This document shows, piece by piece, positions 1 through 64,000 of a stretch of 64,000 bases of DNA. Below the pieces are notes generated by a model. The model saw nothing but the letters and a program-made list of their open reading frames with translations. It did no database searches and was not told the origin of the DNA. The position numbers were made by a program, and so were the translations under genes. How positions within the stretch are numbered: position 1 is the first letter of the stretch; each line of letters starts with the position of its first letter. The DNA comes from Pirellulales bacterium. Its GTDB lineage: Bacteria; Planctomycetota; Planctomycetia; Pirellulales; PNKZ01. Where the stretch lies: contig DATAXP010000009.1 in assembly GCA_036272935.1 (NCBI GenBank), forward strand, positions 6,876 through 70,875, in the 5' to 3' direction.

Positions 1-2
1 AT

Positions 3-1532
3 CTCGCGCAGGGCGTCGGCCCCGTCCTCGGCGTCGACGATCGACAGATGATTGAGCGCCAGGTGCGACACCAGCCGCCAGCGCCCTTCCGATAGCGGCA
101 GCCGCGCGGCCGACGTGGGCGGGACGATCGGCACGATGCGCTCGACCGGCGCGTGCCCTTCGAGCTGGAAGCCCCAGCTCTCGCCGCCGCTGGAGCGCAG
201 CTCGCCGGGCAAATCGCGGTTGGTGCAGGTGGTCTGAATCTGGAGCACATCCGCCGGGTCGATCGACGGGTTGAAGTCGAGGTCGACCAGCGAGATGTAC
301 ATCTCGGTGCCGGCATCGCTTTTCTGCACGCTCGGTTGCCGACGCGCATACCAATATGTTTTGGCTCGCTCGGCCGCCACGCCGTGCTTGAACGAATAAA
401 ACGGCTGATATTCCTTCGTTACGTGCGTATCGAGATTGGTCGTCCGCACCGCGTCGATCGAATACACCTCCATCGCCCCCGGTGAGCGGACGTCGGGAAT
501 GACGTGGTAGCGGTGCTTGGTGTGCGCGAGGTGGATCGGATCGGCTTCCTGCGTGAACAGGTTCACGATCGGGGCACAACCCAGGCGGAACGTATCGGCC
601 TTCACGCGCGTCTCGAGCGCCGGCACCGAGCGGTCGAGGAACAGAAAAATCTCCAGCCGATCGCGATATCCCTTGCCTCGCGAACACTCAAGCCCCTCGA
701 TATCGAGGAACATAAACTTGCTGGGGAAGGTGAAATACTCGGTGAGCAGGCGGTACCCGGGAAACGAACGCGGACTGTACGGCAACATTCCCTCGTCGCG
801 CTCGAAACCCACCGGGCGCACCACGGCGGCCGGCAGCACGGTTGAAGGCAGCGCTGTCGAAGGGGCGTTCGGCCCCGGCGCGCGAACCAACACCTGCGTG
901 ACATGGTTGAAGATCAGCTCGTACAGCGTGCGCGTGGTCAGATCGTCACCGCTGAGAAACAGCCGCAGCCGGTCGAGCTGCAATTCCGCCAGCGAAGTTT
1001 CGCCGGTGGTGCGCAGCTCGAGCCGCACCAATGCCGGCGCGCCGCTCGATACTCCCGGCGGCGTCACGTCGGCAAACGGGGCGGTCTGATACCGCGCGGC
1101 GGTGATCTCCAGCGGCCACAGCGTTACCGGGTAGGCGGTGCGGAACCGGCACGACACATCGCGCACGGTGCGCGAGTACAGCTTGCTGTGCCGTGGCAGC
1201 GTGTAGCCGCTGGTGAGCTTTCCCTGGCCGGGATCGACATGGAACTGCACGATCGACATCGACGGAATCGGCGCCAGGTAGTGCGGATACAGGATGTTCA
1301 GCAGGGCGTCGGTCAGCTCGGAGAAATCGTCGTCGAGTTTCAGGCGAACCCGCGCGGTCAGGAAAGCGAACGCCTCGATCAGCCGCTCGACGTGCGGGTC
1401 TTCCGAAACGCCGGTCTCGCGATCGAGCAGCAGCCTGTCGGCAATTTTCGGTCGCTGCCGGGCGAATTCGTTCCCCAGCCGACGGATGAACGTCAGCTCG
1501 TCTTCGTAGCGGCGCTCCAGGGCGTCAGTCAT
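3..1532 (-). CDS. tssF: T6SS baseplate subunit TssF (partial, runs off the left edge)
   Basis: Manual translation from the ATG at 1532 gives MTDALERRYEDELTFIRRLGNEFARQRPKIADRL...EDPHVERLIEAFAFL...YPHYLAPIPSMSIVQF, the classic TssF N-terminus. It directly follows tssE. Absent from the ORF track because it has no stop in the window. Confidence 0.93.
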   Translation of the reverse strand, partial: MTDALERRYEDELTFIRRLGNEFARQRPKIADRLLLDRETGVSEDPHVERLIEAFAFLTARVRLKLDDDFSELTDALLNILYPHYLAPIPSMSIVQFHVDPGQGKLTSGYTLPRHSKLYSRTVRDVSCRFRTAYPVTLWPLEITAARYQTAPFADVTPPGVSSGAPALVRLELRTTGETSLAELQLDRLRLFLSGDDLTTRTLYELIFNHVTQVLVRAPGPNAPSTALPSTVLPAAVVRPVGFERDEGMLPYSPRSFPGYRLLTEYFTFPSKFMFLDIEGLECSRGKGYRDRLEIFLFLDRSVPALETRVKADTFRLGCAPIVNLFTQEADPIHLAHTKHRYHVIPDVRSPGAMEVYSIDAVRTTNLDTHVTKEYQPFYSFKHGVAAERAKTYWYARRQPSVQKSDAGTEMYISLVDLDFNPSIDPADVLQIQTTCTNRDLPGELRSSGGESWGFQLEGHAPVERIVPIVPPTSAARLPLSEGRWRLVSHLALNHLSIVDAEDGADALRE

Positions 1533-1535
1533 GAG

Positions 1536-2024
1536 TTAGCGACTCTTTACCGAGCATTGCCCCGAGGCGGGCTGCACGATCGTGTCGAAGGTGATTGGCA
1601 ACGGGTTCGGCTCGACCCACAACAGGCCGTCGACCGTGAGGCGCAGGACGCGATCGTAATCGTTCCGCGGTTCGTGCAGCGTGGCGCGCACCTGCCGCAG
1701 CCGCGGCTCGAAGCGCGTGATCGCCTCCTCGACCGCCCGGCGGAGCAATTCTCGTTCGGCCTGGCTGCCGACGCCGGTGGCCGTCAGCTCAGGCAGGCCA
1801 TAGGTTAGCACGGAACGGGCAATCTCGCCGTCGCTGCCGACCAGATCCGAACGCACCCGGCGAGTGTTCAACAGATTTTCGAGATCGCGCAACACGCCCA
1901 TCTCGAACTCGCGCAGGCTCTGCGCCTGCCGCCACGCCGGCTCGGTCGAGACGTCGGGCTCGGTGTCGATCAACCGATCAACCAACGATGGCAAGAGCGG
2001 CTGCTGTGATTCGAGTTTGGCCAT
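1536..2024 (-). CDS. tssE: T6SS baseplate subunit TssE (gp25-like)
   Basis: LLPSLVDRL...RDLENLLNTR...YGLP...AITRFEPRL motifs; position in the T6SS operon. Confidence 0.92.
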   Translation of the reverse strand: MAKLESQQPLLPSLVDRLIDTEPDVSTEPAWRQAQSLREFEMGVLRDLENLLNTRRVRSDLVGSDGEIARSVLTYGLPELTATGVGSQAERELLRRAVEEAITRFEPRLRQVRATLHEPRNDYDRVLRLTVDGLLWVEPNPLPITFDTIVQPASGQCSVKSR

Positions 2025-2063
2025 CGGAGCAGGGGTCGGGAGTCGGGATTCAGGAGCCGGGCG

Positions 2064-3638
2064 TCACGCGACGAGCAGAGCTTTGTTGGCCAGGCGCTGC
2101 AGGCTGGGGCCGAGCAGTTCGTCGAGCACCGCCGGCAGCGGCGGTGAGTCGGGCTTGGCTTCGTGCTGCAATTCGCCGCTGGCAACCGCGTGCCCCAGCG
2201 CCTCGACCAGCGCGGCACGATCGCGTGAGCCGTCGAGATTGCGCAGCACGGCAACGTCGAAATCGCTCAGGTCGGTCATGTAGTGCCGCAGGGTCGCCAC
2301 ACGCGACGTGTGGCGCGCCTGGAGCCGCGCGACGGCACTGGCCACCGGCCGCTCGGTCGGCTCGACCACGTACGGAGCGGCGTAGGTGTGCAGCTCAACC
2401 AAGCCGGCAATGTACGAGTTCAGCACCAACTGGGCGAGCGTGCGGCGATCGATCTGAAGGCGCGTGTCGTCCAGCGTCGGCCTCGCGACGAGCTGCCGCT
2501 CGACTTGCTGCCAGAGTTCGTCGAGGCGCACCGGTCGCGGAAACACCTGGGCCAGCGTCACCAGCGCGAGTTTCGCCAACGGGTGATCGCTGGTCACCTC
2601 GATGCCATCGGGCGTGCGGAAGTCCTCGGGGGCGGTCGACCACACGTCGGGCTCGGCACGCGCCGGCTGGCAATGGGCGACGATGTACAGCTCAGCCAGC
2701 GCGTCGACCGATAGATGAGGCGACATGGCGATGTCGCTGTGGCACAGCACGGTGCGGCGGAACGTGCGGTCGCGGATGAAGTCGAGATACTGTTCGATCT
2801 CGATCGGATCGCTGGTCCAGCGGCCAAGCGTTTCCTTCACGTCGTCGGGGCACTTGCCGACCAGGTCGCCGTATTTCGGTTCGCCGATGCACTGCAACCC
2901 CTTGGCCGCGGCGCGCTCGGCAAACTGGTAGAAGTACAGCGGCTCGTTAATGTCTTCGAGATGCTCGTGCAGCAGGTAATAATCGGGCTGGTTGCGCAGC
3001 GCCTCGGCCTCTTCCTTGAGCAGATGGGCGTACAGTCCCTTGGGGAGCCGGACATTGGTGGTGAGGAAATCAAGGAACTCGCGGGCCTCGCGCACGCGCA
3101 CCGCCTTATCCTCGAACCGCTTGACGTGGAAGCACATCATTTCGCGCACCATGCGGCGGACGTGCCAGCCAGGGAACGTGTTGTAGCTGATGTAGGCCAG
3201 GCCGTGCGGGGCAAGGTGCCGGGAGCTGATCGCGAGGATCTTGTCCTGCACCACCGGCGGCACCCATGAGTAGACGCCGTGGCAGAGGATGTAGTCGAAC
3301 GTGCCAACATCGTCGGGCACGTCGAGGATGCTCATCGCCCGCAAATCGAGGTTCTTGATGCCCAGCATATCGACCACGCGCTGCCCCATCGCCACTTGGC
3401 GCGGCGACAGATCGATGCCGACCAACTGGGCCCGCGGCAGCGAGTAGGCCATCGGGATCAGGTTCCCGCCATCGGCGCAACCAAGTTCCAGAACGCGGCA
3501 GGTTTCGACCGGCGGCGGTTTGATGCCGACCAGAGTGCCCAGCGTCGCCAAGGCCGAGGGATGCGTGTAGTGGAACGGATGGCTGTCGTAGGGGACTTCT
3601 TCGTAGGTGCAAGTTTCGACGTCCAGCATTGCCACCAT
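2064..3638 (-). CDS. Class I SAM-dependent methyltransferase with regulatory domain (PKMT-like)
   Basis: YEEVPY..HP, VLELGCADGGN (SAM motif I), FDYILCHGVYSWV, YISYNTFPGW, YLLHEHLE, QYLDF..RTFRRTVL. Confidence 0.85.
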   Translation of the reverse strand: MVAMLDVETCTYEEVPYDSHPFHYTHPSALATLGTLVGIKPPPVETCRVLELGCADGGNLIPMAYSLPRAQLVGIDLSPRQVAMGQRVVDMLGIKNLDLRAMSILDVPDDVGTFDYILCHGVYSWVPPVVQDKILAISSRHLAPHGLAYISYNTFPGWHVRRMVREMMCFHVKRFEDKAVRVREAREFLDFLTTNVRLPKGLYAHLLKEEAEALRNQPDYYLLHEHLEDINEPLYFYQFAERAAAKGLQCIGEPKYGDLVGKCPDDVKETLGRWTSDPIEIEQYLDFIRDRTFRRTVLCHSDIAMSPHLSVDALAELYIVAHCQPARAEPDVWSTAPEDFRTPDGIEVTSDHPLAKLALVTLAQVFPRPVRLDELWQQVERQLVARPTLDDTRLQIDRRTLAQLVLNSYIAGLVELHTYAAPYVVEPTERPVASAVARLQARHTSRVATLRHYMTDLSDFDVAVLRNLDGSRDRAALVEALGHAVASGELQHEAKPDSPPLPAVLDELLGPSLQRLANKALLVA

Positions 3639-3652
3639 TCCTTTGCATTAGT

Positions 3653-3778
3653 TCCCTGTCCCTTCGGGAGAGGGTGGTCGCCGCTGCGGCGACCGGGTGA
3701 GGGCGAAGCGGGCTTGCGCGTCCATGCCGCCTCACCCTCATCTGCCCTTCGGGCACCTTCTCCCAGAGGGAGAAGGCC
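3653..3778. repeat. REP-like composite palindromic repeat (family 1, CCCTCTCCC/GGGAGAGG type)
   Basis: Multiple hairpins; closely similar copy at 22852-22979 and partial copies at 44293-45218. Confidence 0.75.
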
Positions 3779-3787
3779 TGGATTTCG

Positions 3788-4579
3788 TCATTCTTGGACT
3801 ATGCTCACATTCCGCATTTCCAACAATCCCAGCGCTTCGTCGCCGACCAGCAGCGTGCGCATGCCCTGGCCCGTCGTCGGGCCGCCGGGCTCGGCCGACC
3901 AGTCGGTCAGGCGCCCCAGCTTCACCTGGTCGTCGGCGTGCTCGTGCGACCCGTGGTAGCGCACTGGCATGTAGCCCGAGCGCTCGGCGCCGTCAGTGAG
4001 TGTCAGCCGGACTGGGATCCACAGCAGGTCGCGTGGCCGCTCGGGTGCAGTGATCTCCAGCGAGCGCACCTGCTCCAGCGGCAGCCAGAGGTAATCTTGC
4101 AAAACCATTAGCTCGAGCACCGGCGACAGCAGGTCGTCGCAATCGCGCAGGTCGTCGAACGTGCGGCCATCGGCGCTGCCCGTCACGGCGGGATACATAT
4201 CTTCCGCTTCGTCGAGTGCGGCGCGGGCTTCGTCGGGGTGCCCTTCGCGCAGGCGGTTGATCGCTTCGAGGTGCAGCCGCACGTAGGGCGGCCAGTCGAG
4301 GAGCGCCTCGGGCTTGAGTCCTTCGGAAAACAGCCGGCGGCGCTTGCGCTCGGCGGCGATCAGGTTGCGATACACCTGCACGGCCCACTCGCTCTTTTCG
4401 TCGAGCTGGGCGATGGCGTCGAGCTGCTTCTCGGCACGATCTAATTCACCGGCGAAGCACAGCAGCTCGAACAGCAGGGTGCGGGCGCTCAAGTCGGTCG
4501 GGCGCGATTTGACTTGCTGCGTCACGCCGGCGATGGCGGCCGTCAGGTCTCCGTCGGCGAATAGTTGCTTGATATCCAT
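3788..4579 (-). CDS. tagJ: T6SS accessory protein TagJ/ImpE/SciE
   Basis: Start re-assigned to MDIKQLF. Motifs: VKSRPTD...LFELLCFAGELDRAEKQL, DCDD.L.PVLE, RDLLWIP, P.RYHGS, LGRLTDW, GQGMR. Confidence 0.9.
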   Translation of the reverse strand: MDIKQLFADGDLTAAIAGVTQQVKSRPTDLSARTLLFELLCFAGELDRAEKQLDAIAQLDEKSEWAVQVYRNLIAAERKRRRLFSEGLKPEALLDWPPYVRLHLEAINRLREGHPDEARAALDEAEDMYPAVTGSADGRTFDDLRDCDDLLSPVLELMVLQDYLWLPLEQVRSLEITAPERPRDLLWIPVRLTLTDGAERSGYMPVRYHGSHEHADDQVKLGRLTDWSAEPGGPTTGQGMRTLLVGDEALGLLEMRNVSIVQE

Positions 4580-4603
4580 CAGTGCACGAAGCGCGAGCGC
4601 ACG

Positions 4604-4640
4604 AAAAAAGCCGGAGCGCCCGACGAATCGAGCGCTCCGG
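4604..4640 (-). terminator. Intrinsic terminator downstream of hcp
   Basis: CCGGAGCGC-C-CGA-cgaa-TCG-A-GCGCTCCGG hairpin with an A6 tract at 4604-4609 (U-tract on the minus strand). Confidence 0.75.
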
Positions 4641-4661
4641 ACGAGTGCCACGAGGGGTTGA

Positions 4662-5153
4662 TTACATGCTCTTGTTGGCTGTGAGATCCCAGCCGGCCTT
4701 GACCGGGCCGCCGAGGCCACCCTTGGAGTCCTGCGGCTTGTAGTCGAGCTGAAGCTTCGAGAAGTTCAGGCTAACCTGGTCGACCGGAACGATGTCGGAA
4801 TGTCCACTGCCGCCGGTCTGGTAGCTCGACACCAGCAGTCCGCTCATCGTGATCTTGAGGTACTCCTGCTGATCCTTGCCCGCCTTGCGGCAGGTGAGGA
4901 CCGCTTCGTCGATGTGGTCGCCGCCGGCGCAGGCCAGGAACAGCTTTGCCGAAGCCTTGCTGATCTTGGCGGTGAAGTGGAAGTCCTGCATGCTCACCTT
5001 GCCGGCGCCGCCGCCGCTACCTTGAGCATGCGAGCCACTCTGCGTCTCGCCCCAGCTCCAGCTTTCAACGTCGATTTCGTTCTTGTGCTTCGAGTCGTTC
5101 GACTCGCCTTCGATGCCCTTGATCTTCAGAAAAAAGTCCGTGAGCCCAGCCAT
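4662..5153 (-). CDS. hcp: T6SS tube protein Hcp (TssD)
   Basis: FLKIKGIEGES.D.KHKNEIDV.SWSWG, GGGAGKVS.QD, LNFSK; 163 aa. Confidence 0.97.
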   Translation of the reverse strand: MAGLTDFFLKIKGIEGESNDSKHKNEIDVESWSWGETQSGSHAQGSGGGAGKVSMQDFHFTAKISKASAKLFLACAGGDHIDEAVLTCRKAGKDQQEYLKITMSGLLVSSYQTGGSGHSDIVPVDQVSLNFSKLQLDYKPQDSKGGLGGPVKAGWDLTANKSM

Positions 5154-5229
5154 TGTTCGTTCTCCTGAAAAGTGTGACGCCAGAATGAGTTAGTTGCTTG
5201 ACCGAGTACTGAGGCCTCTCTGGCTACGA

Positions 5230-5256
5230 TTGTCGACGCGGAGCGGAAAAAGTTGC
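5230..5256 (-). promoter_or_regulatory. Putative sigma28 (FliA)-like promoter of hcp
   Basis: Minus strand GCAACTTT-N11-GTCGACAA versus the sigma28 consensus TAAAGTTT-N11-GCCGATAA. Confidence 0.5.
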
Positions 5257-5400
5257 CTCGAATTTGAAAAAAGCACACTAGCCGTCAGCCGGTAGCATCT
5301 GTCGAGCCAAAGGCGAGACGGCACCAATCGGCTTCGGTGCGTCTCATCCGCCTGCGGCGAACTCGACAGCACCTTACAACGGACCGCTAACCGCTTCTAC

Positions 5401-6891
5401 TTAGCCCTTGGCCTCCGGCAACTCGGCGACCAGCCGCAGCGACACGCTCAGCTCTTCCAATTGGAAGTGCGGCCGCAGGTGGGCCACCGCCTCGTAGCAG
5501 CCGGGCTTCCCCTTCACTTCGCGGACCACGACGCGCGCCTCGCGCAACGGATTCTTGGCCTTCATCTCCTGGCCGGCGCTTTCGGGATTCGCTAGGCAGT
5601 AGTTCTGAATCCAGCGGTTCAGCCACGCCTCGCATTCGTCGCGCTCCATGAACGCGCCGATCTTGTCGCGGGCCATCGCCTTGAGGTAATGAGCGAAGCG
5701 CGACACGCACAGGATGTACTGCAACATCGTCGACAGCCGAGCGTTGGCGTTGGCGTCGTCGCGATCGTACAGCTTGGGCTTCTGCGCGCTCTGCGTGCCG
5801 AAGAACGCCGCGAAGTCGGTCCCCTTGCAATGGCACAAGGGGATGAAGCCGAGGTCGGCGAATTCCTTCTCGCGGCGGTCGGTGATGGCGATCTCGGTTG
5901 GGCACTTGAGCGCCACCTCGCCTTCGTCGGTTGCGAAGGTGTGGGTCGGCATCCCTTCGACCAGGCCGCCCCCTTCGACGCCACGGATGGCCGCCAGCCA
6001 GCCGTACTTGGCGAACGCATCGGTGATGCGCGTTCCCAGAGCATACGCCGCGTTGGTCCACAGGTACTTGGCGTGGTCCTTGCCGTCGACGTCTTCCTCG
6101 AAGTTGAACGCCTCGACCGGCACCGTCTCCTTGCCGTACGGCAGGCGGCCAAGGGTGTGCGGCAGGGTGAGCCCCACGTAGCGCGAATCTTCCGAGTCGC
6201 GGAAGCTCTTCCACTTCACGTACTCGGTCTGATCCATGATCTTGGCCAGGTCGCGCGGACCCGACAGCTCGGTGAAGCTGTCCCAGCCGAACATCAGCGG
6301 GCTGGCGGCCGACAGGAACGGAGCGTGCGCCGCGGCGGCGACGTTGCTGATCCGCTCCAGCAAGGCCATGTCCTGCGGGTGACGGCCGAACTCATAATCG
6401 CCGATCAGGCAGCCATAGGGCGCACCGCCGAACATGCCGTACTCGTCCTCGTACACCTTCTTGAACAGCGCGCTCTGGTCGAACTCGCTGGCCCGCTCCA
6501 TGTCCTTGAGCAGGTCCTTCTTCGAGGCGTTGAGCACGCGGATTTTCAGACTGGTGCTGGTTTCGGTCTGCATCACCAGGTAGTTCAGCCCACGCCACGA
6601 CGCCTCGAGTTGCTGGAACTCGGCGTTGTGCATGATCTCGTTGAGCTGGGCCGACAGCATCCGGTCGATCTCGGCGATGCGCAGATTGATGGTCTTCTCG
6701 GTATCCTTCGCGACCACCATGCTGGGATCGAGCAGCTGGCCGACGAACTCCTTGAGCAGGTCTTTGCCGCGTTGCAAGGCGTCGTCATCGCGGGCGCGCA
6801 TCCCCTGCTTTAAGATGGTGTCGAGCAGCGACGTGTCGGTCGTGGTGGTGGTCGTGGCGGCTTGGGTTTTGGCTTCTTCTTGGGCACTCAT
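5401..6891 (-). CDS. tssC: T6SS contractile sheath large subunit TssC
   Basis: FQQLEASWRGL, AAAAHAPF, IRGVEGGG.VE.MP, CPTEIAITDRREKE, LRPHFQLE. Confidence 0.97.
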   Translation of the reverse strand: MSAQEEAKTQAATTTTTTDTSLLDTILKQGMRARDDDALQRGKDLLKEFVGQLLDPSMVVAKDTEKTINLRIAEIDRMLSAQLNEIMHNAEFQQLEASWRGLNYLVMQTETSTSLKIRVLNASKKDLLKDMERASEFDQSALFKKVYEDEYGMFGGAPYGCLIGDYEFGRHPQDMALLERISNVAAAAHAPFLSAASPLMFGWDSFTELSGPRDLAKIMDQTEYVKWKSFRDSEDSRYVGLTLPHTLGRLPYGKETVPVEAFNFEEDVDGKDHAKYLWTNAAYALGTRITDAFAKYGWLAAIRGVEGGGLVEGMPTHTFATDEGEVALKCPTEIAITDRREKEFADLGFIPLCHCKGTDFAAFFGTQSAQKPKLYDRDDANANARLSTMLQYILCVSRFAHYLKAMARDKIGAFMERDECEAWLNRWIQNYCLANPESAGQEMKAKNPLREARVVVREVKGKPGCYEAVAHLRPHFQLEELSVSLRLVAELPEAKG

Positions 6892-6900
6892 CGTTTCGTC

Positions 6901-7437
6901 CTATTCTTGGCCAGGTTCTTTGGTTTCGGCGCCTTCCACTCCAAGGGCCTGCGAGAGCTTATCACGCGAGTCGTTGTTCTTGATGATGTCTTCCAACAGG
7001 GCCTCCAGCTTGTCGTTGCCCTCCATCTTGTTGAGCAGATCCTTCAGCTTGTCGCGTGTCTCGAGCAGCTTGCGCATCGGCGCCACTTGCTTGACCACGT
7101 TCTCCGGCTCGAAGTCGTCCATGCTTTTGAAGCGCAGCTCGACGTTCAGGTTCTGCCCTGCCTTGCCCGAGAGCTTGTCGTCGATGCGCAGCGCCAGTCG
7201 CGGGCTCATGCCGGCCAGCACCTTGTCGAAGTTGTCGCGGTCGATCTCGACGAACTTCCGCTCCTTCATCGGCGGCAGGGGCTGGTCGGGCTTGCCCGAA
7301 AAATCGCCCATCACGCCGACGACGAACGGCAGCTCCTTGAGCTGCATCGCGCCGTTGACTTCGACGTCGTAGGTGATCTGCACGCGCGGCTTGCGCACGC
7401 GGTCGAGCTTGTGCTGCGTACTCTCTTTCTTGGCCAT
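6901..7437 (-). CDS. tssB: T6SS contractile sheath small subunit TssB
   Basis: KLDRVRKPRVQITYDVE, ELPFVVGVMGDFSG, RKFVEIDRDNFD; start placed at MAKKES. Confidence 0.97.
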   Translation of the reverse strand: MAKKESTQHKLDRVRKPRVQITYDVEVNGAMQLKELPFVVGVMGDFSGKPDQPLPPMKERKFVEIDRDNFDKVLAGMSPRLALRIDDKLSGKAGQNLNVELRFKSMDDFEPENVVKQVAPMRKLLETRDKLKDLLNKMEGNDKLEALLEDIIKNNDSRDKLSQALGVEGAETKEPGQE

Positions 7438-7505
7438 GAAAGGCTCTCCAGTATGAGAAGCGATAAGCAATTAGCAGTAGCGATTGGCAATCAACAACTC
7501 TCGAT

Positions 7506-8591
7506 TCATCCGGTGCTTTCGGGACGGCGGATGCCCAGCAACTCGCCCACCTGGCCGCGGACGCCTTCGTCGCGGATCAGCTCGTTGAGCAACTGCTCGA
7601 ACGGCATGTGGCCCCAGGCCACGGCCCGTTCGATCAGGTAAGCCACCGGGCTTTGCGGCTCCGTCTGACGCAGGTAATGGGCCACTTCGGCCAGCCGGCG
7701 GAATGCTTCTTGCCGCGAAGCGATCGGTCCCTTCATCGGCGTCATGCCGCCGGCCGCGGCCTCGCCGTTGGTCGCTTCGCCGGCCGGCTGTTCGCTGGCC
7801 TCCTCGGCAAGCCCGCCTTTATCGCGCACGATACGGCGCAGCAGCGCTTCGACTTCCTCAAGCGCCTGGCGCAGGGCGGTAGTTCCCGGCGCGAGCTTAG
7901 CGAAGCGGGCATCGAGCACCTTGTCGAGATTCTTCAGCTCGGCCGCTGCCTCGAGCGCGTCTTGCCGCAACTGCACGACAAAGTCGCGGGGCGTGGCGGT
8001 CACCGCCTCCTCGAACTTCCGCGCCCGTTCTTCCGCTTCGGCCTTGCGGCGATCGTAAGCGTTGTTGTCCTCGTTCTCGCCCTTGGGCGATAGCTTGCGC
8101 GAGTTCCAATAGTTCCACGAATACGCTTCGTCGGAGGCCGCAGCGAGCGGCACGTCGCGCAGTGCATTCGGCAGCCGTGCGCCCCCTTTGGAATCGGTCA
8201 GAAACACCAGCGGCGCGACGCGCGTCTCCAGGTCGCCATCCTCTGGCAACGGATACACGCCGTCCCAGAACGTGTCGAGCAATGTCCCGACCAGCTTGAC
8301 GCCGTCGCGCAGCCCGGCGAAGCCTTGCATACTCACCAGCGCCTCGACCAGCCAACTGGCAATCATCAGGTCTTTCGACTGCTTGGCCAACGCATCGCTG
8401 GTCAGATCGACGACCTTCCGCCACTCGACGGCCGGTGCCTCATCGGTCCCCAGCATATCGCGGTCGCCGCGCTGCCGGGCCGATTTGATCTCCTGATAGA
8501 TCGGCTCCCAGCGCAGATCGACGCCGCACGGATTGCCGCCAGCAATCGGCGCCAAGAGGCGATCGAAATCCACCTGCGGAGCCGAAGCCAT
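7506..8591 (-). CDS. tssA: T6SS TssA (ImpA_N domain, short form)
   Basis: LLAPI...PCGVDLR, SKDL.IA.WL.EAL, FWDGVYP and C-terminal EPQSPV.YL..RA..W. Confidence 0.92.
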   Translation of the reverse strand: MASAPQVDFDRLLAPIAGGNPCGVDLRWEPIYQEIKSARQRGDRDMLGTDEAPAVEWRKVVDLTSDALAKQSKDLMIASWLVEALVSMQGFAGLRDGVKLVGTLLDTFWDGVYPLPEDGDLETRVAPLVFLTDSKGGARLPNALRDVPLAAASDEAYSWNYWNSRKLSPKGENEDNNAYDRRKAEAEERARKFEEAVTATPRDFVVQLRQDALEAAAELKNLDKVLDARFAKLAPGTTALRQALEEVEALLRRIVRDKGGLAEEASEQPAGEATNGEAAAGGMTPMKGPIASRQEAFRRLAEVAHYLRQTEPQSPVAYLIERAVAWGHMPFEQLLNELIRDEGVRGQVGELLGIRRPESTG

Positions 8592-8748
8592 GCGCATTCG
8601 TCCGACAAGAAGAGCGGACGCCCCAGTTGGCATGCAGCCGATCGGTGATGTAAGCGTCGCCCCAGCCTGCGGCTCAGTATAAGTGGGCGCAATCGAAAGT
8701 AAATGACTGGGCGTTAAATTCCGGCCGACCTTCGATCGCTGGTGCCTT

Positions 8749-11694
8749 TTAGATTACCGGGTATCCGACATGGATGGTCTTCGTGGCCACGGTCGAGGTG
8801 TTGCCCAGACCGTCGGTCAGCGCGAAGCTGACCGTGCGATCGTACACGCTCATCGCCGAGTTCGTGTTGTAATAGGCAATGTCGTCGGTGACCGCTTGCA
8901 CGGCGGCGATTGTCGCCGAGCTGAGGAACTGCACGACCAGCGGCGTCGAGCCCGAGCCGGGCGCGTACAGCGCGACGAGGGTGCTGTTGTTGTAGACGAG
9001 GGCGTAGATGCCTTGCACGCTTGTCGCCAGCACCGTGATGCCGTTGCCGTTGGAGACGACGAGTGTGTCGTTGGAGCCCGAGTTGGCAATCGAGACCACG
9101 AGCCGCGAGTTTTCCAGATCGTTTGCGCCCGATACGGTTGCCGAGCCGGCAATCACGGTCGCCCCGCTGCCCACGGTGTAGTTGGTTGTCGTGCCGAGAT
9201 TGCTCACGGCCGGCGGGACGCCGGCAACGTGGATCGTCTTGCTCACGGCCGCCGAGAGGAATCCCTGGCTATCGGTCAATTGGAACGACACGCTGCGATC
9301 ATAGATCCACATGCCGGCGTACAGGTTCGAGAACACCACGTCGTCGACCACGGCCTGGACCGAAGCCACCGTGGCGAGACTGGTGAATTGCACGACGAGC
9401 AGGTTGCTGCCGGAACTGGCCCCGAAGTAGCCGATCACCTGGCCGCCGTAGCTCAATGAATTATTCATGGTGTTGATGGTCACGCCGTTGCCGGCGGCGA
9501 TCGTCATCACGTCGTAATTTCCCGAGTTGGCGAGTGATACGACCAACTTCGAGTTGGCCATTCCATTAACTCCCGCCGTAACGGTTGCCAAACCGGCCAC
9601 GCTGATCGCGGCACTTCCGGCGGTGTAATTGGCCGTCGGACCTAAGTTGCCGATCGCCGGGGGAGCCTTGATCACATGGATCGTTTCGGTCACCGGGGTC
9701 GCTGAAACGCTCTTGCTGTCGGTCAGCTTGAAGGTGGCCGTGCGATCGTAAGCCGAGGCTGACGTATTGGCGTTGTAGAACACCACGTCGTCGAGCACGG
9801 CTTGCACCGCGGCGGCCGTCGCCGTGCTATTGAACTGCACGACCAGCGGCGTCGACGCCGAGCCCGCCGAATACCAGCCCACCAGGCTGCCGTTGTACAG
9901 CACCTGGGTGAGCCCCGGAGTGCTGCTGGTGGCAAACGTCACTCCGCCACCGGCGGCGAGTGTCAGTGTGTCGCCGCTGCCGGCGTTGGCACTGAGCCCC
10001 ACGGTGAGCTGCGACCCGGCCAAACCGTTGGCACCGGCGCTGGCCGAGGCGCCGGCAGCAATCGCGGTCGGCCCGTTGCCGACCACATAGGTCACCAGCC
10101 CCAGATTGCCGATCGCCGGGATGGCAAGGTATTCAAATGCGCCGACATCGGCGGCGCCAGAGCGCGCGATCCCGCGCTCGTCGAACGGCAGCAGCACACC
10201 GGCGCCCGAGCTATGGCTGGCGGCGGTCGTGCCATTGTAGCCGCGCACGACGGTGACCGTGCCGGTCGAGGCGATGTAGCCGATGATTTCGATCTGCTCG
10301 CTGTCGACCTGAATCACATAGGTTCCCGGCGTGCTGGCGATCGCGGCATAATTGGTCAAGACGCTCGTCGAGAAGGAAGTGGCGGTGGCATTGATACTCG
10401 CGGCGAGCGTGGTGATCGCGCCGCCGGCATTGATGGCTGGACTGCCCGACTGGAGCGCCATGGTCTGCATCGCGCCGCCGTTGCCGGCTAGTGCGCCCAG
10501 CAGCGGATCGATCGGGCTGGCCGTCGTGCCGACCTGGTTGCCATTGGCGTCGCCGTCGCTGATGCCGGTCATGCCGGTGCCGTCGCCGATCAGATTTTTG
10601 GTGCTCCCAATCGCGATCGCACCGTCGAAATCCGAAACGCCTCCGCCGTAGGCGAACGTGTTGCCGGCCACAATGCTGTTGAGCAACGTGGCGGAGCTGG
10701 TGTTGTAAACGCCACCGACGTTGGCCCCGGCATTGGCCGAAATGGTCGAATTGCTGATCGTCAGCGCACCGGAATTGGCGATGCCGCCGCCGAAGCTGCC
10801 GGAGTTGTACCCGATGGCAGCCGTATTTCCTGAGATCGTGGAGTTGCTGACGGTCAGCGTGCCGGAATTGTTGATGCCGCCGCCGAGGGTGGTGTATTGG
10901 TGGCCAGAGTCGTAGTTCCCTGAGATGGTCGAATTGCTGATGGTCATCGAGCCGGAGTTATTGATCCCACCGCCTACGGCGCCGTAATAGCCATAGGAAG
11001 TATTGTTCGCGATCGTCGAATTGCTGACCGTCATCGAGCCGACGTTGTCGATGCCGCCGCCGGAACTGCCGTACGTGCGGGCGATATTTCCCGTGATCGT
11101 CGAATTACTGACGGCCATCGTTCCTGAATTGTAGATGCCTTCGCCGCCAGCGCCGCCGTTGCTGTCGATGATGTTTCCCGAGATCGTCGAGTTGTTCACC
11201 GCCAGCGTGCCGGCATTGTTGATGCCGCCGCCGACGCTGGCGCTGCCGTCGGCGATCGTCAGCCCCGTCAGCGCAGCGGTCACACCCGCATCGACTTGGA
11301 ACACGCTGCTGGCTGCGTTGCCGTCGATGGTAATCTGGCCGCCGCCGTTGATCGTGATGGCGCCGATGCCGGCGCCGCCTTGTCCGAGTTCCAACTGACC
11401 TTGTGCGAGCTTAATCGTCTGGCCGTTCAGATTGGAACCGAAAGTGATCGTTTCGGATTGGCCGTTCAGGGCGTCGGCATTGGCCGTGCCGATCGCGTCG
11501 CGCAGCGACACACCGGAGTGCGCCGCAGCGTCGCTGGTCGTGGTTACCAACAGCGGGTTGACACTAACCACCAGCAATCGGCGGCCTTCGAGCGGCTCGA
11601 ACCCCAGGGTACGATAGGACCTGCGATGCGCCGCAGCTGCATTGAATAAAGGGGTCTTGGTTCGGCGTCCGCGCAGCCAATGAGACACGTTCAT
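8749..11694 (-). CDS. Planctomycete extracellular (LExRxLL leader) beta-helix/choice-of-anchor-Q protein with 3 C-terminal Ig/cadherin-like repeats (paralog 1)
   Basis: GFEPLEGRRLL leader, SLRDAI, GGGI.N.G.L...NSTISGN repeats, LGALA.NGG..T.AL..GSPAINAG...D.GAFE, three ~145-aa repeats ending YDRT..F.LTD...TIHV. Confidence 0.85.
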   Translation of the reverse strand: MNVSHWLRGRRTKTPLFNAAAAHRRSYRTLGFEPLEGRRLLVVSVNPLLVTTTSDAAAHSGVSLRDAIGTANADALNGQSETITFGSNLNGQTIKLAQGQLELGQGGAGIGAITINGGGQITIDGNAASSVFQVDAGVTAALTGLTIADGSASVGGGINNAGTLAVNNSTISGNIIDSNGGAGGEGIYNSGTMAVSNSTITGNIARTYGSSGGGIDNVGSMTVSNSTIANNTSYGYYGAVGGGINNSGSMTISNSTISGNYDSGHQYTTLGGGINNSGTLTVSNSTISGNTAAIGYNSGSFGGGIANSGALTISNSTISANAGANVGGVYNTSSATLLNSIVAGNTFAYGGGVSDFDGAIAIGSTKNLIGDGTGMTGISDGDANGNQVGTTASPIDPLLGALAGNGGAMQTMALQSGSPAINAGGAITTLAASINATATSFSTSVLTNYAAIASTPGTYVIQVDSEQIEIIGYIASTGTVTVVRGYNGTTAASHSSGAGVLLPFDERGIARSGAADVGAFEYLAIPAIGNLGLVTYVVGNGPTAIAAGASASAGANGLAGSQLTVGLSANAGSGDTLTLAAGGGVTFATSSTPGLTQVLYNGSLVGWYSAGSASTPLVVQFNSTATAAAVQAVLDDVVFYNANTSASAYDRTATFKLTDSKSVSATPVTETIHVIKAPPAIGNLGPTANYTAGSAAISVAGLATVTAGVNGMANSKLVVSLANSGNYDVMTIAAGNGVTINTMNNSLSYGGQVIGYFGASSGSNLLVVQFTSLATVASVQAVVDDVVFSNLYAGMWIYDRSVSFQLTDSQGFLSAAVSKTIHVAGVPPAVSNLGTTTNYTVGSGATVIAGSATVSGANDLENSRLVVSIANSGSNDTLVVSNGNGITVLATSVQGIYALVYNNSTLVALYAPGSGSTPLVVQFLSSATIAAVQAVTDDIAYYNTNSAMSVYDRTVSFALTDGLGNTSTVATKTIHVGYPVI

Positions 11695-11765
11695 CGTTGG
11701 TGATCCCTACCTTAACGTCGAAAAAGCCGCATGCTGCGGCCGGTGCAGCCCCACAAGGAGTAGCC

Positions 11766-11794
11766 AAGGTAGGCGAGACGGGTGGGTAATGCAA
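11766..11794 (-). promoter_or_regulatory. Putative sigma70-type promoter of paralog 1
   Basis: TTGCAT-N17-TACCTT on the minus strand. Confidence 0.5.
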
Positions 11795-11835
11795 GTAGTC
11801 TGCGCAAGAATTGCTGTCGCGCGCGTGCGCCTTTG

Positions 11836-13008
11836 TCAGACCACGCTTCGCAGCGTCGCGGGAACGTCGGGCATGGCTTCGTCAGACAATTCGAACGAAC
11901 CGTCCAACCGCTGCTCGTCTGCGGTGAGCACGTCTGGGTAGCGGAGCCCCGGCAAGACTTCGACGGCGAAGATTTCCTGCACAGCCTCCTCGAACCTCAC
12001 GAAGGCAACCGTGTCCCCGGTGCGCAGATCCACGACCCACACGCCACAGTTGCGATCTTTCAGGCGGTCGACTAAGGGAATGCCGCTGAACACCGCCGAC
12101 TCGCGAACCTGCGACAGTCCGACGAACGCCAAGGGACCGTAAAACGACAGGCCGCGCGTGAAACCGGGCAACTGGGCGACTTCTTCATAACGTCCGCTGG
12201 CCAGATCGACTGTGCCGATGCCCCCTGCGCCGGAGTTCAGCACCCACAGACGACCGTGATGCCAGCGCGGCGAATGGGGCATGGAGAGCTGACGGGCGAC
12301 GACCTCGTTGGTTGTGATATCGATCAGCAAGCCGCCGTCGCGCTTATTGGTCCGCCAGCCGCCATCGTCGTCGGTTTCGCCCAGCGCCGTGACGTAACCT
12401 GGCCGGCCGTCGCGCATGCCCAGGCCGTTGAGATGACAGCGATCGGTCGGCGACAGTCCGCTGACAAACCGTGGTCGCCAGCGCGGTTGGAAACTGTACA
12501 CATCGCTGCGCGTGCAAAGGCACGAAAAGGCCGTGTTGACGAACCATAGCTCGTCGCCGGCCCAGGCCATTTCGTGAATATGGATATCACCCGTGACGTG
12601 GCCGACCCGCGGCAGGAAACAGGCGTCGTGCCGGCCCACCGGCTCCAGCTTTTGCGCCACGGCCGGGAGGTTATGAAACTCCCATACTTCGCGCGAGGTG
12701 CCGATCGCCAATCGGCCCCCATGAACCGCCAGACCCATCGGCTTGTTGAACACTCGGAAATGTGTGTTGAGCAATTCTCCTTCGGCGCGCAGCGCGACGA
12801 GCTTGCCGGCCTGATAGGTAGAAACCAGCAGCGAGATACCCAGCTCGGCAAGAATACTCGGAAAGCTTAGCGTGTGAACGCTGCGCAGCGGCGCATGCTC
12901 GGGATCGGCCGAAGGCGCCTGCTGAGCCGGTGCCAGCGATTCCGCCTTCTCGACGGAAGTCGAATCAGGTTTGTCGGACGGTGGCATCGCCATGGCGCGG
13001 TCCATCAT
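11836..13008 (-). CDS. TIGR03032 family (DUF4915) protein
   Basis: STYQAGKL, TGDIHIHE, VNTAFSCL, DRCHLNGL, LSMPHSPRWH, PGFTRGL, FVGLSQVRE. Confidence 0.88.
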   Translation of the reverse strand: MMDRAMAMPPSDKPDSTSVEKAESLAPAQQAPSADPEHAPLRSVHTLSFPSILAELGISLLVSTYQAGKLVALRAEGELLNTHFRVFNKPMGLAVHGGRLAIGTSREVWEFHNLPAVAQKLEPVGRHDACFLPRVGHVTGDIHIHEMAWAGDELWFVNTAFSCLCTRSDVYSFQPRWRPRFVSGLSPTDRCHLNGLGMRDGRPGYVTALGETDDDGGWRTNKRDGGLLIDITTNEVVARQLSMPHSPRWHHGRLWVLNSGAGGIGTVDLASGRYEEVAQLPGFTRGLSFYGPLAFVGLSQVRESAVFSGIPLVDRLKDRNCGVWVVDLRTGDTVAFVRFEEAVQEIFAVEVLPGLRYPDVLTADEQRLDGSFELSDEAMPDVPATLRSVV

Positions 13009-13120
13009 CGTCCGGCGCTATTGCGTGTCAAGGTTATGGCGGCAACAGACCACCTCACCACGGCGCGCACGTTGCACGCCTGATGACGCATCAGCGGGCT
13101 TCTCCCCGTCACGCCGCGCG

Positions 13121-15766
13121 CTACGGCCCGGCCGAGACGTGGATCGTTTTAGTGGCCGGCATCGAAACGTTATTCAACTCGTCGGTCAATGAAAAGCTGA
13201 TCGTGCGATCGTAGACGCTCATCGACGAGGTCGTGTTGTAATAGGCGATGTCGTCAACAACCGCTTGCACGGCCGCGATGGTCGCCGAGCTGTTGAACTG
13301 CACCACCAACAGCGTCGAACCCGAGCCGGGCTGATACCAACCGACGATCGTGCCGTTGTACAGCACCTGGTAAACCCCCGCTGTAATGCTGGAGGCGAGC
13401 GTGATACCGTTGCCGGCCGAGATCACCAGCTTGTCGCTCGAGCCGGCGTTGCCGATCGACACGACCAGCTTCGAGTTCTCCAGGTTGTTGGCGCCCGAAA
13501 CGGTCGCCGATGGCGCGATCGTCGTCGGTCCGCTGCCGGACGTGTAGTTGGTTGTCGAGCCGAGGCCGCTCACCGCGGGCGGCGCGGCGACGAAATGGAT
13601 CGTCTTGGTGGCCGCGGCGGAGACGACTCCCTTGCTGTCGGTCAACTGGAACGAGACCGTGCGATCGTAGATCCAGGCGCCGTTGCTGGTGTTGCTGAAC
13701 ACCACGTCGTCGATCACCGCCTGCACGGCAGCCGTCGTGGCCTTGCTGGTGAACTGCACCACCAGTGGCGTCGCCCCGTTACTGGCTGCGAAATTGGCGA
13801 TCGTATTGCCGCCGTAGATCAGCGCCGTGCCCGCGATCGTGACACCGTTGCCGGTGGCGATCGTGGCGACATCGTAGCTGCCGGAGTTGTTAATCGTGAC
13901 CGTGAGCTTCGAGCTGGCCACGCCGTTGGTCCCCGCGGTGACCGTCGCGGCGCTAGCCAGCGCGACCGCCGCGCCGCCGGGCGTGTAATTTACCGTGCTG
14001 CCGAAGTTGTTGATCGATGCCGGAGTGCCGTGGTACTCGTAGGCGCCGATGTCGGCCGTACCGACGCGGGCGTCGCCGATCTGGTCGGTCGGGAAGGTGA
14101 CTACCGCGCCGACGTTATGCATGGCGGCGGTCGTGCCGTTGACGTGGCGCGTGACCGTGAGCGTCCCGTTCGTGTCGGTGATCAGCATCTGTTCGCTGTC
14201 GATCTGGATCAGGTACGTGCCGTTGGAGGAGGCAATCGCGCCGAAGTTCGCAAACACACTTGTGCTGAACGAGGCGGTGGTCGAGTTGATACTCGAAGCG
14301 AGCGTGGTCACCGCCCCGCCGGCATTGATGGCCGGGCTGCCGGCTTGCAAGGCCATGACCTGTGTCGCGCCGCCGTAGTTGGCCAGCGCGGTGAGCATGG
14401 GGTTGATGACCGGGCCGCCATTACCGCCGATCTGGTTGCCGTTCGAGTCGTTGGCGATGCCGGCCATGCCAGTGCCGTCGCCGATCAGGTTGTTCGAGCT
14501 CGACGCATCGACAAAGCCACTGATATCCGATTCGGAGCCGGCGGTATTACCGGCCACGACCGTGTTCATCAGCACGATCCGGAGATAACCTGCTTGATAG
14601 ATGCCGCCGGCACCGAATTGGGCCGAGTTGCCAGAGATCGTCGAGTTGCTAACGTTGGCGTTGCCTTCGTAGAACAGGCCGCCGCCGTAGTCGCTGGAAA
14701 TATTGTTGGCGATGGTCGAGTTGGACACTGTCAGCGTCGTGTTCTGGTAGGTCCAGATGCCAGCACCGTCGTAGCTACTGTTGCCCGAAACAGTCGAGTC
14801 GTACAGCGTGAGGGTGCCACCGAGGTAGATGCCTCCCGCGCTGTCCGAGCTGCTGTTATTCGAGATCGTCGAATTGCTCACGGTGACCTGACTGGCGTAG
14901 TCGGCGTCCATGGCCCCGCCCCTATTGCTCGCGGTGTTGTTGGTGATCGTCGAATTGCTGATCGTGACCTGCGCGCCGGCGACTTCGATGGCCCCGCCAT
15001 AGGCGGCCGAATCCGACGAGAAGGTCGAGCCGCTGATCGTCGTAGGATCGCCGCTTCCAATAGCGCCGCCTGAGCCCCCGGCGGCGGAATCGAAAGTGAA
15101 CGTCGAGTTGCTGACGTTCAGCATCATGCTGTCGGCGCTGTAAATGGCACCACCGCCGGTGGCCGAGTCGTACGAAAGCGTCGAGCCGCTCACGGTCAGC
15201 GACGTACCTTGGTTATAAATCCCGCCGCCGATGTAAGTGGAGGTGCAATTCGAGATCGTCGAGTTCGTGACGGTCAGCGTGCCCAAGTTGTTGATGCCGC
15301 CGCCGCCGTTGCCGGGAATGTCGTTGCCGCTGGTGATCGTCAGCCCTTCAAGGGTTGCCGTCACGCCACTATCGACGAGAAACACCGTGACGGCGTTGTT
15401 GCCGCTGATGGCGACGTTGCCTGCACCGTTGATAGTGATCATGCCCGAGCCCGCGCCGCCAGCCCCGAGTTCGAGGCTGCCCTGCGAAAGCACAATGGTC
15501 TGGCCGTTGAGGCCGGCTGCGAAGGTGATCGTGTCGGACTTCCCGCTGCGGGCATCGGCGTTGGCGGTGCCGATGGCATCGCGCAGCGACACGCCCGAGT
15601 GCGATACGGCGTCGCTGGTGGTTGTGACCACGAGCGGATTCACACTAACGATCAACAACCGGCGCTCCTCGAGCGACTCGAAACCAAGCCGGCGATCGCG
15701 TTGCCGCTGCGATCCGCGAAACGACTTGCCCGCTTTGCGTCCGCGCAGCCAATGAGGCACTTTCAT
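13121..15766 (-). CDS. Extracellular beta-helix/choice-of-anchor-Q protein with 2 C-terminal repeats (paralog 2)
   Basis: MKVPHWLRGR...LGFESLEERRLL; same architecture as paralog 1. Confidence 0.85.
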   Translation of the reverse strand: MKVPHWLRGRKAGKSFRGSQRQRDRRLGFESLEERRLLIVSVNPLVVTTTSDAVSHSGVSLRDAIGTANADARSGKSDTITFAAGLNGQTIVLSQGSLELGAGGAGSGMITINGAGNVAISGNNAVTVFLVDSGVTATLEGLTITSGNDIPGNGGGGINNLGTLTVTNSTISNCTSTYIGGGIYNQGTSLTVSGSTLSYDSATGGGAIYSADSMMLNVSNSTFTFDSAAGGSGGAIGSGDPTTISGSTFSSDSAAYGGAIEVAGAQVTISNSTITNNTASNRGGAMDADYASQVTVSNSTISNNSSSDSAGGIYLGGTLTLYDSTVSGNSSYDGAGIWTYQNTTLTVSNSTIANNISSDYGGGLFYEGNANVSNSTISGNSAQFGAGGIYQAGYLRIVLMNTVVAGNTAGSESDISGFVDASSSNNLIGDGTGMAGIANDSNGNQIGGNGGPVINPMLTALANYGGATQVMALQAGSPAINAGGAVTTLASSINSTTASFSTSVFANFGAIASSNGTYLIQIDSEQMLITDTNGTLTVTRHVNGTTAAMHNVGAVVTFPTDQIGDARVGTADIGAYEYHGTPASINNFGSTVNYTPGGAAVALASAATVTAGTNGVASSKLTVTINNSGSYDVATIATGNGVTIAGTALIYGGNTIANFAASNGATPLVVQFTSKATTAAVQAVIDDVVFSNTSNGAWIYDRTVSFQLTDSKGVVSAAATKTIHFVAAPPAVSGLGSTTNYTSGSGPTTIAPSATVSGANNLENSKLVVSIGNAGSSDKLVISAGNGITLASSITAGVYQVLYNGTIVGWYQPGSGSTLLVVQFNSSATIAAVQAVVDDIAYYNTTSSMSVYDRTISFSLTDELNNVSMPATKTIHVSAGP

Positions 15767-15833
15767 CGTGATCCCTCAGCGTGAATTGAACCGCCTGGAG
15801 TGACCGAGATGTCACACCTGCATAAAGTACGCG

Positions 15834-15862
15834 ACATTAACCGCGCCACTTCGACGAGGCAA
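15834..15862 (-). promoter_or_regulatory. Putative sigma70-type promoter of paralog 2
   Basis: TTGCCT-N17-TAATGT on the minus strand. Confidence 0.5.
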
Positions 15863-15994
15863 GCGATTTTGTGCGAAGTGTAACGTGGGATCGTTCGCCC
15901 AATGCTAGCGCAAGATTGCTTGAGATGCGCGCACTAAAGTGCCATGCCCGCGCGATGCGATCACGTGGGCATGGCACAACGATTCGAGCGACCG

Positions 15995-18601
15995 CTATAC
16001 AACGGGCAGGCCCACGTGGATCGTCTTCGTGGCCACGGTCGAGGTGTTGCCCAGACCGTCGGTCAGCGCGAAGCTGACCGTGCGATCGTAGACGCTCATC
16101 GCCGAGTTCGTGTTGTAATAGGCAATGTCGTCAGCGACCGCTTGCACGGCGGCTGCCGTGGCGGCGGTGTTGAACTGCACGACTAAAGGCGTCGAGCCCG
16201 AACCCTGCTGGTACCAGCCGACGATCACGCCGTTGTACAGCACCTGGTAAATGCCCGCCGTGCTGCTGCTGGCGAGCGTGATGCCGTTGCCGGCCGAGAT
16301 CACCAGCATGTCGGTCGTGCCGGCGTTGGCGATCGACACCACCAGCTTCGAGTTCTCCAGGTTGTTGGCACCCGACACCGTGGCGCCGCTGGCGACTACC
16401 GTCGCTCCGCTGCCTGGCGTGTAGTTGGTCGTCGGGCCGAGGTTGCTCACCACCGGCGGCGCGGCGACAAAATGGACAGTCTTCGTCACCGACTCGCCGG
16501 CGACATTGTTCTGATCGGTCAACTGGAAGGTGGCGGTGCGGTCGTAGATCCAGGCACTGGCACTGGTATTGGAGAACACGACGTCGTTCATCACCGCCTG
16601 GACAGCGGCCGTCGTCGCCTTGCTGGTAAACTGCACCACCAGCGGTGTCGAGCCGGAACCGGCGGTGAAGTAGCCGACGATGTTGCCGCCGTAAGTCAGC
16701 GCGCTGTTGTTGATGGTCACGCCGTTGCCGGCGACGATCGTGGCGACGTCGTAAGTGCCGGCATTGCCGATGCTGACCACCAGCTTCGAGCTAGCCAGGC
16801 TGCTGGTGTCGGTGACCGTGGCCGCGCTGGCCAGCGTCACTGGCGCGCCGCCGGCGGTGTAGTTCACCGTGCCGCCGAACGTACTGATCAATGCCGTCGC
16901 GCCGTGATACTCGTAAGCGCCGATGTCGGCCGTGTTGACGCGGGCGTCGCCGATCTGGTCGTACGGCAGCGTGATCGCGGCACCGGCATTGTGGCTGGCC
17001 GCCGTGGTGCCGTTGGCGTGGCGCGTGGCCGTAATGTTGCCCGAGCTGTCGACAACGATTTGAATCTGCTCGCTGTCGATCTGGATCAGGTACGTGCCGG
17101 GCGTGCTGGCAATCGCGGCGTAGTTGGTGACGATGCTGGTGGTGAACGCGGTATCGGTAGAGTTGATAGTCGTGGCCAGCGTGGTGACCGCGCCGCCGGC
17201 GTTGATGGCGGGACTGCCCGACTGCAAGGCCATCGTGGTGGTCGTGCCGCCGTAGTTGGCCAACGGGTCGAGCATGGCGTTGATCGGGCTGCCGGAAGTG
17301 CCAACCTGGTTGCCGTTGGCGTCGTTGTTGCTGATGCCAGTGAGGCTGCTGCCGTCGCCGATCAGGTTGTTGTTGCTCGACGAGACGACCGCGCCGTAGA
17401 CATCCGCGCTGCCAATGGGATCATCGGCGATGGTGTTGCCCGCTACGATCGTGTTCACGAGCGTCACCGTGGCGGCATTGAAAATGCCCCCACCATAGTC
17501 GTAGGCTGCCGAATTGTTCGAGATGGTCGAGTTGGTGAGGGTGATCGAACTGGAGTTGTCGTTGTACACGCCCCCGCCGCCGTACGTCGTGGAGCCTCCG
17601 CTGGCTGCATTGCCCGAGATGGTCGTGTTCACGACGGTCATCACGGAATCGTCGCTGTTGGAGATGCCGCCGCCATATTCGGATGTGTTCCCGGTGATGG
17701 CCGAGTTCTCGATGGTGGCGTAGGCGTAGTAGTAGTTGAGGATGCCGCCGCCTTCGCCCAAGCCTCCCGAATTGTTCGAGAGCACGGAGTTGTTCATCGT
17801 CAGATAAGCAGCGTAATAATCGAAGATGCCGCCGCCATCGTAGTACGCCGTATTGCCCGAGATGGTCGAGTTGTTCACCGACATTGTGACGTATGCATAG
17901 TTGTAGAACCCAGCCCCCTCGTAGCCGTAGTTGTTCGAGATCGTCGAGTTGGTGAAGCTCAATACGACTTCGTTTTCGTCGTAGAAGGCGCCTCCCTCGC
18001 TCGAGCTGTAGTTGTTGTTGATCGAGGTGTTGGTGAAGTTCAGCGTGCTGTAATAGGCGTAAATCCCGCCGCCGTAGGTGCCGGTGTTGTAGGCGATCGT
18101 CGAGTTGCTGACGTTCAGCGTCCCTCCGTCCACATAGATCGCCCCGCCGTATTCACTGGACCCGTCGGTGATTGTCAGCCCTTCGAGAATTGCCGACGAA
18201 AAGTACTCGTAGAACACATCACTCGACTTGTTGCCGCTGATGGTGATCTGGTTCGCGCCGTTGATCGTGATCGTGCCAGTACCATCGGAGCCCAGCTCCA
18301 GATCGCCTTGCTGCAAGACGATCGTTTGGCCGTTGAGGCTGGAGTCGAACGTGATCGTGTCGGAGATGCCGCTCAAGGAATCGGTGTCGGCGGTATTAAT
18401 CGCGTCGCGCAGCGACACGCCCGAGTGCGACACCGCGTCGCTGGTCGTGGTCACCACCAGCGGATTGACCACCACGCTGAGCACGCGGCGCTCTTCGAGC
18501 GATTCGAAACCGAGACTGCGATATCGCCGCGGCCGAGCGCCCGGAGCGCTGAAAAGTGAATTGTTCTTACGCCGACCGCGCAGCCAATGAGGTACTTTCA
18601 T
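15995..18601 (-). CDS. Extracellular beta-helix/choice-of-anchor-Q protein, Tyr-rich, with 2 C-terminal repeats (paralog 3)
   Basis: Start re-assigned to MKVPHWLRGRR by homology to the paralogs; GFESLEERRVLS leader. Confidence 0.85.
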   Translation of the reverse strand: MKVPHWLRGRRKNNSLFSAPGARPRRYRSLGFESLEERRVLSVVVNPLVVTTTSDAVSHSGVSLRDAINTADTDSLSGISDTITFDSSLNGQTIVLQQGDLELGSDGTGTITINGANQITISGNKSSDVFYEYFSSAILEGLTITDGSSEYGGAIYVDGGTLNVSNSTIAYNTGTYGGGIYAYYSTLNFTNTSINNNYSSSEGGAFYDENEVVLSFTNSTISNNYGYEGAGFYNYAYVTMSVNNSTISGNTAYYDGGGIFDYYAAYLTMNNSVLSNNSGGLGEGGGILNYYYAYATIENSAITGNTSEYGGGISNSDDSVMTVVNTTISGNAASGGSTTYGGGGVYNDNSSSITLTNSTISNNSAAYDYGGGIFNAATVTLVNTIVAGNTIADDPIGSADVYGAVVSSSNNNLIGDGSSLTGISNNDANGNQVGTSGSPINAMLDPLANYGGTTTTMALQSGSPAINAGGAVTTLATTINSTDTAFTTSIVTNYAAIASTPGTYLIQIDSEQIQIVVDSSGNITATRHANGTTAASHNAGAAITLPYDQIGDARVNTADIGAYEYHGATALISTFGGTVNYTAGGAPVTLASAATVTDTSSLASSKLVVSIGNAGTYDVATIVAGNGVTINNSALTYGGNIVGYFTAGSGSTPLVVQFTSKATTAAVQAVMNDVVFSNTSASAWIYDRTATFQLTDQNNVAGESVTKTVHFVAAPPVVSNLGPTTNYTPGSGATVVASGATVSGANNLENSKLVVSIANAGTTDMLVISAGNGITLASSSTAGIYQVLYNGVIVGWYQQGSGSTPLVVQFNTAATAAAVQAVADDIAYYNTNSAMSVYDRTVSFALTDGLGNTSTVATKTIHVGLPVV

Positions 18602-18676
18602 CGTGGTAATCCCTACCTTTTGGAAAAACCGCCGCTTGTCTGCGACAGGATGTCGCACCCCCAATAAGAATTGACC

Positions 18677-18705
18677 AAGTTAAGTGAACGTGTTACGCAA
18701 CACAA
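18677..18705 (-). promoter_or_regulatory. Putative sigma70-type promoter of paralog 3
   Basis: TTGTGT-N17-TAACTT on the minus strand. Confidence 0.45.
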
Positions 18706-18787
18706 GGAGTTTGCGCAAAGATTGACGGCGGGAACTCACCCACCCGCGCTGAAGCGCCGGAATGCATCCGCCACGGCGGAAGGGTAC

Positions 18788-21649
18788 TTACAGCACGTGA
18801 ATCGTCTTGCTGGCCGCGCTCGAGGATACGCCTTTACCGTCAGTTAGTGAGAAACTAACCGTGCGGTCGTACACGCTCATCGACGGATTGGTGTTGTAGT
18901 ACGCCACGTCGTCGACCACCGCTTGCACGGCCGCGGCCGTAGCGGCACTGTTGAACTGCACGACTAAAGGCGACGAGCCGGCGCCGCTTCCGAAGTTGCC
19001 GATCACCGTGCCGTTGTAAAGCACCTGGCTGCCATTGAGCGTGATGCCGCCGCCGGCGACGATCGTGAGCACGTCCGCGCTACCGGCGGAGCCAAGGCCC
19101 ACGGTGAGCTTCGCGGCGGCAAGCCCATTGCTGCCGGCCGTCACTGTGGCGCCACTGGCGACGACCGTGGCGCTACTTCCTGGCGTGTAGTTCACTGTCG
19201 CGCCGAGGTTGCCGATCACCGGCGGCGACGCAACGAAGTGAATCGTTTCGGTCGCCGGCGTCGACGCGGTGCCCTTGCTGTCGGTGAGCGTGAAGCTTGC
19301 CGTGCGATCGTAGATGCTCGGCGTCGAGTTCGTGTTGTAAAACGCCACCTGGTCGACGACCGCCTGCACGGCCGGAGCCGTGGCCGAGGCGAAGAACTGC
19401 ACCAGCAACGGCGACGCACCCGCGCCAGCCGTGAAGTTGGCGACTGCCGTGCCGTTGTAGCTGAGCGTGCTGCCGGAAATCGTGACGCCGCTGCCGGCGA
19501 CGACCGTCACGACGTCGGCGCCGCCGGACGAGCCAACGCTCACCGTCAGCTTTGCGTCGGCCAAGCCGTTGCTACCGGCGGTGACGGTAGCGCCCGAAGC
19601 CAGCAAGGTCGCGCCGCTGCCGGCTGTGTAGGTCACCGTACCGCTGATGTTACCAATCGCCGGCGGCGAGGCGACGAAATGTACCGTCTTGGTTACCGGT
19701 GTCGATGCGACGTTCTTGCTGTCGGTGAGCGTGAAGCCGATCGTGCGATCGTAGACGCTTGCCGAGCCGTTGGTGTTGTAGAACGCCACGTGCTCGATCA
19801 CGGCCTGGACGCTGGTCTGCGTCGCCGCGCCGTTGAATTGGACAAGTAACGGCGACGCGCCGGAGCCCGCCACGAAGTTGCCAATGAGCGTGCCGTTGTA
19901 GAGCACCTGGCTGCCGCTGGTCGTGACACCGCCGCCGGCGGCGATCGTCACCGCATCGGCGCCTCCGGCCGAGCCGACGCTGACCGTGAGCTTTGAGCTG
20001 GCCACGCCGTTGCTGCCGGCCGAGACCGTGGCGCCGCTGGCGACAATCGTCGGCCCGTTGCCGACCGTGTAGGTCACCGTGCCGCCGAAGTTGCCGATCG
20101 CCGGCGGACTGACGGTGTACTCGTAGGCGCCAATGTCGGGAGCACCGACGCGCGCATCGCCGATCTGGTCGAACGGCAGAATCACAGTCGCGCCGGCAGC
20201 GTGCGCCGCCGCGGTGGTGCCGTTGTAGCCGCGCACCACGGTGACGGTGCCGGAGCTGTAGCTCGTGATCTCGATCTCTTCGTTGTCGATCTGAATAACA
20301 TACGTGCCGCTGGTGCTGGCGATCGCGGCGAAGTTCGTGAATGCGCCGCTGGCCAACGAGGTGGCGGTGGCATTGATGCTCGAGGCGAGCGTGGTGATCG
20401 GACCGCCGGCGTTGATCGCGGGGCTGTTGGCCTCGAGGGCCATGGTCTCGGTCGAGCCGCCGTTGTTGGCCAAGGGGCCGAGCAGCGGAATGATCGGGTG
20501 GGCCGAGCTGCCGACCTGATTGCCGGCAACGCCGTTGGCGAGTCCCGATCCCAAGCTGCCCGAGTCGATGCCGATCAGGTTGTTCGTGCTGCCGGCGGCC
20601 AGCGCGGCCCCATAGTAGTCGGAGGCGCTGGGATTGGAATTCACTGGCATGTTGCCCGCGACGATTGTGCTGAGCAACGTGAGCGAGGTTCCGGAGGAAA
20701 AGGCTTCGTCATAGATGCCGTCGCCGTTGTCGAGCGCGGAATTGGCGGCGATCGTCGAGTTGCTGATCACCATGACCCCGCCGTCATTGACCCCGCCGCC
20801 GTTACCGGCCGTGTTTCCGGAAACGGTCGAGTTGCTCAGCGTCATGGTGCCGTGGCTAAAGGCGCTGCCGGAGTTTTCGATTCCGCCGCCGTAGTCGCCG
20901 GTGTTGCTGGTGGAGTTTCCCGAAATGGTGGAATTGACCACCGTCATGGTGGCGCTATTTTCGATTCCCCCGCCATCGTTGCCAGTATTTCCTGAGATCG
21001 TCGAATCACTCACCGTCATCGTGCCCGCGTTGTAAATCCCTCCGCCGGAGTTGGCGGAATAATTTCCGGAGATCGTCGAATTGATGACCGTCATGATGCC
21101 ATAGTTTTCGATGCCGCCACCGTTAACACTTCCGGAGATCGTCGAATTAGTCAGCAATAAGGTGCCGCCATCGCCCGGCTCCTCGTTAAACAGGCCGCCG
21201 CCTTGGCTGGCGTCGATGATCGCGAGGCCGTTGAGGACGGCATTCCCGCCGATCACGCTGAGCACGCCCGTGGTGTTGTTTCCGCTGATCGTGATCTGAT
21301 TGCCGCCGTTGATGGTGACTACACCGACGGACGGGACGACGGTTCCCGCGCCGATTTCGAGTTGACCCTGGCTCAGCGTGATCGTCGAGCCGTTGAGGCT
21401 GGCGTCGAACGTGATCGTGTCGGAGATGGCGTTGGCGGCGTCGGTGTTGGCCGTGATGATCGCATCGCGCAGCGACACGCCGGAGTGCGACGCCGCGTCG
21501 CTGGCGGTCGTCACCACGATTGATGTCAGCAGCCGGCGGCCTTCGAGCGACTCGAATCCCAGGTTGCGGTAATGACGACGAGCCGAGGTGGACACTGCCT
21601 GAAAACGATCACGACGCCGCGAGCCGCGCAGCCAATGGGGCAGTTTCAT
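18788..21649 (-). CDS. Extracellular beta-helix/choice-of-anchor-Q protein with 3 C-terminal repeats (paralog 4)
   Basis: MKLPHWLRG...LGFESLEGRRLL; same architecture. Confidence 0.85.
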   Translation of the reverse strand: MKLPHWLRGSRRRDRFQAVSTSARRHYRNLGFESLEGRRLLTSIVVTTASDAASHSGVSLRDAIITANTDAANAISDTITFDASLNGSTITLSQGQLEIGAGTVVPSVGVVTINGGNQITISGNNTTGVLSVIGGNAVLNGLAIIDASQGGGLFNEEPGDGGTLLLTNSTISGSVNGGGIENYGIMTVINSTISGNYSANSGGGIYNAGTMTVSDSTISGNTGNDGGGIENSATMTVVNSTISGNSTSNTGDYGGGIENSGSAFSHGTMTLSNSTVSGNTAGNGGGVNDGGVMVISNSTIAANSALDNGDGIYDEAFSSGTSLTLLSTIVAGNMPVNSNPSASDYYGAALAAGSTNNLIGIDSGSLGSGLANGVAGNQVGSSAHPIIPLLGPLANNGGSTETMALEANSPAINAGGPITTLASSINATATSLASGAFTNFAAIASTSGTYVIQIDNEEIEITSYSSGTVTVVRGYNGTTAAAHAAGATVILPFDQIGDARVGAPDIGAYEYTVSPPAIGNFGGTVTYTVGNGPTIVASGATVSAGSNGVASSKLTVSVGSAGGADAVTIAAGGGVTTSGSQVLYNGTLIGNFVAGSGASPLLVQFNGAATQTSVQAVIEHVAFYNTNGSASVYDRTIGFTLTDSKNVASTPVTKTVHFVASPPAIGNISGTVTYTAGSGATLLASGATVTAGSNGLADAKLTVSVGSSGGADVVTVVAGSGVTISGSTLSYNGTAVANFTAGAGASPLLVQFFASATAPAVQAVVDQVAFYNTNSTPSIYDRTASFTLTDSKGTASTPATETIHFVASPPVIGNLGATVNYTPGSSATVVASGATVTAGSNGLAAAKLTVGLGSAGSADVLTIVAGGGITLNGSQVLYNGTVIGNFGSGAGSSPLVVQFNSAATAAAVQAVVDDVAYYNTNPSMSVYDRTVSFSLTDGKGVSSSAASKTIHVL

Positions 21650-21697
21650 CGCCTTGGTCCTTCGCGCACGAAAAGCCGGTGGCCCCTACTTTCGCGC

Positions 21698-21726
21698 AGG
21701 CTAGTCGCTGAAATCGCACGATGCAA
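21698..21726 (-). promoter_or_regulatory. Putative sigma70-type promoter of paralog 4
   Basis: TTGCAT-N17-TAGCCT on the minus strand. Confidence 0.5.
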
Positions 21727-21750
21727 GTAAGATTTTGATTGTGCCGCCCC

Positions 21751-22449
21751 TCACTCAGCGATGCCCGTCGCGCGCAGCGCGCGGGCCAGGCGATCGAGTG
21801 TCTTGGCGTGCAGGCGGCTGGCCCAGGCTTTGCCGATGTTCTGTTGTTGGCCGGCGTCGGTGAGTGTGAGGCCTTCGAAGTAGACGGCGCGGATCAAGCT
21901 GCGCGATTCCGCGGGAAGCTGATCGATCAGTTCACGCAGCCGCTGGTGCGATTCGCGCTCGGCGGCGACTTCGGCCGGCGGTGGCTGCGCGTCGTCGGCA
22001 CACTCCCACTCCGATTCTTCATCGCTTCCGGCGCGGCTCGACAGATAGACCACCGACAAGGCGCGGGTCACGTTCTTGAACCAGTTGGCGTCGTCTTCGG
22101 CCGTCGGCGCAGCGGCCTGGGCCGTGTCTTCCTGCGCCAGGCGCAGCACGTCGCCGGCCATTTGTTCGTATTTGATTTTTCGCGCCTGCGAGCGCTTGAG
22201 CCAAGACATCTTCGACAAGCCGTCGTAGATCGCCCCGCGAATGCGATAGAAGGCGAACGTGGTGAACTGCCCGCCGCGATTGGGATCGAAATCGCGTGCC
22301 GCCTCGGCCAGGCCCACCTGGCCGTAGCCGATCAGGTCGTCCAGTTCCACGCTTGCCGGCAGCGTGCGATGGATCTTCAACGCCAGCGACTTCACCAGCC
22401 CCTGGCAATCTTCGATCAGCGATTGCGTGGATTGGTTGACGGCGGTCAT
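21751..22449 (-). CDS. RNA polymerase sigma factor, FliA/WhiG (sigma28) family
   Basis: LVKSLA.KI...LP..VELDDLIGYG.VGL.EAA..FDP.RG..F.TFA..RIRGAI.DGL (region 2) and a region 4 HTH; start MTAVNQ overlaps the upstream stop (ATGA). Confidence 0.9.
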   Translation of the reverse strand: MTAVNQSTQSLIEDCQGLVKSLALKIHRTLPASVELDDLIGYGQVGLAEAARDFDPNRGGQFTTFAFYRIRGAIYDGLSKMSWLKRSQARKIKYEQMAGDVLRLAQEDTAQAAAPTAEDDANWFKNVTRALSVVYLSSRAGSDEESEWECADDAQPPPAEVAAERESHQRLRELIDQLPAESRSLIRAVYFEGLTLTDAGQQQNIGKAWASRLHAKTLDRLARALRATGIAE

Positions 22450-22829
22450 GGTCGCTGCCCGGAGAGACGTGCCCACAAACGCTCGAGACGCTCGCGGGAG
22501 TTGGGATCGTCGCACAAGGTCACGGCAATGCACTGCGAGAGATTGTCGAGCATGGCCGGCGTGAGCCGGCTGCCGACTTGCGATTCGAGCACCGCGCGCA
22601 CCAGCTCGACGACCACCGGGTCGACCTTGAACGCCTTGCCGCGATGAGTGCGGGCGACCTCGGCAAAGTCGCTCAGTGCATCGGCAGCTGAGTCGGGGCG
22701 ATTGGCCGCCGCCTTGAGCGTTTGATCGAGGATTTGTTCCAGCGCGCCGAAGGTCAGCTCGTCGTCATCCTTGGTGCGCTCGGGATGGGCATTCGAGCCG
22801 GTGTCGCCGGGTTGGTAGGGACCTGACAT
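22446..22829 (-). CDS. Hypothetical helical protein translationally coupled to the sigma factor
   Basis: MSGPYQ...IAVTLCDDPNSRERLERLWARL; ATGA overlap with the sigma gene. Confidence 0.7.
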   Translation of the reverse strand: MSGPYQPGDTGSNAHPERTKDDDELTFGALEQILDQTLKAAANRPDSAADALSDFAEVARTHRGKAFKVDPVVVELVRAVLESQVGSRLTPAMLDNLSQCIAVTLCDDPNSRERLERLWARLSGQRP

Positions 22830-22851
22830 GGGGCGGTCTCTGTGCTCCTTG

Positions 22852-22979
22852 TTCCCCCTCTCCCTTTGGAAGAGGGTGCCCGTCGCCGCGGCGGACGGGT
22901 GAGGGTGAACCAAGTCTCGCCGCCGATGCCGCTTCGCCCTCATCCGGCCTTCGGCCACCTTCTCCCAGTGGGAGAAGGA
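22852..22979. repeat. REP-like composite repeat (family 1)
   Basis: Homologous to 3653-3778. Confidence 0.75.
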
Positions 22980-22982
22980 CAT

Positions 22983-24593
22983 TTAACTACCATAGAACTT
23001 GTAGAACAACGTTCCGCCCAGCACCAGCAGCATTGCCCCGTCGAATGCCCACAACAGCGTCGCGATGCGGCGCGAGCGCAGTTCTTCAGCAATCGCCGTG
23101 CTGGTCCACTCTAACTCTTCCTGCTGCTCGATGAGCTTGTCGAGCACGCTTTTAACGAACGCCTGCCGATCGTCGCCGTCGCCGACCGCGGCGAAGTAGC
23201 AGCCGCCGAACAGCAGTTCGTCGCCCGGCGCGTCATCCGCGCGGCCATAGCCGCCCGCGAGGATGCTCGTCAGCCGCGATTGCAGATTCCGCCGCACGTT
23301 GCACAGCAGCGCGTACAGCTTGGTGTTGCCTGGCTTGGCCAGCGCGCCGACCTCGCGGAACAAGGCGTAGACAAAATCTTCGAACGCGCCGCAGGCGTGG
23401 GCACACACCGCCTCGACGTTCTGCGCCGTCGGCGTGCCCCATACACCAAAGCCTTTGCCGAAGCGCTGGTTCTTGGCCTTGTCGGCCCCGACGCGCCGCA
23501 CCAGTTCGCGGAACCCCTTGTCGCGATCGAGCCCCACGACCAGGGCCGTCACCGGGCAGCGCAGCTTCAACTCTTGCCGCAGCGTCGCCATGTCGGCCTT
23601 CACCGTGCGCTCCACCTCCATCGCTTCGCGCTGGCCAAGCTGGATCACGCCGTACGGCAGCAGCGTGAGCACACCGTTGATCGGGCACAGCGGTAACCGC
23701 GCGCGGCGCAGCAGTCGGCACACGTATTCCAGCCGGTGTTGCTGCTCGACCGTGTCTTGCGGCTTGAGCGCGACGACGTTCTTCTGCATCTGGGCGACAA
23801 GCTGGCCGACGTTCACATCGTGGCCGACCATCATCGTGCCGCGGATGTCCCCGCCGCCGGAAGCTTCGCCGCGCGGCAGGGCACCGGTAGTGCCGGCCAT
23901 CGGCACCGGCATGAGCATCGATGCGCCGAGCGACGGCGGACCGCCGGGCTCGGCGCCGGCCATGATCGTGCCGCGAATGTCCCCTCCGCCCGCGGGAGCA
24001 CTGGGGGCGGCGACTGCCATCGGTTCCAGGCCGCTTTTCTCGCCGCTGGCGGCGAGCTTGCTCATCTGGCCGATCTCGGTGCAGCAGATATATATTGCCT
24101 CGGGGGTGGCGTACCAGTGCAGCGCCGCCGGGCCCTTGGGAGTTTCGTTCACGCGGAACGTCATTCGGGCGGCATGGAACAGGTTCCGCTCCTGCGCCGG
24201 GCCGGTGGTCCCCAGTACGAGGAAGATCGGAACACTCCCCAGGTCGAGCCCGTTGGCTTGCAATTCGGCCAAGCCCGCCTTCCAGGCGTAGTCGATATCG
24301 GGGAACCGCGACACTTCTCCTTGCAGCCACAGCTTCAACGCCTGGTAGACGACCAGCGGAATGACGACGATCAGCACCGCGATCAGCGTCAGACGACCCG
24401 GCTGCCACCAAACCTCGAGGTTTGGCCGGTTCGCGCTGAAGTAGAACGCCACGTAGACCGTCACCACGCAGCAGATCAGGAACACCGCCACGAGCATCGC
24501 CACGCGCGCCGGCAGCGACAGGCCCAACAGTCGGCGCGGCGCCGAAGTCAGGGCTTGCAGCGGGGCCATCAGATAGCTGAACAAGGTGCCCAT
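22983..24593 (-). CDS. tssM: TssM/IcmF N-terminal-domain protein (short, lacks periplasmic part)
   Basis: Two N-terminal TM segments, PIFLVLG, PLCPINGVLTLLP, L.LRCPV, GFRE, LFGGCYF and one C-terminal TM; follows tssK-tssL. Confidence 0.75.
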   Translation of the reverse strand: MGTLFSYLMAPLQALTSAPRRLLGLSLPARVAMLVAVFLICCVVTVYVAFYFSANRPNLEVWWQPGRLTLIAVLIVVIPLVVYQALKLWLQGEVSRFPDIDYAWKAGLAELQANGLDLGSVPIFLVLGTTGPAQERNLFHAARMTFRVNETPKGPAALHWYATPEAIYICCTEIGQMSKLAASGEKSGLEPMAVAAPSAPAGGGDIRGTIMAGAEPGGPPSLGASMLMPVPMAGTTGALPRGEASGGGDIRGTMMVGHDVNVGQLVAQMQKNVVALKPQDTVEQQHRLEYVCRLLRRARLPLCPINGVLTLLPYGVIQLGQREAMEVERTVKADMATLRQELKLRCPVTALVVGLDRDKGFRELVRRVGADKAKNQRFGKGFGVWGTPTAQNVEAVCAHACGAFEDFVYALFREVGALAKPGNTKLYALLCNVRRNLQSRLTSILAGGYGRADDAPGDELLFGGCYFAAVGDGDDRQAFVKSVLDKLIEQQEELEWTSTAIAEELRSRRIATLLWAFDGAMLLVLGGTLFYKFYGS

Positions 24594-24626
24594 GAACGGC
24601 GACGACGCCCCAGGGTGACGACGGTT

Positions 24627-25271
24627 TCAGATTCCGAAGAAGACAATCCACACACAGATCAACGTGAACGCCGCGACGACGGCTCCCGACAAACTCGACC
24701 ACACGACGAGCGATTGCCCGATGAGCGGCGGCGCACCGGCCCCCGGCGCACCGACATCGCTGATCGTCGGCCGCCCTTGCCCCAGCCGGATCGCCAGCGA
24801 CGTTTGCTTGGTCCAAGTTTCCAAGTCCGGCGGCAGGCCGCGCGGCTCGGCCAGAGCGGCGGCGACGATCGGATTGCGGTACAGGCCGCGGAAGCCGAGC
24901 ACGACGCAGATGTAGAACACCTCAAGCGCGTCGCGCCGCGCCAACGACGACGCTTCCTTAGCGCGCACGTAGAACTGCTCGTTCGCCAAGCGCGTGTTGA
25001 ACAGATCGACTTCCATCACGTTCTCGTTCCACCAATCACGTCCCTGCCACTGGGCATCGATCAGCACTTCGTCGATCCAAGCCACGAGCGCGTACCTGGC
25101 CAACGCCCAATCCTGCCCTTGACCCAGCCGTCCTTCGGCCTGGTCGATCCAGCCGCGCAAGCGAGTGCGCTCTTCGTGCGGATCGGGATTTTGGCCCGCG
25201 GCAATGCGGTCCAGCAGCTCAAGCACGTGCAGGTACACCGGATCGACGGCTTCGGCGAACTTGGGTGTCAT
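24627..25271 (-). CDS. tssL: T6SS TssL/DotU
   Basis: RYALVAWIDE, W....LF....A.EQF, LEVFYICVVLGFRGLY and a C-terminal TM; no OmpA domain. Confidence 0.92.
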   Translation of the reverse strand: MTPKFAEAVDPVYLHVLELLDRIAAGQNPDPHEERTRLRGWIDQAEGRLGQGQDWALARYALVAWIDEVLIDAQWQGRDWWNENVMEVDLFNTRLANEQFYVRAKEASSLARRDALEVFYICVVLGFRGLYRNPIVAAALAEPRGLPPDLETWTKQTSLAIRLGQGRPTISDVGAPGAGAPPLIGQSLVVWSSLSGAVVAAFTLICVWIVFFGI

Positions 25272-26740
25272 GCGTGTGTGGGGACCGCGAACAACGCGAA
25301 TTGAAGCACCACCTGCCGGCCACGCAGCGAGACGATCAGCTTCCGCTCGCCGGAAAGTTTATCGCGATTGACGATCAAGCTGTCTTTGAGCCGCATCGCC
25401 AGCGTGTGTGTCTCGGCTACGTCTTTCCAGGCGGCGTTCTGCCGGCTCACCTGGTAATACAGCCACTCGCGACTCGCCGGCAGCGCCCGCGGCGGACGTT
25501 CCATCGGCACCAAGGCCACGCCTTCCGCACGGTGGGTGAACAATATTTCCACCTGCCGGCTGCTGCCGAGTTTCAAATCGAGCTGCCCCGGCGAGAGCAT
25601 TTCGCGGCACTCGGCCTCGGTCAGTTCGCCGCGCATCACGCCGACGTACCATTGCCAATCGGAGTTGAACCACTTCATCTCCAGGCTGACCTGCATCCCC
25701 AGCCCAACGCCGACGAACGGGCGCATCTCGTACTCATAATCGCGCACCGAGTTGATCGCCTGCTGGATGCGCTCCTTGATCGCACGGAAGATGCGAGCCA
25801 AGTCGTCGTGATCGTAGCGCGGCAGTTCGGGAGTGCGCCGCTGCCAGTCGACGACGAAGATCGCCAATTGTCCCACGATGCGACACAGCTCGGAATACGC
25901 CACCAGTGGATGGATGCCCGCGGCAAACGCGATCACTTCGAGCGTGGCGCTCGCCTCGTTGAGCCGCGAGAGCATAAACAGCCGGTCGAGGTCGCCCGGC
26001 TCCTGGCTTTCGAAGCCGATGCTGCGATTGACCACCTGCTCGCTGAGCACCTCGATCTTCTTGCCGAGGATGTCGTAGATCGCGCGCACCACACCCAAGG
26101 CCAGCGGAGCCCAGGCGTCGGTCGCCAGCATCGGCGGAAAGTAATTCGGATCGATCCGCGGGGTCGCCTCGCGCTCGCCGGCGCGCTGGATCTGCGCGAT
26201 CGGCAACACCTCGTAGCCCGATAAGTCGTCGGTCGACAGCAGCACGCGCACGTTCAGCCGGCGGAACTCAAGCTCCTGGTCGTTCCCACCGCGGCTCTCG
26301 TCCTGCGTCGATTGCCGTAGCGCGTGGTAACGCGGCTTGCCTTGTTCGTCGGTGCGGGCGACGTTCGTGCTGCCGATCTTCAGCTTCGGCACGCCGAGAA
26401 ACACTTGCACGGTGTCGGTCGAGGCGAAGGCATCCTTGAGGCTTGCCGACGGCCCCTTCGCGGCGTTCATGGCCGGCTTCAGATCGACGCGATCCGGCTC
26501 TTCACCAGGATCGAGCGCGATCAGCGTGCCGTCGCGCATCCGGGCGTGGCAATGGTTCACCTGCACCTGGTAGTTGGCGATCGCCTCTTCGCTTAGCTCG
26601 ATCCGCCGCACGCCGTAGTTGAACTGGTGGTCCCACTGTTCGGACCGCTGGCCGGCTTCCGTCCACGAGCGCTCGGCTGCCTGGAAATGATGGGGCCGGA
26701 GGAACAAGCCTTCGGACCAGTGGATCGGCAGATTGCGCAT
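25268..26740 (-). CDS. tssK: T6SS baseplate subunit TssK
   Basis: IHWSEGLFLRPHHFQ, PRYDHDDL; start at MRNLP; ATGA overlap with tssL. Confidence 0.95.
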   Translation of the reverse strand: MRNLPIHWSEGLFLRPHHFQAAERSWTEAGQRSEQWDHQFNYGVRRIELSEEAIANYQVQVNHCHARMRDGTLIALDPGEEPDRVDLKPAMNAAKGPSASLKDAFASTDTVQVFLGVPKLKIGSTNVARTDEQGKPRYHALRQSTQDESRGGNDQELEFRRLNVRVLLSTDDLSGYEVLPIAQIQRAGEREATPRIDPNYFPPMLATDAWAPLALGVVRAIYDILGKKIEVLSEQVVNRSIGFESQEPGDLDRLFMLSRLNEASATLEVIAFAAGIHPLVAYSELCRIVGQLAIFVVDWQRRTPELPRYDHDDLARIFRAIKERIQQAINSVRDYEYEMRPFVGVGLGMQVSLEMKWFNSDWQWYVGVMRGELTEAECREMLSPGQLDLKLGSSRQVEILFTHRAEGVALVPMERPPRALPASREWLYYQVSRQNAAWKDVAETHTLAMRLKDSLIVNRDKLSGERKLIVSLRGRQVVLQFALFAVPTHA

Positions 26741-26894
26741 CGAGGAGCCCACAAACGAAAACGCATCCCCTCGACGTCCGAGGGGACGGTGCCGGCGAGT
26801 GCATATCAAAGAAAATGCATCTAGGCGTATCACTTTACCATCGGCCGTCTATCGACAGCAAGCGTCGCGGCGTCGCGGCGAAACGAGCGATTCC

Positions 26895-26921
26895 GTGTCG
26901 GAACCCCAACGGAAAACTTGA
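26895..26921 (-). promoter_or_regulatory. Putative sigma28-like promoter of the tssK-L-M-hyp-sigma operon
   Basis: Minus strand TCAAGTTT-N11-TCCGACAC; the -35 matches TAAAGTTT at 7/8. Confidence 0.55.
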
Positions 26922-27047
26922 CTTTTCACGCCACGCGCGGTGTGATGGAGGGGGCTCACCTATCCGCGAATCCAGCACCGTCCTTCCCGCCTTGCGGTGG
27001 CTGTTTTGCAGCGCACACGTCCGGGGTCATCGAGCGAGTTCTCCGTT

Positions 27048-30000
27048 ATGGTCGGCCGTGTGATCTGCCGTGCCTGTGCATGGTTCGCTCTGGCGTCGCT
27101 CGCCCAGGGGGCTGAAACCTCGAAGCCCAGCGACTCGGCCGCCAAACCGGTCGACTTCGCCCGCGATATCCAGCCGCTCTTGGCCAAGCGCTGCTACTCA
27201 TGCCACGGCCCGGAACAGGCAGAGGCCAGCCTGCGACTGGATCGTAAGGCCGACGCCCTCCGCGGCGGCAACAGCGGCCCCGCCTTTGTGCCCGGCCACA
27301 GCGCCGACAGCCGGCTGGTGAAGTTCGTCGCCGGCACCAGCGACGACGACATGATCATGCCGCCGGAAGGCGAACGATTGTCGACGACCGAAGTGGCGAT
27401 GATCCGCACCTGGATCGATTCAGGCGCCACCTGGCCGGAAGAACCGGTCACCGCACGCACCAGCACTCACTGGGCGTTTCGGCCGATCAAGAATTGCAAG
27501 CCGCCCGATGTCGCGGCAACCCGGCGCGTGCGCAACGGCATCGACCGCTTTGTGTTGGCAAAGCTGGCCGCCAAGGGCATTCATCCCTCGCCCGAAGCCA
27601 ACCGCGCGACGCTCATCCGCCGCTTGAGCCTCGATCTGCTCGGCCTGCCGCCGACACCGGCCGAGGTCGACGACTTTGTGAACGACCGCAGCCGCGATGC
27701 CTACGATCGGCTGGTCGATCGGCTGCTTGCCTCGCCTCATTACGGCGAACGCTGGGCCCGGCACTGGCTTGACCTGGCCCGCTATGCCGACAGCGACGGC
27801 TACGAAAAGGACACCGGCCGGCCCCACGCCTGGCGGTATCGCCAATGGGTAATCGACGCACTGAACCGCGATCTGCCGTTCGACCAGTTCACGATCGAGC
27901 AACTCGCCGGCGACCTGCTGCCCGGGGCGACCGTCGAGCAACGCGTGGCCACCGGCTTTCACCGCAACACGCTCACGAACCGTGAAGGGGGCGTCGATCA
28001 GGAGCAGTTCCGCGTCGCGGCCACGGTCGATCGCGTGAACACCACCGGCACCGTGTGGCTGGGACTCACGGTCGGCTGCGCCCAGTGCCACACGCACAAG
28101 TACGACCCCATCTTGCAGCGCGAATACTACGGCCTATTCGCGTTCTTCAACTCGCTGCAAGAAACCGAGACGCCGGCCCCGTTGCCCGCGCAGCTCGAAC
28201 AGTACCAGCAAGAGAAAAGGGCGTTCGATGCCGAACACGCAAAACTCACGACGGCGGTGAAACAATTCGAGGCTGATCGCCTGCCCGACCGCCTCGCCGC
28301 TTGGGAGCGACGGCTGAAACTGCCCGAACAGACTGAATGGGAGGCGCTCGACCCTCGGACGATGACCGGCATGGGGGGCGGCAAGCGCGCGACGTTGACA
28401 CACCTTGGCTCGGGTGTTGTGGCCGTTGCCGGCGACAATCCTCCGGCCGACAATTACACCCTTACCGCCGAGCCGTTGCTGCGCACGATCACCGCCTTGC
28501 GGCTCGAAGTGCTGGCCGATCCTGAACTGCCGGGTCATGGTCCGGGCCGATCGGCAAACGGAAACTTCGTCCTCACCGAGCTGCGCGCCTTCAAAGTCGC
28601 GCCGGCTTCCAAGAAGAAAGAATCGCGGCAAACGGCCGTCGCCATTCGCACGGGCTACTCGGATGTCGCTCAGCAGGGCTTCCCGCTGCAAGAGGCCTTC
28701 GACGGCAAGCTGACCAGCGGCGGCTGGGCGATCGCGCCGGCAACCGGACGCGACCACGTCGCCGTGTTCGAATTCACCAAGCCGATCGTTCTCAACGATC
28801 GCGACGAATTGTCGATCGTTCTCAGTCAGCAATACAAGGGCGAGCATACGCTGGGCCGGTTCCGGCTGAGCGTCACGAACGCCGCGACGCCGGTGCGGGC
28901 CCAAGGCGCCGGGCCGAACATCGCCGACATTCTCGATAAACCCGCAGAGCAGCGCACCGCCGCCGAGCAAGCGATCGTCACCGCCTACTATCGCAAGCTC
29001 GATCCTGAGCTGTCGAAGCTCGACCTGGCGGTGTCGGACCATGCCCGTCGGGCGCCGATTGATCCCCAGCAGACCGTCAAGGCACAGACACTCAATGACC
29101 TCAAAGCGCCGCGCGAGACGCACGTGCTGGTGCGCGGCGACTTCCTGCGGCCCGGCGCCAAAGTCGATCCGCATACGCTCGAAGTGCTCAACCCGCTGAA
29201 GCCCTCCGGCACGCAACCCACTCGGCTCGACCTGGCCCATTGGCTCATCGATCCCAAGAATCCGCTGACCGCCCGCGTGACGGTCAACCGCATCTGGGCG
29301 ACGTATTTCGGCCGCGGCCTGGTGCCGACCGTCGATGACTTCGGCACGCAAGGGGACAAGCCGTCGCATCCCGAGCTGCTCGATTGGCTGGCGGCAAACT
29401 TCATTCGTGGGGTTGAGGATCGAGGCCTCAGGACTAAAGATGCTTCAAACCAGCCCCCAGTCCCCAGCCCCCAGTCCCCGGCCTCTTGGGGCCTCAAGGC
29501 CCTGCACAAGCTGATCGTCACCAGTGCCACCTATCGGCAGGCATCGCATTACCGGGCCGACTTGGCCGAGCGCGATCCGTTGAACACGCTCTTGGCGCGT
29601 CAGCGCCGGCTGCGCGTCGAGGCCGAGGTGGTGCGCGATCTTTCGTTGGCTGCGAGCGGGCTGCTCGACGAGCGCGTGGGTGGCGAAAGCGTCCGGCCGC
29701 GCCAGCCCCAGGGAATCGCCGAGCTGACCTACGCCGGCGTCGGCAAATGGATCGAGAGCACCGGCAGCGACCGCTACCGCCGCGGCCTGTATACCTGGTT
29801 CCAGCGCACGGCGCCGTACCCGATGTTGATGACGTTCGACGCCCCCGATTCGAACGTCACCTGCGCCCGCCGCGAACGCTCGAACACGCCGCTGCAAGCG
29901 CTCACGCTGTTGAACGATCCCGTGTTCTTCGAGTGTGCTCAATCGCTCGCTCGGCGGATCGTGCGCGAATCGCCGCAGGCGGATGATCCCGCCGCGACGC

Positions 30001-30245
30001 GCGATGCGCGGCTGCGCTACGCCATGAAGCTGTGCGTGGCCCGCGATCCCAGTGCTGCCGAGTTGGGCACGCTGCGCAGCTTGCTCGACGAACAGCGGCA
30101 ACTGATGCTGGCTGACGAGAACGCCGCGAAAGAAGTGATCGGCAGCGAGCCGGCGCCTGAGGGTATCGGTGCCGACGAACTGGCCGCGTGGATCATCGTT
30201 GGCCGCACACTCATGAACCTCGATGAATTCATCACGCGAGAGTGA
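27048..30245 (+). CDS. Planctomycete cytochrome c / DUF1549 / DUF1553 (PSD1) protein
   Basis: CYSCH haem motif, MPP, HWAF, LIRRLSLDLLGLPPT, YGERWARHWLD.ARYADS, CAQCHTHKYDP, PSHPELLDWLA, NTPLQAL.LLN. Confidence 0.92.
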   Translation: MVGRVICRACAWFALASLAQGAETSKPSDSAAKPVDFARDIQPLLAKRCYSCHGPEQAEASLRLDRKADALRGGNSGPAFVPGHSADSRLVKFVAGTSDDDMIMPPEGERLSTTEVAMIRTWIDSGATWPEEPVTARTSTHWAFRPIKNCKPPDVAATRRVRNGIDRFVLAKLAAKGIHPSPEANRATLIRRLSLDLLGLPPTPAEVDDFVNDRSRDAYDRLVDRLLASPHYGERWARHWLDLARYADSDGYEKDTGRPHAWRYRQWVIDALNRDLPFDQFTIEQLAGDLLPGATVEQRVATGFHRNTLTNREGGVDQEQFRVAATVDRVNTTGTVWLGLTVGCAQCHTHKYDPILQREYYGLFAFFNSLQETETPAPLPAQLEQYQQEKRAFDAEHAKLTTAVKQFEADRLPDRLAAWERRLKLPEQTEWEALDPRTMTGMGGGKRATLTHLGSGVVAVAGDNPPADNYTLTAEPLLRTITALRLEVLADPELPGHGPGRSANGNFVLTELRAFKVAPASKKKESRQTAVAIRTGYSDVAQQGFPLQEAFDGKLTSGGWAIAPATGRDHVAVFEFTKPIVLNDRDELSIVLSQQYKGEHTLGRFRLSVTNAATPVRAQGAGPNIADILDKPAEQRTAAEQAIVTAYYRKLDPELSKLDLAVSDHARRAPIDPQQTVKAQTLNDLKAPRETHVLVRGDFLRPGAKVDPHTLEVLNPLKPSGTQPTRLDLAHWLIDPKNPLTARVTVNRIWATYFGRGLVPTVDDFGTQGDKPSHPELLDWLAANFIRGVEDRGLRTKDASNQPPVPSPQSPASWGLKALHKLIVTSATYRQASHYRADLAERDPLNTLLARQRRLRVEAEVVRDLSLAASGLLDERVGGESVRPRQPQGIAELTYAGVGKWIESTGSDRYRRGLYTWFQRTAPYPMLMTFDAPDSNVTCARRERSNTPLQALTLLNDPVFFECAQSLARRIVRESPQADDPAATRDARLRYAMKLCVARDPSAAELGTLRSLLDEQRQLMLADENAAKEVIGSEPAPEGIGADELAAWIIVGRTLMNLDEFITRE
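29408..29485. repeat. Heptamer (STRR-like) repeat inserted in frame in the PSD1 gene
   Basis: CAGCCCC-CAGTCCC-CAGCCCC-CAGTCCC-CGGCCTC at 29451-29485, preceded by a degenerate complementary arm. Confidence 0.65.
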
Positions 30246-30249
30246 TCTC

Positions 30250-31749
30250 ATGGACCCACGTCACGCGATCCTGCAGCGCGCTCGGCGCAATTTCCTGGCC
30301 ACGTGCTCCAGCGGCATCGGCGGTCTGGCGCTGGCGTCGTTGCTGAAGGACGACGGTCTGCTGGCGGCCGAAGCGACCACCCCGGCCGCGGCGCTCGGCG
30401 ACAATTCGCTCGCCCCGCGGCCGCCGCATTTCGCTCCCAAAGCCAAGGCCTGCATCTTCATCTTTCTCGAAGGTGCCCCCAGCCAGCTCGATCTGTTCGA
30501 TCCCAAGCCGAAGCTCAACGAGCTGAACGGCCAGGCTCTGCCCGAGAGCATGACCAAGAACGTGCGCTTCGCCTTCATCCAGAAGGAAACCGCCGTGCTG
30601 CTCGGCTCGCCGCGCAAGTTCCAGAAGTACGGCGACGGCGACGCCGATGTTTCCGACCTGCTGCCGAACATCGCCACCTGCGCCAACGACATCGCCTTGA
30701 TCCGTTCGATGCACACCGAGGCGTTTAACCACCATCCCGGCCAGTTGATGATGAACACTGGCGTGCCGATGTTCGGCCGCCCCAGCATGGGCTCGTGGCT
30801 GAACTACGGCCTGGGGAGCGCCTCGAACAGCCTGCCCGGTTACGTGGTGCTCACCGCCGGGCGCGGCACCAGCGGCGGCGCCAGCCTGTGGTCGAGCGGC
30901 TTCCTGCCGAGCACCTATCAAGGGGTGCTATTCCGCAACACCGGCGAACCGGTGCTGAATCTGAACAATCCGGCAGGCGTGTCGCAGGCGGTGCAGCGCA
31001 ACAGCCTCGACGCGCTCGAGCGCTTGAACCACGAACATCTCGACGACCTGGCCGATCCTGAAATCGCCTCGCGGATCAGCGCCTACGAACTGGCCTTCCG
31101 CATGCAGTCGGCCGCGCCGGAGCTGATCGACCTGGGGAGCGAAACGCAGGCCACGCGCGATGCCTACGGCGTCGAACGCGGCGACGACGAGAGCAAGGGC
31201 TTCAAGCGCGGCGGCCAGCCTGGAGTGTATGCGGGTTTTGCAAAGAACTGTCTCTTGGCCCGCCGGCTGGTCGAGCGCGGCGTGCGCTTCGTGAACTTGT
31301 ATCATGCTTCATGGGACCATCACAGCAATCTCGACGCCGAGTTGAAATTCAACTGCGGCATGGCCGATCAACCGGTCGCGGCGCTCATCAAAGATTTGAA
31401 GCAGCGCGGCCTGCTGGATACGACGCTGGTGGTGTGGGCCGGCGAGTTCGGCCGCACGCCGCTGGGAGAGAACCGCAAGGGATACGCCAAGGTCACCGGC
31501 CGCGACCACCATCCGTTCGCGTTCAGCCTGTGGATGGCCGGCGGCGGCATCAGGGGGGGGCAGGTGATCGGCAAGACCGACGACATCGGCTGGAACATCG
31601 TCGAAGACCCGATCCACATCAACGACCTGCACGCCACGATGCTGCACCTGTTCGGCCTCGACCACTTGAAGTTGACCTACAAGTTCCAAGGCCGCAACTT
31701 CCGCCTAACCGACGTGGCCGGCAAAGTGGTGAACCGGCTGATCGCGTAG
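30250..31749 (+). CDS. DUF1501 domain protein (Tat signal)
   Basis: RRNFL Tat-like motif, GAPSQLDLFDPKP, RPSMGSW..YGLG, LLARRLVERGVRFV, GEFGRTP, GRDHHP. Confidence 0.92.
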   Translation: MDPRHAILQRARRNFLATCSSGIGGLALASLLKDDGLLAAEATTPAAALGDNSLAPRPPHFAPKAKACIFIFLEGAPSQLDLFDPKPKLNELNGQALPESMTKNVRFAFIQKETAVLLGSPRKFQKYGDGDADVSDLLPNIATCANDIALIRSMHTEAFNHHPGQLMMNTGVPMFGRPSMGSWLNYGLGSASNSLPGYVVLTAGRGTSGGASLWSSGFLPSTYQGVLFRNTGEPVLNLNNPAGVSQAVQRNSLDALERLNHEHLDDLADPEIASRISAYELAFRMQSAAPELIDLGSETQATRDAYGVERGDDESKGFKRGGQPGVYAGFAKNCLLARRLVERGVRFVNLYHASWDHHSNLDAELKFNCGMADQPVAALIKDLKQRGLLDTTLVVWAGEFGRTPLGENRKGYAKVTGRDHHPFAFSLWMAGGGIRGGQVIGKTDDIGWNIVEDPIHINDLHATMLHLFGLDHLKLTYKFQGRNFRLTDVAGKVVNRLIA

Positions 31750-31821
31750 CGTGCAGAACACCAGCCCGATGCGCAGCAAGGGAATTTGGTACCCGCTTCT
31801 CCCGCGCTTGCACGTCATTCA

Positions 31822-31887
31822 GTGAGCCGCAACGCGCTAGCGTGCGGGTTTATTCACCCAACCCGCGGCGAGCGCCTTGCGGCTCAC
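31822..31887. repeat. REP-like palindrome between convergent genes
   Basis: GTGAGCCGCAA...TTGCGGCTCAC arms with further imperfect pairing. Confidence 0.6.
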
Positions 31888-31897
31888 CGACATCCCG

Positions 31898-33076
31898 TTA
31901 CAGCCACCCTCGTCGCCGGAACCAGGCGATCATGCCGCCGGCCGTGAGTGCGCAGACCAGCCAGAACATCGGATAGGCCCACGGCCAACGGTTCTCGGGG
32001 ATCTGCATGTTCATGCCGTACACGCCGGCCAGGAACGTCAGCGGAATGAAGATCGTGCCCATCACCGTGAGCACCTTCATGATCTCGTTGGCACGGATCG
32101 ACAGGGCCGACATGTACGTCTCGGTGAGGCTGTTGGCGAACTCGCGGTAGGTTTCGATCAGGTCGATCATCTGGATGCAGTGGTCGTACACGTCGCGCAG
32201 GTAGGTGCGCGTTTCGTCGCACATGCACTCGTGCGGCTCGCGCTGCAGGGCGTGGATCACTTCGCGCATCGGCCAAACGGCGCGGCGCATCACTAGCAGC
32301 TCGCGCTTGACGGTGTGAATCTCCTCGAGCAGCTCGTGCCGCGAGCGGGCCAGCACGGCGTCTTCCAGGTCTTCCAGGCAGTCGGAGTAGTATTCGAGGA
32401 TCGGAAAGCATTGGTCGACGATCGCGTCCAGCAGCGTGTACAGCAGGAAGCTCGCGTCGTTCTGCCGCAACCGCGAGCCGCCCGTCGCGATCCGCTGCCG
32501 CACCGGCTGCCACAAGTCGCCGGGCGATTCCTGAAAGGTGATCAGCGTGCTGTGGCCGAGGAAAAAACTGATCTGCTCGCTGTGCAGCCGCTGGCCGACG
32601 AGCATCATCATCCGGGCCACGATGAACAGCCGCGCCTGGTGCTCGCTGGTACTGCAATAGTCTTCGACCTTCGGCCGCTGCGGAACCTGTAACACGTCCT
32701 CGATCGCCAGCGGATGCAGATCGTACTTCTTCGCCAGGGCATGGATCACGGTCATGTCGGTCAGACCGTCGACATTAATCCACCGCACCGCCGCCCACGG
32801 CGGACGATGATGCACGAGAAACGATTCCAAGTCCTCGACTCGCTGCGTTTGCGTCTGGTCGGGCGAGTAATCGGTGCAATCGACGGTGACGTTCGCCGTC
32901 GTGCTGTGGCGCTCGCTCAGCTCGTGATGCTCGATTCCCCCGGCGGCCCCCGGCGTCGAATCTTGAGCCTTGGGCAGTCGCGTCTCGGCCGATAGTTGCC
33001 CGTCCGCGGCGCCGTTGCCGCGCAGCAAGCCGCGCATCTTTTCGCGCCAGGCGCGATCGATCGACTGTTCGTGCAT
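31898..33076 (-). CDS. corA: Magnesium/cobalt transporter CorA
   Basis: WINVDGL, LHPLAIED..QRPKVE, NEIMKVLT..IFIPLTFLAGVYGMN; start uncertain. Confidence 0.93.
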   Translation of the reverse strand: MHEQSIDRAWREKMRGLLRGNGAADGQLSAETRLPKAQDSTPGAAGGIEHHELSERHSTTANVTVDCTDYSPDQTQTQRVEDLESFLVHHRPPWAAVRWINVDGLTDMTVIHALAKKYDLHPLAIEDVLQVPQRPKVEDYCSTSEHQARLFIVARMMMLVGQRLHSEQISFFLGHSTLITFQESPGDLWQPVRQRIATGGSRLRQNDASFLLYTLLDAIVDQCFPILEYYSDCLEDLEDAVLARSRHELLEEIHTVKRELLVMRRAVWPMREVIHALQREPHECMCDETRTYLRDVYDHCIQMIDLIETYREFANSLTETYMSALSIRANEIMKVLTVMGTIFIPLTFLAGVYGMNMQIPENRWPWAYPMFWLVCALTAGGMIAWFRRRGWL

Positions 33077-33127
33077 GCCGACGATTATAATGCGCCCGTC
33101 CCGCGGCACGCACCGAAGGAATGACGA

Positions 33128-36082
33128 ATGTTCTGGCCCACTCACACACCGTTACGGCTGTTGCTGGCCCTGCTGCTGCTTGCCTCTTCGCGGGTATTAT
33201 CGGCCGCCGACGAGCAGCTTGTCCCGCTCAAGTACCGGAACCCCGGGCTGGTCGTCGATCTGGGCGTGGGCCTGTGGGCCTGGCCGCTGCCGATCGATTT
33301 CGATGGCGACGGCGATCTGGACCTGGTGGTGAGCTGCCCCGACAAGCCGAGCAACGGTGCCTATCTGTTCGAGAATCCCGGGAGCGGTAGCGCTGGTAGT
33401 AGCGGCTCGACGAAGATGCCGGTGTTCAAGCCCGGTCGGCGCATCAGCAAGGGGCTCACAAACGTCAGCCCGTCGTATGTCGAGGGGCGAGTGCACGTGC
33501 TCAGCCCCGGCAACGAGTATCCCGACTTTTTGCGCACTGCGCTCGACGAGCCACAGAAGCTTCCGCTACCGGCGAACATCCATCCCAACAAGGTGCGGGC
33601 GAACCAATGGAAGTATGTCGATTTCGATGGCGACGGTCGGCTTGATCTGATCGTCGGCGTCGGCGACTGGACCGACTACGGCTGGGACGACGCGTTCGAC
33701 GCCCAAGGTCGCTGGACGCGCGGACCACTGCACGGCTTCGTCTATCTGCTGCGCAACAAGGGCACTGGCGACGCGCCGACTTACGCCGAGCCGCGGAAGA
33801 TCGAAGCCGATGGCCGAGCCGTCGACGTGTTCGGCATGCCTTCGCCGAGTGTTTGCGATTTCGACGGCGACGGCGATCTCGACTTACTATGCGGCGAGTT
33901 CCTCGATGGCTTCACGTACTTCCAGAACATCGGCGCTCGCACCGAGCCGAAGTACGCCGCAGGCAAGCGCCTTGCGCACAACGGCAAGCCGTTGGTGATG
34001 GACCTGGAGATGATCGTACCCGTGACGATCGACTGGGACGGCGACGGCGACCAGGACCTGATCGTCGGCGACGAGGACGGCCGCGTCGCCTTCGTCGAGC
34101 ACACCGGCCGTGTGGTCGACGGTATGCCGCAGTTCTTGCCGCCGCGCTACTTTCAGCAGGAAGCGGCCGACTTGAAGTGCGGCGCGCTGGCGACTCCCGT
34201 TGGCGTCGATTTCGACAACGACGGCGATTGGGACATCGTCAGCGGCAACTCGGCCGGCTGCATCGAGTGGTTCGAGAACGTCAGCGGCTCGAAAGTCGAG
34301 CAGCCGCGCTGGGCCGCGCCGGTGAAGCTTGAGGCCGACGGGCGCGGGATCCGCATCCAGGCTGGACCCAACGGCTCGATCCAAGGACCCGCTGAGGCGA
34401 AGTGGGGTTACACCACGCTCTCGGTTGCTGATTGGGACGCCGACGGCCTACATGATCTGATCGTCAATTCGATCTGGGGCAAAGTTGTGTGGTATCGGAA
34501 CATCGGCGAGCGCGGCAAGCCACGGTTCGCCGCCGAGCAGGCGATCGAGGTCGTGTGGGACAGCCCGACGCCGAAACCGGCTTGGACCTGGTGGCAACCG
34601 TCGGCCCATGAGTTGGCGACCGAGTGGCGCACAACGCCGGTCGTGCGCGACATCACCGGCGACGGTCTGGCCGACCTGGTGATGCTGGACCATGAAGGCT
34701 ATCTCGCATTGTTTCAGCGGACGAAGCGGGACGGCAAGCTGGTTTTGCTTCCCGGAAGGCGTGTCTTCAAGAACGAAAAAGGGGAAGCACTGCAACTCAA
34801 CGCTGCCCGCGCGGGCAAGAGCGGGCGACGCAAATTGTGCCTGGTCGATTGGGACGACGACGGCAAACTCGACGTGCTCAAGGACAGCCGCAACGTGCAG
34901 TGGCTGCGCAATGTCGCCGATAGGCCGGGCGAGTTTGTCTTGCGCGACATGGGCGATCTCGATTCGCTGCAATTGGCCGGACACGACACCAGCCCGACGT
35001 CCGTCGACTTCAATGGCGATGGCGCTGCCGATCTGCTGGTCGGCGCCGAAGACGGCCGTATGTACTACAAGCGCAATCCGCGCGCGGCCGACGACGGGAA
35101 GGCGATCGTTGCGCGCGAGTTCATCTTCGAGGAGGCGCCGTTCGCACAGTGCCACGCCTCGACGATCGTGGAAACTTCGCGCGGCCTGGTGGCGGCATGG
35201 TTCGGCGGCACACGCGAAGGCCACAAGGACGTAGGCATTTGGCTCTCGCGCGAAGAGCAGGGCAAGTGGACCGCGCCGATGGAAGTGGCCAACGGCATCG
35301 TCTCGCCCGAGAAACGCTATCCGTGCTGGAACCCGGTGCTGTTTCAGCCGCGCTCGGGTCCGCTGATGTTGTTCTACAAAATGGGCTCCGGGCCACAGCC
35401 GTGGTGGGGCACGCTCATCACCAGCGACGACGCGGGGCGCACGTGGTCGCCGCCGCGCCGCCTGCCGGAAGGCTTTTGGGGGCCGATCAAGAACAAGCCG
35501 GTGCAGTTGGCCGACGGCAGCGTGCTTTGCCCGTCCAGCACCGAATCGCGCGAGAAGCCGAGCAAATGGCGCGTACATTTCGAGCGTACCGATGAGCGTG
35601 CAGCGTCGTGGCAGCGCATCGTTCCCAGCGACGATACCTCGACGACCGGTGGCAAACCGCTCGATGCGATCCAGCCGAGCATCCTGCGTTACGGAGAGAA
35701 GCGCTTGCAGGCCGTCGGCCGCACCCGGCAGGGCAAAGTTTTTCAGACCTGGTCGGAAGATGATGGGAAATCGTGGGGACCACTGTCGACGCTCGATCTG
35801 CCGAATCCCAATGCGGGGACCGACGCCGTGACCCTTGCCGATGGCCGACAACTGCTGGTCTACAATCACACCACGCTGGGACGTACGCCGCTGAACGTCG
35901 CGGTTTCCGCTGATGGCAAGAATTGGCACATGGCACTCGTGCAGGAAAGCGGGCTCGGCGAGTTCAGTTATCCGGCGGTGATCCAGTCGTCCGATGGCCT
36001 GGTGCACATCACCTACACTTGGCGGCGCGAGCGTGTGCGGCACGTGGTGGTCGATCCGCGACATCTTCCGGCGGCGCCCTAG
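33128..36082 (+). CDS. Secreted FG-GAP/VCBS-repeat protein fused to a BNR/Asp-box exo-alpha-sialidase-like domain
   Basis: Signal peptide; many DxDGDGxxDL repeats; CHAST, AWFGG..EG, WNPVL, SDDAGRTW, GPIKNKP, NPNAG, SYP. Confidence 0.85.
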   Translation: MFWPTHTPLRLLLALLLLASSRVLSAADEQLVPLKYRNPGLVVDLGVGLWAWPLPIDFDGDGDLDLVVSCPDKPSNGAYLFENPGSGSAGSSGSTKMPVFKPGRRISKGLTNVSPSYVEGRVHVLSPGNEYPDFLRTALDEPQKLPLPANIHPNKVRANQWKYVDFDGDGRLDLIVGVGDWTDYGWDDAFDAQGRWTRGPLHGFVYLLRNKGTGDAPTYAEPRKIEADGRAVDVFGMPSPSVCDFDGDGDLDLLCGEFLDGFTYFQNIGARTEPKYAAGKRLAHNGKPLVMDLEMIVPVTIDWDGDGDQDLIVGDEDGRVAFVEHTGRVVDGMPQFLPPRYFQQEAADLKCGALATPVGVDFDNDGDWDIVSGNSAGCIEWFENVSGSKVEQPRWAAPVKLEADGRGIRIQAGPNGSIQGPAEAKWGYTTLSVADWDADGLHDLIVNSIWGKVVWYRNIGERGKPRFAAEQAIEVVWDSPTPKPAWTWWQPSAHELATEWRTTPVVRDITGDGLADLVMLDHEGYLALFQRTKRDGKLVLLPGRRVFKNEKGEALQLNAARAGKSGRRKLCLVDWDDDGKLDVLKDSRNVQWLRNVADRPGEFVLRDMGDLDSLQLAGHDTSPTSVDFNGDGAADLLVGAEDGRMYYKRNPRAADDGKAIVAREFIFEEAPFAQCHASTIVETSRGLVAAWFGGTREGHKDVGIWLSREEQGKWTAPMEVANGIVSPEKRYPCWNPVLFQPRSGPLMLFYKMGSGPQPWWGTLITSDDAGRTWSPPRRLPEGFWGPIKNKPVQLADGSVLCPSSTESREKPSKWRVHFERTDERAASWQRIVPSDDTSTTGGKPLDAIQPSILRYGEKRLQAVGRTRQGKVFQTWSEDDGKSWGPLSTLDLPNPNAGTDAVTLADGRQLLVYNHTTLGRTPLNVAVSADGKNWHMALVQESGLGEFSYPAVIQSSDGLVHITYTWRRERVRHVVVDPRHLPAAP

Positions 36083-36147
36083 CGAACCCCCACATGCGAG
36101 GGTACAGTGCGCAGAACGCATCTCGTGGCTCTCGCCGGCGCGCCGAC

Positions 36148-37785
36148 ATGGAACAGAAGAGCGATAGCGGCAGCTTCACCGCCGCTGGATTGAAGGCGGC
36201 AGCGACGTCATCGCCCGCGGGCAGACCGAGCCCGCACAGCGAGCCGCTGCTGGAACTGGCCAGGAAAAAATTCGGCGCGCTCACCGACGGCGAGCAGCGG
36301 TTCTTTCGCGCCGTGGTCGACGGCCGATTTCCTGATTACAGCTCGCCCACTGCCGCGGAGAACGACCCTGCCGACGCCGCCAACTGGTCCGCCAAGCGTG
36401 TGCTGTCGGCCGAAAAGATCGCGTGGTTGGCGACGGACCTCGAAGCGTCGCGGTTCGTCACGCATCGCGGCATCGGCATCAAGGGCGCGCGCATCGAAGG
36501 GCGGCTCGACTTGCAAGCGGCGAACATTGTGTTCGCGCTCTACTTCGATCGCTGCGTGCTGGCCTCAGGGTTGAACCTGCTTGGAGCCGAGATTCACGCG
36601 CTCAATCTCAGCGGCAGCCACGTCGGGCGCATCACGGCCGATGGCATGAAGGTGGAAGGGGGTGTGTTCCTGCGCGCAGGATTCAAGTCGACGGGGCACG
36701 TGCGGTTGCTGGGAGCGCACATCGGCGGCAATCTCGATTGCGAAGCGGGACACTTCGCGAATCCCGGCGGCGAGGCGCTGGCGATCGACGGCGCGCAGAT
36801 CGCCGGCAGCGTGCTGCTCAACCGCCGGTTCGTCGCCGACGGCCAGGTGCGCCTGCTCGGGGCCGAGATCGGCGGCAACCTGAGCTGCGACGCCGGCGTG
36901 TTCATCAACGTCGGCAAGGAGGCGCTGCTGGCCGATCGGCTGAAGGTCGACGGCAATGTATTCCTCAGCGATGGCTTTCAGCCGCGGGGGCGCGTCGCGC
37001 TGCCGTCGGCCATCATCCACGGGTTCGTCGTCTGGCAGAACGTTGCCGGTCCCGAAAATACCACGCTCGATCTGCGCAGCGCCAAGATCGGTACGTTGTG
37101 GATCGGCCGCGAAAGCTGGCCCGCACAGGGACACCTGCTGCTGCACGGCCTGACCTACGACGAACTCGACGATCGCAGTTCGCTCGACGCACGGCTGTGG
37201 ATCGAGTGGCTGCGGCTGCAACCGCCGATCCCCTTCCGACCGCAGCCGTACGAGCAGCTTGCCGCCGTACTGCGCAAGGACGGCCAAGACTCCGACTCCA
37301 AGAAAGTGCTGTTCGCCAAGGAGCACGACCGGGCGCATCGCGCGCCATTGAGCTGGTCGCAGGTGCCGTGGTATCGGCTGTTCGGTCCGCTGATCGGCTA
37401 CGGGTACAAGCCCTGGCGGGCGTTTTGGGTGAGCCTGGCTGTGATCATCTGCGGATGTGTGCTGTTCGGCATCGGCGCGCACTTCGGGCTGATGACGCCG
37501 GCCAAGGCCGAGGCGTTCGTCGCCGACGGCAAGGGTGGCGCGGTCGTGTCGAACCACTACCCGGCGTTTTCGGCGTTCGTGTACTCGCTCGACACATTCA
37601 CCCCGCTGATCGATCTGGGGCAGGCCGATTACTGGCTGCCAAATGCCACGAACGGCAGCGACGTGGCGCTGGGCGTGACCACCGGAGCGCTATTGCGCAC
37701 CTACATGTGGTTTCACATCATCGCCGGCTGGATTCTGTCGACGCTGCTGTTCGTCGGCCTCAGCGGAACGGTGCCCGGGGCGTAA
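36148..37785 (+). CDS. Beta-solenoid repeat membrane protein of unknown function
   Basis: ~60-aa repeats (ADG.KV.G.VFL..GF...G.VRL.GA.IGG.L), PQPYEQLA, GYGYKPWRA, YSLD...P.IDLGQ and C-terminal TMs. Confidence 0.8.
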   Translation: MEQKSDSGSFTAAGLKAAATSSPAGRPSPHSEPLLELARKKFGALTDGEQRFFRAVVDGRFPDYSSPTAAENDPADAANWSAKRVLSAEKIAWLATDLEASRFVTHRGIGIKGARIEGRLDLQAANIVFALYFDRCVLASGLNLLGAEIHALNLSGSHVGRITADGMKVEGGVFLRAGFKSTGHVRLLGAHIGGNLDCEAGHFANPGGEALAIDGAQIAGSVLLNRRFVADGQVRLLGAEIGGNLSCDAGVFINVGKEALLADRLKVDGNVFLSDGFQPRGRVALPSAIIHGFVVWQNVAGPENTTLDLRSAKIGTLWIGRESWPAQGHLLLHGLTYDELDDRSSLDARLWIEWLRLQPPIPFRPQPYEQLAAVLRKDGQDSDSKKVLFAKEHDRAHRAPLSWSQVPWYRLFGPLIGYGYKPWRAFWVSLAVIICGCVLFGIGAHFGLMTPAKAEAFVADGKGGAVVSNHYPAFSAFVYSLDTFTPLIDLGQADYWLPNATNGSDVALGVTTGALLRTYMWFHIIAGWILSTLLFVGLSGTVPGA

Positions 37786-37841
37786 CGTAACAGATCACGA
37801 AGGTTGCTTGGCGGGCGAAATCGCATTTCACGATTGGGAGC

Positions 37842-37903
37842 GGGCGCCACTGGCTCCGCCAGTGATGCTGGCCAACCGAGCACTGGCGGAGCCAGTGGCA
37901 CCC
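37842..37903. repeat. REP-like palindrome (GCCACTGGCTCCGCCAGTG family)
   Basis: Inverted pair; second copy at 50427-50481. Confidence 0.7.
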
Positions 37904-37945
37904 TCGGCCAGGCCGTCTGTACGCTACACAATCATGACACGCAGC

Positions 37946-38503
37946 CTACTGGCCAATTGGTCCGTCGATCGTGATGCTGTCGCCGCCGTGGTGTATCCAG
38001 CGCTGCTTGGGCTCGACCGGCCCGATTCCCCATACCTTGAAGTATTCGCCGCCGCCGGCAAGCTCGAGCCAGAGCTGTTTGTTGCTTGGAAGCTATAAAT
38101 AGAGTCGGCTTGAACCGGTGCCTCCCCAATAGATCCTGCCCGATTCGAGCAACGTAGTCGCCAAGAATGGCGCGCAGTTCCGCTTCCTGCATGCCTAGTT
38201 CCAGACGCGCGACACGCGAATCACGCTGTCTGGGACCGGTTTCAGAACCGATTCGGACGCAATTGCCTGCTTGTTCGACAGTGCCGAATCTCCGGCACTC
38301 GCCGCGATGGCTGGCACCTGCGACGCGGGTGCTGGAACCGGCTCTGATTGACGTTGAACATAGCAAGCGACGCCGAGCGCAAGATCGATCGCCAACAAGA
38401 GTAGCATTGCACGGCCCAACCGATGGGCTGGCACATTGCCTGCGACGCCGCTTTCGTGCTTTTTAGCTTTCGTGTTTTCGCGATGGTCTGTCGGTGCCGT
38501 CAT
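37946..38503 (-). pseudogene. Probable disrupted membrane-anchored hypothetical gene
   Basis: TM-bearing ORF ends at TAG 38195. The same frame resumes as TLLESGRIYWGGTGSSRLYL*LPSNKQLWLEL...HHGGDSITIDGPIGQ*. The intervening RVARLELGMQEAELRAILG lies in another frame. Confidence 0.45.
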
Positions 38504-38506
38504 GAT

Positions 38507-40033
38507 TTACGCTAGTGCCGCGCGGGTGCGGGCTACCAGCTTGTTGTCGGGTTCCGTCGAGCCGCGCAGGTTGAACACGCTCGAAGCCAGGAACTGAGCG
38601 CGCCACCGCGGCGACACGTGCTGGTAATCTTCCAGCACCGCGGAGCTGAACTTGTAATCGTGGGCGTTCGTGCCTTTGAGAAAGATCAGCACGCGGGCTG
38701 CGTCGATTAGTTCGGTCGGCTGGGTGTGCTCGTCGACGTACGACAACACCTTGGCGGCGGCCGCCAGCGGCGCGGCGTCGACATCGGCGAAGATTTCTCC
38801 CACGGCGTCGGCGCCCGAATGCTCGAGCGGCTGCGGCTCAAGCGTTGCGAGGTTACGATCGGCCAACTTGTTGCGGCTGCGCGTCGCTTCGCGAAATAGC
38901 GGCAGGAACGCGGCATTCTGCAACAGCAGCATCCGCCGCGTGTCGTCGTTGCCGCTGGAGCGCCAGGCGTAGTGCAAGGCATTGGTCGAGGTGAGCGCGT
39001 GGATCGGCACAATGCCCGGTGCTCGCATCAATAACTCGCCGCCAGCCAGAAACAGCGCGTCCCACAGCGCCTGCGGGGCGATGCCGGCGTTGGATAACTC
39101 GACGACTTTTTCCGAGGCGTCGTCGGCTGAGCCAGTGCGCAGCACTTCCCAAAATGCTTCGGTCGCTTTCGCATCGACACGGCCATCGAGCCAGTCGTTA
39201 CGCATGCGCTTCGCGCGCTCGGCATTCGCACGCCAGGGACGGTCGGGCTCGCCGTCGCGGCGACTGGGGTTCTCACCCTCATGCTGCAACAGCGCGTAGG
39301 CCAGCGATCGCAACACCGGCTCGGCATGCTGCCAGCCGATGCAATCGAGCGTCCGCCGGCTGTTGGCGACGTAGATCGCCTTGTGGCCGATGTCGCGGAA
39401 GTCGCGCGCCCCGTAGCGATAGAACAGCTCGTAGATCTCTTGCGCGCCGCCGGAGCGCGCCAAGGCGGCGATCGAAGCATCGGCCTTATCTTCGTCCCAA
39501 GCATCCATGGCGGCGACGAAATCGCCCCGCGCCTGGTCGGCGTGCGGCACACGGTCTTCGCGCACCGCTGGCAGCGACCAGGGGCGTTGCCGCTGCTGCT
39601 GGGCTTGTGTGTCTTTGAAATAATCGAGCGCCCAGAAGATCGGCAGCCAACGGTGCGCGTCGGGGCTGGCGATGCTCGCCAGATGGGCCGAGTTGACGAC
39701 CAGCACGCCGTGAAACTTGAACCCCACGTCGGGGCGTGGCGCGATGTTGCGCACGCCGGCCAGCAAGAGCGCCGCCAGCACGCGCTGGTATGGCGCGCCG
39801 CTGCGGATCCGCCCGGCGACTTCCTCCAGAAGCCTTTCGCGCGGCGTCTCTTCCAGCAGCCGCACGAGGGGTTCGATGTCGGCATCGAACTGCACGCGCG
39901 ACGTGTCGAGCCGGGCTTCGTCGGCCGATACGGGGTTCAGCCGGTCGAGAAACGCCAGGTCGGCCGCCGGCAGCGCCAGTCCCGCCGCTGCCGTCCGAGC
40001 CAAGAAACGCCTCCGTACTGGGTCGATCGCCAT
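38507..40033 (-). CDS. Tat-exported hypothetical protein with repeated His motifs
   Basis: MAIDPVRRRFLARTAAAGLAL Tat signal; start re-assigned. Confidence 0.8.
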   Translation of the reverse strand: MAIDPVRRRFLARTAAAGLALPAADLAFLDRLNPVSADEARLDTSRVQFDADIEPLVRLLEETPRERLLEEVAGRIRSGAPYQRVLAALLLAGVRNIAPRPDVGFKFHGVLVVNSAHLASIASPDAHRWLPIFWALDYFKDTQAQQQRQRPWSLPAVREDRVPHADQARGDFVAAMDAWDEDKADASIAALARSGGAQEIYELFYRYGARDFRDIGHKAIYVANSRRTLDCIGWQHAEPVLRSLAYALLQHEGENPSRRDGEPDRPWRANAERAKRMRNDWLDGRVDAKATEAFWEVLRTGSADDASEKVVELSNAGIAPQALWDALFLAGGELLMRAPGIVPIHALTSTNALHYAWRSSGNDDTRRMLLLQNAAFLPLFREATRSRNKLADRNLATLEPQPLEHSGADAVGEIFADVDAAPLAAAAKVLSYVDEHTQPTELIDAARVLIFLKGTNAHDYKFSSAVLEDYQHVSPRWRAQFLASSVFNLRGSTEPDNKLVARTRAALA

Positions 40034-40090
40034 GGCCGCGCTCCTTATGTTCGCTTCCCCCAGCGGAAAGCATAGCGCGCCGCGCGGCGC

Positions 40091-40133
40091 AAAAAAAGAA
40101 GCCCCTGCAAGCCCACGGAAGGCCGGCAGGGGC
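40091..40133 (-). terminator. Intrinsic terminator after the CAP gene
   Basis: GCCCCTGC...GCAGGGGC stem with an A-rich tract at 40091-40100. Confidence 0.7.
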
Positions 40134-40172
40134 GCTACGAGATGGAATGGTTGTTGACGGCCTTCCGTGGGC

Positions 40173-40823
40173 TTACCGGAACTGCTGCGTCCACATACCG
40201 TTGTGGTACCCGACGCCAATGTAACGGTAGCTCGGGTTCAGCATGTTGGCCCGGTGGCCGCTGCTGTGGTACCACTGCTGCGTGACGCTGGCGGCGTTGG
40301 GCTGGCCCATGGCGATGTTCTCGCCCGACCATCCCGAGGTGCCGCCGTGGCGGAACCCGTAGCGGTGACGCATGTTCCACGAGTGGGTGAACGCCGTTCG
40401 CAGCAGCTCGCGCATTGGCTGCAACGGCGGCAGCCGATGGACCTGGCGATAGCGGTTGCACTCGCAGACCATCTCCCAGCTCACGTCGTCGAGATACCAG
40501 TGGCAAAGCTTGGTGACCTCGATCACCCCGCCGTCGTGGTACATCCCCTCGACCTTCACAGGATCGCTGCCGCAATCCTTCAGCCAGGAAAGCTGACTGT
40601 CGGCAACCTGCAAGATATAGCTGTCCTGCGATTCGAACCGCTGGACACGATACTCGGTATCCCCTTCCTTTTCGGGCATTACCAAGTAGCCCTCGATCGT
40701 CACCGACGTGTTGTGAAACGGCGTGTGCAATGGGTCCTTGAACTCATTGACCGGTCCACCGTCGGTCCGAGCCGCCAAACACACCACCATTGCTACGACC
40801 AAACTCCGTTGAACGAAACTCAA
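40173..40823 (-). CDS. CAP (SCP) domain secreted protein
   Basis: N.YR..H.LPPL, HS..M, ENIA.GQ, W..S.GHRANML...Y..IGVG; TTG start at 40823 with a GGAGG RBS. Confidence 0.85.
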   Translation of the reverse strand: MSFVQRSLVVAMVVCLAARTDGGPVNEFKDPLHTPFHNTSVTIEGYLVMPEKEGDTEYRVQRFESQDSYILQVADSQLSWLKDCGSDPVKVEGMYHDGGVIEVTKLCHWYLDDVSWEMVCECNRYRQVHRLPPLQPMRELLRTAFTHSWNMRHRYGFRHGGTSGWSGENIAMGQPNAASVTQQWYHSSGHRANMLNPSYRYIGVGYHNGMWTQQFR

Positions 40824-41228
40824 AGCACCACCTCCTCGCCCCTCGGTCCTCGGTTGGCCCCTTTGCCTTTTCCGAGCAGCCGACCGCCATGGCCGAATTG
40901 CCCAAAACACGTATCCAGAAACCTCAACGAAATCGTTAAGTTCCCAAGGAAAGCGGCCCAGGCTAGCCCGACAAAAAGCCATCTTCAACCGCCCGGCTGG
41001 TCAATATGTTCCACCCATATGCGGGGATTCCTGACGAGGAGCCGGCGCAACTCCTGCCCTGGACGGTGACTACCGTTCGCGGGCTTTCAGCCACATTTCT
41101 GCAAAAAATGCCATTTCCTTACGGAAACGAGCAGCAATCTCGCAAAAGGCTAACAGGCGTTCAGTAGCTTGGTGGTGTGTGGCGTCGAAGTCCGACAACT
41201 CGGAACATTCGATTTTCAGGAGGATGCC

Positions 41229-41441
41229 ATGATCAGTTTCGCGCGACCGATTCCGGCAGCGGCAAGTGATCGACCGGATGGCACGACCGAGCGGCTGCCT
41301 CGAACTGAGGCCGATCCACCGGCCTGTCCCCACTGTTTGGGGGCGTTGATTGATATTCGCGGCCAGTTGCAATGCTCCGTTTGCCATGCACTTTGCGACA
41401 GCGTGTGCGACGGCGATCCCTGGTGGCCGATCCCGCGCTGA
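41229..41441 (+). CDS. Small Cys-rich (Zn-ribbon-like) protein
   Basis: AGGAGG RBS; CPHC...CSVC...CDSVC in 70 aa. Confidence 0.6.
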   Translation: MISFARPIPAAASDRPDGTTERLPRTEADPPACPHCLGALIDIRGQLQCSVCHALCDSVCDGDPWWPIPR

Positions 41442-41624
41442 TGCTGCCCCAGGCCTCGTGTTGCCATCGGAGCAGATGGCCGTGACGACGGACCTTGCGG
41501 CCCCGATGGTTAGAGCGGTTTCATGTTTGGTGTAGCGGAATTTCGCAGCTAGCACCGCCAGAATCCTCGTGAAACATCGCATGGATTGGCGTGCTAGCGT
41601 CGCCATAGCTATCGTGAAACCGCT

Positions 41625-43220
41625 CTAGCCGTTGCCGACCGGCGACCAGCCCAGGGCGAATGCCGCGCGCAGCACGCACCAGATCACGATGCCGCAGAGC
41701 AGGTCGAGCCCCATGCCAGCGACGATCATCCGCCGTGCCGGGATCAACCCCGAGCCATAGACAATGGCGTTCGGCGGGGTCGATACCGGCAGGGCCGACC
41801 CGAAGCTGGCGCCGAACGTGACCCCCATCAACGGCGGCAACGGCTCGACGCCTGCCGTCTGGCAGATCGACCACACCACCGGGATTAGCGTGCTGGCGGT
41901 GGCCGCGTTGCTGGTGAACTCGCTGAGCACAATGCCGCCGGCGATTGCCAGGGCGGTGACGACCCACACGTCCTCGCTGCCGGCGGTGCGCAGTGTCACC
42001 TCGCCCAACACCTGCGTCAGCCCGGTTTTCATCATCAGGCTACCCAGCGACAAGCCGGCACCGAACAGCAGCAGCGTGCTCCAGTCGATCGCGGCAAAGT
42101 CGTCCGCGGAAAGCGAAAATCGCCGCTGCTGCCAATCGACCGGCAACAGAAACAACGCCACCGGGATCATCAGCGCCACGATCTCCTCAGGCAGATGCAC
42201 CGCGACCCAATCCTGCGTCGACTTGTCCGCCACGATCGCCAACACGCCAGGCGTAAGCCACAACCCAACGGCGGCCAGGAACACGACCAACGTGTTCTTC
42301 TCGCCCGTATTCCATGCACCCAGGCACCGGCGCTCGGCGTCGAGATACTCGCGCAGCGCCGGCAAGTCGATCCGGGCCGACGGTGCTTGCAGCCGCAACC
42401 ACAGGAACAGGCCGACGAAGATCGCCGTCATCATCGGCAGCCCGACGATGCTCCAGCGCAGGAAGTCGACCGACTGCCCCAGGAACTCGGGGCGGCGAAA
42501 GAAGCCCATCGCCACCACGTTGGTCGTCGTGCCGATCGGCGTGGCGATGCCGCCAACACTCGAAGCGTAGGCGGTCATCAGCAACAGAGCACTGGCATAC
42601 GGCGAACGGGCGAAGCCGGCCTGCTGGTCGGGTCGTCTGCCGTCGCCGCCGGTCGCCAGCACCGCGATGATGCCCATCGTCACCGGGTAGATCATCGCGG
42701 TGGCTGCCGTGTTACTGATACACATCGACACCAGCCCCACCGAAAGTCCGACGGCCAGCAGCACGGTCGCCGGCGAGTGCCCCGCCCAGCGCGTACACAG
42801 AATCGACAAGGCGACGCGCCGATCAAGCCCGTGAACCGTCATCGCACGCCCCAGGAACATGCCGCCAAGCAAGAAGAACAGCGCCGGATCGCCGAACGGT
42901 GCCAGGGCGGTGCGCGCCGATTGAAAGCTGCTCGTGCCGTCGTCGGGCACCGCGCCAAGAAACACAGCCAGCCCGACTGCCAGCAAACCGGTCGCGGCGA
43001 TCGGAATCGGCTCGGTCAGCCACCAGACGATCGTCAGCAACATGATGCCCGACAACCGGAGTGCTTCGGGCGTGAGCAGTTCGTGCGGTCCCCACACGAA
43101 CCACGCCAGCATTGTCGCCGGGCCGAGCACCAGCCCGATGCGATCGAGCGGCAGCGGGCTGCTGGCTTCAGGCTCCAGGCTACAGGCTTCGGGCCCCGGG
43201 TCACTGGAAGAAGTGTTCAC
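41625..43220 (-). CDS. DASS/SLC13 family sodium-coupled anion symporter
   Basis: WWLTEPIP, SNTAATAM, SVGGIATPIGT..N, EFTSNAA, LPVSTPPNAIVYG; start uncertain. Confidence 0.9.
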   Translation of the reverse strand: MNTSSSDPGPEACSLEPEASSPLPLDRIGLVLGPATMLAWFVWGPHELLTPEALRLSGIMLLTIVWWLTEPIPIAATGLLAVGLAVFLGAVPDDGTSSFQSARTALAPFGDPALFFLLGGMFLGRAMTVHGLDRRVALSILCTRWAGHSPATVLLAVGLSVGLVSMCISNTAATAMIYPVTMGIIAVLATGGDGRRPDQQAGFARSPYASALLLMTAYASSVGGIATPIGTTTNVVAMGFFRRPEFLGQSVDFLRWSIVGLPMMTAIFVGLFLWLRLQAPSARIDLPALREYLDAERRCLGAWNTGEKNTLVVFLAAVGLWLTPGVLAIVADKSTQDWVAVHLPEEIVALMIPVALFLLPVDWQQRRFSLSADDFAAIDWSTLLLFGAGLSLGSLMMKTGLTQVLGEVTLRTAGSEDVWVVTALAIAGGIVLSEFTSNAATASTLIPVVWSICQTAGVEPLPPLMGVTFGASFGSALPVSTPPNAIVYGSGLIPARRMIVAGMGLDLLCGIVIWCVLRAAFALGWSPVGNG

Positions 43221-43352
43221 GCCATCCGCCTTTCCCTGTAGCCTGTAGCCCGGCACCCGAACTGCACTGGCATTGCCGAGCGGAATCACTAAAATAAAGC
43301 CCGAGTTTGTGTTGCGTCCACAGTATTCTTGCGCTGGCGCGCATGGTCGACC

Positions 43353-44081
43353 GTGGCTAAAACCTTGTCATCCGCCCCGGTATCCGACCGTCCTGCCACC
43401 GACGACGCGACACCCGAGCTGATCGATCTTCTCGATCCCTGGACGGCCGGCCTGCTGGCGTGGCTCGTGCCGGGTTGGGGGCACTGGTACCAAGGTCGCC
43501 GCCCGAAGGCGATTCTGTTCTTCCTTTGCATTTTCGGCACGTTCGCCTTCGGCTGTTACCTGGGCGAGACGCGCGTGGTCTACGCCTCGTGGCGGCCGCA
43601 GGATCATCGCCCGGCATATCTCTGCCAGGTGGCGGTCGGCCTGCCGGCCCTGCCGGCCTTGGTGCAAGCGTGGCGGTTTCGCGACCCGAACCTGCAAATC
43701 GAAGCCGCCGAGCGCGACGCCGAACATCATGCGCGGCTTGGCGATTGGTTTATGGCGCCGCCGTTCGTGCTCGATACCGAACTGTTCAACCGCGGTCCGG
43801 CCAATGCTTACGAGCAAGACCAACGAACTCTGCAGCAGCGGCTGTTGCGGATCTTCAATCCCGGGCAGGTTGCTGCCGATGACCAGGCCGACGAACTCGA
43901 CCTGCTCAACAAGCGGCTGAACCGTTACTTCGAATTCGGCACGGTCTACACAATGATCGCCGGCCTGCTCAACATCCTGGCCATCTACGATGCCATCGGC
44001 GGCCCCGCGCAAAGCGATCCGGTCGCGGCCAAGCGCCGCCGCAAGCAAGACGCCGACGAAACCGCGGAGCATGCCGCCTGA
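43353..44081 (+). CDS. Membrane protein (DUF6677-like)
   Basis: LAWLVPG.GH.YQGR..K and GTVYTMIAGLLNILAIYDA. Confidence 0.75.
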   Translation: MAKTLSSAPVSDRPATDDATPELIDLLDPWTAGLLAWLVPGWGHWYQGRRPKAILFFLCIFGTFAFGCYLGETRVVYASWRPQDHRPAYLCQVAVGLPALPALVQAWRFRDPNLQIEAAERDAEHHARLGDWFMAPPFVLDTELFNRGPANAYEQDQRTLQQRLLRIFNPGQVAADDQADELDLLNKRLNRYFEFGTVYTMIAGLLNILAIYDAIGGPAQSDPVAAKRRRKQDADETAEHAA

Positions 44082-44095
44082 CGCGGCGCCAAGCG

Positions 44096-44290
44096 ATGCT
44101 GCTGGCCGTGCACATCAACGACCTTTGGTACGCCCTGCCGCTGATCGTCTCGGTGTCGCTCGTTTACTCGGCGACGCGGGCCGAGCAGATGCGGCCGATC
44201 CTCACCCAGGCACTCCGCTTCGGCACGTGGGTTCTTGGCTTCATGGCTGCGGCCTTCGCGGTGCTCTACTGGCTATCGGCCCGGCCTTGA
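44096..44290 (+). CDS. Small two-TM membrane protein
   Basis: LWYALPLIVSVSLVYSATR.E; co-oriented 14 bp after the upstream gene. Confidence 0.65.
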   Translation: MLLAVHINDLWYALPLIVSVSLVYSATRAEQMRPILTQALRFGTWVLGFMAAAFAVLYWLSARP

Positions 44291-44355
44291 ATCTCCCGCT
44301 GCCCGCCGCGGGAGAGGGCCGGGGGGAGGGGGCATTGAAGCATGTACCCGCCTGC

Positions 44356-44552
44356 GTTTCGGCGCGGGTCTCCGACCCCGCCGTTATCCGACCGAAGGTC
44401 TCCTAGCAGTCCGTTGATTTATTGCACGACGGACATATGCACCCACGAAACACTCGATCGCCAGAAAGCTAGCAACAACTCCTCTGGGTATTTTTCAACA
44501 GGCTGCTAGCACACCCGACAAAGACGGTGGGGTCGGGAGACCCGCGCCGAAC
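44356..44552. repeat. Inverted REP pair (CGGCGCGGGTCTCCGACCCC) flanking a MITE
   Basis: GTTTCGGCGCGGGTCTCCGACCCCGCCG versus CGGTGGGGTCGGGAGACCCGCGCCGAAC. Confidence 0.65.
44403..44509. mobile_element. Putative MITE / IS-end remnant
   Basis: Terminal inverted repeats CTAGCAGTCCGTTGA / TCAACAGGCTGCTAG (13/15), with CTAG at both ends. Confidence 0.55.
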
Positions 44553-44767
44553 GCGGCTGGGGCGTGGGTACAAACTCGCGCCGCCGACCTCGGGTCAATC
44601 CCCCCGGCGCGGCCACGAGTTTGTACCCCGCCCTGAGACCGGGGGTAACGGGTACAAATTCAACGCAAATCCCCCCCGGTCAAATTAGTACCCACTTTGC
44701 TCAAAAGCGCTACAAATTCAACTTCCGCCGTCACGCCACCAACTTGTCAAAGAGCGTTCATGTGCGC

Positions 44768-44833
44768 CAGCAGGCATTCCTGCCTGCCTTCCCGTCGCGC
44801 ACCTTAGCGGCAGACAAGAATGTCTGCCCCACG
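44768..44833. repeat. REP-like palindrome (GGCAGACAAGAATGTCTGCCCCAC family)
   Basis: Same motif at 51989-52056. Confidence 0.7.
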
Positions 44834-44845
44834 CGGAGTCGCCTC

Positions 44846-45218
44846 GCCCCCTCACCCTAACCCTTTCCCCGAAGGCTAAGCCTTGCCCACAATCTTCATC
44901 GGCTATGCGCAGGATGGGTGGTGCTGCGTACTCGGAGACGGTTGCGCCAAGAGGGGTCCATGCCCGCCGTTGCCTCCTCGCCCCATCGGGGAGAGGAAAT
45001 GGTCGCCGCCAGGCGACCGAGGAGAGGGCGAAGGGGACGCTGCCCATGCTCAGCGAGCTTACCCGAGAGTCGTCGGGCATGCGCGCTCGATGCAATGGTG
45101 CGCCGTCACTTCGCCCTCATCCGGCCTTCGGCCACCTTCCCCCGGAGGGGGAAGGATCAACTTGCACGCCGTCGCCACACATCTTGCGGGCAAGGCTTAG
45201 CCCCGAAAGGGAGAGGGA
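44846..45218. repeat. Cluster of family-1 REP-like hairpins
   Basis: CCCTCACCCTAACCCT, CCCTCATCCGGCCTTCGGCCACCTTC and GGGAGAGGGA units. Confidence 0.6.
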
Positions 45219-45403
45219 ACTGGTGGCTCGCTTGATTTCAGTTCGACGATTTGTGGTGCGTTGTCGGTCGTGCCTGTGGGGCAGCTCGCGCAGGAGCCGC
45301 AGCCGGCCGCTCGCTTGCGGGCCAGTGCTCGGCGCATCTGCCGTGCGAGATACGCCGCTGCCGCGAGTACGATCGTCGCGACAACGATGTCTTGCCAGCT
45401 CAT
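45197..45403 (-). CDS. FeoB-associated Cys-rich membrane protein
   Basis: MSWQDIVVATIVLAAAAYL...GCGSCASCP; ATGA overlap with feoB. Confidence 0.8.
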   Translation of the reverse strand: MSWQDIVVATIVLAAAAYLARQMRRALARKRAAGCGSCASCPTGTTDNAPQIVELKSSEPPVPSPFRG

Positions 45404-47646
45404 AGGAACAACCGTCCCACCTGGTAGGTCACCAGCGCACCAATGTACGCTAGCGCCGTCATGTACACGAACGTGAACGCCGGCCAACGCCAACTGTTTG
45501 TCTCGCGCTTGATGATCACCAGTGTCGAAGCGCACTGCGCGCACAGCGCAAAGAACACCATGATCGACAATGCCACCGGAATGTTGAACACGCGCTCGCC
45601 GGTGTCGTTCCAGCGCGCGTCTTGCAGGGCTGCGACGAGCCGCCCCCGGTCCTCGTCGTTCTCGGTGTCGACATCTTCGCCGAGGTTGTAGATGATCCCC
45701 AGCGTGGCCACGATCACCTCGCGCGCCGGGAACGAGGCGATCGCCGCACAGCCGATGCGCCAGTCCCATCCCAGTGGCCGCACGAACGGCTCGATCGCAT
45801 GTCCCATGCGTCCCAGGATGCTCTGCCGCCGATAGGCGCCGGCAATTTCGTTGTCGAGCGCCCGGCGCTCCTCGGCGACTTGCTCGCGCTGCGGATCATC
45901 GTCGGCCAGCGAGGCGGTTGCCGCCTCTTGTCGCTCCACGTCCGTCAGGCGATCGCGGTAAGGCGCTTCGACTTGTTCTGTGTTGTGCGGATAGTACAGC
46001 GTGGCCCACACGACGATCGACACCGCCACGATCAGCGTCCCGGCGCGTTGGACGAACGACCAGCCGCGCTCGCACATCCGGTAGACCACCGTACGCGGCG
46101 AAGGCCATTTGTACGTCGGCAGCTCCATGACAAACGGCGGCGTCGGCCCGCGCAGCAGCGTCCGCTTCAGCACCAGTGCCACGAGCACCGCCACGACGAT
46201 CCCCAGCACGTACATCGCCGTCATCACCAGGCCTTGCAGGCCGAGCAACCCGCCAAGCCACGCCGTCGACGGGATAAACGCCGCCACCAACAGTGTGTAC
46301 ACCGGCAGCCGCGCGCTGCAGCTCATCAGCGGCGCGACCAGGATTGTGGTGAGCCGGTCGCGGCGATTCTCGATCACGCGGGTGGCCATAATGCCCGGGA
46401 TCGCGCAGGCGAACGACGACAACAGCGGGATGAACGACTTCCCGCTCAGCCCGGCGCGCACCATCAGCCGGTCCATCAGGTAGGCGATCCGGGCCATGTA
46501 GCCGCAGTCTTCGAGCACGGCAATGAACAGGAACAAGATCATGATCTGCGGCAGAAAGATGATCACACCGCCGACGCCGCCGATCACGCCATCGACCACC
46601 AGGCTGCGCAGTGCTCCTTCAGGCATGGCGCCACCCACCAGCTCGCCGAGCCAGCCGACTCCGCCGTCGATCAATTCCATCAATGGCGCGGCGCCACGGA
46701 ACACCGCCTGGAACACGACGAACATCATCAGGAAGAAAAACAGCGTTCCCCACAGCCGATGCGTAAGCACGTAATCAACGCGATCGGTCCAGTTGGTGGG
46801 CTGCGCGGCGGGGCGCGTCGCCACGCCCTCCAGCATCCGCGCCGCCCAGGCGTAGCGCGCCATCGCTTCCACTGCCGGCACCGGACTGCCTGCCGCAGCC
46901 AGGCGGGTACGCGCGGCAGTCAGTTCTTGCCTGATTTCCGTCGTGGCCGAGGCGGGGACTGCAAACGATTCGAGGTATCCGCTCACGTCGAGCAATAGCC
47001 GCTCGACCAGAAAGCGCGGCAGCGGTGCGTCGCCGTTGCGCCGTGCGGCCAGCGTGTCGTGCAGGCGCGACACTTCGCCGCGAAACGTCTCGGAGAACGG
47101 GCTTTCGCGCTCAGGGGCTTCGCCGTCGGACGCCGTGGCTAGCGCCGCTTTCAGTTCGTCGAGTCCCACGCGCCGGTTGGCCTGCACCGGCACGACACGG
47201 ACGCCCAGGTTGCGCTCGAGCCGCGGCACGTCGAGCTCGATGCCGCGGGACTTGGCCAGGTCGATCATGTTCAGCGCGACGACCGTCGGCAGCCCGAGTT
47301 CGAGCACCTGGCTGACCAGGTACAGATTGCGCTCCAAGTTGCTCGCGTCGACGATGCACAGCACCGCGTCGGGCTGCGGCGCGTCGGGCCGGCGGCCCAA
47401 GAGCACGTCGACTGCCACCATTTCATCGGGCGAGCGCGGCGCCAGGCTATATGTTCCCGGCAGGTCGACCAGGGCCCAGCGCTCGCCGGCGTGTGAAAGG
47501 TGGCCGATCTTTTTTTCGACCGTCACGCCCGGATAGTTGCCGACGCGCTGATGCACGCCCGAGAGCGCCTGAAACAGCGTGCTCTTGCCGGTGTTGGGAT
47601 TGCCAACCAGGGCGATCGTGAGCGGTTTGAGTGCGACGGCGGGCAT
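45400..47646 (-). CDS. feoB: Ferrous iron transporter FeoB
   Basis: GNPNTGKST, GNYPGVTVE, DLPGTYSL, LEDCGYMAR, MSCSARLP, FVMELP. Confidence 0.97.
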   Translation of the reverse strand: MPAVALKPLTIALVGNPNTGKSTLFQALSGVHQRVGNYPGVTVEKKIGHLSHAGERWALVDLPGTYSLAPRSPDEMVAVDVLLGRRPDAPQPDAVLCIVDASNLERNLYLVSQVLELGLPTVVALNMIDLAKSRGIELDVPRLERNLGVRVVPVQANRRVGLDELKAALATASDGEAPERESPFSETFRGEVSRLHDTLAARRNGDAPLPRFLVERLLLDVSGYLESFAVPASATTEIRQELTAARTRLAAAGSPVPAVEAMARYAWAARMLEGVATRPAAQPTNWTDRVDYVLTHRLWGTLFFFLMMFVVFQAVFRGAAPLMELIDGGVGWLGELVGGAMPEGALRSLVVDGVIGGVGGVIIFLPQIMILFLFIAVLEDCGYMARIAYLMDRLMVRAGLSGKSFIPLLSSFACAIPGIMATRVIENRRDRLTTILVAPLMSCSARLPVYTLLVAAFIPSTAWLGGLLGLQGLVMTAMYVLGIVVAVLVALVLKRTLLRGPTPPFVMELPTYKWPSPRTVVYRMCERGWSFVQRAGTLIVAVSIVVWATLYYPHNTEQVEAPYRDRLTDVERQEAATASLADDDPQREQVAEERRALDNEIAGAYRRQSILGRMGHAIEPFVRPLGWDWRIGCAAIASFPAREVIVATLGIIYNLGEDVDTENDEDRGRLVAALQDARWNDTGERVFNIPVALSIMVFFALCAQCASTLVIIKRETNSWRWPAFTFVYMTALAYIGALVTYQVGRLFL

Positions 47647-47705
47647 GGGGGAAAATGCTAAATGCTAAATGCGTAATGCTTAATTGCAGGCATTTCGCAT
47701 TCTCC

Positions 47706-47933
47706 TCATAGCGGCGTGACTTCGATGCGGCTGGCTTCGTTGCTGCGCACGCTGAGCCGGTAGCCGCGCAATTCGATCTCCAGCGGATCGCCCAGCGGTG
47801 CGCGCCCCAACACTTTCACTTCGATCCCCGGCAGGACGCCCATCTCCATCAGCCGCACGCTCACGTCGTCGGTGCCGGCAATGCGCTCGACACGCGCCCG
47901 CGCGCCGACCTTCAGCTCATCGAGTCCGCTCAC
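47706..47933 (-). CDS. feoA: FeoA family protein
   Basis: RLMEMG..PG, RAPLGDP.EI.LRGY.LS.R..EA; GTG start overlaps the upstream stop. Confidence 0.9.
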   Translation of the reverse strand: MSGLDELKVGARARVERIAGTDDVSVRLMEMGVLPGIEVKVLGRAPLGDPLEIELRGYRLSVRSNEASRIEVTPL

Positions 47934-48178
47934 GCGCCGGTTCCCGGTCGCACGAGGACGCTGAGCAACTCGTCGGAGCGGAAGCAGAGTTTCTGTCCGC
48001 CGAGCCGAATGATGCACGGACTGCCGGTCTGAAGCATCTCGATGTGCGTGCCGCCGCGCAGGCCGATTTCTTCCAAGCGATGCACCTCCTCGGGATGCCC
48101 CAAGACCGCACCGATCTGGGCGAATTCGCCAGCTTGCAGGATCGACAGCGGAACTAGGTCTTCCACGGAGGGTTTCAC
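47930..48178 (-). CDS. feoA: FeoA family protein (second copy)
   Basis: PLS.L..GE.A.I, RLEEIGLR.G; position in the operon. Confidence 0.8.
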   Translation of the reverse strand: MKPSVEDLVPLSILQAGEFAQIGAVLGHPEEVHRLEEIGLRGGTHIEMLQTGSPCIIRLGGQKLCFRSDELLSVLVRPGTGA

Positions 48179-48193
48179 GGTAGGGGTTGCAAT

Positions 48194-48208
48194 TGAGACT
48201 CATTCTCA
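48194..48208. promoter_or_regulatory. Fur-box-like operator upstream of the feo operon
   Basis: TGAGACT-C-ATTCTCA 7-1-7 palindrome resembling TGATAAT-N-ATTATCA. Confidence 0.6.
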
Positions 48209-48363
48209 GCCAGTCGATTGTAAAGCACGCTCTCGCGGCCAGCAAACGGTTATCTCAAACGCGGGCAACAGTTTTTCTTGCCGGCAATTCTGGGCGTCGG
48301 TTACATTGAAAGCCCTGCCCGGTTCAACCTACCGCCGCCCCGCCTGTCTCGCCTCGACCGCCT

Positions 48364-50367
48364 ATGCTGAAGTGGCATTCGCACCGTGAATTCATTTTGC
48401 TCGCGGCCGCGATGGTGATTGCGCTCGCTGAGTCGACTCGTGCCGCGGACCAGGCAGCATCCAATGCTGCGCCGCGGTTCGAATCGCACGTCCGGCCAAT
48501 CCTGAAAGCGCACTGCTTCCAGTGCCACGGCGACGACGGACAATCGGAGGCGGGACTTGACCTGCGCCTGGTGCGGTCAATGAGCGAAGGGGGCGACTCG
48601 GGGCCGGCGCTGGTGCCGGGTAAATCGTCGGCGAGCTTGATCCTCGAACGGCTTCGCGCCGGCGAGATGCCCCCGGGCGAAAAGAAAGTTCCCGACGAAG
48701 AGATCGCCACGATCGCGCGCTGGATCGACTCCGGCGCCAAGACCGCTCGACCCGAGCCGGCGGCAAAGGCGCCTGCAATCACCGACGAAGAACTGGCCCA
48801 TTGGTCGTTCCAGCCGATCACGCGCCCCGCGGTGCCGACGGTCAAGCACACCGCAGCGGTCACCAATGCGATCGATGCGTTTCTGCTCGAGCGCCTGGAG
48901 CGCGAAGGATTGGAGTTTTCGCAGCAAGCCGATCGCGTGGCGCTCGTGCGTCGTGCGTATTTCGATCTGTGGGGTGCTTCGGTGGCGATGGCGTGGCTCA
49001 TGAACGAAGAACGGCTGCGCGGCGCGCCGGCCAAGCCCGACTTCGAGCAGGCGACGTTCGACCTGCTTCCCAAAAGGCCGCCGCATACGCCGCGCGCCAA
49101 GGCCGTGATCTCGCTGTTCATGCAGGGTGGCCCGAGCCATGTCGATCTGTTCGACCCCAAGCCCGAGCTGAAGAAGTACGAGAACGTCGAGTACGGCCGC
49201 AAGCTGAAGTACGGCTCCGAGCTGGAGAACGCGCGTAACAGCCGCACGCTGTTCCCGAGTCCGTGGAACTTCCAGCGGGCGGGCAAGTGCGGCATGGAGC
49301 TCAGCGAACTGCTGCCGGCATTGCAAACCGTGGCCGACGACATCTGCCTGATCCGCTCGATGCACACCAGCGTGAACAACCACGATCAGTCGATCATGGC
49401 CCTGAACACCGGCCGGCCGACGGCGGGGCGTCCGTCGCTGGGTTCGTGGGTCACCTACGCGCTGGGGACCGAGAACCAGGACCTGCCGGCCTACGTGGTG
49501 CTGACCGATCCGCGCGGCCTGCCGGTGCGCGGCCTGGAAAACTGGTCGAACGCCTGGCTGCCGTCGTTGTACCAGGGGACGGTGATCCGGCCGAAAGAGC
49601 CGCGCATCCTGAATCTCGATCCGCCGGCGCACCTGGCCGGTGTGCCGCAGCGGCAACTGCTCGATTATCTCGATCGGCTGAACCAGGATCATCTGGCCCA
49701 GCACCCGGGCGAGGCCGATCTGGCCGCGCGGCTGGCGAGCTACGAACTGGCCGCGCGGATGCAGACCACCGCCAAGGAAGCGGTCGACCTGGCGCAAGAA
49801 TCCGAAGCGACTCGCAAAATGTACGGCCTCGACGACCCGGTGACCAGGCACTTCGGTGAGCGCTGCCTGCTGGCCCGTCGGCTGGTGGAGCGCGGCGTGC
49901 GCTTCGTGCAGGTGTGCACCGGCAACCAGAGCTGGGACCATCACGGCGACATTCGCAACAAGCTTCCCGAGAACTGCAAGATTGTCGACAAGCCTTGTGC
50001 CGCGCTCATTAACGATCTGAAGCAGCGAGGCCTGCTCGATACGACGCTCGTGCAATGGGGAGGCGAAATGGGGCGCATGCCAGCCATCGAGCAGGACCAA
50101 GGCTCGAAGGTCGGTCGCGATCACAATACCTTCGGATTCTCAATGTGGCTGGCCGGCGGCGGCGTGAAGCGTGGCCTTGTCTACGGCGCGACCGACGAAG
50201 TCGGGAGCGAAGCGGTCGAGAACGGCGTCTCGCACTCCGACTACCATGCCACGCTGCTGCACCTGCTGGGGCTCGACTACGAAGACGTGGTCTTCCAGCG
50301 CGCCAACGGCCCGGGCTCATTGGTCGACGGCCAACCGGCCCGCGTGGTACACGAGATTCTGGCCTAA
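48364..50367 (+). CDS. In-frame fusion of a truncated PSCyt/DUF1549 gene and a DUF1501 gene
   Basis: CFQCH, MPP, HWSF, RRAYFDLWG, then directly the DUF1501 body (GGPSHVDLFDPKP ... GRDHN). Confidence 0.75.
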   Translation: MLKWHSHREFILLAAAMVIALAESTRAADQAASNAAPRFESHVRPILKAHCFQCHGDDGQSEAGLDLRLVRSMSEGGDSGPALVPGKSSASLILERLRAGEMPPGEKKVPDEEIATIARWIDSGAKTARPEPAAKAPAITDEELAHWSFQPITRPAVPTVKHTAAVTNAIDAFLLERLEREGLEFSQQADRVALVRRAYFDLWGASVAMAWLMNEERLRGAPAKPDFEQATFDLLPKRPPHTPRAKAVISLFMQGGPSHVDLFDPKPELKKYENVEYGRKLKYGSELENARNSRTLFPSPWNFQRAGKCGMELSELLPALQTVADDICLIRSMHTSVNNHDQSIMALNTGRPTAGRPSLGSWVTYALGTENQDLPAYVVLTDPRGLPVRGLENWSNAWLPSLYQGTVIRPKEPRILNLDPPAHLAGVPQRQLLDYLDRLNQDHLAQHPGEADLAARLASYELAARMQTTAKEAVDLAQESEATRKMYGLDDPVTRHFGERCLLARRLVERGVRFVQVCTGNQSWDHHGDIRNKLPENCKIVDKPCAALINDLKQRGLLDTTLVQWGGEMGRMPAIEQDQGSKVGRDHNTFGFSMWLAGGGVKRGLVYGATDEVGSEAVENGVSHSDYHATLLHLLGLDYEDVVFQRANGPGSLVDGQPARVVHEILA

Positions 50368-50391
50368 GCGCGAGAGCGCAAGCGACGCGGC

Positions 50392-50517
50392 TATTGATCT
50401 TCAGAAAAGCAAATGAATGTCGATGGGGTGCCACTGGCTCCGCCAGTGCCCAGTTCAACACTGGCAGCGCCAGTGCCACCCAAAACATTGGTTCGATTGC
50501 TTTTCTGAAGATCAATA
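50392..50517. mobile_element. MITE-like element: 21-bp perfect inverted repeats enclosing a REP
   Basis: TATTGATCTTCAGAAAAGCAA ... TTGCTTTTCTGAAGATCAATA with TA at both ends. Confidence 0.55.
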
Positions 50518-50599
50518 AATCAGGCGCATAGGATGTCGATTCGTGCGTTTCCTTCGACGTGCGAGTATGATGGGTTTGCGTCGAGGCGATCCATGACGC

Positions 50600-51946
50600 G
50601 TGCTTATTCGCTCCTGCCGGTTAGTTAGAAGGAGAGTCGCGGTGATTCGCTTGCGCTGGGTTCATCGTGCATCGCTGCTGATCGTTGGGGTACTCCTGTC
50701 GGGCGCGTCGGGACAAGTAGAATTGGCCCGCGGCGAGTCGAATTGGCCGCGCTGGCGCGGAGCGCATCAAGACGGCCACACCGATCAGTCGAACCTGCCG
50801 GTGCATTGGTCGCCGGCCGACGTGGTTTGGAAAGCCACGCTGCCGGGCCATGGGCAATCGTCGCCGGTGATCTGGGGCGATCGCATCTTTCTGACTACGG
50901 CACTGGAGCGCGGCCGCGAGCGATTGGTGTTCTGCGTCGATCGCAACGACGGCCGGCTGCTATGGCAACACACCGCGTGGAAAGGCGAGCCCGAGCCGAG
51001 CCACACCATGAACGGTTGGGCCTCGAGCACCTGCGCCACCGATGGCGAGGTGGTCGTGGCGTTCTTCGGCCGCGGCGGACTGCACGCCTACACCGTCGAC
51101 GGCAAGCCGCTGTGGAGCCTGAATCTCGGCACCTTTGAAAGTCCCTGGAGTATTGCGGCTTGCCCAATCATCCTTGGCGACCTGGTGATCCAGAACGGCG
51201 ACTCCGACGCGGATGCCTTCCTTGCCGCTTTCGACAAGCACACCGGCAAGCAAGTGTGGCGCACCAAGCGACCCGATAACCGCGGCTGGAGCACGCCGAT
51301 CCTGGTGCACGTCGCCGCTAGCGCAAGCGGCAAGGAACACGACGAGCTGGTGCTCAACGGCCACACCGGCGTGTATGGCTACGATCCCAAAACCGGCAAG
51401 GAACTTTGGTTCTGCCAAGGCTTCAACGGCCGCGGCGAACCGACCGTCACCCCCGCCGGCGACGTGCTGTGCGTGGTGAACGGGTTGAAAGGCGATTTTT
51501 ACGCCGTGCGCCCCGGCGGCTCGGGCGACGTGACCGCCACGCGCATGGCCTGGCACACGCCGCGCAAAGGTGGCCGCGACTGCCCGTCGCCGATCGTCGT
51601 TGGCCAGTTCGTCATCGTCTGCGACATGAAGGGGATCGCCACCTGCTACCGCACGACCGACGGCAAGGAAGTCTGGAAAGAACGGATCGGCTCGAACTTT
51701 TCCTCGTCGCCGATCGCTGCCGCCGGCCTGGTATACTTTCAGGCGGAAGACGGCACGACGGTCGTCATTCGTCCGGGGCCGAAGCTCGACGTGGTGGCCA
51801 CCAACGCGCTCGACCCGGCGCAGGACGAGGTGTTTCGCGCATCACTGACACCCAGCGAAGGGCAGATCTTCGCACGTTCCGATCACGTGCTTTACTGCAT
51901 CGGCAAACGAACGAAGAGGCAGGGGCAGGCGCAAGCCTCCCGGTAG
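50600..51946 (+). CDS. PQQ-binding-like beta-propeller (BamB-like) protein
   Basis: NWPRWRG, LPG.G.SSPVIWG, D..TGK..W repeats; start uncertain. Confidence 0.88.
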   Translation: MLIRSCRLVRRRVAVIRLRWVHRASLLIVGVLLSGASGQVELARGESNWPRWRGAHQDGHTDQSNLPVHWSPADVVWKATLPGHGQSSPVIWGDRIFLTTALERGRERLVFCVDRNDGRLLWQHTAWKGEPEPSHTMNGWASSTCATDGEVVVAFFGRGGLHAYTVDGKPLWSLNLGTFESPWSIAACPIILGDLVIQNGDSDADAFLAAFDKHTGKQVWRTKRPDNRGWSTPILVHVAASASGKEHDELVLNGHTGVYGYDPKTGKELWFCQGFNGRGEPTVTPAGDVLCVVNGLKGDFYAVRPGGSGDVTATRMAWHTPRKGGRDCPSPIVVGQFVIVCDMKGIATCYRTTDGKEVWKERIGSNFSSSPIAAAGLVYFQAEDGTTVVIRPGPKLDVVATNALDPAQDEVFRASLTPSEGQIFARSDHVLYCIGKRTKRQGQAQASR

Positions 51947-51988
51947 TTGATGACGGCACCGCGACTCTTCGAGCCTAGCCGGAAACCG

Positions 51989-52056
51989 CGTGGGGCAGGC
52001 ATTCTTGCCTGCCTTCGGCGACCCTTTTTCTCGGCAGACAAGAATGTCTGCCCCAC
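51989..52056. repeat. REP-like palindrome
   Basis: GTGGGGCAGGCATTCTTGCCTGCC...GGCAGACAAGAATGTCTGCCCCAC. Confidence 0.7.
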
Positions 52057-52066
52057 GCGAAACTCC

Positions 52067-53368
52067 TTGGTGTGCTGGTTTTCGAATAGGCTCTTCAGCA
52101 CGGCAACGCTTATCGCCCTGGCCGGCGCGGTGTCGGCCGCCGCCGGCGATTGGGACGCCTTCCGTGGCACCGCGCGCAACGGTCGTTCGACCGAGAGCAA
52201 CGTGCCGCTGGTCTGGGGGCCAGAAAACAACATTCGCTGGAAGGTGCCGCTTCCGGGCACTGGCAACAGCAGCCCGGTGGTCGCCGCCGGCCACGTGTAC
52301 GTCACCTGCGCGAGCGACGAAGGCCGAGGGCGCGGCACCTACTGCTACGATCGCCGCGACGGCCGGCTGCTTTGGTCCGACGTCGTGGCCTACGAGCCTG
52401 AAGACCCGACCCACGGCACCAATCCGTACTGCGGTTCATCGCCCGCGGCCGACGAGCGGCATGTCGTTGTGTGGCACGGCTCGGCCGGCGTACACTGCTA
52501 CGACCACGCCGGGCGGAAGTTGTGGAGCCGCGATCTCGGCACGTTCCGGCACATTTGGGGCTACGGTTCGTCGCCGGTCCTGTTCGGCGAGTCGGTGCTG
52601 CTCAACTGCGGCCCCGGTCCACGGCAATGCGTCACGGCGATTGACCGCGCCACCGGCAAAACGCGCTGGCAATTCGACGTGCCCGGTGGCGACTCGGGTG
52701 AAGAATCGCCCGCCGCCAGCGAGAAACCCGCTTGGACCGGCTCGTGGGCCACGCCGGTCGTCGCCACCGTCGAGGGCCGCGAGCAGGTGATCGTGCCGCT
52801 GGCCGGGCGCCTGCATGCGTTCGATCCACAATCGGGCGCCGTGCTGTGGACGATCGACGGCCTCGGCCCGTTGGTCTACACCGATGCACTGATGGGCAGT
52901 GATCCCAGCGGCGGCGGCGTGGGCGTGGCAATGAGCGGCTACCATGGCCCGGCGATCGGCTTCCGCACCGGCGGCTCGGGTGACATGACCGACACCAATC
53001 GCCTGTGGCGCGCCACGTCGCGCATTCCGCAGCGCATTGGCTCGGGCGTGCTCATCGACGGCCGCGTGTACATGGCCAACGAGATCGGCGTCGCGCAGTG
53101 CATCGATGCCATGACCGGCGAAGAACTGTGGCACGATCGTCTGCCGGCCACGAAGATTTGGGCGTCGATCATCGAGAACCAAGGCCGCCTGTTCGTCACC
53201 GACCAGCAGGGCAAGACGATCATCTTTGCCGCCAATCCCGAGCGCTTCGAGCTGGTGGGCGAGAACGAGGTGGGCGAAGGCACCAATTCGACGCTCGCCT
53301 TTTCCGACGGCGCGGCATTTCTGCGGACGTTCCAAAGTCTGATCTGCATCAGCCCGCCCGGCGAGTAG
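52067..53368 (+). CDS. PQQ-binding-like beta-propeller protein
   Basis: DWDAFRG, NIRWKVPLPG.G.SSPV, WGYGSSP; start placed after the REP (uncertain; the ORF is open from 51947). Confidence 0.85.
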   Translation: MVCWFSNRLFSTATLIALAGAVSAAAGDWDAFRGTARNGRSTESNVPLVWGPENNIRWKVPLPGTGNSSPVVAAGHVYVTCASDEGRGRGTYCYDRRDGRLLWSDVVAYEPEDPTHGTNPYCGSSPAADERHVVVWHGSAGVHCYDHAGRKLWSRDLGTFRHIWGYGSSPVLFGESVLLNCGPGPRQCVTAIDRATGKTRWQFDVPGGDSGEESPAASEKPAWTGSWATPVVATVEGREQVIVPLAGRLHAFDPQSGAVLWTIDGLGPLVYTDALMGSDPSGGGVGVAMSGYHGPAIGFRTGGSGDMTDTNRLWRATSRIPQRIGSGVLIDGRVYMANEIGVAQCIDAMTGEELWHDRLPATKIWASIIENQGRLFVTDQQGKTIIFAANPERFELVGENEVGEGTNSTLAFSDGAAFLRTFQSLICISPPGE

Positions 53369-53397
53369 TTTTTCACGCGGTCGATTGAACTCTTCCC

Positions 53398-56300
53398 ATG
53401 CCTTCAACTTCACAACGCCAGTCGTGGCGCACCGCCAAGCCCCTGCCTCAGCAGCCCAAGCGTGTGACGCGCGTTGTGCTGACGATTGTGGCGCTGCTGC
53501 TGATGGGGGCGCTAGTGTGGCTGCTGATTCCGCCGCTGGAGCAGACGCACGTGGTCGCGCTGCCGGTCATCGACTACGAAGCGATCGACGTTCCGCCGAT
53601 CGGTTTCGTGGGCGAGGATGTCGCGGGTCTGGCGGTGCTCGACGACCTGTGGAAACGTGGCGAGCCGCCGGGACCGGTGGTGCTATCGGGCCTCGAGGTG
53701 TCGCGCGAGCTGCGAGCGAACCTGACGGGCGAGTTGAAGAAGGTCGTCGCCCGGCCCAAGGATTCGCTCATCTTCTATGTGTCTGCGCACGGTGTGTCGC
53801 GCTCCGGCGACGCATGGCTGCTGTGCAGCGACTTCGATCCCACCCAGACCGACGCCGGACGGCTCAAGGCCAGCGAACTGCTCGCTTCGGTCAAGGCATG
53901 CCCGGGAGTCGTGAAGCTGGTGGTGCTCGACACCGGCGGGATCGTTGCCGACGCCCGACTGGCGATGCTCGCCAATGAGTTCCCCCGGCTGCTCGGGAGT
54001 GCCGTGAAAGCGACGAACGATCCGTCACTGTGGGTGTTCACGTCGCACGACATCGGCGAGACTTCGCAACCGGCCTCTGGCCTGCGGCGGTCGCGGTTCT
54101 CGTACCTGGTCACCGCCGGGCTCAACGGCCTGGCCGAGAGCAACGGCGATCGGCAGATCGACCTGGCCGAATTGTACGATTATGTGACGCGCGAACTGGC
54201 GCGCTGGACGGCGCTGGCCGGTGGTGGCGAGCAATCGCAAACACCGGTGTTGTTGCACGGCGGCGCCGGTCGCGTGACGGCGGCTAGCTCGGGAATCGTG
54301 CTTCTGCCAGCGCGCCGTGTCACCAGCACGACCAGCATGTGGCGCGAGCTCGGCCCCCAAACCGCGCTGGCCCAACAATCGGCCAGTCCACCGCCGGCTC
54401 AAGACACTGCCGCGCCCCAATCACCAGCCACCGACAAGCCGCCGGCTGAGAAGCCCGCCGCGGAAACGAAAACTACGCCTGAGACCAAAGCGGCTCCCGA
54501 AACGAAGACACCGGCGGAGACAAACGCACCTCCCCCCCAGCCGGCCCCGCCCGCGGAAAAACCTGCGCCGCAGGCGGAAGCCCAAGGGCTGCTGGCCGAG
54601 GCGTGGCGAATGCGCGACGATCTATTCGACCGCGCAAAACACGATTGGTCGCCGGTCGATTACGCCCCGCACTTGGCGCGCGAATTTCAGGAGTTGGTTC
54701 TCGCCTACGAGCAGCGCCTGCGCGCCGGCAACGCCTACAAGCCCGCGGAGATAGCCGACCGGCTGCGGAAGAACATTCTGCCGCTATCGGAGATGCTGCG
54801 CGGCGATTCGCCGGGGGACAACAGCACGATCGCCCAGCGGCTCGCCCGCGCTTGGCATCAATTCAACGCTTCCGACCTGCGCCGTCGCTACGATTTCGAA
54901 CCGCGTTATGTGCGCCAGGCGATCCGGTTGCGCAACGATGCCGCGTTTCGCACGGTCGATTACGTCCGCCTGGTCGGACGCTCGGCCGCCTCATCCGGCG
55001 GCGATGATACGCTCGCCGACGATCTGCGCAAACTGCTGCCGGCGCTCGACGCGCTCAGCCGCCGCTTGGACGCGATCCAATCGGCCGATGCCGCACTCCG
55101 CAGCGATCTCGTGCGCATCGGCGATGCATTGCAATTCGAGGACCGGCAACTGCGCGAGTTGCTGACGACCATTGATGCTGCGCTAGCGGATGAGGCCCGC
55201 CGGCTTGCCGACGAACCTCGCCAGCAGGCCGCCGCAATCGAAAGCTTGCTGGCCTCGACGCTTCCCACGGCCTCGGCGCGCGAGAAGCTGCTCGCCTCGC
55301 TGCCGCGATCGGAAAGTACCCCCGATTTCAAAGATCGTGCCCCCGCCGTGCGTGCTCAGCAGCCGGCGATTGGCCAGCGGCGCTGGGACGCGCTGCGCCA
55401 GCAGGCTGAGTTGGAGTTGGGGCTGCTGCGCTGGGCAGGGATCGACCCGACTGGCAGCGATCGCAAGCTCGACAATCCCGCTGACGACGCCGCGCGGTGG
55501 AGCAAGCTGGCCGAGTTCGGCAGCGGGCTCGAAGCGGCTTACCGCGACCTGCCGGGCAAAATCAACAAAGGGTTCGCCGATTCGCGACGGCTCGGCCCCA
55601 CGGAACAGGTCGCCGCACGGCAACCGATCGAACGCTGGTTGCGGCTGGTCGATGCCCGCGATGCCAAGCGGGTCGACGAGTCGGTGAACATCGCCCCGCT
55701 GCCGCCGCGAGCAACCGAGGTCCGCCTAACCATCCAGGCACCGCCAAAACTCGACGTGCGCGACGACGAATGGACGCCGCTGGAGTTTAAGCTGCAATCC
55801 GGCGCAGGCCGGCCGGCGGAAGTATGGGCCAAGCCCGAGTTCGATTCGGCGCTGCTGGAAGCGCGGCTCGCTGACCACCAAGAACTGCTCGCCGCCGGCA
55901 GGCGCAGCGATCGGCCGACGCTGCTCGACGACCGCGGCGCGGGTTCCATCACCTTCCAACTGCGTGCCAAGCAACGCGGCGTCGCATCGACCGTGGCCTT
56001 TAAGGTGAGCTTCCAATCCGACGGCGCCCAGGCGGCACCGGCGTCGGTGGCCATCGGCATGCCGGCGCCCGAGCGCATCGACCTGCTGGCCCATGGAACC
56101 ACGGGAACCGTCATCAGCGACGGCGCGCGGCAAGAGACGTGGATCGCCGATGCCGACGATCGCCTGCAACTGCTGCCGTTCCCCAACCGCACGACGACGT
56201 TTCATCTGGCCCTGGCGAACCGTTCGGACCGCAGCCAGAAAGTCGGCGTGGCATTGCTGACCGCCCCCGCGGCTGGCCCCGGCGCACGCGGCGACTTGCC

Positions 56301-57915
56301 GCTCAACCCGCTCGACTGGGAAGATGCCGGCGCTCGCACGGTGGCGAGCATCAAGGAAATGACGCTCGGCGTCGGCGGCCAACCAGTGCCGATCGCGTTC
56401 CCGGCCCCCGCGGCGCCCGCGCCGGCTGCTGCGGCCACACCGGCGGCGCCTGGCGCTGGAGCGCCCCCTGCCGGCGAGCCGAAAAAGGATCGCACGCCAA
56501 TCGCCGCCGGTCTGCTGTGCGTAGTCACCGACCTGGCGCATCCCGAGCGGCGGTGGATCAAGCGGATCGACGTCGCCGTGCAGCGTCCCGAAAACTACCT
56601 GGAGGCTGAGGCTTCGTACGATCGCATCCAAGGACGGATCAACGTGGTGCTGCGACCCTGCGACTTCGACAACGACGGCCGCCCGGATGTGACGCGCTTG
56701 CCGCCGAAAGGTGCGGCCGTGGTCTGGGACGTCGCCGACTTGAAGGGCGCCGCGATGCAGGCCGAAAGCGAAGTGACCGCTCCGCAGTACGAGGCCCGGC
56801 TGTTCGCCGACCTGACGCCTGAAGCGCCTCGCGATGTCGACGTGCGATTGACGGTCGATGGTTACCCGCGGGCCTTCGTGTGGCGGATTCAGCGTGCCAA
56901 CAGCCAGAATCATCTGCGGCCGCGCAGTGACCTGCGGCAGGTGCGCATCGTCGCGCCGCACAATGGCGATGCGTTCCGCGCCCCGCGCGACACGCTGCCG
57001 GTCGAACTCCAGGTCGACGCCCCCGCCGACGCCTTCCGCGATGCCGGTGACGTGCTGGAAGTCGGCGTCGACCCGGTGCTCGACCGTTCGCTGCGCGACG
57101 ACCGCCCTCAGCGGTTCTACGGCGATCGGCAACTCGAGCTGTGGGTCGATGATCTCGGTCCCGATGGCCTGTTGAAGATCGACGCCCAGGTACACGACTT
57201 CAAAGTCAACCTCGATCCGCACGGCTTGCGGAACACGACCGTCGAGGTCGGCGCACAGCTTTCGATCCGCGGCACCGATCCGATCGCGACGTTCGTCGGC
57301 GTGGTGCTCGATGCCACGCCGCCGCGCATCGACGTGGCGACCGATCCGCCAGGGGCGGTGCTAACCCAGGGACGCGACCTGATCGTGATCGTCACGGACG
57401 CCGACCCCGAGCGCCGCGGCAACAGCGACATCACGATGGTCGAGGCGGCGTTCAACAAGCTCGACAAGCCGGTGGCCGGCGCACAGAGCCCCGATGGCCG
57501 CGATTGGCGCGTCGTGCTGCCGACGCAAGACCTCAAACCGGGCAAGTACCCGGTGTTGGTGCGGGCCACCGATCGCGTCGAGCTGCAATCCTCGCCCGAG
57601 CGCCTGATCGCCACGGTGTTGCCGCCGGTCGATCCTAGCAAGAACGCTCCGCGCCCTGAGAACAGCATCGTCGGCTCGGTCACCATCTCGGGCACTCCGC
57701 AGGCGAACGTCACCGTCGTGCTGTCGGGCGGCGCCTCGGCCGCCGCGCGCACCGACGCCCGCGGTGCGTTTGAATTCCGCAACCTCAAGCCGGGCGCGTA
57801 CAAGCTGTCGGCCAAAGGCATCGTGCGCAATCGGGAATACGCGGCCAAACCGCTCGACGTCACCGTGCAGCCCGCCCCCGCTCCACCGACCACGGCCGCG
57901 CTCGATCTGGAATAA
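53398..57915 (+). CDS. Large membrane-anchored protein: caspase-like (C14) domain, Pro-rich linker, Ig-like and carboxypeptidase-regulatory-like C-terminus
   Basis: N-terminal TM; YVSAHG, LVVLDTG, GL.G.A..NGD..I.L.ELY.YV, QTP; TDARGAFEF.NL.PG.Y. Confidence 0.75.
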   Translation: MPSTSQRQSWRTAKPLPQQPKRVTRVVLTIVALLLMGALVWLLIPPLEQTHVVALPVIDYEAIDVPPIGFVGEDVAGLAVLDDLWKRGEPPGPVVLSGLEVSRELRANLTGELKKVVARPKDSLIFYVSAHGVSRSGDAWLLCSDFDPTQTDAGRLKASELLASVKACPGVVKLVVLDTGGIVADARLAMLANEFPRLLGSAVKATNDPSLWVFTSHDIGETSQPASGLRRSRFSYLVTAGLNGLAESNGDRQIDLAELYDYVTRELARWTALAGGGEQSQTPVLLHGGAGRVTAASSGIVLLPARRVTSTTSMWRELGPQTALAQQSASPPPAQDTAAPQSPATDKPPAEKPAAETKTTPETKAAPETKTPAETNAPPPQPAPPAEKPAPQAEAQGLLAEAWRMRDDLFDRAKHDWSPVDYAPHLAREFQELVLAYEQRLRAGNAYKPAEIADRLRKNILPLSEMLRGDSPGDNSTIAQRLARAWHQFNASDLRRRYDFEPRYVRQAIRLRNDAAFRTVDYVRLVGRSAASSGGDDTLADDLRKLLPALDALSRRLDAIQSADAALRSDLVRIGDALQFEDRQLRELLTTIDAALADEARRLADEPRQQAAAIESLLASTLPTASAREKLLASLPRSESTPDFKDRAPAVRAQQPAIGQRRWDALRQQAELELGLLRWAGIDPTGSDRKLDNPADDAARWSKLAEFGSGLEAAYRDLPGKINKGFADSRRLGPTEQVAARQPIERWLRLVDARDAKRVDESVNIAPLPPRATEVRLTIQAPPKLDVRDDEWTPLEFKLQSGAGRPAEVWAKPEFDSALLEARLADHQELLAAGRRSDRPTLLDDRGAGSITFQLRAKQRGVASTVAFKVSFQSDGAQAAPASVAIGMPAPERIDLLAHGTTGTVISDGARQETWIADADDRLQLLPFPNRTTTFHLALANRSDRSQKVGVALLTAPAAGPGARGDLPLNPLDWEDAGARTVASIKEMTLGVGGQPVPIAFPAPAAPAPAAAATPAAPGAGAPPAGEPKKDRTPIAAGLLCVVTDLAHPERRWIKRIDVAVQRPENYLEAEASYDRIQGRINVVLRPCDFDNDGRPDVTRLPPKGAAVVWDVADLKGAAMQAESEVTAPQYEARLFADLTPEAPRDVDVRLTVDGYPRAFVWRIQRANSQNHLRPRSDLRQVRIVAPHNGDAFRAPRDTLPVELQVDAPADAFRDAGDVLEVGVDPVLDRSLRDDRPQRFYGDRQLELWVDDLGPDGLLKIDAQVHDFKVNLDPHGLRNTTVEVGAQLSIRGTDPIATFVGVVLDATPPRIDVATDPPGAVLTQGRDLIVIVTDADPERRGNSDITMVEAAFNKLDKPVAGAQSPDGRDWRVVLPTQDLKPGKYPVLVRATDRVELQSSPERLIATVLPPVDPSKNAPRPENSIVGSVTISGTPQANVTVVLSGGASAAARTDARGAFEFRNLKPGAYKLSAKGIVRNREYAAKPLDVTVQPAPAPPTTAALDLE

Positions 57916-58024
57916 GCGGCGAAAAGCCGCGCACCGCCGGCCGCGCTTGACGCGCGCGCCACGCTTCCTACGATTCGATGGGCCCGGCACTTCTGCGGGG
58001 ACTAGCCAACCAATGCACTTCGGT

Positions 58025-61000
58025 ATGGAATCGCCGAACGACACGTGTTCGAGCCAGGAGCTGGCACGCATCGAGGCGACCACGCTCGAAGTGGGACGTG
58101 CGATCCTCGATCGCCGCCGGCGGCAGCGCACGACGATCTTCGATCGCCGCTGGTGGGACGATCGCGTGATGGCCTGGACCATGCGCGACGAAGCGCTCAA
58201 GGTGCAAATGTTCCGCTTCGTCGACGTGCTGCCGATGCTCACGACGAGCGAATCGGTCACGCGGCATTTGCAGGAATATCTCGGCGGGGCGGACGTCGAG
58301 CTGCCGGCCGTCTTGCAGGTACCCCTCTCTCTGGCCATGCGTTCCAGATCGTTGGCCAGCCGAGTGCTCGCGTTGGCCGCGCGCAAAAACGCCCAGGGCT
58401 ACGCCCGGAGGTTCATCGCCGGCACGAACGTTGCCGAGGTGCTGGCTGCGGCGATGCGCGCCCGCAAGCAGCGCCGCGCCTTCACGCTCGACCTGCTCGG
58501 CGAAGCGGTCACCAGCGAAGCCGAAGCCGACTGCTACCTGCAAGCCTACGTCGATCTGATTCGCGGCATCGCGCCCACCGTGAACGCCTGGCCCGAGGTG
58601 CCGCAGATCGACCGCGGAGCGTTTGGCGACCTGCCGCGCGTGAACTTGTCGGTGAAGCTGTCGGCACTCGACAGCCAGTTCGACGCCATCGACCCCGAAG
58701 GAACGTTCGAGCGCGTCGCCGCTCGGCTGCGCGTGCTGTTGCGCCTGGCGCGCGAGCACCGGGCGCATCTGCACGTCGACATGGAATCGTACAAGGCCAA
58801 GGCACTGACGCTCGAGATCTTTCAGCGCATCCTGCTGGAAGATGAGTTCCGCGATTGGCCCGACGTGGGAATCGTCATCCAGACGTATCTGCGCGACGCG
58901 GCCGACGACCTGGCCGCGCTCGCCGACTGGGCCGAGCGGCGCGGCACGCCGGTGTGGGTGCGGCTGGTGAAGGGGGCATACTGGGACTACGAAACGGTCA
59001 ACGCCCGATCGCTCGGCTGGCCGGTGCCGGTGTTCGAGCACAAGCACGAGACCGATGCGAACTTCGAGCGGCAAACACGATTCTTGCTGCGGCATGCCGA
59101 AGTGCTGCGGCCGGCCATCGCCAGCCACAACGTCCGTTCGCTGGCCCATGCGATTGCGGTGGCGCGCCGCCTGGGACTGCCCCGCGGCACGCTCGAGCTG
59201 CAAATGCTCTACGGCATGGCCGACGACGAGGCCGACGCGCTGGTCGAACTGGACCAGCGGGTGCGCATCTACATGCCGTTCGGCGAGCTGCTGCCCGGGA
59301 TGGCGTACCTGGTGCGGCGGCTGCTGGAGAACACCTCGAACGATTCGTTCCTGCGCGCCAGCGTGCAAGAACACCTTCCTGCGGAGCAATTGCTCATGAA
59401 CCCGTTGAACGTGGGGGGCGGCCAGACTGCCCATGTGCGCGACGGTGACGGCGCCGCGAAGAGGCAAGCGGTGGAACAGCGTTCGCCGACGGCCCATTTC
59501 ACGAACGAGCCGCCGACCGACTTTGCCCGCCCCGAAGCGCGCGAGGCGATGCGCCAATCGCTCGCCACCGTTGCCGGGCAACTCGGTAAGCACGCGTCGC
59601 TGTGGATCGACGGCCGAGCGGTCGATACTTCCGAGCGGCTGTCGTCGTACGATCCCTCGCACAAATCACGGCTCGTCGGCACGACGGCCTCAGCAAACTG
59701 GCAGCAAGTGCTCGACGCCGTTGCCGCCGCCAAACGGGCTCAGCGAGCCTGGAATGCACTAGGCGTCGAACGCCGCGCGCAGTTTCTGGAACGGGCGGCC
59801 GAGGCGATGGCGCGTCGCCGCTTCGAGCTGGCTGCCTGGGAAGTGTACGAGTGTGGCAAGGTGTGGCGCGAGGCCGATGCCGACGTGGCCGAGGCGATCG
59901 ACTTCTGCCGCTTCTACGCGCTGGCGGCCCGGGCGCTGCAAGGCGAAGGGGTCGATCTGCCCGGCGAAGAGAACCGGTTCGTGTATTTACCGCGCGGCGT
60001 CGCCGCGGTGATTGCCCCCTGGAACTTTCCGCTGGCCATTCTCACCGGCATGACGGTGGCCGCGCTTGTAACCGGCAACACGGTGGTGATGAAACCCGCG
60101 GAGCAGTCGCCGCTGGTGGCGAGCCTGCTGATGGAGATATTCAACGAGCTGGATCTGCCGGGCGGCGTGCTCAGCTATCTTCCTGGCACGGGCGAGGTGG
60201 CCGGGGCCGCGCTCGTCGAACATCCCGACACCGCACTGATCGCCTTCACCGGCTCGCGTGCCGTGGGGCTGGCGATCAATGCCCGGGCGGCCGACGTGTC
60301 GGCGAAGCTGCCTTACGTGAAGCGCGTGATTGCCGAGATGGGGGGAAAGAACGCGATCATCGTCGACGACGATGCCGATCTGGACGAGGCGGTGCTCGGC
60401 GTCGTGCGCAGCGCGTTCGGCTACCAGGGGCAGAAATGCTCGGCCTGCTCACGAGTCATCGTGCTCGACAGCATCTACGACGGCTTCGTCGCTCGGCTGG
60501 TCGAAACGGCCCGCGCGCTGAAAGTCGGGCCGGCCGAAGACCCAGCCACGACGGTCGGCCCGGTGATCGATGCCGAATCGTTCGAGCGCGTCCGGAAATA
60601 CATTGAGATCGCCCGTGGCGAAGGGCGCGAAGTGCTTGCCGTCGATCCGGGATCGCTCGCCGGCGAAGGCCATTACATCGGTCCGCACATTTATGCCGAC
60701 GTGCCGCCCGGCGCGCGGATCGCGCAACAGGAAATCTTCGGCCCAGTGCTGGCCGTGCTGCGAGCCGGCACGTTCGACGAGGCACTACAAATCGCCAATG
60801 GCACCAACTACGCGCTGACCGGCGGCGTGTTCTCGCGCAGCCCCGCGCATTTGGAACAGGCCCGCAATGAGTTCCTGGTCGGCAACCTGTACCTGAATCG
60901 CGGCATCACCGGAGCGCTGGTCGGCCGGCAACCGTTTGGCGGCTTCAAAATGTCGGGCATCGGCAGCAAGGCGGGCGGGGCCGATTACCTGCTGCAATTC

Positions 61001-61090
61001 GTGATTCCGCGCACGGTGACCGAGAACACCCTGCGCCGCGGCTTCGCGCCACCAAGCGCCGCCGACGCCGCGGAACGGCTGGAACAATAG
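58025..61090 (+). CDS. putA: Bifunctional proline dehydrogenase / P5C dehydrogenase
   Basis: FRFVDVLP, DLLGE, SVKLS, RLVKGAYWD, YLVRRLLEN; ALDH motifs PWNFP, FTGS, EMGGKN, GQKCSA, EIFGP. Confidence 0.96.
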   Translation: MESPNDTCSSQELARIEATTLEVGRAILDRRRRQRTTIFDRRWWDDRVMAWTMRDEALKVQMFRFVDVLPMLTTSESVTRHLQEYLGGADVELPAVLQVPLSLAMRSRSLASRVLALAARKNAQGYARRFIAGTNVAEVLAAAMRARKQRRAFTLDLLGEAVTSEAEADCYLQAYVDLIRGIAPTVNAWPEVPQIDRGAFGDLPRVNLSVKLSALDSQFDAIDPEGTFERVAARLRVLLRLAREHRAHLHVDMESYKAKALTLEIFQRILLEDEFRDWPDVGIVIQTYLRDAADDLAALADWAERRGTPVWVRLVKGAYWDYETVNARSLGWPVPVFEHKHETDANFERQTRFLLRHAEVLRPAIASHNVRSLAHAIAVARRLGLPRGTLELQMLYGMADDEADALVELDQRVRIYMPFGELLPGMAYLVRRLLENTSNDSFLRASVQEHLPAEQLLMNPLNVGGGQTAHVRDGDGAAKRQAVEQRSPTAHFTNEPPTDFARPEAREAMRQSLATVAGQLGKHASLWIDGRAVDTSERLSSYDPSHKSRLVGTTASANWQQVLDAVAAAKRAQRAWNALGVERRAQFLERAAEAMARRRFELAAWEVYECGKVWREADADVAEAIDFCRFYALAARALQGEGVDLPGEENRFVYLPRGVAAVIAPWNFPLAILTGMTVAALVTGNTVVMKPAEQSPLVASLLMEIFNELDLPGGVLSYLPGTGEVAGAALVEHPDTALIAFTGSRAVGLAINARAADVSAKLPYVKRVIAEMGGKNAIIVDDDADLDEAVLGVVRSAFGYQGQKCSACSRVIVLDSIYDGFVARLVETARALKVGPAEDPATTVGPVIDAESFERVRKYIEIARGEGREVLAVDPGSLAGEGHYIGPHIYADVPPGARIAQQEIFGPVLAVLRAGTFDEALQIANGTNYALTGGVFSRSPAHLEQARNEFLVGNLYLNRGITGALVGRQPFGGFKMSGIGSKAGGADYLLQFVIPRTVTENTLRRGFAPPSAADAAERLEQ

Positions 61091-61098
61091 CCGGCGGG

Positions 61099-61311
61099 CT
61101 ACAACAGTTTACGAAATTCTTCGATCGTGAAACCGGCATCGATAACGATCCGACCCATCGTGAATGCGTTGATCGGATTGGTGCGCGGAATGGTCAACAT
61201 TCGCGGCCCTTTGGTGATGATGATGTGCTTGCCCTGTCGAGCGACGATGAATCCGGCCTTCGTCAAGGCTCGCACTGCGTCGAGATGATTGACGCCGGCG
61301 AGCTTGGGCAT
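61099..61311 (-). CDS. hicA: HicA family toxin
   Basis: MPKL...VRAL.KAGF...RQGKH...TIP; 70 aa. Confidence 0.85.
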   Translation of the reverse strand: MPKLAGVNHLDAVRALTKAGFIVARQGKHIIITKGPRMLTIPRTNPINAFTMGRIVIDAGFTIEEFRKLL

Positions 61312-61313
61312 TG

Positions 61314-61511
61314 TCACACGACCACTTCGATCTCGCGAAGCTCGGCACCATCGAGTTGCTCGGTCGCAACGTCGAGATATTCGCGAATCGCGTCGGCAAT
61401 ATTTGCCAGCGCTTCCGCTTCGGTCGCTCCTTGCGAGACACACCCGGGCAACCCGGGCACCCAGACCGCGTAGCCTTCCTCCGAATGGTGCAATGCGACT
61501 TTGTAGATCAT
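61314..61511 (-). CDS. hicB: HicB family antitoxin (short)
   Basis: GYAVWVPGLPGCVSQG.T..EAL.NI.DAI..YL. Confidence 0.88.
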   Translation of the reverse strand: MIYKVALHHSEEGYAVWVPGLPGCVSQGATEAEALANIADAIREYLDVATEQLDGAELREIEVVV

Positions 61512-61633
61512 GGATGTCTCCGACCTTTCCTCCATCTTCATATTAGCAAATTATATTTCGCCCAGATGCTTTGGCCTCGCGCTCAGCGGCATTTTGTTTG
61601 CACGCCTTCTTGCCGGCAACGGGGAGAACCGCG

Positions 61634-62335
61634 ATGCGCGTGCTGGTGATCGACGTGGGCGGAACGCACGTGAAAATGCTTGTCACCGACGAGCACGAGC
61701 CGCGACGTTTCGATTCCGGCCGCGATCTCACTCCGGAATCGCTCATCGAGCGGGTCCGATCGGCAACCAGCGATTGGATCTATAACCACGTCTCGCTTGG
61801 TTATCCTGGCGAAGTGGGTGTCGAGGGGCCCGAAGAGGAGCCGGGGAATTTGGGCCGGGGCTGGTTAGATTTCGATTTTGAATCGGCGTTCGCCTGCCCG
61901 GTGCGGGTGGTCAACGACGCCGCGATGCAGGCCCTAGGCGGATACGATGGCGGGCGAATGCTGTTCCTCGGCCTGGGGACCGGACTGGGTTCGGCCTTGG
62001 TGGCCGACCGTGTGGTGATCTCGCTAGAACTTGGCTGCTTACGGAGCAACGGCGGCGAAACGCTTGCCGATCGGCTGGGACGCAAGGGGCGTGAGCGCCA
62101 CGGTCATGCCGCATGGGAGCGAGTGCTTGCCGAAACGGTCGAGATGCTGCACAAAGCCTTTGGCGCCGACTACGTGCTGTTGGGGGGCGGCAATTCGCGA
62201 CTCGTCGAGCATCTGCCCGAACACGCACGCCGCGGCGGGAACGACGATGCTTTCGCCGGCGGCTTTCGGCTGTGGGAAGAAGCGGTCCAGCCGCACGATC
62301 GCGCACCGTCGAGCGCCTGGCGTGTCGTGCCGTAA
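61634..62335 (+). CDS. ROK family kinase (polyphosphate glucokinase-like)
   Basis: IDVGGT, GYPG, NDAAMQALG, LGLGTGLGSA, GGGN. Confidence 0.88.
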   Translation: MRVLVIDVGGTHVKMLVTDEHEPRRFDSGRDLTPESLIERVRSATSDWIYNHVSLGYPGEVGVEGPEEEPGNLGRGWLDFDFESAFACPVRVVNDAAMQALGGYDGGRMLFLGLGTGLGSALVADRVVISLELGCLRSNGGETLADRLGRKGRERHGHAAWERVLAETVEMLHKAFGADYVLLGGGNSRLVEHLPEHARRGGNDDAFAGGFRLWEEAVQPHDRAPSSAWRVVP

Positions 62336-62351
62336 CTCAAAGGAGACAGTA

Positions 62352-63086
62352 ATGCGATACGTGGCGCTGGCGACCGACTACGACGGCACGATCGCCCACG
62401 ACGGCGTCGTAGATGCCGCCACTGTCGATGCGCTGCGGCGCGTGCGCGAAACCGGCCGCCGGCTGCTCTTGGTCACCGGGCGCGAGCGCGATGATCTGTT
62501 CGCCACGTTCGATCACACCGCGCTGTTCGACCTGGTGGTGGCCGAAAACGGGGCGCTGCTGTATAGGCCGGCCGACAACAGCTCGCAGGTGCTTGCGCCC
62601 GAGCCGCCGCAGGCGCTTATCGAACGTTTGCGCACCGCCGGAGTGCCGATCTCGGTCGGCCGGTCGATCGTGGCGACCATCGAGCCGCACGAGCACGCGG
62701 TGTTGGCCGCCATTCGCGACCTTGGCCTTGAATGGCACGTGATCTTCAACAAAGGCTCGGTGATGGCGCTGCCGGCGGGGGTAACGAAGGCGACGGGGCT
62801 GACGGCTGCGCTCAAGGAGTTGGGCCTGGCGGCGCAGAATGTCGTCGGCGTCGGCGATGCTGAGAACGATCATGCGTTTCTGCGGTTGTGCGGCCTGTCG
62901 GTGGCGGTCGCCAACGCCCTGGAGTCGGTCAAGGACGAAGTTGATTTAGTCACCGTCGGCGCTCGCGGCGCTGGCGTAACGGAGCTCATCGACCGGCTCC
63001 TCGCCAACGATTTCGCGGACGTAATGCCGCACGCCGAACATCACCAGCCAAAGCAGCCGACGATACTGAGCCAGCCGGTCAACTAG
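62352..63086 (+). CDS. HAD-IIB family hydrolase
   Basis: DYDGT, VTGR, AENGA, K, GVGDAEND. Confidence 0.88.
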   Translation: MRYVALATDYDGTIAHDGVVDAATVDALRRVRETGRRLLLVTGRERDDLFATFDHTALFDLVVAENGALLYRPADNSSQVLAPEPPQALIERLRTAGVPISVGRSIVATIEPHEHAVLAAIRDLGLEWHVIFNKGSVMALPAGVTKATGLTAALKELGLAAQNVVGVGDAENDHAFLRLCGLSVAVANALESVKDEVDLVTVGARGAGVTELIDRLLANDFADVMPHAEHHQPKQPTILSQPVN

Positions 63087-63145
63087 CCCGACGCGCCAGC
63101 GAGGGATCAGCGTATGACCGTCCCTCGCTGGCGCGTCGGGCTAGT
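63082..63145. repeat. REP-like 25-bp perfect inverted repeat
   Basis: ACTAGCCCGACGCGCCAGCGAGGGA / TCCCTCGCTGGCGCGTCGGGCTAGT. Confidence 0.75.
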
Positions 63146-63218
63146 ACGCCGTTCCCCGATGCGCCATACTGGCGGCACTGACTCCTGAATCCTGATTTCC
63201 GACTCCCTGCTGCCGGCT

Positions 63219-64000
63219 ATGCCCCTCATCTCGCGGATCGTGCAAGCTCTCGAACCCTCGGCCACATTGGCGATGGCCGGCAAAGCTCGCGAGCTGAAGG
63301 CTGCCGGCAAGACGGTGTATGATTTCAGTGTCGGTGAACCTGACTTCACCACCCCCGAGCACATCTGCCAGGCCGCCGTCGCCGCGATGAAGGCCGGCCA
63401 CACGCATTACACCGCCAGCTCTGGCATTCCCGAGCTGCGCTCGGCGATTGCCAGGCAGTACCGCGCTCGGCACGGCCTCGAGTATTCGCCGCAGCAGGTG
63501 ATTGTCTCCAACGGGGCAAAGCATTCGCTGCACAACGTGTTCACCGCGCTGTGCGACCCGGGCGACGAGGTGATTATCCCCGCTCCGTACTGGGTCAGCT
63601 ACGCCGAGCTGGTGAAGCTCACCGGCGGCAAGCCGGTGATCGTGTCGACCGAGGAGCCGAACGACTTCAAGCTCACGCCCGAGCAGCTTCGCCGGGCGAT
63701 CACGCCGCGCACGAAAGTGCTGTTGCTCTGCTCGCCGTCGAACCCGACCGGCAGCATGTACGAACCCGAAGAGCTGGCCGCGCTCGCCGATGTGGTACTC
63801 GAACGCAATCTGCTTGTCGTGGCCGACGAGATTTACGAACGGCTGGTGTACGGCAAGCACCGCTTCGCCAGCTTCGCCGCCGTACGGCCGGGATTGCAGG
63901 AGCGCACCGTCACCATCAACGGCGTGAGCAAGGCCTACGCGATGACCGGTTGGCGCATCGGCTGGATGCTCGCGCCGCTGGCGGTAGCCAAGGCGATCGA
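63219..64000 (+). CDS. PLP-dependent aminotransferase class I/II (aspartate aminotransferase-like), partial
   Basis: Manual translation: MPLISRIVQALEPSATLAM...GEPDF, HYT, GAK, PYWVSY, SPSNPTG, DEIY, NGVSKAYAMTGWRIG. Confidence 0.93.
   Translation, partial: MPLISRIVQALEPSATLAMAGKARELKAAGKTVYDFSVGEPDFTTPEHICQAAVAAMKAGHTHYTASSGIPELRSAIARQYRARHGLEYSPQQVIVSNGAKHSLHNVFTALCDPGDEVIIPAPYWVSYAELVKLTGGKPVIVSTEEPNDFKLTPEQLRRAITPRTKVLLLCSPSNPTGSMYEPEELAALADVVLERNLLVVADEIYERLVYGKHRFASFAAVRPGLQERTVTINGVSKAYAMTGWRIGWMLAPLAVAKAI

Follow-up and report, generated by a model that had tools for sequence, protein, structure and literature searches.

The stretch of DNA analysed here (hereafter the window; 64,000 nucleotides) comes from a soil planctomycete of the order Pirellulales whose genome carries a complete set of genes for a type VI secretion system (T6SS), in a single copy. 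Profile searches with Pfam and NCBIfam placed every gene that an earlier note on this DNA had named where that note had put it, on the minus strand (Table 1), and bore out the co-oriented order it had read: tssK-L-M-hyp-sigma, paralogs, and tssA-B-C-hcp-tagJ-MTase-tssE-F. The four paralogs and the TIGR03032 gene, which had been listed after them, are all present, but the latter lies between the third and the fourth paralog. The profile matches exceed the curated cut-offs by so wide a margin that chance can be set aside.

Table 1. Coordinates of the T6SS genes and associated features in the window, with the evidence for each.
Feature	Position	Strand	Evidence
tssF, cut by the window edge	3-1532	-	PF05947, 611 bits
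tssE, gp25-like baseplate protein	1536-2024	-	PF04965, 63.7 bits
PKMT-like protein methyltransferase	2064-3638	-	Methyltransf_25, MethyTransf_Reg, PKMT_2nd
Dispersed intergenic repeat copy	3640-3790 (approximate limits)		51 blastn hits in genome
tagJ, ImpE family, TPR	3788-4720 (longest ORF)	-	PF07024, 133 bits
hcp	4662-5153	-	PF05638, 136 bits
tssC, large sheath subunit	5401-6891	-	PF05943, 473 bits; PF18945, 157 bits
tssB, small sheath subunit	6901-7470	-	PF05591, 204 bits
tssA, short form	7506-8633	-	TIGR03363, 317.5 bits (cut-off 160.85)
Promoter-like element TTTACT-16-TATACT, upstream of tssA	8676-8703	-	Motif scan, 9/12 matches
Paralog D, beta-helix, choice-of-anchor Q type	8749-11694	-	54% identical to paralog A
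TIGR03032/DUF4915	11836-13008	-	Pfam, 442 bits; NCBIfam, 427.2 bits (cut-off 251.5)
Paralog C	13121-15766	-	58% identical to paralog B
Paralog B	15995-18664	-	Beta_helix, 32.5 bits; choice_anch_Q, 48.6 bits (cut-off 25)
Paralog A	18788-21649	-	choice_anch_Q (NF041518), 57.4 bits (cut-off 25)
Group-3 sigma factor, 232 aa from ATG at 22449	21751-22449 (ORF to 22533)	-	Sigma70_r2 and r4
127-aa partner, candidate anti-sigma factor	22446-22829	-	13-member family A4; stop overlaps sigma start (ATGA)
Dispersed intergenic repeat copy	22830-22982		64 blastn hits in genome
Short TssM, 536 aa	22983-24593	-	IcmF-related_N only, 46.6 bits
tssL (DotU)	24627-25271	-	PF09850, 106.6 bits
tssK	25268-26833	-	PF05936, 232 bits
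bigA, 1505-aa single-pass membrane protein	53398-57915	+	Sequence, fold model, distribution

The full tssF (617 aa, TssF 741 bits), tssG (343 bits) and a clpV encoding a ClpV-type double AAA+ protein lie on the same contig, left of the window. That is where the earlier note had pointed for missing components; the spike and tip genes, for which it had pointed to the same place, are on other contigs, and TssJ is found nowhere in the genome. The VgrG spike is represented by three Phage_GPD matches (two on contig C5, one on C70) and the PAAR tip by one match (C70), all above their cut-offs and unlinked to the T6SS locus. Of the canonical T6SS-i set (13 core parts, TssA to TssM, plus PAAR), those present are the TssB/TssC sheath, the Hcp tube, the TssE/TssF/TssG/TssK baseplate, TssA, ClpV, VgrG, PAAR and TssL. 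The closest matches of TssC among solved structures include PDB 9n4v (E value 5.6e-202) and 5n8n (E value 3.2e-166). The longest tagJ reading frame overlaps hcp, and translation of tagJ probably begins at the Met at about 4579; for tssK the probable start is the Met at 26740, where the ATG context is conserved in relatives. In a second soil metagenome, from a different study (X2), one contig reproduces window positions 21433-22806 with one difference and bridges the junction between the sigma gene and paralog A, while a contig from a possible source sample (X1) covers 7400-8806 and bridges the junction between paralog D and tssA. Read depth spikes to 224 in the bin 22442-23095, at the second of the dispersed repeat copies.

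The product of tssM departs from the canonical form. Hydrophobic stretches at residues 21-39, 63-81 and 510-528 describe a protein with a pair of membrane helices at its N terminus, then a diverged cytoplasmic domain that has no Walker A, and a third helix, 8 residues past which it ends. Its residues 291-515 can be aligned with the IcmF-related_N part (residues 192-442) of a TssM of 1128 aa, in which about 660 periplasmic residues follow; the match between the short and the canonical form is weak (hhalign probability 49%, E value 1.7e-4), and no solved structure matches the short form by sequence. The TssM periplasmic IcmF-related, helical and C-terminal domains PF06761, PF06744 and PF21070 had no match in this genome, which is rated 100% complete. 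Neither did TssJ (PF12790) at E values up to 1, although a single HMM for a small, fast-evolving lipoprotein may let a very divergent one escape. TssL is tail-anchored, with a hydrophobic stretch at 187-205 of its 214 residues and no periplasmic domain. As far as its sequence tells, this TssM is without the whole periplasmic half.

The same architecture recurs in relatives. All 17 aligned TssM relatives terminate just past the third helix, and in 78 of the best 80 related loci the tssM frame closes 0-35 residues beyond the last aligned residue; in the other two the contig end is reached first. The best 150 of 1228 TssM protein relatives are 331-636 aa long, at least 534 clusters share the short form at E values up to 1e-30, and proteins that are just 40% identical have many invariant positions in common. 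Walker A is absent from all 17 short forms, but present in 2/2 canonical and 4/4 long planctomycete TssMs. A full-length TssM and a TssJ elsewhere in relatives were looked for, and PF12790 and PF06761 gave no match in any of the 41 genomes of the order (0/41), so that the short TssM stands as a conserved, T6SS-linked trait of a planctomycete lineage.

The short-TssM system occurs in 19 of the 41 relatives of the order and in six genomes of a phylum-wide sample of 301. Related loci number 190 in the species collection; the locus comparison used the best 80 of these, all from Planctomycetota. The related genomes are not independent, and the co-occurrence counts given here and below, which take no account of kinship, overstate the case. 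In the TssC tree, long-TssM planctomycete systems group with the short-TssM ones (support 100/100) and stand apart from planctomycete systems with a canonical TssM. This is a large planctomycete T6SS lineage with what its genes predict to be a reduced membrane complex. TssM keeps only its three membrane helices and the diverged, Walker-A-less cytoplasmic domain, the periplasmic conduit and, to all appearances, TssJ having been lost. In the mechanism that we propose, the baseplate would dock onto an inner-membrane stub of TssM and TssL, and passage across the wide planctomycete periplasm would depend on lineage-specific proteins.

The best candidate for an envelope accessory of this T6SS type, based on sequence and distribution, is the product of bigA. 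It comprises a caspase-like domain, a Pro/Ala-rich linker, a helical region, Ig-like repeats and a C-terminal CarboxypepD_reg domain. The model of the N-terminal domain (pLDDT 85.1, pTM 0.82) has a caspase-like fold, and its best Foldseek matches are the MALT1 paracaspase (E value 1.1e-9, TM about 0.5), metacaspases and caspases; PF00656 gave no match to this domain at E values up to 0.1. The gene is divergent from tssK and within 1.5 kb of it in 25 of 61 loci. It was found in at least 17 of 19 TssM-positive and at least 1 of 22 TssM-negative relatives, both counts being floors because the whole-protein and N-terminal-profile searches used a stricter first look. With that first look, the whole-protein query found no bigA in two TssM-positive relatives (G006 and G040), and the N-terminal profile identified two large frames in G040. 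In the sample of 301, near-full-length matches (frames of at least 1474 aa) are confined to five of the six short-TssM genomes; in the sixth (G278), a 1658-aa frame adjoining tssM gives a partial match (model 163-280, E value 7.7e-9). A caspase-like single-pass protein that tracks short-TssM systems is a new lead. The earlier note had described a minimal membrane complex; this complex may be incomplete as listed, since bigA, conserved and tracking these systems, lies outside the coordinates that the note covered. BigA, whose gene usually sits divergently next to tssK, would help to span the periplasm; here 26.5 kb of DNA lies between the two genes.

It is possible, if rather unlikely, that the T6SS is instead anchored at the inner membrane only, each firing piercing the cell's own periplasm and outer membrane without a dedicated spanning structure, and that bigA and a paralog are linked to it for sensing, peptidoglycan handling, immunity or regulation. 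Contractile systems without TssJLM do exist (the Bacteroidota and Amoebophilus types). BigA has no sequence similarity to any TssM periplasmic region, and its gene, besides being distant from tssK here, is on contigs other than those of the T6SS in several relatives. Moreover, the alignment column read as the catalytic position holds Thr in the window copy and Cys in 3 of 16 homologues, which makes a signalling or scaffold role possible. Nevertheless, the roughly 1460 residues beyond the single membrane helix, together with the Pro/Ala-rich linker, suit a periplasmic scaffold; the distribution of bigA is very close to that of short-TssM genomes, and in two genomes of another order the gene lies directly beside tssM. 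We thus favor bigA as a candidate part of the envelope-spanning apparatus.

Downstream of tssM, the locus encodes a sigma factor with sigma-70 regions 2 and 4 (PF04542, 44.8 bits; PF04545, 29.7 bits). It had been described as of the sigma28 type, and FliA/WhiG (TIGR02479) is indeed its best NCBIfam model, but the score of 120.4 bits is below the cut-off of 189.6, and a true FliA (261.4 bits) is encoded elsewhere in the genome. The gene follows tssM within 2.5 kb in 36 of the 64 loci with enough downstream DNA, and orthologues are present in 9 of 19 TssM-positive and 0 of 22 TssM-negative relatives; as it is missing from 10 of the 19, it is not essential to this T6SS type. The locus sigma and the small gene upstream of it were thus confirmed as conserved and T6SS-linked in the planctomycete lineage. 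The two genes overlap by 4 nt (ATGA) in the window, as they do in 9 of 12 relatives. A longer, 178-aa reading frame (22446-22982) belongs to no family, and its first 51 codons are the dispersed repeat copy. For the 127-aa protein, Pfam gave no meaningful match at E values up to 10, to FlgM or to any other family. Its predicted complex with sigma scored 0.80, against 0.00 for the best of three controls, in a prediction from shallow alignments built for this analysis (12 and 13 rows); the partner has a pLDDT of at least 66, and at least 47% of contacts are shared between runs. Of 80 solved complexes, 58 came up to the mark applied to such scores, against 2 of 110 mismatched pairs. The score could also mirror similarity to sigma/anti-sigma complexes of known structure. 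Upstream of both tssA and tssK the DNA resembles ordinary sigma-70 promoters, and a near-identical promoter-like element precedes tssA in two related loci (L053 and L054); a motif scan and comparison with relatives found neither a sigma-28-type promoter nor a shared special motif in these regions. Based on the complex model, the two proteins most likely form a sigma/anti-sigma pair dedicated to this T6SS subtype, in which the 127-aa protein, translated just before sigma, would pair with a FliA-like factor serving the system.

Between the sigma gene and tssA lie four paralogs of 881-981 aa with 45-58% mutual identity (C and D against A and B, 47-58%). The NCBIfam scan for the choice-of-anchor Q model covered A and B; the true start of B is probably the Met at 18601, C has an N-terminal Planc_extracel motif below the cut-off (19.4 against 25.5 bits), and D has C-terminal repeats of about 110 aa. 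The TIGR03032/DUF4915 gene among them is present once in the genome. Neither it nor the paralogs occur in any of the best 80 related T6SS loci, and in the closest collinear locus about 100 nt separate sigma from tssA. From this comparison, the four paralogs and TIGR03032 look like 13 kb of lineage-specific DNA inserted between sigma and the promoter of tssA. The promoter-like element stayed beside tssA despite the paralog insertion.

The methyltransferase, between tagJ and tssE, is collinear over its whole length with 'protein lysine methyltransferase 1' (PDB 5dnk; E value 1.9e-94, residues 11-523), and matches 5doo (E value 9e-86); like the solved PKMT1, it consists of a SAM methyltransferase, a regulatory and a C-terminal winged-helix domain. 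Only one of the best 80 loci, that of a same-genus relative, carries it, in the same place and with 80% identity. In ten other relatives homologues lie away from the T6SS. This looks like a genus-level insertion.

The earlier note had treated the embedded surface-protein array, TIGR03032 and the in-operon methyltransferase as features of the T6SS. It is improbable that they work with the machine as one integrated variant, for instance by recognising targets or modifying cargo, even though all these genes are co-oriented with short gaps and the methyltransferase, conserved in place within the genus, is the only PKMT-like gene in the genome. Apart from the counts of 0/80 and 1/80, the paralogs each have their own related upstream region and tssA its own promoter-like element; at least five further members of the paralog family lie elsewhere in the genome (contigs C140, C120, C23, C93 and C7), none near T6SS genes. 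The DUF4915 genes of three relatives are on contigs other than those of the T6SS, with no paralog within 1.5 kb. Two of the ten relatives with a methyltransferase homologue away from the T6SS are T6SS-negative, and no such homologue was found in nine T6SS-positive genomes.

A decaying T6SS with TssM as a truncated remnant is very improbable: Walker A and the whole TssM periplasmic region are lost, the locus has taken in two insertions, and repeat copies occupy two intergenic gaps, but the short architecture persists across the clusters and 190 loci with its invariant positions, every other core gene is intact and scores far above cut-off, and a near-identical copy exists in the second soil sample.

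Given the gene content, TssM architecture, distribution and synteny observed here, the genes make up a complete T6SS in H1-like order that is probably functional, with a reduced membrane complex, a probable dedicated sigma/partner pair and bigA as candidate accessory, the paralogs, TIGR03032 and methyltransferase being, on this reading, insertions and not parts of the system. Of the distinct variant that the earlier note had envisaged, coupled to surface proteins and to a dedicated circuit, the conserved short TssM and sigma/small gene pair hold, while the coupling to the inserted genes is not supported.

The order tssA-tssB-tssC-hcp-tagJ-tssE-tssF-tssG-clpV, the presence of TagJ (ImpE) and the short, TIGR03363-type TssA are shared with the H1-T6SS of P. 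aeruginosa, which we take to be of type T6SS-i3; the likeness first claimed for tssB-C-hcp-tagJ-tssE-F is thereby confirmed and extended by tssA, tssG and clpV. The second-best solved relative of TssC is likewise an H1 sheath chain (5n8n_B, E value 3.2e-166). Unlike the H1 system, this one has a TssM without periplasmic part and Walker A, no TssJ that could be found, unlinked vgrG and PAAR genes, and a sigma factor with partner in the locus. Long TssMs from other classes of the phylum also have periplasmic parts that PF06761 does not recognise; they are, however, 1489-1596 aa long, with Walker A, about 1000 residues past the third helix and IcmF-related_N scores of 195-230 bits, against 46.6 in the window TssM.

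A precedent for bigA-like accessories in a TssJ-less system is offered by Acinetobacter, whose working T6SS relies on the genus-specific envelope proteins TslA, TsmK and TagX (PMC12949010). The Acinetobacter TssM is full, and its periplasmic domain oligomerises into the channel (PMC12949010), whereas here this domain is absent and the candidate accessory is an unrelated caspase-fold protein of about 1500 aa.

The methyltransferase shares full-length similarity and the same three Pfam domains with PKMT1 and PKMT2 of Rickettsia (5dnk and 5doo), but its host is a planctomycete, and just two genomes, both of one genus, have it within a T6SS operon. The Rickettsia relatives methylate a surface protein. 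In the case of the regulatory pair, the closest parallel is FliA/FlgM, in which FlgM binds sigma-28 via regions 2, 3 and 4 together. While the present sigma is under the FliA cut-off, its partner has no FlgM match and the pair belongs to a T6SS and not a flagellar locus, the likeness lies in a group-3 sigma nearest to FliA/WhiG and a small neighbouring protein whose predicted contacts take in sigma regions 2, 3 and 4 together.

The locus is a real type VI secretion system (T6SS) of a conserved planctomycete variant, which has a stub TssM, no TssJ that could be found in the genome and a co-distributed giant membrane protein; a dedicated sigma/partner pair belongs to one subtype of this variant, not to all. 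The genome (5.66 Mb, 169 contigs) has a completeness rating of 100%, and the locus lies on its contig C9 (81.9 kb, of which the window covers bases 6876-70875). The G+C content of the window is 62-69%, the closest related loci are titled Planctomycetota, mostly Pirellulales, and the stretch is present in sequencing runs labelled soil metagenome. ORF calls and Pfam/NCBIfam domain scans of the minus strand bore out the gene order that the earlier note had read from the sequence alone. From high to low coordinates it comprises tssK, tssL, a TssM-like gene of 536 aa, a small ORF and a sigma-70-family gene, followed by four large paralogs, with a TIGR03032/DUF4915 gene between the third and the fourth, and then by tssA, tssB, tssC, hcp, tagJ, a methyltransferase gene, tssE and the start of tssF. 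Of the genes that the same note had suggested seeking to the left of the window, all but tssJ were located. The contig there completes tssF (617 aa in full) and goes on with tssG and a ClpV-type double AAA+ ATPase. VgrG is encoded by three genes and PAAR by one, outside the locus on two further contigs (Table); genes next to these may encode effectors and immunity proteins. In tblastn searches with all core proteins as queries the genome holds a single T6SS copy, and the searches of locus and genome thus account for all core parts save TssJ and the outer half of TssM. Conserved T6SS genes downstream of clpV were rejected: for the six ORFs in the remaining ~2.6 kb of the contig, the T6SS regions of relatives yielded a single match, in the Aporhodopirellula aestuarii locus.

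Among the 25 related loci showing both tssC and tagJ, 16 carry two tandem tssC-like genes with no hcp between tssC and tagJ (L056, L057, L058, L063, L068, L070, L074 and L075 are of this type), and the tssC-hcp-tagJ order of the window is common to only three (L053, L090, L092). Terminators were uninformative (15 found in the locus, 13.4 expected). A dispersed intergenic repeat of ~125 nt causes a depth spike in the metagenome contigs placed on the window, as well as spurious N-terminal extensions of ORFs; apparent joints in these contigs with sides of 20-24 letters were dismissed as noise from the repeat or from other organisms.

Table. Positions of the features discussed (window coordinates unless a contig or locus is named; G000 is the genome of the window)
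Feature	Location	Strand	Remark
Short TssM gene	22983-24593	-	536 aa
Partner gene	22446-22829	-	127 aa
Sigma gene	21751-22449	-
bigA	53398-57915	+	1505 aa
Block between bigA and tssK	26997-53397		26.5 kb
tssA promoter-like element	8703-8676		TTTACT, spacer, CATACT or TATACT
Dispersed repeat copy	22830-22982		64 blastn matches across genome
Dispersed repeat copy	3640-3790		51 blastn matches across genome
Dispersed repeat copy	about 45109-45156
HEAT-like secreted protein (~500 aa)	L148 (G000:C73:50000-69999), ORF 6870-8396		followed by bigA paralog
bigA paralog (bigB)	L148 (G000:C73:50000-69999), ORF 8436-13766		1776-aa frame
Two tandem vgrG	G000:C5:13083-17830
vgrG and PAAR gene	G000:C70:4521-7597
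Paralog family member	G000 C140:5251-8598		away from T6SS genes
Paralog family member	G000 C120:5330-8083		away from T6SS genes
Paralog family member	G000 C23:79805-83533		away from T6SS genes
Paralog family member	G000 C93:1-3026		away from T6SS genes
Paralog family member	G000 C7:9-2201		away from T6SS genes
Sigma-tssA intergenic region, related locus	L081:12940-13152		short tandem repeats
Sigma-tssA intergenic region, related locus	L063:8205-8424		short tandem repeats

That TssM is short, as had been read from the sequence, was upheld: the protein has hydrophobic stretches at residues 21-39, 63-81 and 510-528 and ends directly after the third, at residue 536, an architecture that is kept in related loci. 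Its sole Pfam match is a weak and partial one to IcmF-related_N (46.6 bits, residues 285-402). Between window residues 291-515 and residues 192-442 of a 1128-aa TssM from another planctomycete, a profile built from 11 short forms gives a weak alignment (hhalign probability 49%, E 1.7e-4); the longer protein further on carries IcmF-related (490-790), IcmF_helical (900-990) and IcmF_C (1005-1085). The Walker A motif GxxxxGK[ST] is found in none of 17 short forms, as against both canonical and all four long planctomycete TssMs read, and no solved structure resembles the short TssM by sequence at E <= 1. TssL has 214 aa, with a membrane helix at its end. In profile searches PF12790 (TssJ), PF06761, PF06744 and PF21070 had no match in the genome of the window; PF12790 and PF06761 likewise had no match in the 41 searched genomes of the order.

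The short TssM occurs in 19 of these 41 relatives. A HMMER search of a protein library returned 1228 relatives at E <= 0.001 (534 clusters at E <= 1e-30), the best 150 of which are 331-636 aa long. Relatives are encoded by 190 stretches of a species-level genome collection. All of the best 80 of these 190 (loci L053-L132) carry Planctomycetota titles, and several are the same contigs as those of the related genomes, so that the two sets overlap. The TssM frame stops 0-35 residues past the last aligned residue in 78 of the best 80, and in the other two the contig ends first. Cultured carriers among the best 80 of 190 include Bremerella cremea (L115) and Aporhodopirellula aestuarii (L123), both of the subtype without an adjacent sigma gene.

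An even sample of 301 Planctomycetota genomes holds three types of TssM: canonical, short and long. TssC was present in 67 of the 301 and PF06761 in 32, where its frames measure 780-1495 aa. Only six genomes, all of the class of the window, encode the short TssM (E <= 1e-85); another 16 give just weak matches to it, within long frames of 1276-1736 aa. Three long TssMs scanned with Pfam have a strong IcmF-related_N and then ~1000 residues past the third helix which Pfam does not recognize. Four loci from other classes of the phylum (L180-L183) encode TssMs of 1489-1596 aa with ~1000 periplasmic residues that have no Pfam match, and their TssC falls in the clade shared with short-TssM systems. 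The TssB/TssC phylogeny proposed in the earlier note was computed as a TssC tree of 27 rows, from seven canonical-TssM, 12 short and eight long systems (midpoint root, for drawing only). The seven canonical-TssM systems form a clade of their own (100/100) and the 12 short and eight long systems fall together in the other (100/100). The short systems are not one clade, being mixed with the long ones and requiring five changes. We read this as one sheath lineage with an unusual TssM, within which the periplasmic part would have been lost and the cytoplasmic domain would have degenerated.

Clustering of unassigned ORFs from the 80 loci revealed a protein of ~1500 aa divergent from tssK in 24 of them, the homologue of which in the genome of the window is the single-pass, caspase-like protein bigA. 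Searched with the bigA of the window, 25 of the 61 loci having at least 1.2 kb upstream encode its N-terminal part no more than 1.5 kb from tssK and on the other strand. In counts that are lower bounds (stricter first-pass search) and that come from related, hence not independent, genomes, bigA was present at E <= 1e-10 in 18 of the 41 relatives, i.e., in 17 of 19 TssM-positive genomes and as one weak match among the 22 others, and in the phylum sample an N-terminal profile gave near-full-length matches in frames of at least 1474 aa in five of the six short-TssM genomes (G000, G040, G158, G196 and G262), and in the sixth, G278, no more than a partial one (model 163-280, E 7.7e-9; 1658-aa frame). 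A bigA-like frame stands directly beside tssM in G196 and G278.

The N-terminus of bigA consists of a short basic tail with an invariant Trp10-Arg11, one membrane helix (about 26-44) and a caspase-like domain. Next come a linker rich in Pro/Ala/Glu/Lys (about 330-395), a helical region and beta-rich repeats, and CarboxypepD_reg forms the C-terminal domain. The model of residues 1-331 (pLDDT 85.1) has as its best Foldseek match the MALT1 paracaspase (E 1.1e-9, TM about 0.5), together with metacaspases, and a protein-atlas search gave caspase and Ig-like domain proteins with scores all <= 0.85, which serve as leads only. In the alignment column of window Thr179, three of 16 homologues (L065, L130, L128) have Cys in an Asp-Cys-Ser/Asn context recalling metacaspases. 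Some family members may still be active proteases. The paralog bigB has a Ser-Trp-Arg tail, membrane helix and caspase-like domain as in bigA, plus a VWA domain, and in several relatives the pair of HEAT-like protein and VWA-bearing paralog follows bigA next to the T6SS. That bigA might be a split-off periplasmic domain of TssM was rejected: its residues 395-1101 have no Pfam match at E <= 10, and neither bigA (E <= 0.01) nor bigB (E <= 0.1) has a BLAST match to four long planctomycete TssMs.

On a same-genus contig the gap between bigA and tssK is about 270 nt, and the two genes are adjacent and divergent in this relative and in 24 other loci. In the window they are parted by a block with PSCyt/PSD1, DUF1501, feoB, a sodium:sulfate-type transporter and two PQQ_2 beta-propeller genes, which looks like a second insertion or a rearrangement.

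The sigma28-type label given to the sigma factor holds insofar as FliA/WhiG is its best NCBIfam model, but the score (120 bits) is below the cut-off (189.6), and a true FliA (261 bits) is encoded on contig C57. Its link to the T6SS, also claimed in the earlier note, was supported. In 36 of 64 loci having at least 2 kb of downstream DNA the gene follows tssM at a distance of no more than 2.5 kb, and orthologues (profile of 12; E <= 1e-81, with no match between 1e-81 and 1e-30) occur in nine of the 41 relatives, all TssM-positive (9/19 versus 0/22 others). Apart from the genome of the window, the carriers are the eight whose TssM aligns with that of the window in one piece, which suggests a sigma-bearing subtype of short-TssM systems.

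The small ORF upstream of sigma was called at 178 aa, of which the first 51 codons are the dispersed repeat; the conserved protein begins at Met52, has 127 aa and aligns with 12 relatives. In the window and in nine of the 12, the stop codon of its gene and the start codon of sigma overlap in ATGA. The protein has no Pfam match at E <= 10. The predicted complex of the two proteins has a median score of 0.80 (best of three controls, 0.00), with partner pLDDT of at least 66 and runs agreeing in at least 47% of contacts. As calibration, 58 of 80 solved complexes scored this well and so did 2 of 110 mismatched pairs, rates that are rough here because custom alignments were used. The predicted contacts on sigma (residues 25, 64, 67, 94-136, 156-170 and 222-226) involve regions 2, 3 and 4 jointly, and the model is consistent with an anti-sigma-like grip of the partner. 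A sigma-28-like promoter as target within the locus was rejected. Examined by eye, the sequences that precede tssA (28 loci), tssK (76 loci) and the genes of the window itself show sigma-70-like hexamers only, with no shared GCCGATAA-type element, and a consensus scan found 6 sites (3.1 +/- 1.5 expected). In two related loci the sigma-tssA intergenic region is full of short tandem repeats, with units of 7-8 nt and ~24 nt.

Other extras to which the earlier note had drawn attention appear to be local insertions. The methyltransferase aligns end to end with Rickettsia PKMT1 (E 1.9e-94) and PKMT2 (E 9e-86), and its gene is directly preceded by a copy of the dispersed repeat. Full-length homologues (E <= 1e-76) occur in 12 of 41 genomes, inside the T6SS only in G000 and G002; the carriers G034 and G038 have no short TssM, and in nine TssM-positive genomes no such homologue was found. 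The surface-protein array and the TIGR03032 gene would not be parts of the T6SS either; neither the four paralogs nor DUF4915 turned up in any of the 80 related loci (the best 80 of 190). At the N-terminus of the paralogs is a planctomycete extracellular motif, weak at 19.4 bits (below cut-off). CSLREA and choice-of-anchor Q beta-helix segments are also present, the C-terminus has two or three repeats of ~110 aa, and each paralog has its own related upstream region. On a collinear same-genus contig the gap from sigma to tssA is about 100 nt. Because the promoter-like element directly upstream of tssA is kept in the window and in two relatives, the 13 kb would have entered between the sigma stop and this element. 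Family members dispersed in the genome are 45-58% identical. Identity between the paralogs is likewise only 45-58%, compared with 64-93% for the T6SS proteins of two same-genus genomes; the copies would therefore be older than the split of the two species, and they probably arrived as a block. DUF4915 is a single-copy gene in this genome and was not found in the two same-genus genomes. In three relatives its contig is not the one that bears the T6SS, and a paralog is missing from the 1.5 kb around it. Eye-catching extras within an operon can thus be plain insertions.

In the classical picture TssJ, TssL and TssM form the channel by which the T6SS tube exits the cell. We speculate, while considering it unlikely that the proposal holds as a whole, that in Pirellulales and Planctomycetales the TssJ-TssM trans-envelope channel has been replaced by an inner-membrane stub and giant caspase-fold spanners, with a FlgM-like checkpoint in one subtype. 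TssL and the three-helix, NTPase-dead TssM would be the stub docking the baseplate, and bigA and its VWA-bearing paralog, both single-pass, would span the enlarged periplasm and be recognized by their conserved cytoplasmic Ser-Trp-Arg tail. In one subtype the small anti-sigma protein could leave through the Hcp tube on firing, and its expulsion would couple secretion to transcription of T6SS genes. An enlarged periplasmic space is described for the organisms concerned in PMC7716846.

The claim of a distinct T6SS variant stands for the stub TssM, the TssJ not found and, in one subtype, the sigma/partner pair, but not for the array, TIGR03032 and the methyltransferase. A large, conserved lineage, counting no fewer than 190 loci in genomes and 534 clusters of proteins (E <= 1e-30), has kept an H1-like sheath, the baseplate and TssL and has discarded the periplasmic conduit of TssM, its NTPase motif and TssJ. 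It makes testable what the minimal membrane anchor of a T6SS is and how a wide periplasm is crossed, with bigA, its paralog and the sigma/partner pair as concrete candidates. No description of this variant was found in the accessible literature (subscription journals and supplementary files lay outside the search), and as far as our searches show it is undescribed; a 2026 preprint, in its accessible part, counts Planctomycetota among the T6SS-rich phyla and does not describe the machinery. Among known systems, the H1 type is closest in sheath and gene order, and the closest solved sheath to the TssC of the window is PDB 9n4v. A precedent is provided by Acinetobacter (PMC12949010), whose T6SS lacks TssJ and leans on lineage-specific envelope proteins but keeps the periplasmic channel of TssM.

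Follow-up and report, generated by a model that had tools for sequence, protein, structure and literature searches.

The five-gene block that lies between a sigma-70-type gene and tssA in the DNA analysed here (64,000 nucleotides from a Pirellulales bacterium; "the window" below means this whole stretch) represents a two-part cassette that is widespread and recurs across phyla, and in which genes for beta-helix/choice-of-anchor-Q proteins adjoin a gene of the TIGR03032/DUF4915 family. The 13-kb block is a lineage-specific, recent insertion into a conserved T6SS cluster, between the sigma gene and the tssA promoter, and its position there is most likely incidental, having nothing to do with the secretion system. 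A literature search found no paper that names the TIGR03032/DUF4915 family, and the genomic context given for it here is new to print.

The block and its place in the T6SS cluster

All five open reading frames of the array were recovered on the minus strand at the coordinates of the original prediction (Table 1), and its description of the locus is confirmed: four intact paralogs, 868-981 aa long, have in common a leader, the SGVSLRDAI block, a predicted beta-helix and a choice-of-anchor-Q module (by ORFs, HMMs and alignment), the alignment gives 3, 2, 2 and 3 copies of a ~145-aa C-terminal repeat in paralogs 1, 2, 3 and 4, respectively, paralogs 2 and 1 are separated by a TIGR03032/DUF4915 gene, and the sigma gene and tssA flank the block as a whole. 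The gene order reads tssK-L-M'-orf-sigma, then the array, then tssA-B-C-hcp-tagJ-PKMT-tssE-F. The open frame of paralog 3 extends to a TTG at 18664 (15995-18664, 889 aa), and its start has been placed at the downstream ATG because the leaders of the other paralogs match there.

Table 1. Coordinates, within the window, of the array, its parts and its flanks
Feature	Position	Strand	Description	Basis
Sigma-70-type gene	21751..22533	(-)	regions 2 and 4; upstream flank of array	
Paralog 4	18788..21649	(-)	953 aa, three C-terminal repeats	
Paralog 3	15995..18601	(-)	868 aa from ATG at 18601, two C-terminal repeats	
Paralog 2	13121..15766	(-)	881 aa, two C-terminal repeats	
TIGR03032/DUF4915 gene	11836..13008	(-)	390 aa	
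Paralog 1	8749..11694	(-)	981 aa, three C-terminal repeats	ORF call, HMM, alignment
Paralog 1 leader	11560-11694	(-)	residues 1-45	
Paralog 1 SGVSLRDAI N-cap and predicted beta-helix	10525-11559	(-)	residues 46-390	
Paralog 1 choice-of-anchor-Q module	10120-10524	(-)	residues 391-525, ~75-aa insert	
Paralog 1 repeats	8752-10119	(-)	residues 526-981, three ~145-aa repeats	
Promoter-like TTTACT-N16-TATACT	8676..8703	(-)	just upstream of tssA	
tssA (ImpA_N)	7506..8633	(-)	downstream flank of array	

The placement of the array is not an assembly artefact, because contigs from two soil-metagenome runs span its joints: one, a possible source of the window DNA, bridges the joints between tssA and paralog 1 and between paralog 4 and the sigma gene, and another, from a different sample and study, bridges the latter joint as well as that between paralog 1 and the TIGR03032 gene. 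Misassembly by way of DNA repeats among the paralogs was ruled out, the copies being only 60-77% identical and the joints bridged.

The link between the array and the T6SS that the original prediction had proposed is not borne out by the relatives, as the array is absent from all five related T6SS clusters, including that of a same-genus genome. In G002, G011, G021 and G035, the sigma gene and tssA adjoin in the same direction, with gaps of about 60-180 bp, and in G001 the T6SS cluster is rearranged and likewise lacks the array. The sigma-70-type gene is present in these array-less relatives as well and is therefore part of the T6SS cluster. In G002, the same-genus genome, the short sigma-tssA gap holds the TTTACT-N16-TATACT element, and the insertion therefore lies upstream of the promoter-like element of tssA. 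A scan for promoters and terminators gave sites no more numerous than in shuffles, and this tssA-proximal element was kept from it because it is shared with G002.

Architecture of the four paralogs

In a four-way alignment, paralogs 2-4 are 58-61% identical to paralog 1, and the stretches M..HWLRG, LGFE.LE.RR.L and HSGVSLRDAI are invariant. The choice_anch_Q model (NCBIfam NF041518) is passed by all four proteins with 44.6-58.8 bits against a cut-off of 25, the best stretch covering only positions 1-37 of the 58 in the model; a second stretch is reported in three of the four. The N-cap, like that of other proteins of the choice-of-anchor Q/CSLREA/Pmp type (NF041518, TIGR04214, TIGR01376), aligns with the CSLREA motif, although SGVSLRDAI has Val where that motif has Cys; the CSLREA_Nterm model (TIGR04214) is matched below threshold in three paralogs (16.2-17.4 bits against a cut-off of 25) and has no match in paralog 1 in the NCBIfam search. 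Also unlike that type, the paralogs have a choice-of-anchor-Q module that is split by an insert of ~75 aa (as seen in the alignment) and end in two or three Ig-like repeats in place of a C-terminal sorting signal; Pfam and NCBIfam searches for a cell-wall or membrane anchor found no sorting-signal family, and the proteins stop 5-10 residues past the last repeat. One report (PMC9245377) places a CSLREA-domain protein of Acinetobacter among putative T2SS substrates.

The Pfam Beta_helix model (PF13229) is passed only by paralog 3 (32.5 bits against a cut-off of 25.9); paralogs 1, 2 and 4 have no match to it at E up to 0.01, yet can be aligned to paralog 3 along the whole coil region, and Pmp-like GGxI...NSTISGN coils are borne by the paralogs. 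The idea of a variable head on a constant stalk survives as a moderate contrast only: mean pairwise identity is 49.5% in the helix core, with 44-129 gapped columns, as compared to 58% in the leader, 67% in the N-cap, 61% in the choice-of-anchor-Q module and 59-69% in the repeats. The terms "adhesin" and "Ig/cadherin-like" stand at the level of fold and go no further. In an AF2 model (pLDDT 89.6), two stalk repeats fold as two beta-sandwiches; among the nearest folds, at Z 8-10, are those of integrin, pilin, intimin and cohesin domains, to which Foldseek adds cadherins, so that the tandem Ig-like stalk domains by which fibrillar adhesins are recognized are present in the model at fold level only. 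The stalk repeats match no Pfam model, and a search of solved structures with the paralog profile found no match at E up to 0.01, whether to lyases or to other proteins.

The leaders of all four paralogs have a single Pfam match, PF07595 Planc_extracel, at 11.8-19.6 bits, which is below the gathering cut-off of 25.5, and the likeness is one of resemblance rather than of curated membership. Like the planctomycete motif RRLxxExLExRxLLA, the LGFE.LE.RR.L stretch sits at the position of a signal peptide; unlike the PF07595 motif, the leaders add an M.V.HWLRG start. The end of the leader coincides exactly with that of the Sec signal peptides of the non-PVC homologs, just before the TVT..D..GSLR.AI cap. 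In PMC8567305, RRLxxExLExRxLLA is given as the planctomycete cell-surface signal motif (citing Studholme et al. 2004), and proteins that bear the motif are enriched in the SDS cell-envelope fraction. At least nine further paralog loci are scattered in this genome, where the copies have the same N-terminal export motif and housekeeping contexts; none has a TIGR03032 gene beside it, and TIGR03032 itself is present in one copy only.

The TIGR03032 protein and its neighbourhoods

The 390-aa protein encoded within the array is a full-length match to its family, far above both curated cut-offs, with 427.2 bits for TIGR03032 (cut-off 251.5, NCBIfam), 442.5 bits for PF16261 DUF4915 (cut-off 35, Pfam) and profile coverage of 4-330 of 335. 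It models as a disordered N-terminus of ~40 residues followed by a six-bladed beta-propeller. Signal peptides are absent from it and from all 76 TIGR03032 N-termini inspected, and the protein is predicted to be cytoplasmic. An alignment of 13 TIGR03032 sequences, whose members are only 36-66% identical to the window protein, has 48 invariant columns, including H145, H192, H245, C163 and C191, and Arg is likewise among the invariant residues; identity across phyla is 53-66%. Among the fold neighbours of the propeller are YWTD binding modules (Z 21-23) as well as lactonase, NHL, PAL and arylsulfate sulfotransferase (Z 19-20), and the fold search therefore does not separate a binder from an enzyme. 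Foldseek returned generic Kelch-type matches only (TM about 0.5), leads from the ESM Atlas (NHL, strictosidine-synthase and SGL propellers) all stayed below 0.9, and a profile search of solved structures with TIGR03032 gave only noise (E 0.15). A complex prediction that combined residues 38-390 of TIGR03032 with residues 1-130 of paralog 2, run without controls, scored 0.00 and weighs neither for nor against an interaction.

Domain fusions are frequent in the family, 22 of 76 TIGR03032 proteins being joined to TPR (some with GT9), sulfotransferase, Asp/Asn-hydroxylase or GNAT domains. Among 24 long TIGR03032 ORFs, TPR is found in 11 (with Glyco_transf_9 in 5 of these), Sulfotransfer_3 in 10, Asp/Asn beta-hydroxylase in 7 and GNAT in 1. 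The window protein is unfused, with DUF4915 as its sole Pfam domain, and no glycosyltransferase, sulfotransferase or hydroxylase genes lie within the block. The beta-helix adhesins HMW1 of Haemophilus influenzae and AIDA-I and TibA of E. coli each have a dedicated cytoplasmic glycosyltransferase (HMW1C, Aah and TibC, respectively), and the block is similar to these systems in that the gene of an exported beta-helix protein adjoins that of a cytoplasmic accessory protein with no signal peptide; the fusions to TPR and to the heptosyltransferase-like GT9 domain are a further likeness to these systems. Unlike HMW1C/GT41 and the BAHT proteins TibC/Aah, the accessory protein of the window is a six-bladed propeller in which Pfam detects no glycosyltransferase domain, and its putative clients have the planctomycete leader, whereas the HMW1, AIDA-I and TibA type relies on two-partner or autotransporter secretion.

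The neighbourhoods of TIGR03032 homologs bear out the association with beta-helix/choice-of-anchor-Q proteins that had been anticipated. Homologs of the latter are found at 48 of 79 TIGR03032 loci, and at 33 of the 46 among these loci that have at least 5 kb on both flanks; they span seven phyla and are mostly the first neighbour. The count of 48 is the union of two approaches, namely clustering of the neighbours, in which one family occurs in 42 loci, and tblastn with the window paralogs, which gives matches at 43; TIGR03032 loci number at least 596 overall. By gene rank from TIGR03032, the share of this family declines from 33/131 to 15/118, 9/111, 3/101, 1/91 and 1/78, and then to 0. The choice_anch_Q model is passed by six of eight such neighbours tested, homologs from other phyla match POMP_repeat and para_beta_helix, and tandem paralog arrays recur (e.g., four copies at L072 and three each at L126, L130, L120 and L114). 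The pairing is not obligatory, as 31 of the 79 loci (many of them short contigs) have no such neighbour, and choice-of-anchor-Q neighbours are lacking from the DNA examined around the six closest tree relatives of the window TIGR03032. The remaining genes that recur near TIGR03032 come from generic families (Ser/Thr kinases, ABC ATPases, histidine kinases, PSCyt/PSD1, SDR and ECF sigma proteins).

The expected association with giant proteins that have the LExRxLL leader was likewise observed: these are immediate neighbours at 5 of 20 TIGR03032 loci of relatives, against a background of about 17 motif-bearing ORFs among the 3798 called in this genome. At the same 20 loci tblastn with the paralogs found nothing, and most of the TIGR03032 copies there fall in other clades, which have different partners; some other clades adjoin FG-GAP giants that bear the same planctomycete leader. 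In G421, a divergently oriented TIGR03032 gene adjoins one for an LExR-leader protein with the same stalk repeats, and no T6SS protein was found within the 20-kb region examined. TIGR03032 is present in 16 of the 41 genomes searched, and among the 40 relatives it is present in 8 of 10 with a paralog-like match as compared to 7 of 30 without one, counts that overstate the co-occurrence, related genomes not being independent of one another. TIGR03032 and paralog-like genes are both missing from the two same-genus genomes, in keeping with a joint gain. TIGR03032 is absent from G008 and G022, which do have paralog-like genes, and from G417, G266 and G250, which are 86-90% complete and encode stalk-repeat proteins.

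What the cassette may do

The explanation that we favour, and regard as fairly probable as a whole, combines the cassette with an action of TIGR03032 before export and an incidental position in the T6SS cluster. Part one of the cassette would be at least one exported beta-helix/choice-of-anchor-Q surface protein. There are four of these here, in all of which the planctomycete export motif takes the place of an N-terminal Sec signal, and Ig-like domains make up a C-terminal stalk. Part two would be the cytoplasmic six-bladed propeller of TIGR03032/DUF4915. The propeller may act on the surface proteins in the cytoplasm, either as the modifying enzyme itself or as a client-recognition module for modifying enzymes, and the paralogs would then leave by the T6SS-independent route that the scattered paralogs of this genome use, and be displayed as adhesin-like surface proteins. 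The role of maturation factor earlier assigned to TIGR03032 is supported indirectly, by the neighbourhoods and by the fusions to protein-modifying enzyme domains. A bolder version, which we offer tentatively, is that TIGR03032 represents a new class of cytoplasmic protein-modifying enzyme, a His/Cys-lined propeller that marks beta-rich surface proteins before export. The mark could possibly be sulfate- or sugar-linked, as suggested by the fusion partners, and the client family, expanded to about 14 or more in this planctomycete, would rely on one enzyme gene acting in trans.

Several other explanations have to be weighed against the favoured one. In a reading built on the original prediction, the paralogs would be T6SS cargo, or determinants of target or kin specificity, prepared for the T6SS by TIGR03032. 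Variable cargo islands are common inside T6SS clusters, and the block lies within such a cluster, on the same strand and directly downstream of its sigma gene, but this proposal is made very improbable by the array-less relatives, by the lack of T6SS genes at all 99 other TIGR03032 loci surveyed (20 in relatives and 79 further loci), and by an export motif that is the same in the scattered copies with housekeeping contexts. In addition, the three vgrG genes and PAAR of this genome are on contigs that lack paralogs (C5 and C70), and Pfam and NCBIfam searches found no PAAR, MIX, Rhs or adaptor domains in the paralogs. Alternatively, the beta-helix proteins and TIGR03032 could both be enzymes in a single glycan pathway, extracellular or of the envelope, e.g., the processing of sulfated polysaccharides, with a sugar rather than proteins as the TIGR03032 substrate. 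The right-handed beta-helix is a common fold of polysaccharide lyases and hydrolases, and the sulfotransferase fusions as well as the lactonases and sulfotransferases among the fold neighbours of the propeller would suit such a pathway. We consider it improbable given that the paralog profile matches no solved lyase structure at E up to 0.01, that the Pmp-like coils and Ig-like stalk are typical of adhesins, and that TIGR03032 also pairs with FG-GAP giants, which are not glycan enzymes.

TIGR03032 might also be a chaperone or targeting factor for a non-Sec LExRxLL export route and not a modifying enzyme. A cytoplasmic protein with no signal peptide would be suited to this task, and its planctomycete and verrucomicrobial neighbours often carry the motif whatever their domains (FG-GAP, PKD and matrixin among those tested against Pfam, and the stalk-repeat protein of G421). 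This becomes unlikely when it is considered that the same clade pairs with beta-helix homologs that have ordinary Sec signal peptides in Pseudomonadota, Acidobacteriota and Actinomycetota and, in Cyanobacteria, with homologs that lack a leader, that the fusion partners are enzymes and not secretion components, and that TIGR03032 occurs in 16 of the 41 genomes searched and the LExRxLL motif is reported (PMC8567305) for planctomycetes such as T. immobilis and R. baltica. It is conceivable, finally, that TIGR03032 has no functional link with these genes and merely travels with them on mobile islands, as the patchiness of the pairing and a level of cross-phylum identity that suggests horizontal spread might indicate; we judge this a poor prospect, since the share of the family is highest at the first neighbours, the pairing is seen in seven phyla with very different flanks, and fusion of TIGR03032 to protein-modifying domains has occurred repeatedly.

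Because the array genes are on the T6SS strand, read-through from the sigma gene, and hence co-regulation, may occur; if TIGR03032 is indeed an enzyme that marks these clients, insertion behind the T6SS sigma gene could tie the display of the four clients to T6SS expression. To regard the T6SS connection as an accident of insertion removes a false lead for T6SS specificity. The standing of the LExRxLL leader at the Sec signal-peptide position of homologs in other phyla bears on the export route of planctomycete surface proteins, and for TIGR03032/DUF4915, a highly conserved family with no described function, the recurrent partner and the enzyme fusions make a role testable.

The array and its paralogs

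The four large surface-protein genes and the TIGR03032/DUF4915 gene lying between paralogs 2 and 1 form a conserved cassette that has been inserted at the T6SS cluster of the window. ORFs and translations place all five genes where the original prediction had located them, on the minus strand. The paralogs (Par1-Par4) can be aligned over their full length, with 58-61% identity to paralog 1 in a four-way alignment, and all share the start M..HWLRG with the motif LGFE.LE.RR.L, the block HSGVSLRDAI..A..D...S.TITF (4/4), a coil region of GGGI...(N/D)STISGN units and, after it, a conserved module ending in D.GA.EY, which in every copy is choice-of-anchor Q (CAQ) by NCBIfam (44.6-58.8 bits, cut-off 25). 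The NCBIfam model CSLREA_Nterm is sub-threshold in three of the four, and Pfam Beta_helix matches one. The C-terminal repeat of ~145 residues is present in 3, 2, 2 and 3 copies in paralogs 1-4, respectively. The predicted variable head on a constant stalk is true of these proteins, but the contrast is modest: mean pairwise identity is 49.5%, with numerous indels, in the helix core versus 59-69% in the repeats, the leader, N-cap and CAQ module standing at 58%, 67% and 61%. DNA identity between copies is 60-77%, and the paralogs are therefore old duplicates. At least nine further paralog loci are found in unrelated contexts of the same genome (contigs C6, C7, C23, C93, C110, C119, C120, C125 and C140), several of them at contig ends. 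Two read as single long ORFs with two heads or two paralog units per frame (C7:3-4853, 1616 aa; C6:31935-35912, 1325 aa), which could be fusions or stop-less tandem genes.

The stalk repeat (window 8752-10119 and equivalents) has no Pfam model. In a sample of 400 other Planctomycetota genomes its distribution is patchy: 28 have it, and the proteins that carry it are often 4000-5800 aa long. Two repeats are modelled as two beta-sandwiches with one short helix in each (pLDDT 89.6); the best-matching folds (Z 8-10) include those of integrin, pilin, intimin and cohesin domains, and cadherins also appear in the Foldseek list, so that the description "Ig/cadherin-like" holds at the level of predicted fold only. 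No C-terminal anchor is recognisable in the paralogs. The sole Pfam match of their leader is Planc_extracel (PF07595), below cut-off. According to PMC8567305, RRLxxExLExRxLLA is presumed to be a novel signal for export, and Tuwongella immobilis has 52 motif proteins, of which 20 were detected, 8 in the SDS fraction only; PMC9245377 includes a CSLREA-domain protein among putative T2SS substrates of Acinetobacter. When homologs of other phyla are compared, the paralog leader stops at the position where their Sec signal peptides stop, which fits a putative role as export signal.

Insertion into the T6SS cluster

Its PSCyt1/PSCyt2/PSD1 and DUF1501 genes, together with its kin, identify the window as planctomycete DNA. 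On the minus strand, tssK, tssL, a short tssM-like gene, a 178-aa ORF and a sigma-70-type gene precede the array, and tssA, tssB, tssC, hcp, tagJ, a PKMT-like methyltransferase gene, tssE and tssF follow it. The array joints are real: contigs of the possible source run bridge those between tssA and Par1 and between Par4 and the sigma gene, and a second soil metagenome, from a different sample and study, bridges the Par4-sigma and Par1-TIGR03032 joints. The orthologous cluster was located via TssA in 40 relatives, and five examples were compared by mapping the window's proteins. In G002 (same genus), G011, G021 and G035, tssA directly adjoins the sigma gene, co-directionally and across a gap of about 60-180 bp, and the rearranged cluster of G001, also of the same genus, has no array. 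Its absence from all five marks the array as a 13-kb insertion; since the promoter-like element TTTACT-N16-TATACT of G002's short sigma-tssA gap still adjoins tssA in the window, the insertion falls in the interval from the sigma stop codon to the promoter region of tssA. The sigma gene and the conserved 178-aa ORF (22446-22982; no Pfam match) recur in five of the five related clusters, and the short tssM-like gene (536 aa in the window, IcmF-related_N only) in four, the fifth locus (L059) starting too late to show one. The PKMT-like gene is also in the G002 cluster, at 80% identity, and is missing from those of G001 and G021.

Features in and beside the T6SS cluster
Feature	Position	Strand	Remarks
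PKMT-like protein-lysine methyltransferase	2064-3638	-	Methyltransf_25, MethyTransf_Reg, PKMT_2nd; between tagJ and tssE
Sigma-70-type gene, 178-aa ORF, short TssM-like gene	21751-24593	-	Three unusual features of T6SS type
PSCyt1/PSCyt2/PSD1 protein with DUF1501 partner	26997-31749	+	Just outside T6SS cluster
FG-GAP + BNR protein, 984 aa	33128-36082	+	Just outside T6SS cluster

The array lies inside this cluster, and the original prediction had offered it as a possible source of target or kin specificity for the T6SS. Such a role now appears very improbable, given that the five related clusters compared are without the array, that further paralogs lie scattered in unrelated contexts, that homologs of the window's T6SS proteins occur at none of 20 TIGR03032 loci of relatives and none of 79 in the wider collection, where enrichment had been anticipated, and that the three vgrG genes and the single PAAR gene of the genome lie away from the main cluster (C5:13041-18421 and C70:4467-7597), on contigs that hold no paralogs.

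Genomic partners of TIGR03032

TIGR03032 is single-copy in the window's genome and present in 15 of the 40 relatives, often in 2-5 copies. The neighbourhood link to LExRxLL and beta-helix proteins, also predicted, is borne out. An LExRxLL-leader giant (846 to >3100 aa) is the immediate neighbour of five of 20 copies examined in the relatives and is probable or near for two more; the strict motif occurs in about 17 of 3798 called ORFs of the window's genome, mostly in the paralog family. Four such giants were tested: three are FG-GAP proteins, the other is a matrixin/dockerin protein. In the wider collection, the 79 loci nearest to the window's gene are spread over seven phyla. When all their neighbours were clustered blind, a single family dominated, at 42 loci; its members carry a signal peptide or LExR leader followed directly by ..TVT..D.G.GSLR.AI..AN....D.I.F, a cap that matches that of the paralogs. 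By tblastn the paralogs match 43 of the 79 loci, in every case through the N-cap, the helix or the CAQ module and never through the stalk. The union is 48/79 (33/46 where both flanks reach 5 kb or more), with counts by phylum of Planctomycetota (14/27), Pseudomonadota (19/25), Acidobacteriota (5/5), Cyanobacteriota (4/11), Actinomycetota (2/3), Verrucomicrobiota (2/2) and Chloroflexota (1/4). The dominant family occupies 33/131 first, 15/118 second, 9/111 third and 3/101 fourth slots from TIGR03032 and almost none beyond, a decay with gene rank that speaks for genuine linkage. Of eight members tested, six pass choice_anch_Q; POMP_repeat, para_beta_helix or IPTL-CTERM is matched by some as well, and arrays of 3-5 tandem paralogs around a single TIGR03032 gene recur.

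At eight gammaproteobacterial or actinobacterial loci (L090, L111, L115, L124, L129, L130, L136, L137), TIGR03032 directly adjoins a ~170-240-aa family that has no Pfam or NCBIfam match and no counterpart in the window, and that may be a third cassette component there. Three gammaproteobacterial beta-helix neighbours (L072:12356-13903, L095:5985-7430, L112:7995-9980) have an extra N-terminal region, ..AWDS..RF...Y..L.ALPR..RRALER.L.., followed by a hydrophobic stretch; the first weakly matches rhombotarget A (TIGR04212).

A FastTree of 89 TIGR03032 domains has three groups: the partners of one clade are giants of the FG-GAP type, another shows no obvious partner, and a third, of 76 rows, includes the window's gene and 43 rows with CAQ neighbours. 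One result speaks against the link: in the DNA examined, none of the six genes most closely related to the window's has a CAQ neighbour. Both same-genus genomes lack TIGR03032 and paralog-like genes. TIGR03032 is found in 8 of 10 relatives with a paralog-like match versus 7 of 30 others, a co-occurrence that is only suggestive because kin are not independent. An LExR-leader protein with the same stalk repeats lies divergently beside TIGR03032 in G421, and a 2808-aa LExR giant adjoins it in G196, with no T6SS genes found at either locus. In G417, G266 and G250, stalk-repeat proteins are present and TIGR03032 was not found; the partnership is therefore facultative.

A candidate role for TIGR03032

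The window's TIGR03032 protein is a full-length match (427 bits, cut-off 251.5). Signal peptides are absent from all 76 homolog N-termini, and the domain begins after a short hydrophilic stretch. The AF2 model is all-beta (pLDDT 82, pTM 0.83) and falls among six-bladed propellers by VIA-align. It matches YWTD modules (Z 21-23) as well as lactonases, NHL domains, PAL, strictosidine synthase and arylsulfate sulfotransferase (Z 19-20), a spread of predicted-fold matches that would suit a binder or an enzyme. Thirteen sequences, 36-66% identical to the window's protein, share 48 invariant columns, including three His, two Cys and several Arg and Asp, which may line the central pocket. Domain fusions give the strongest hint of function: among 24 ORFs of at least 600 aa at TIGR03032 loci, 23 carry DUF4915, 11 TPR repeats (five of these with a GT9 heptosyltransferase-like domain), 10 Sulfotransfer_3, 7 an Asp/Asn beta-hydroxylase and 1 GNAT. 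These partners are cytoplasmic, cofactor-dependent modifying enzymes.

We suggest that TIGR03032 would act in the cytoplasm on newly made beta-helix proteins, possibly serving scattered paralogs in trans, either by modifying its client directly or by presenting it to modifying enzymes; the proteins would then leave the cell by a leader-dependent route and be displayed as a beta-helix head on an Ig-like stalk. Taken as a whole, we consider this scheme moderately probable. HMW1/HMW1C, AIDA-I/Aah and TibA/TibC, pairs of an adhesin and a dedicated cytoplasmic glycosyltransferase, are the closest known systems by logic; the window's accessory protein differs in having no glycosyltransferase domain and so lacks the defining feature of these pairs. 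In our literature search, no paper mentioned TIGR03032, DUF4915, PF16261 or choice-of-anchor Q by name. The array is no novelty of the T6SS; it is a planctomycete-flavoured instance of a recurrent, undescribed module.
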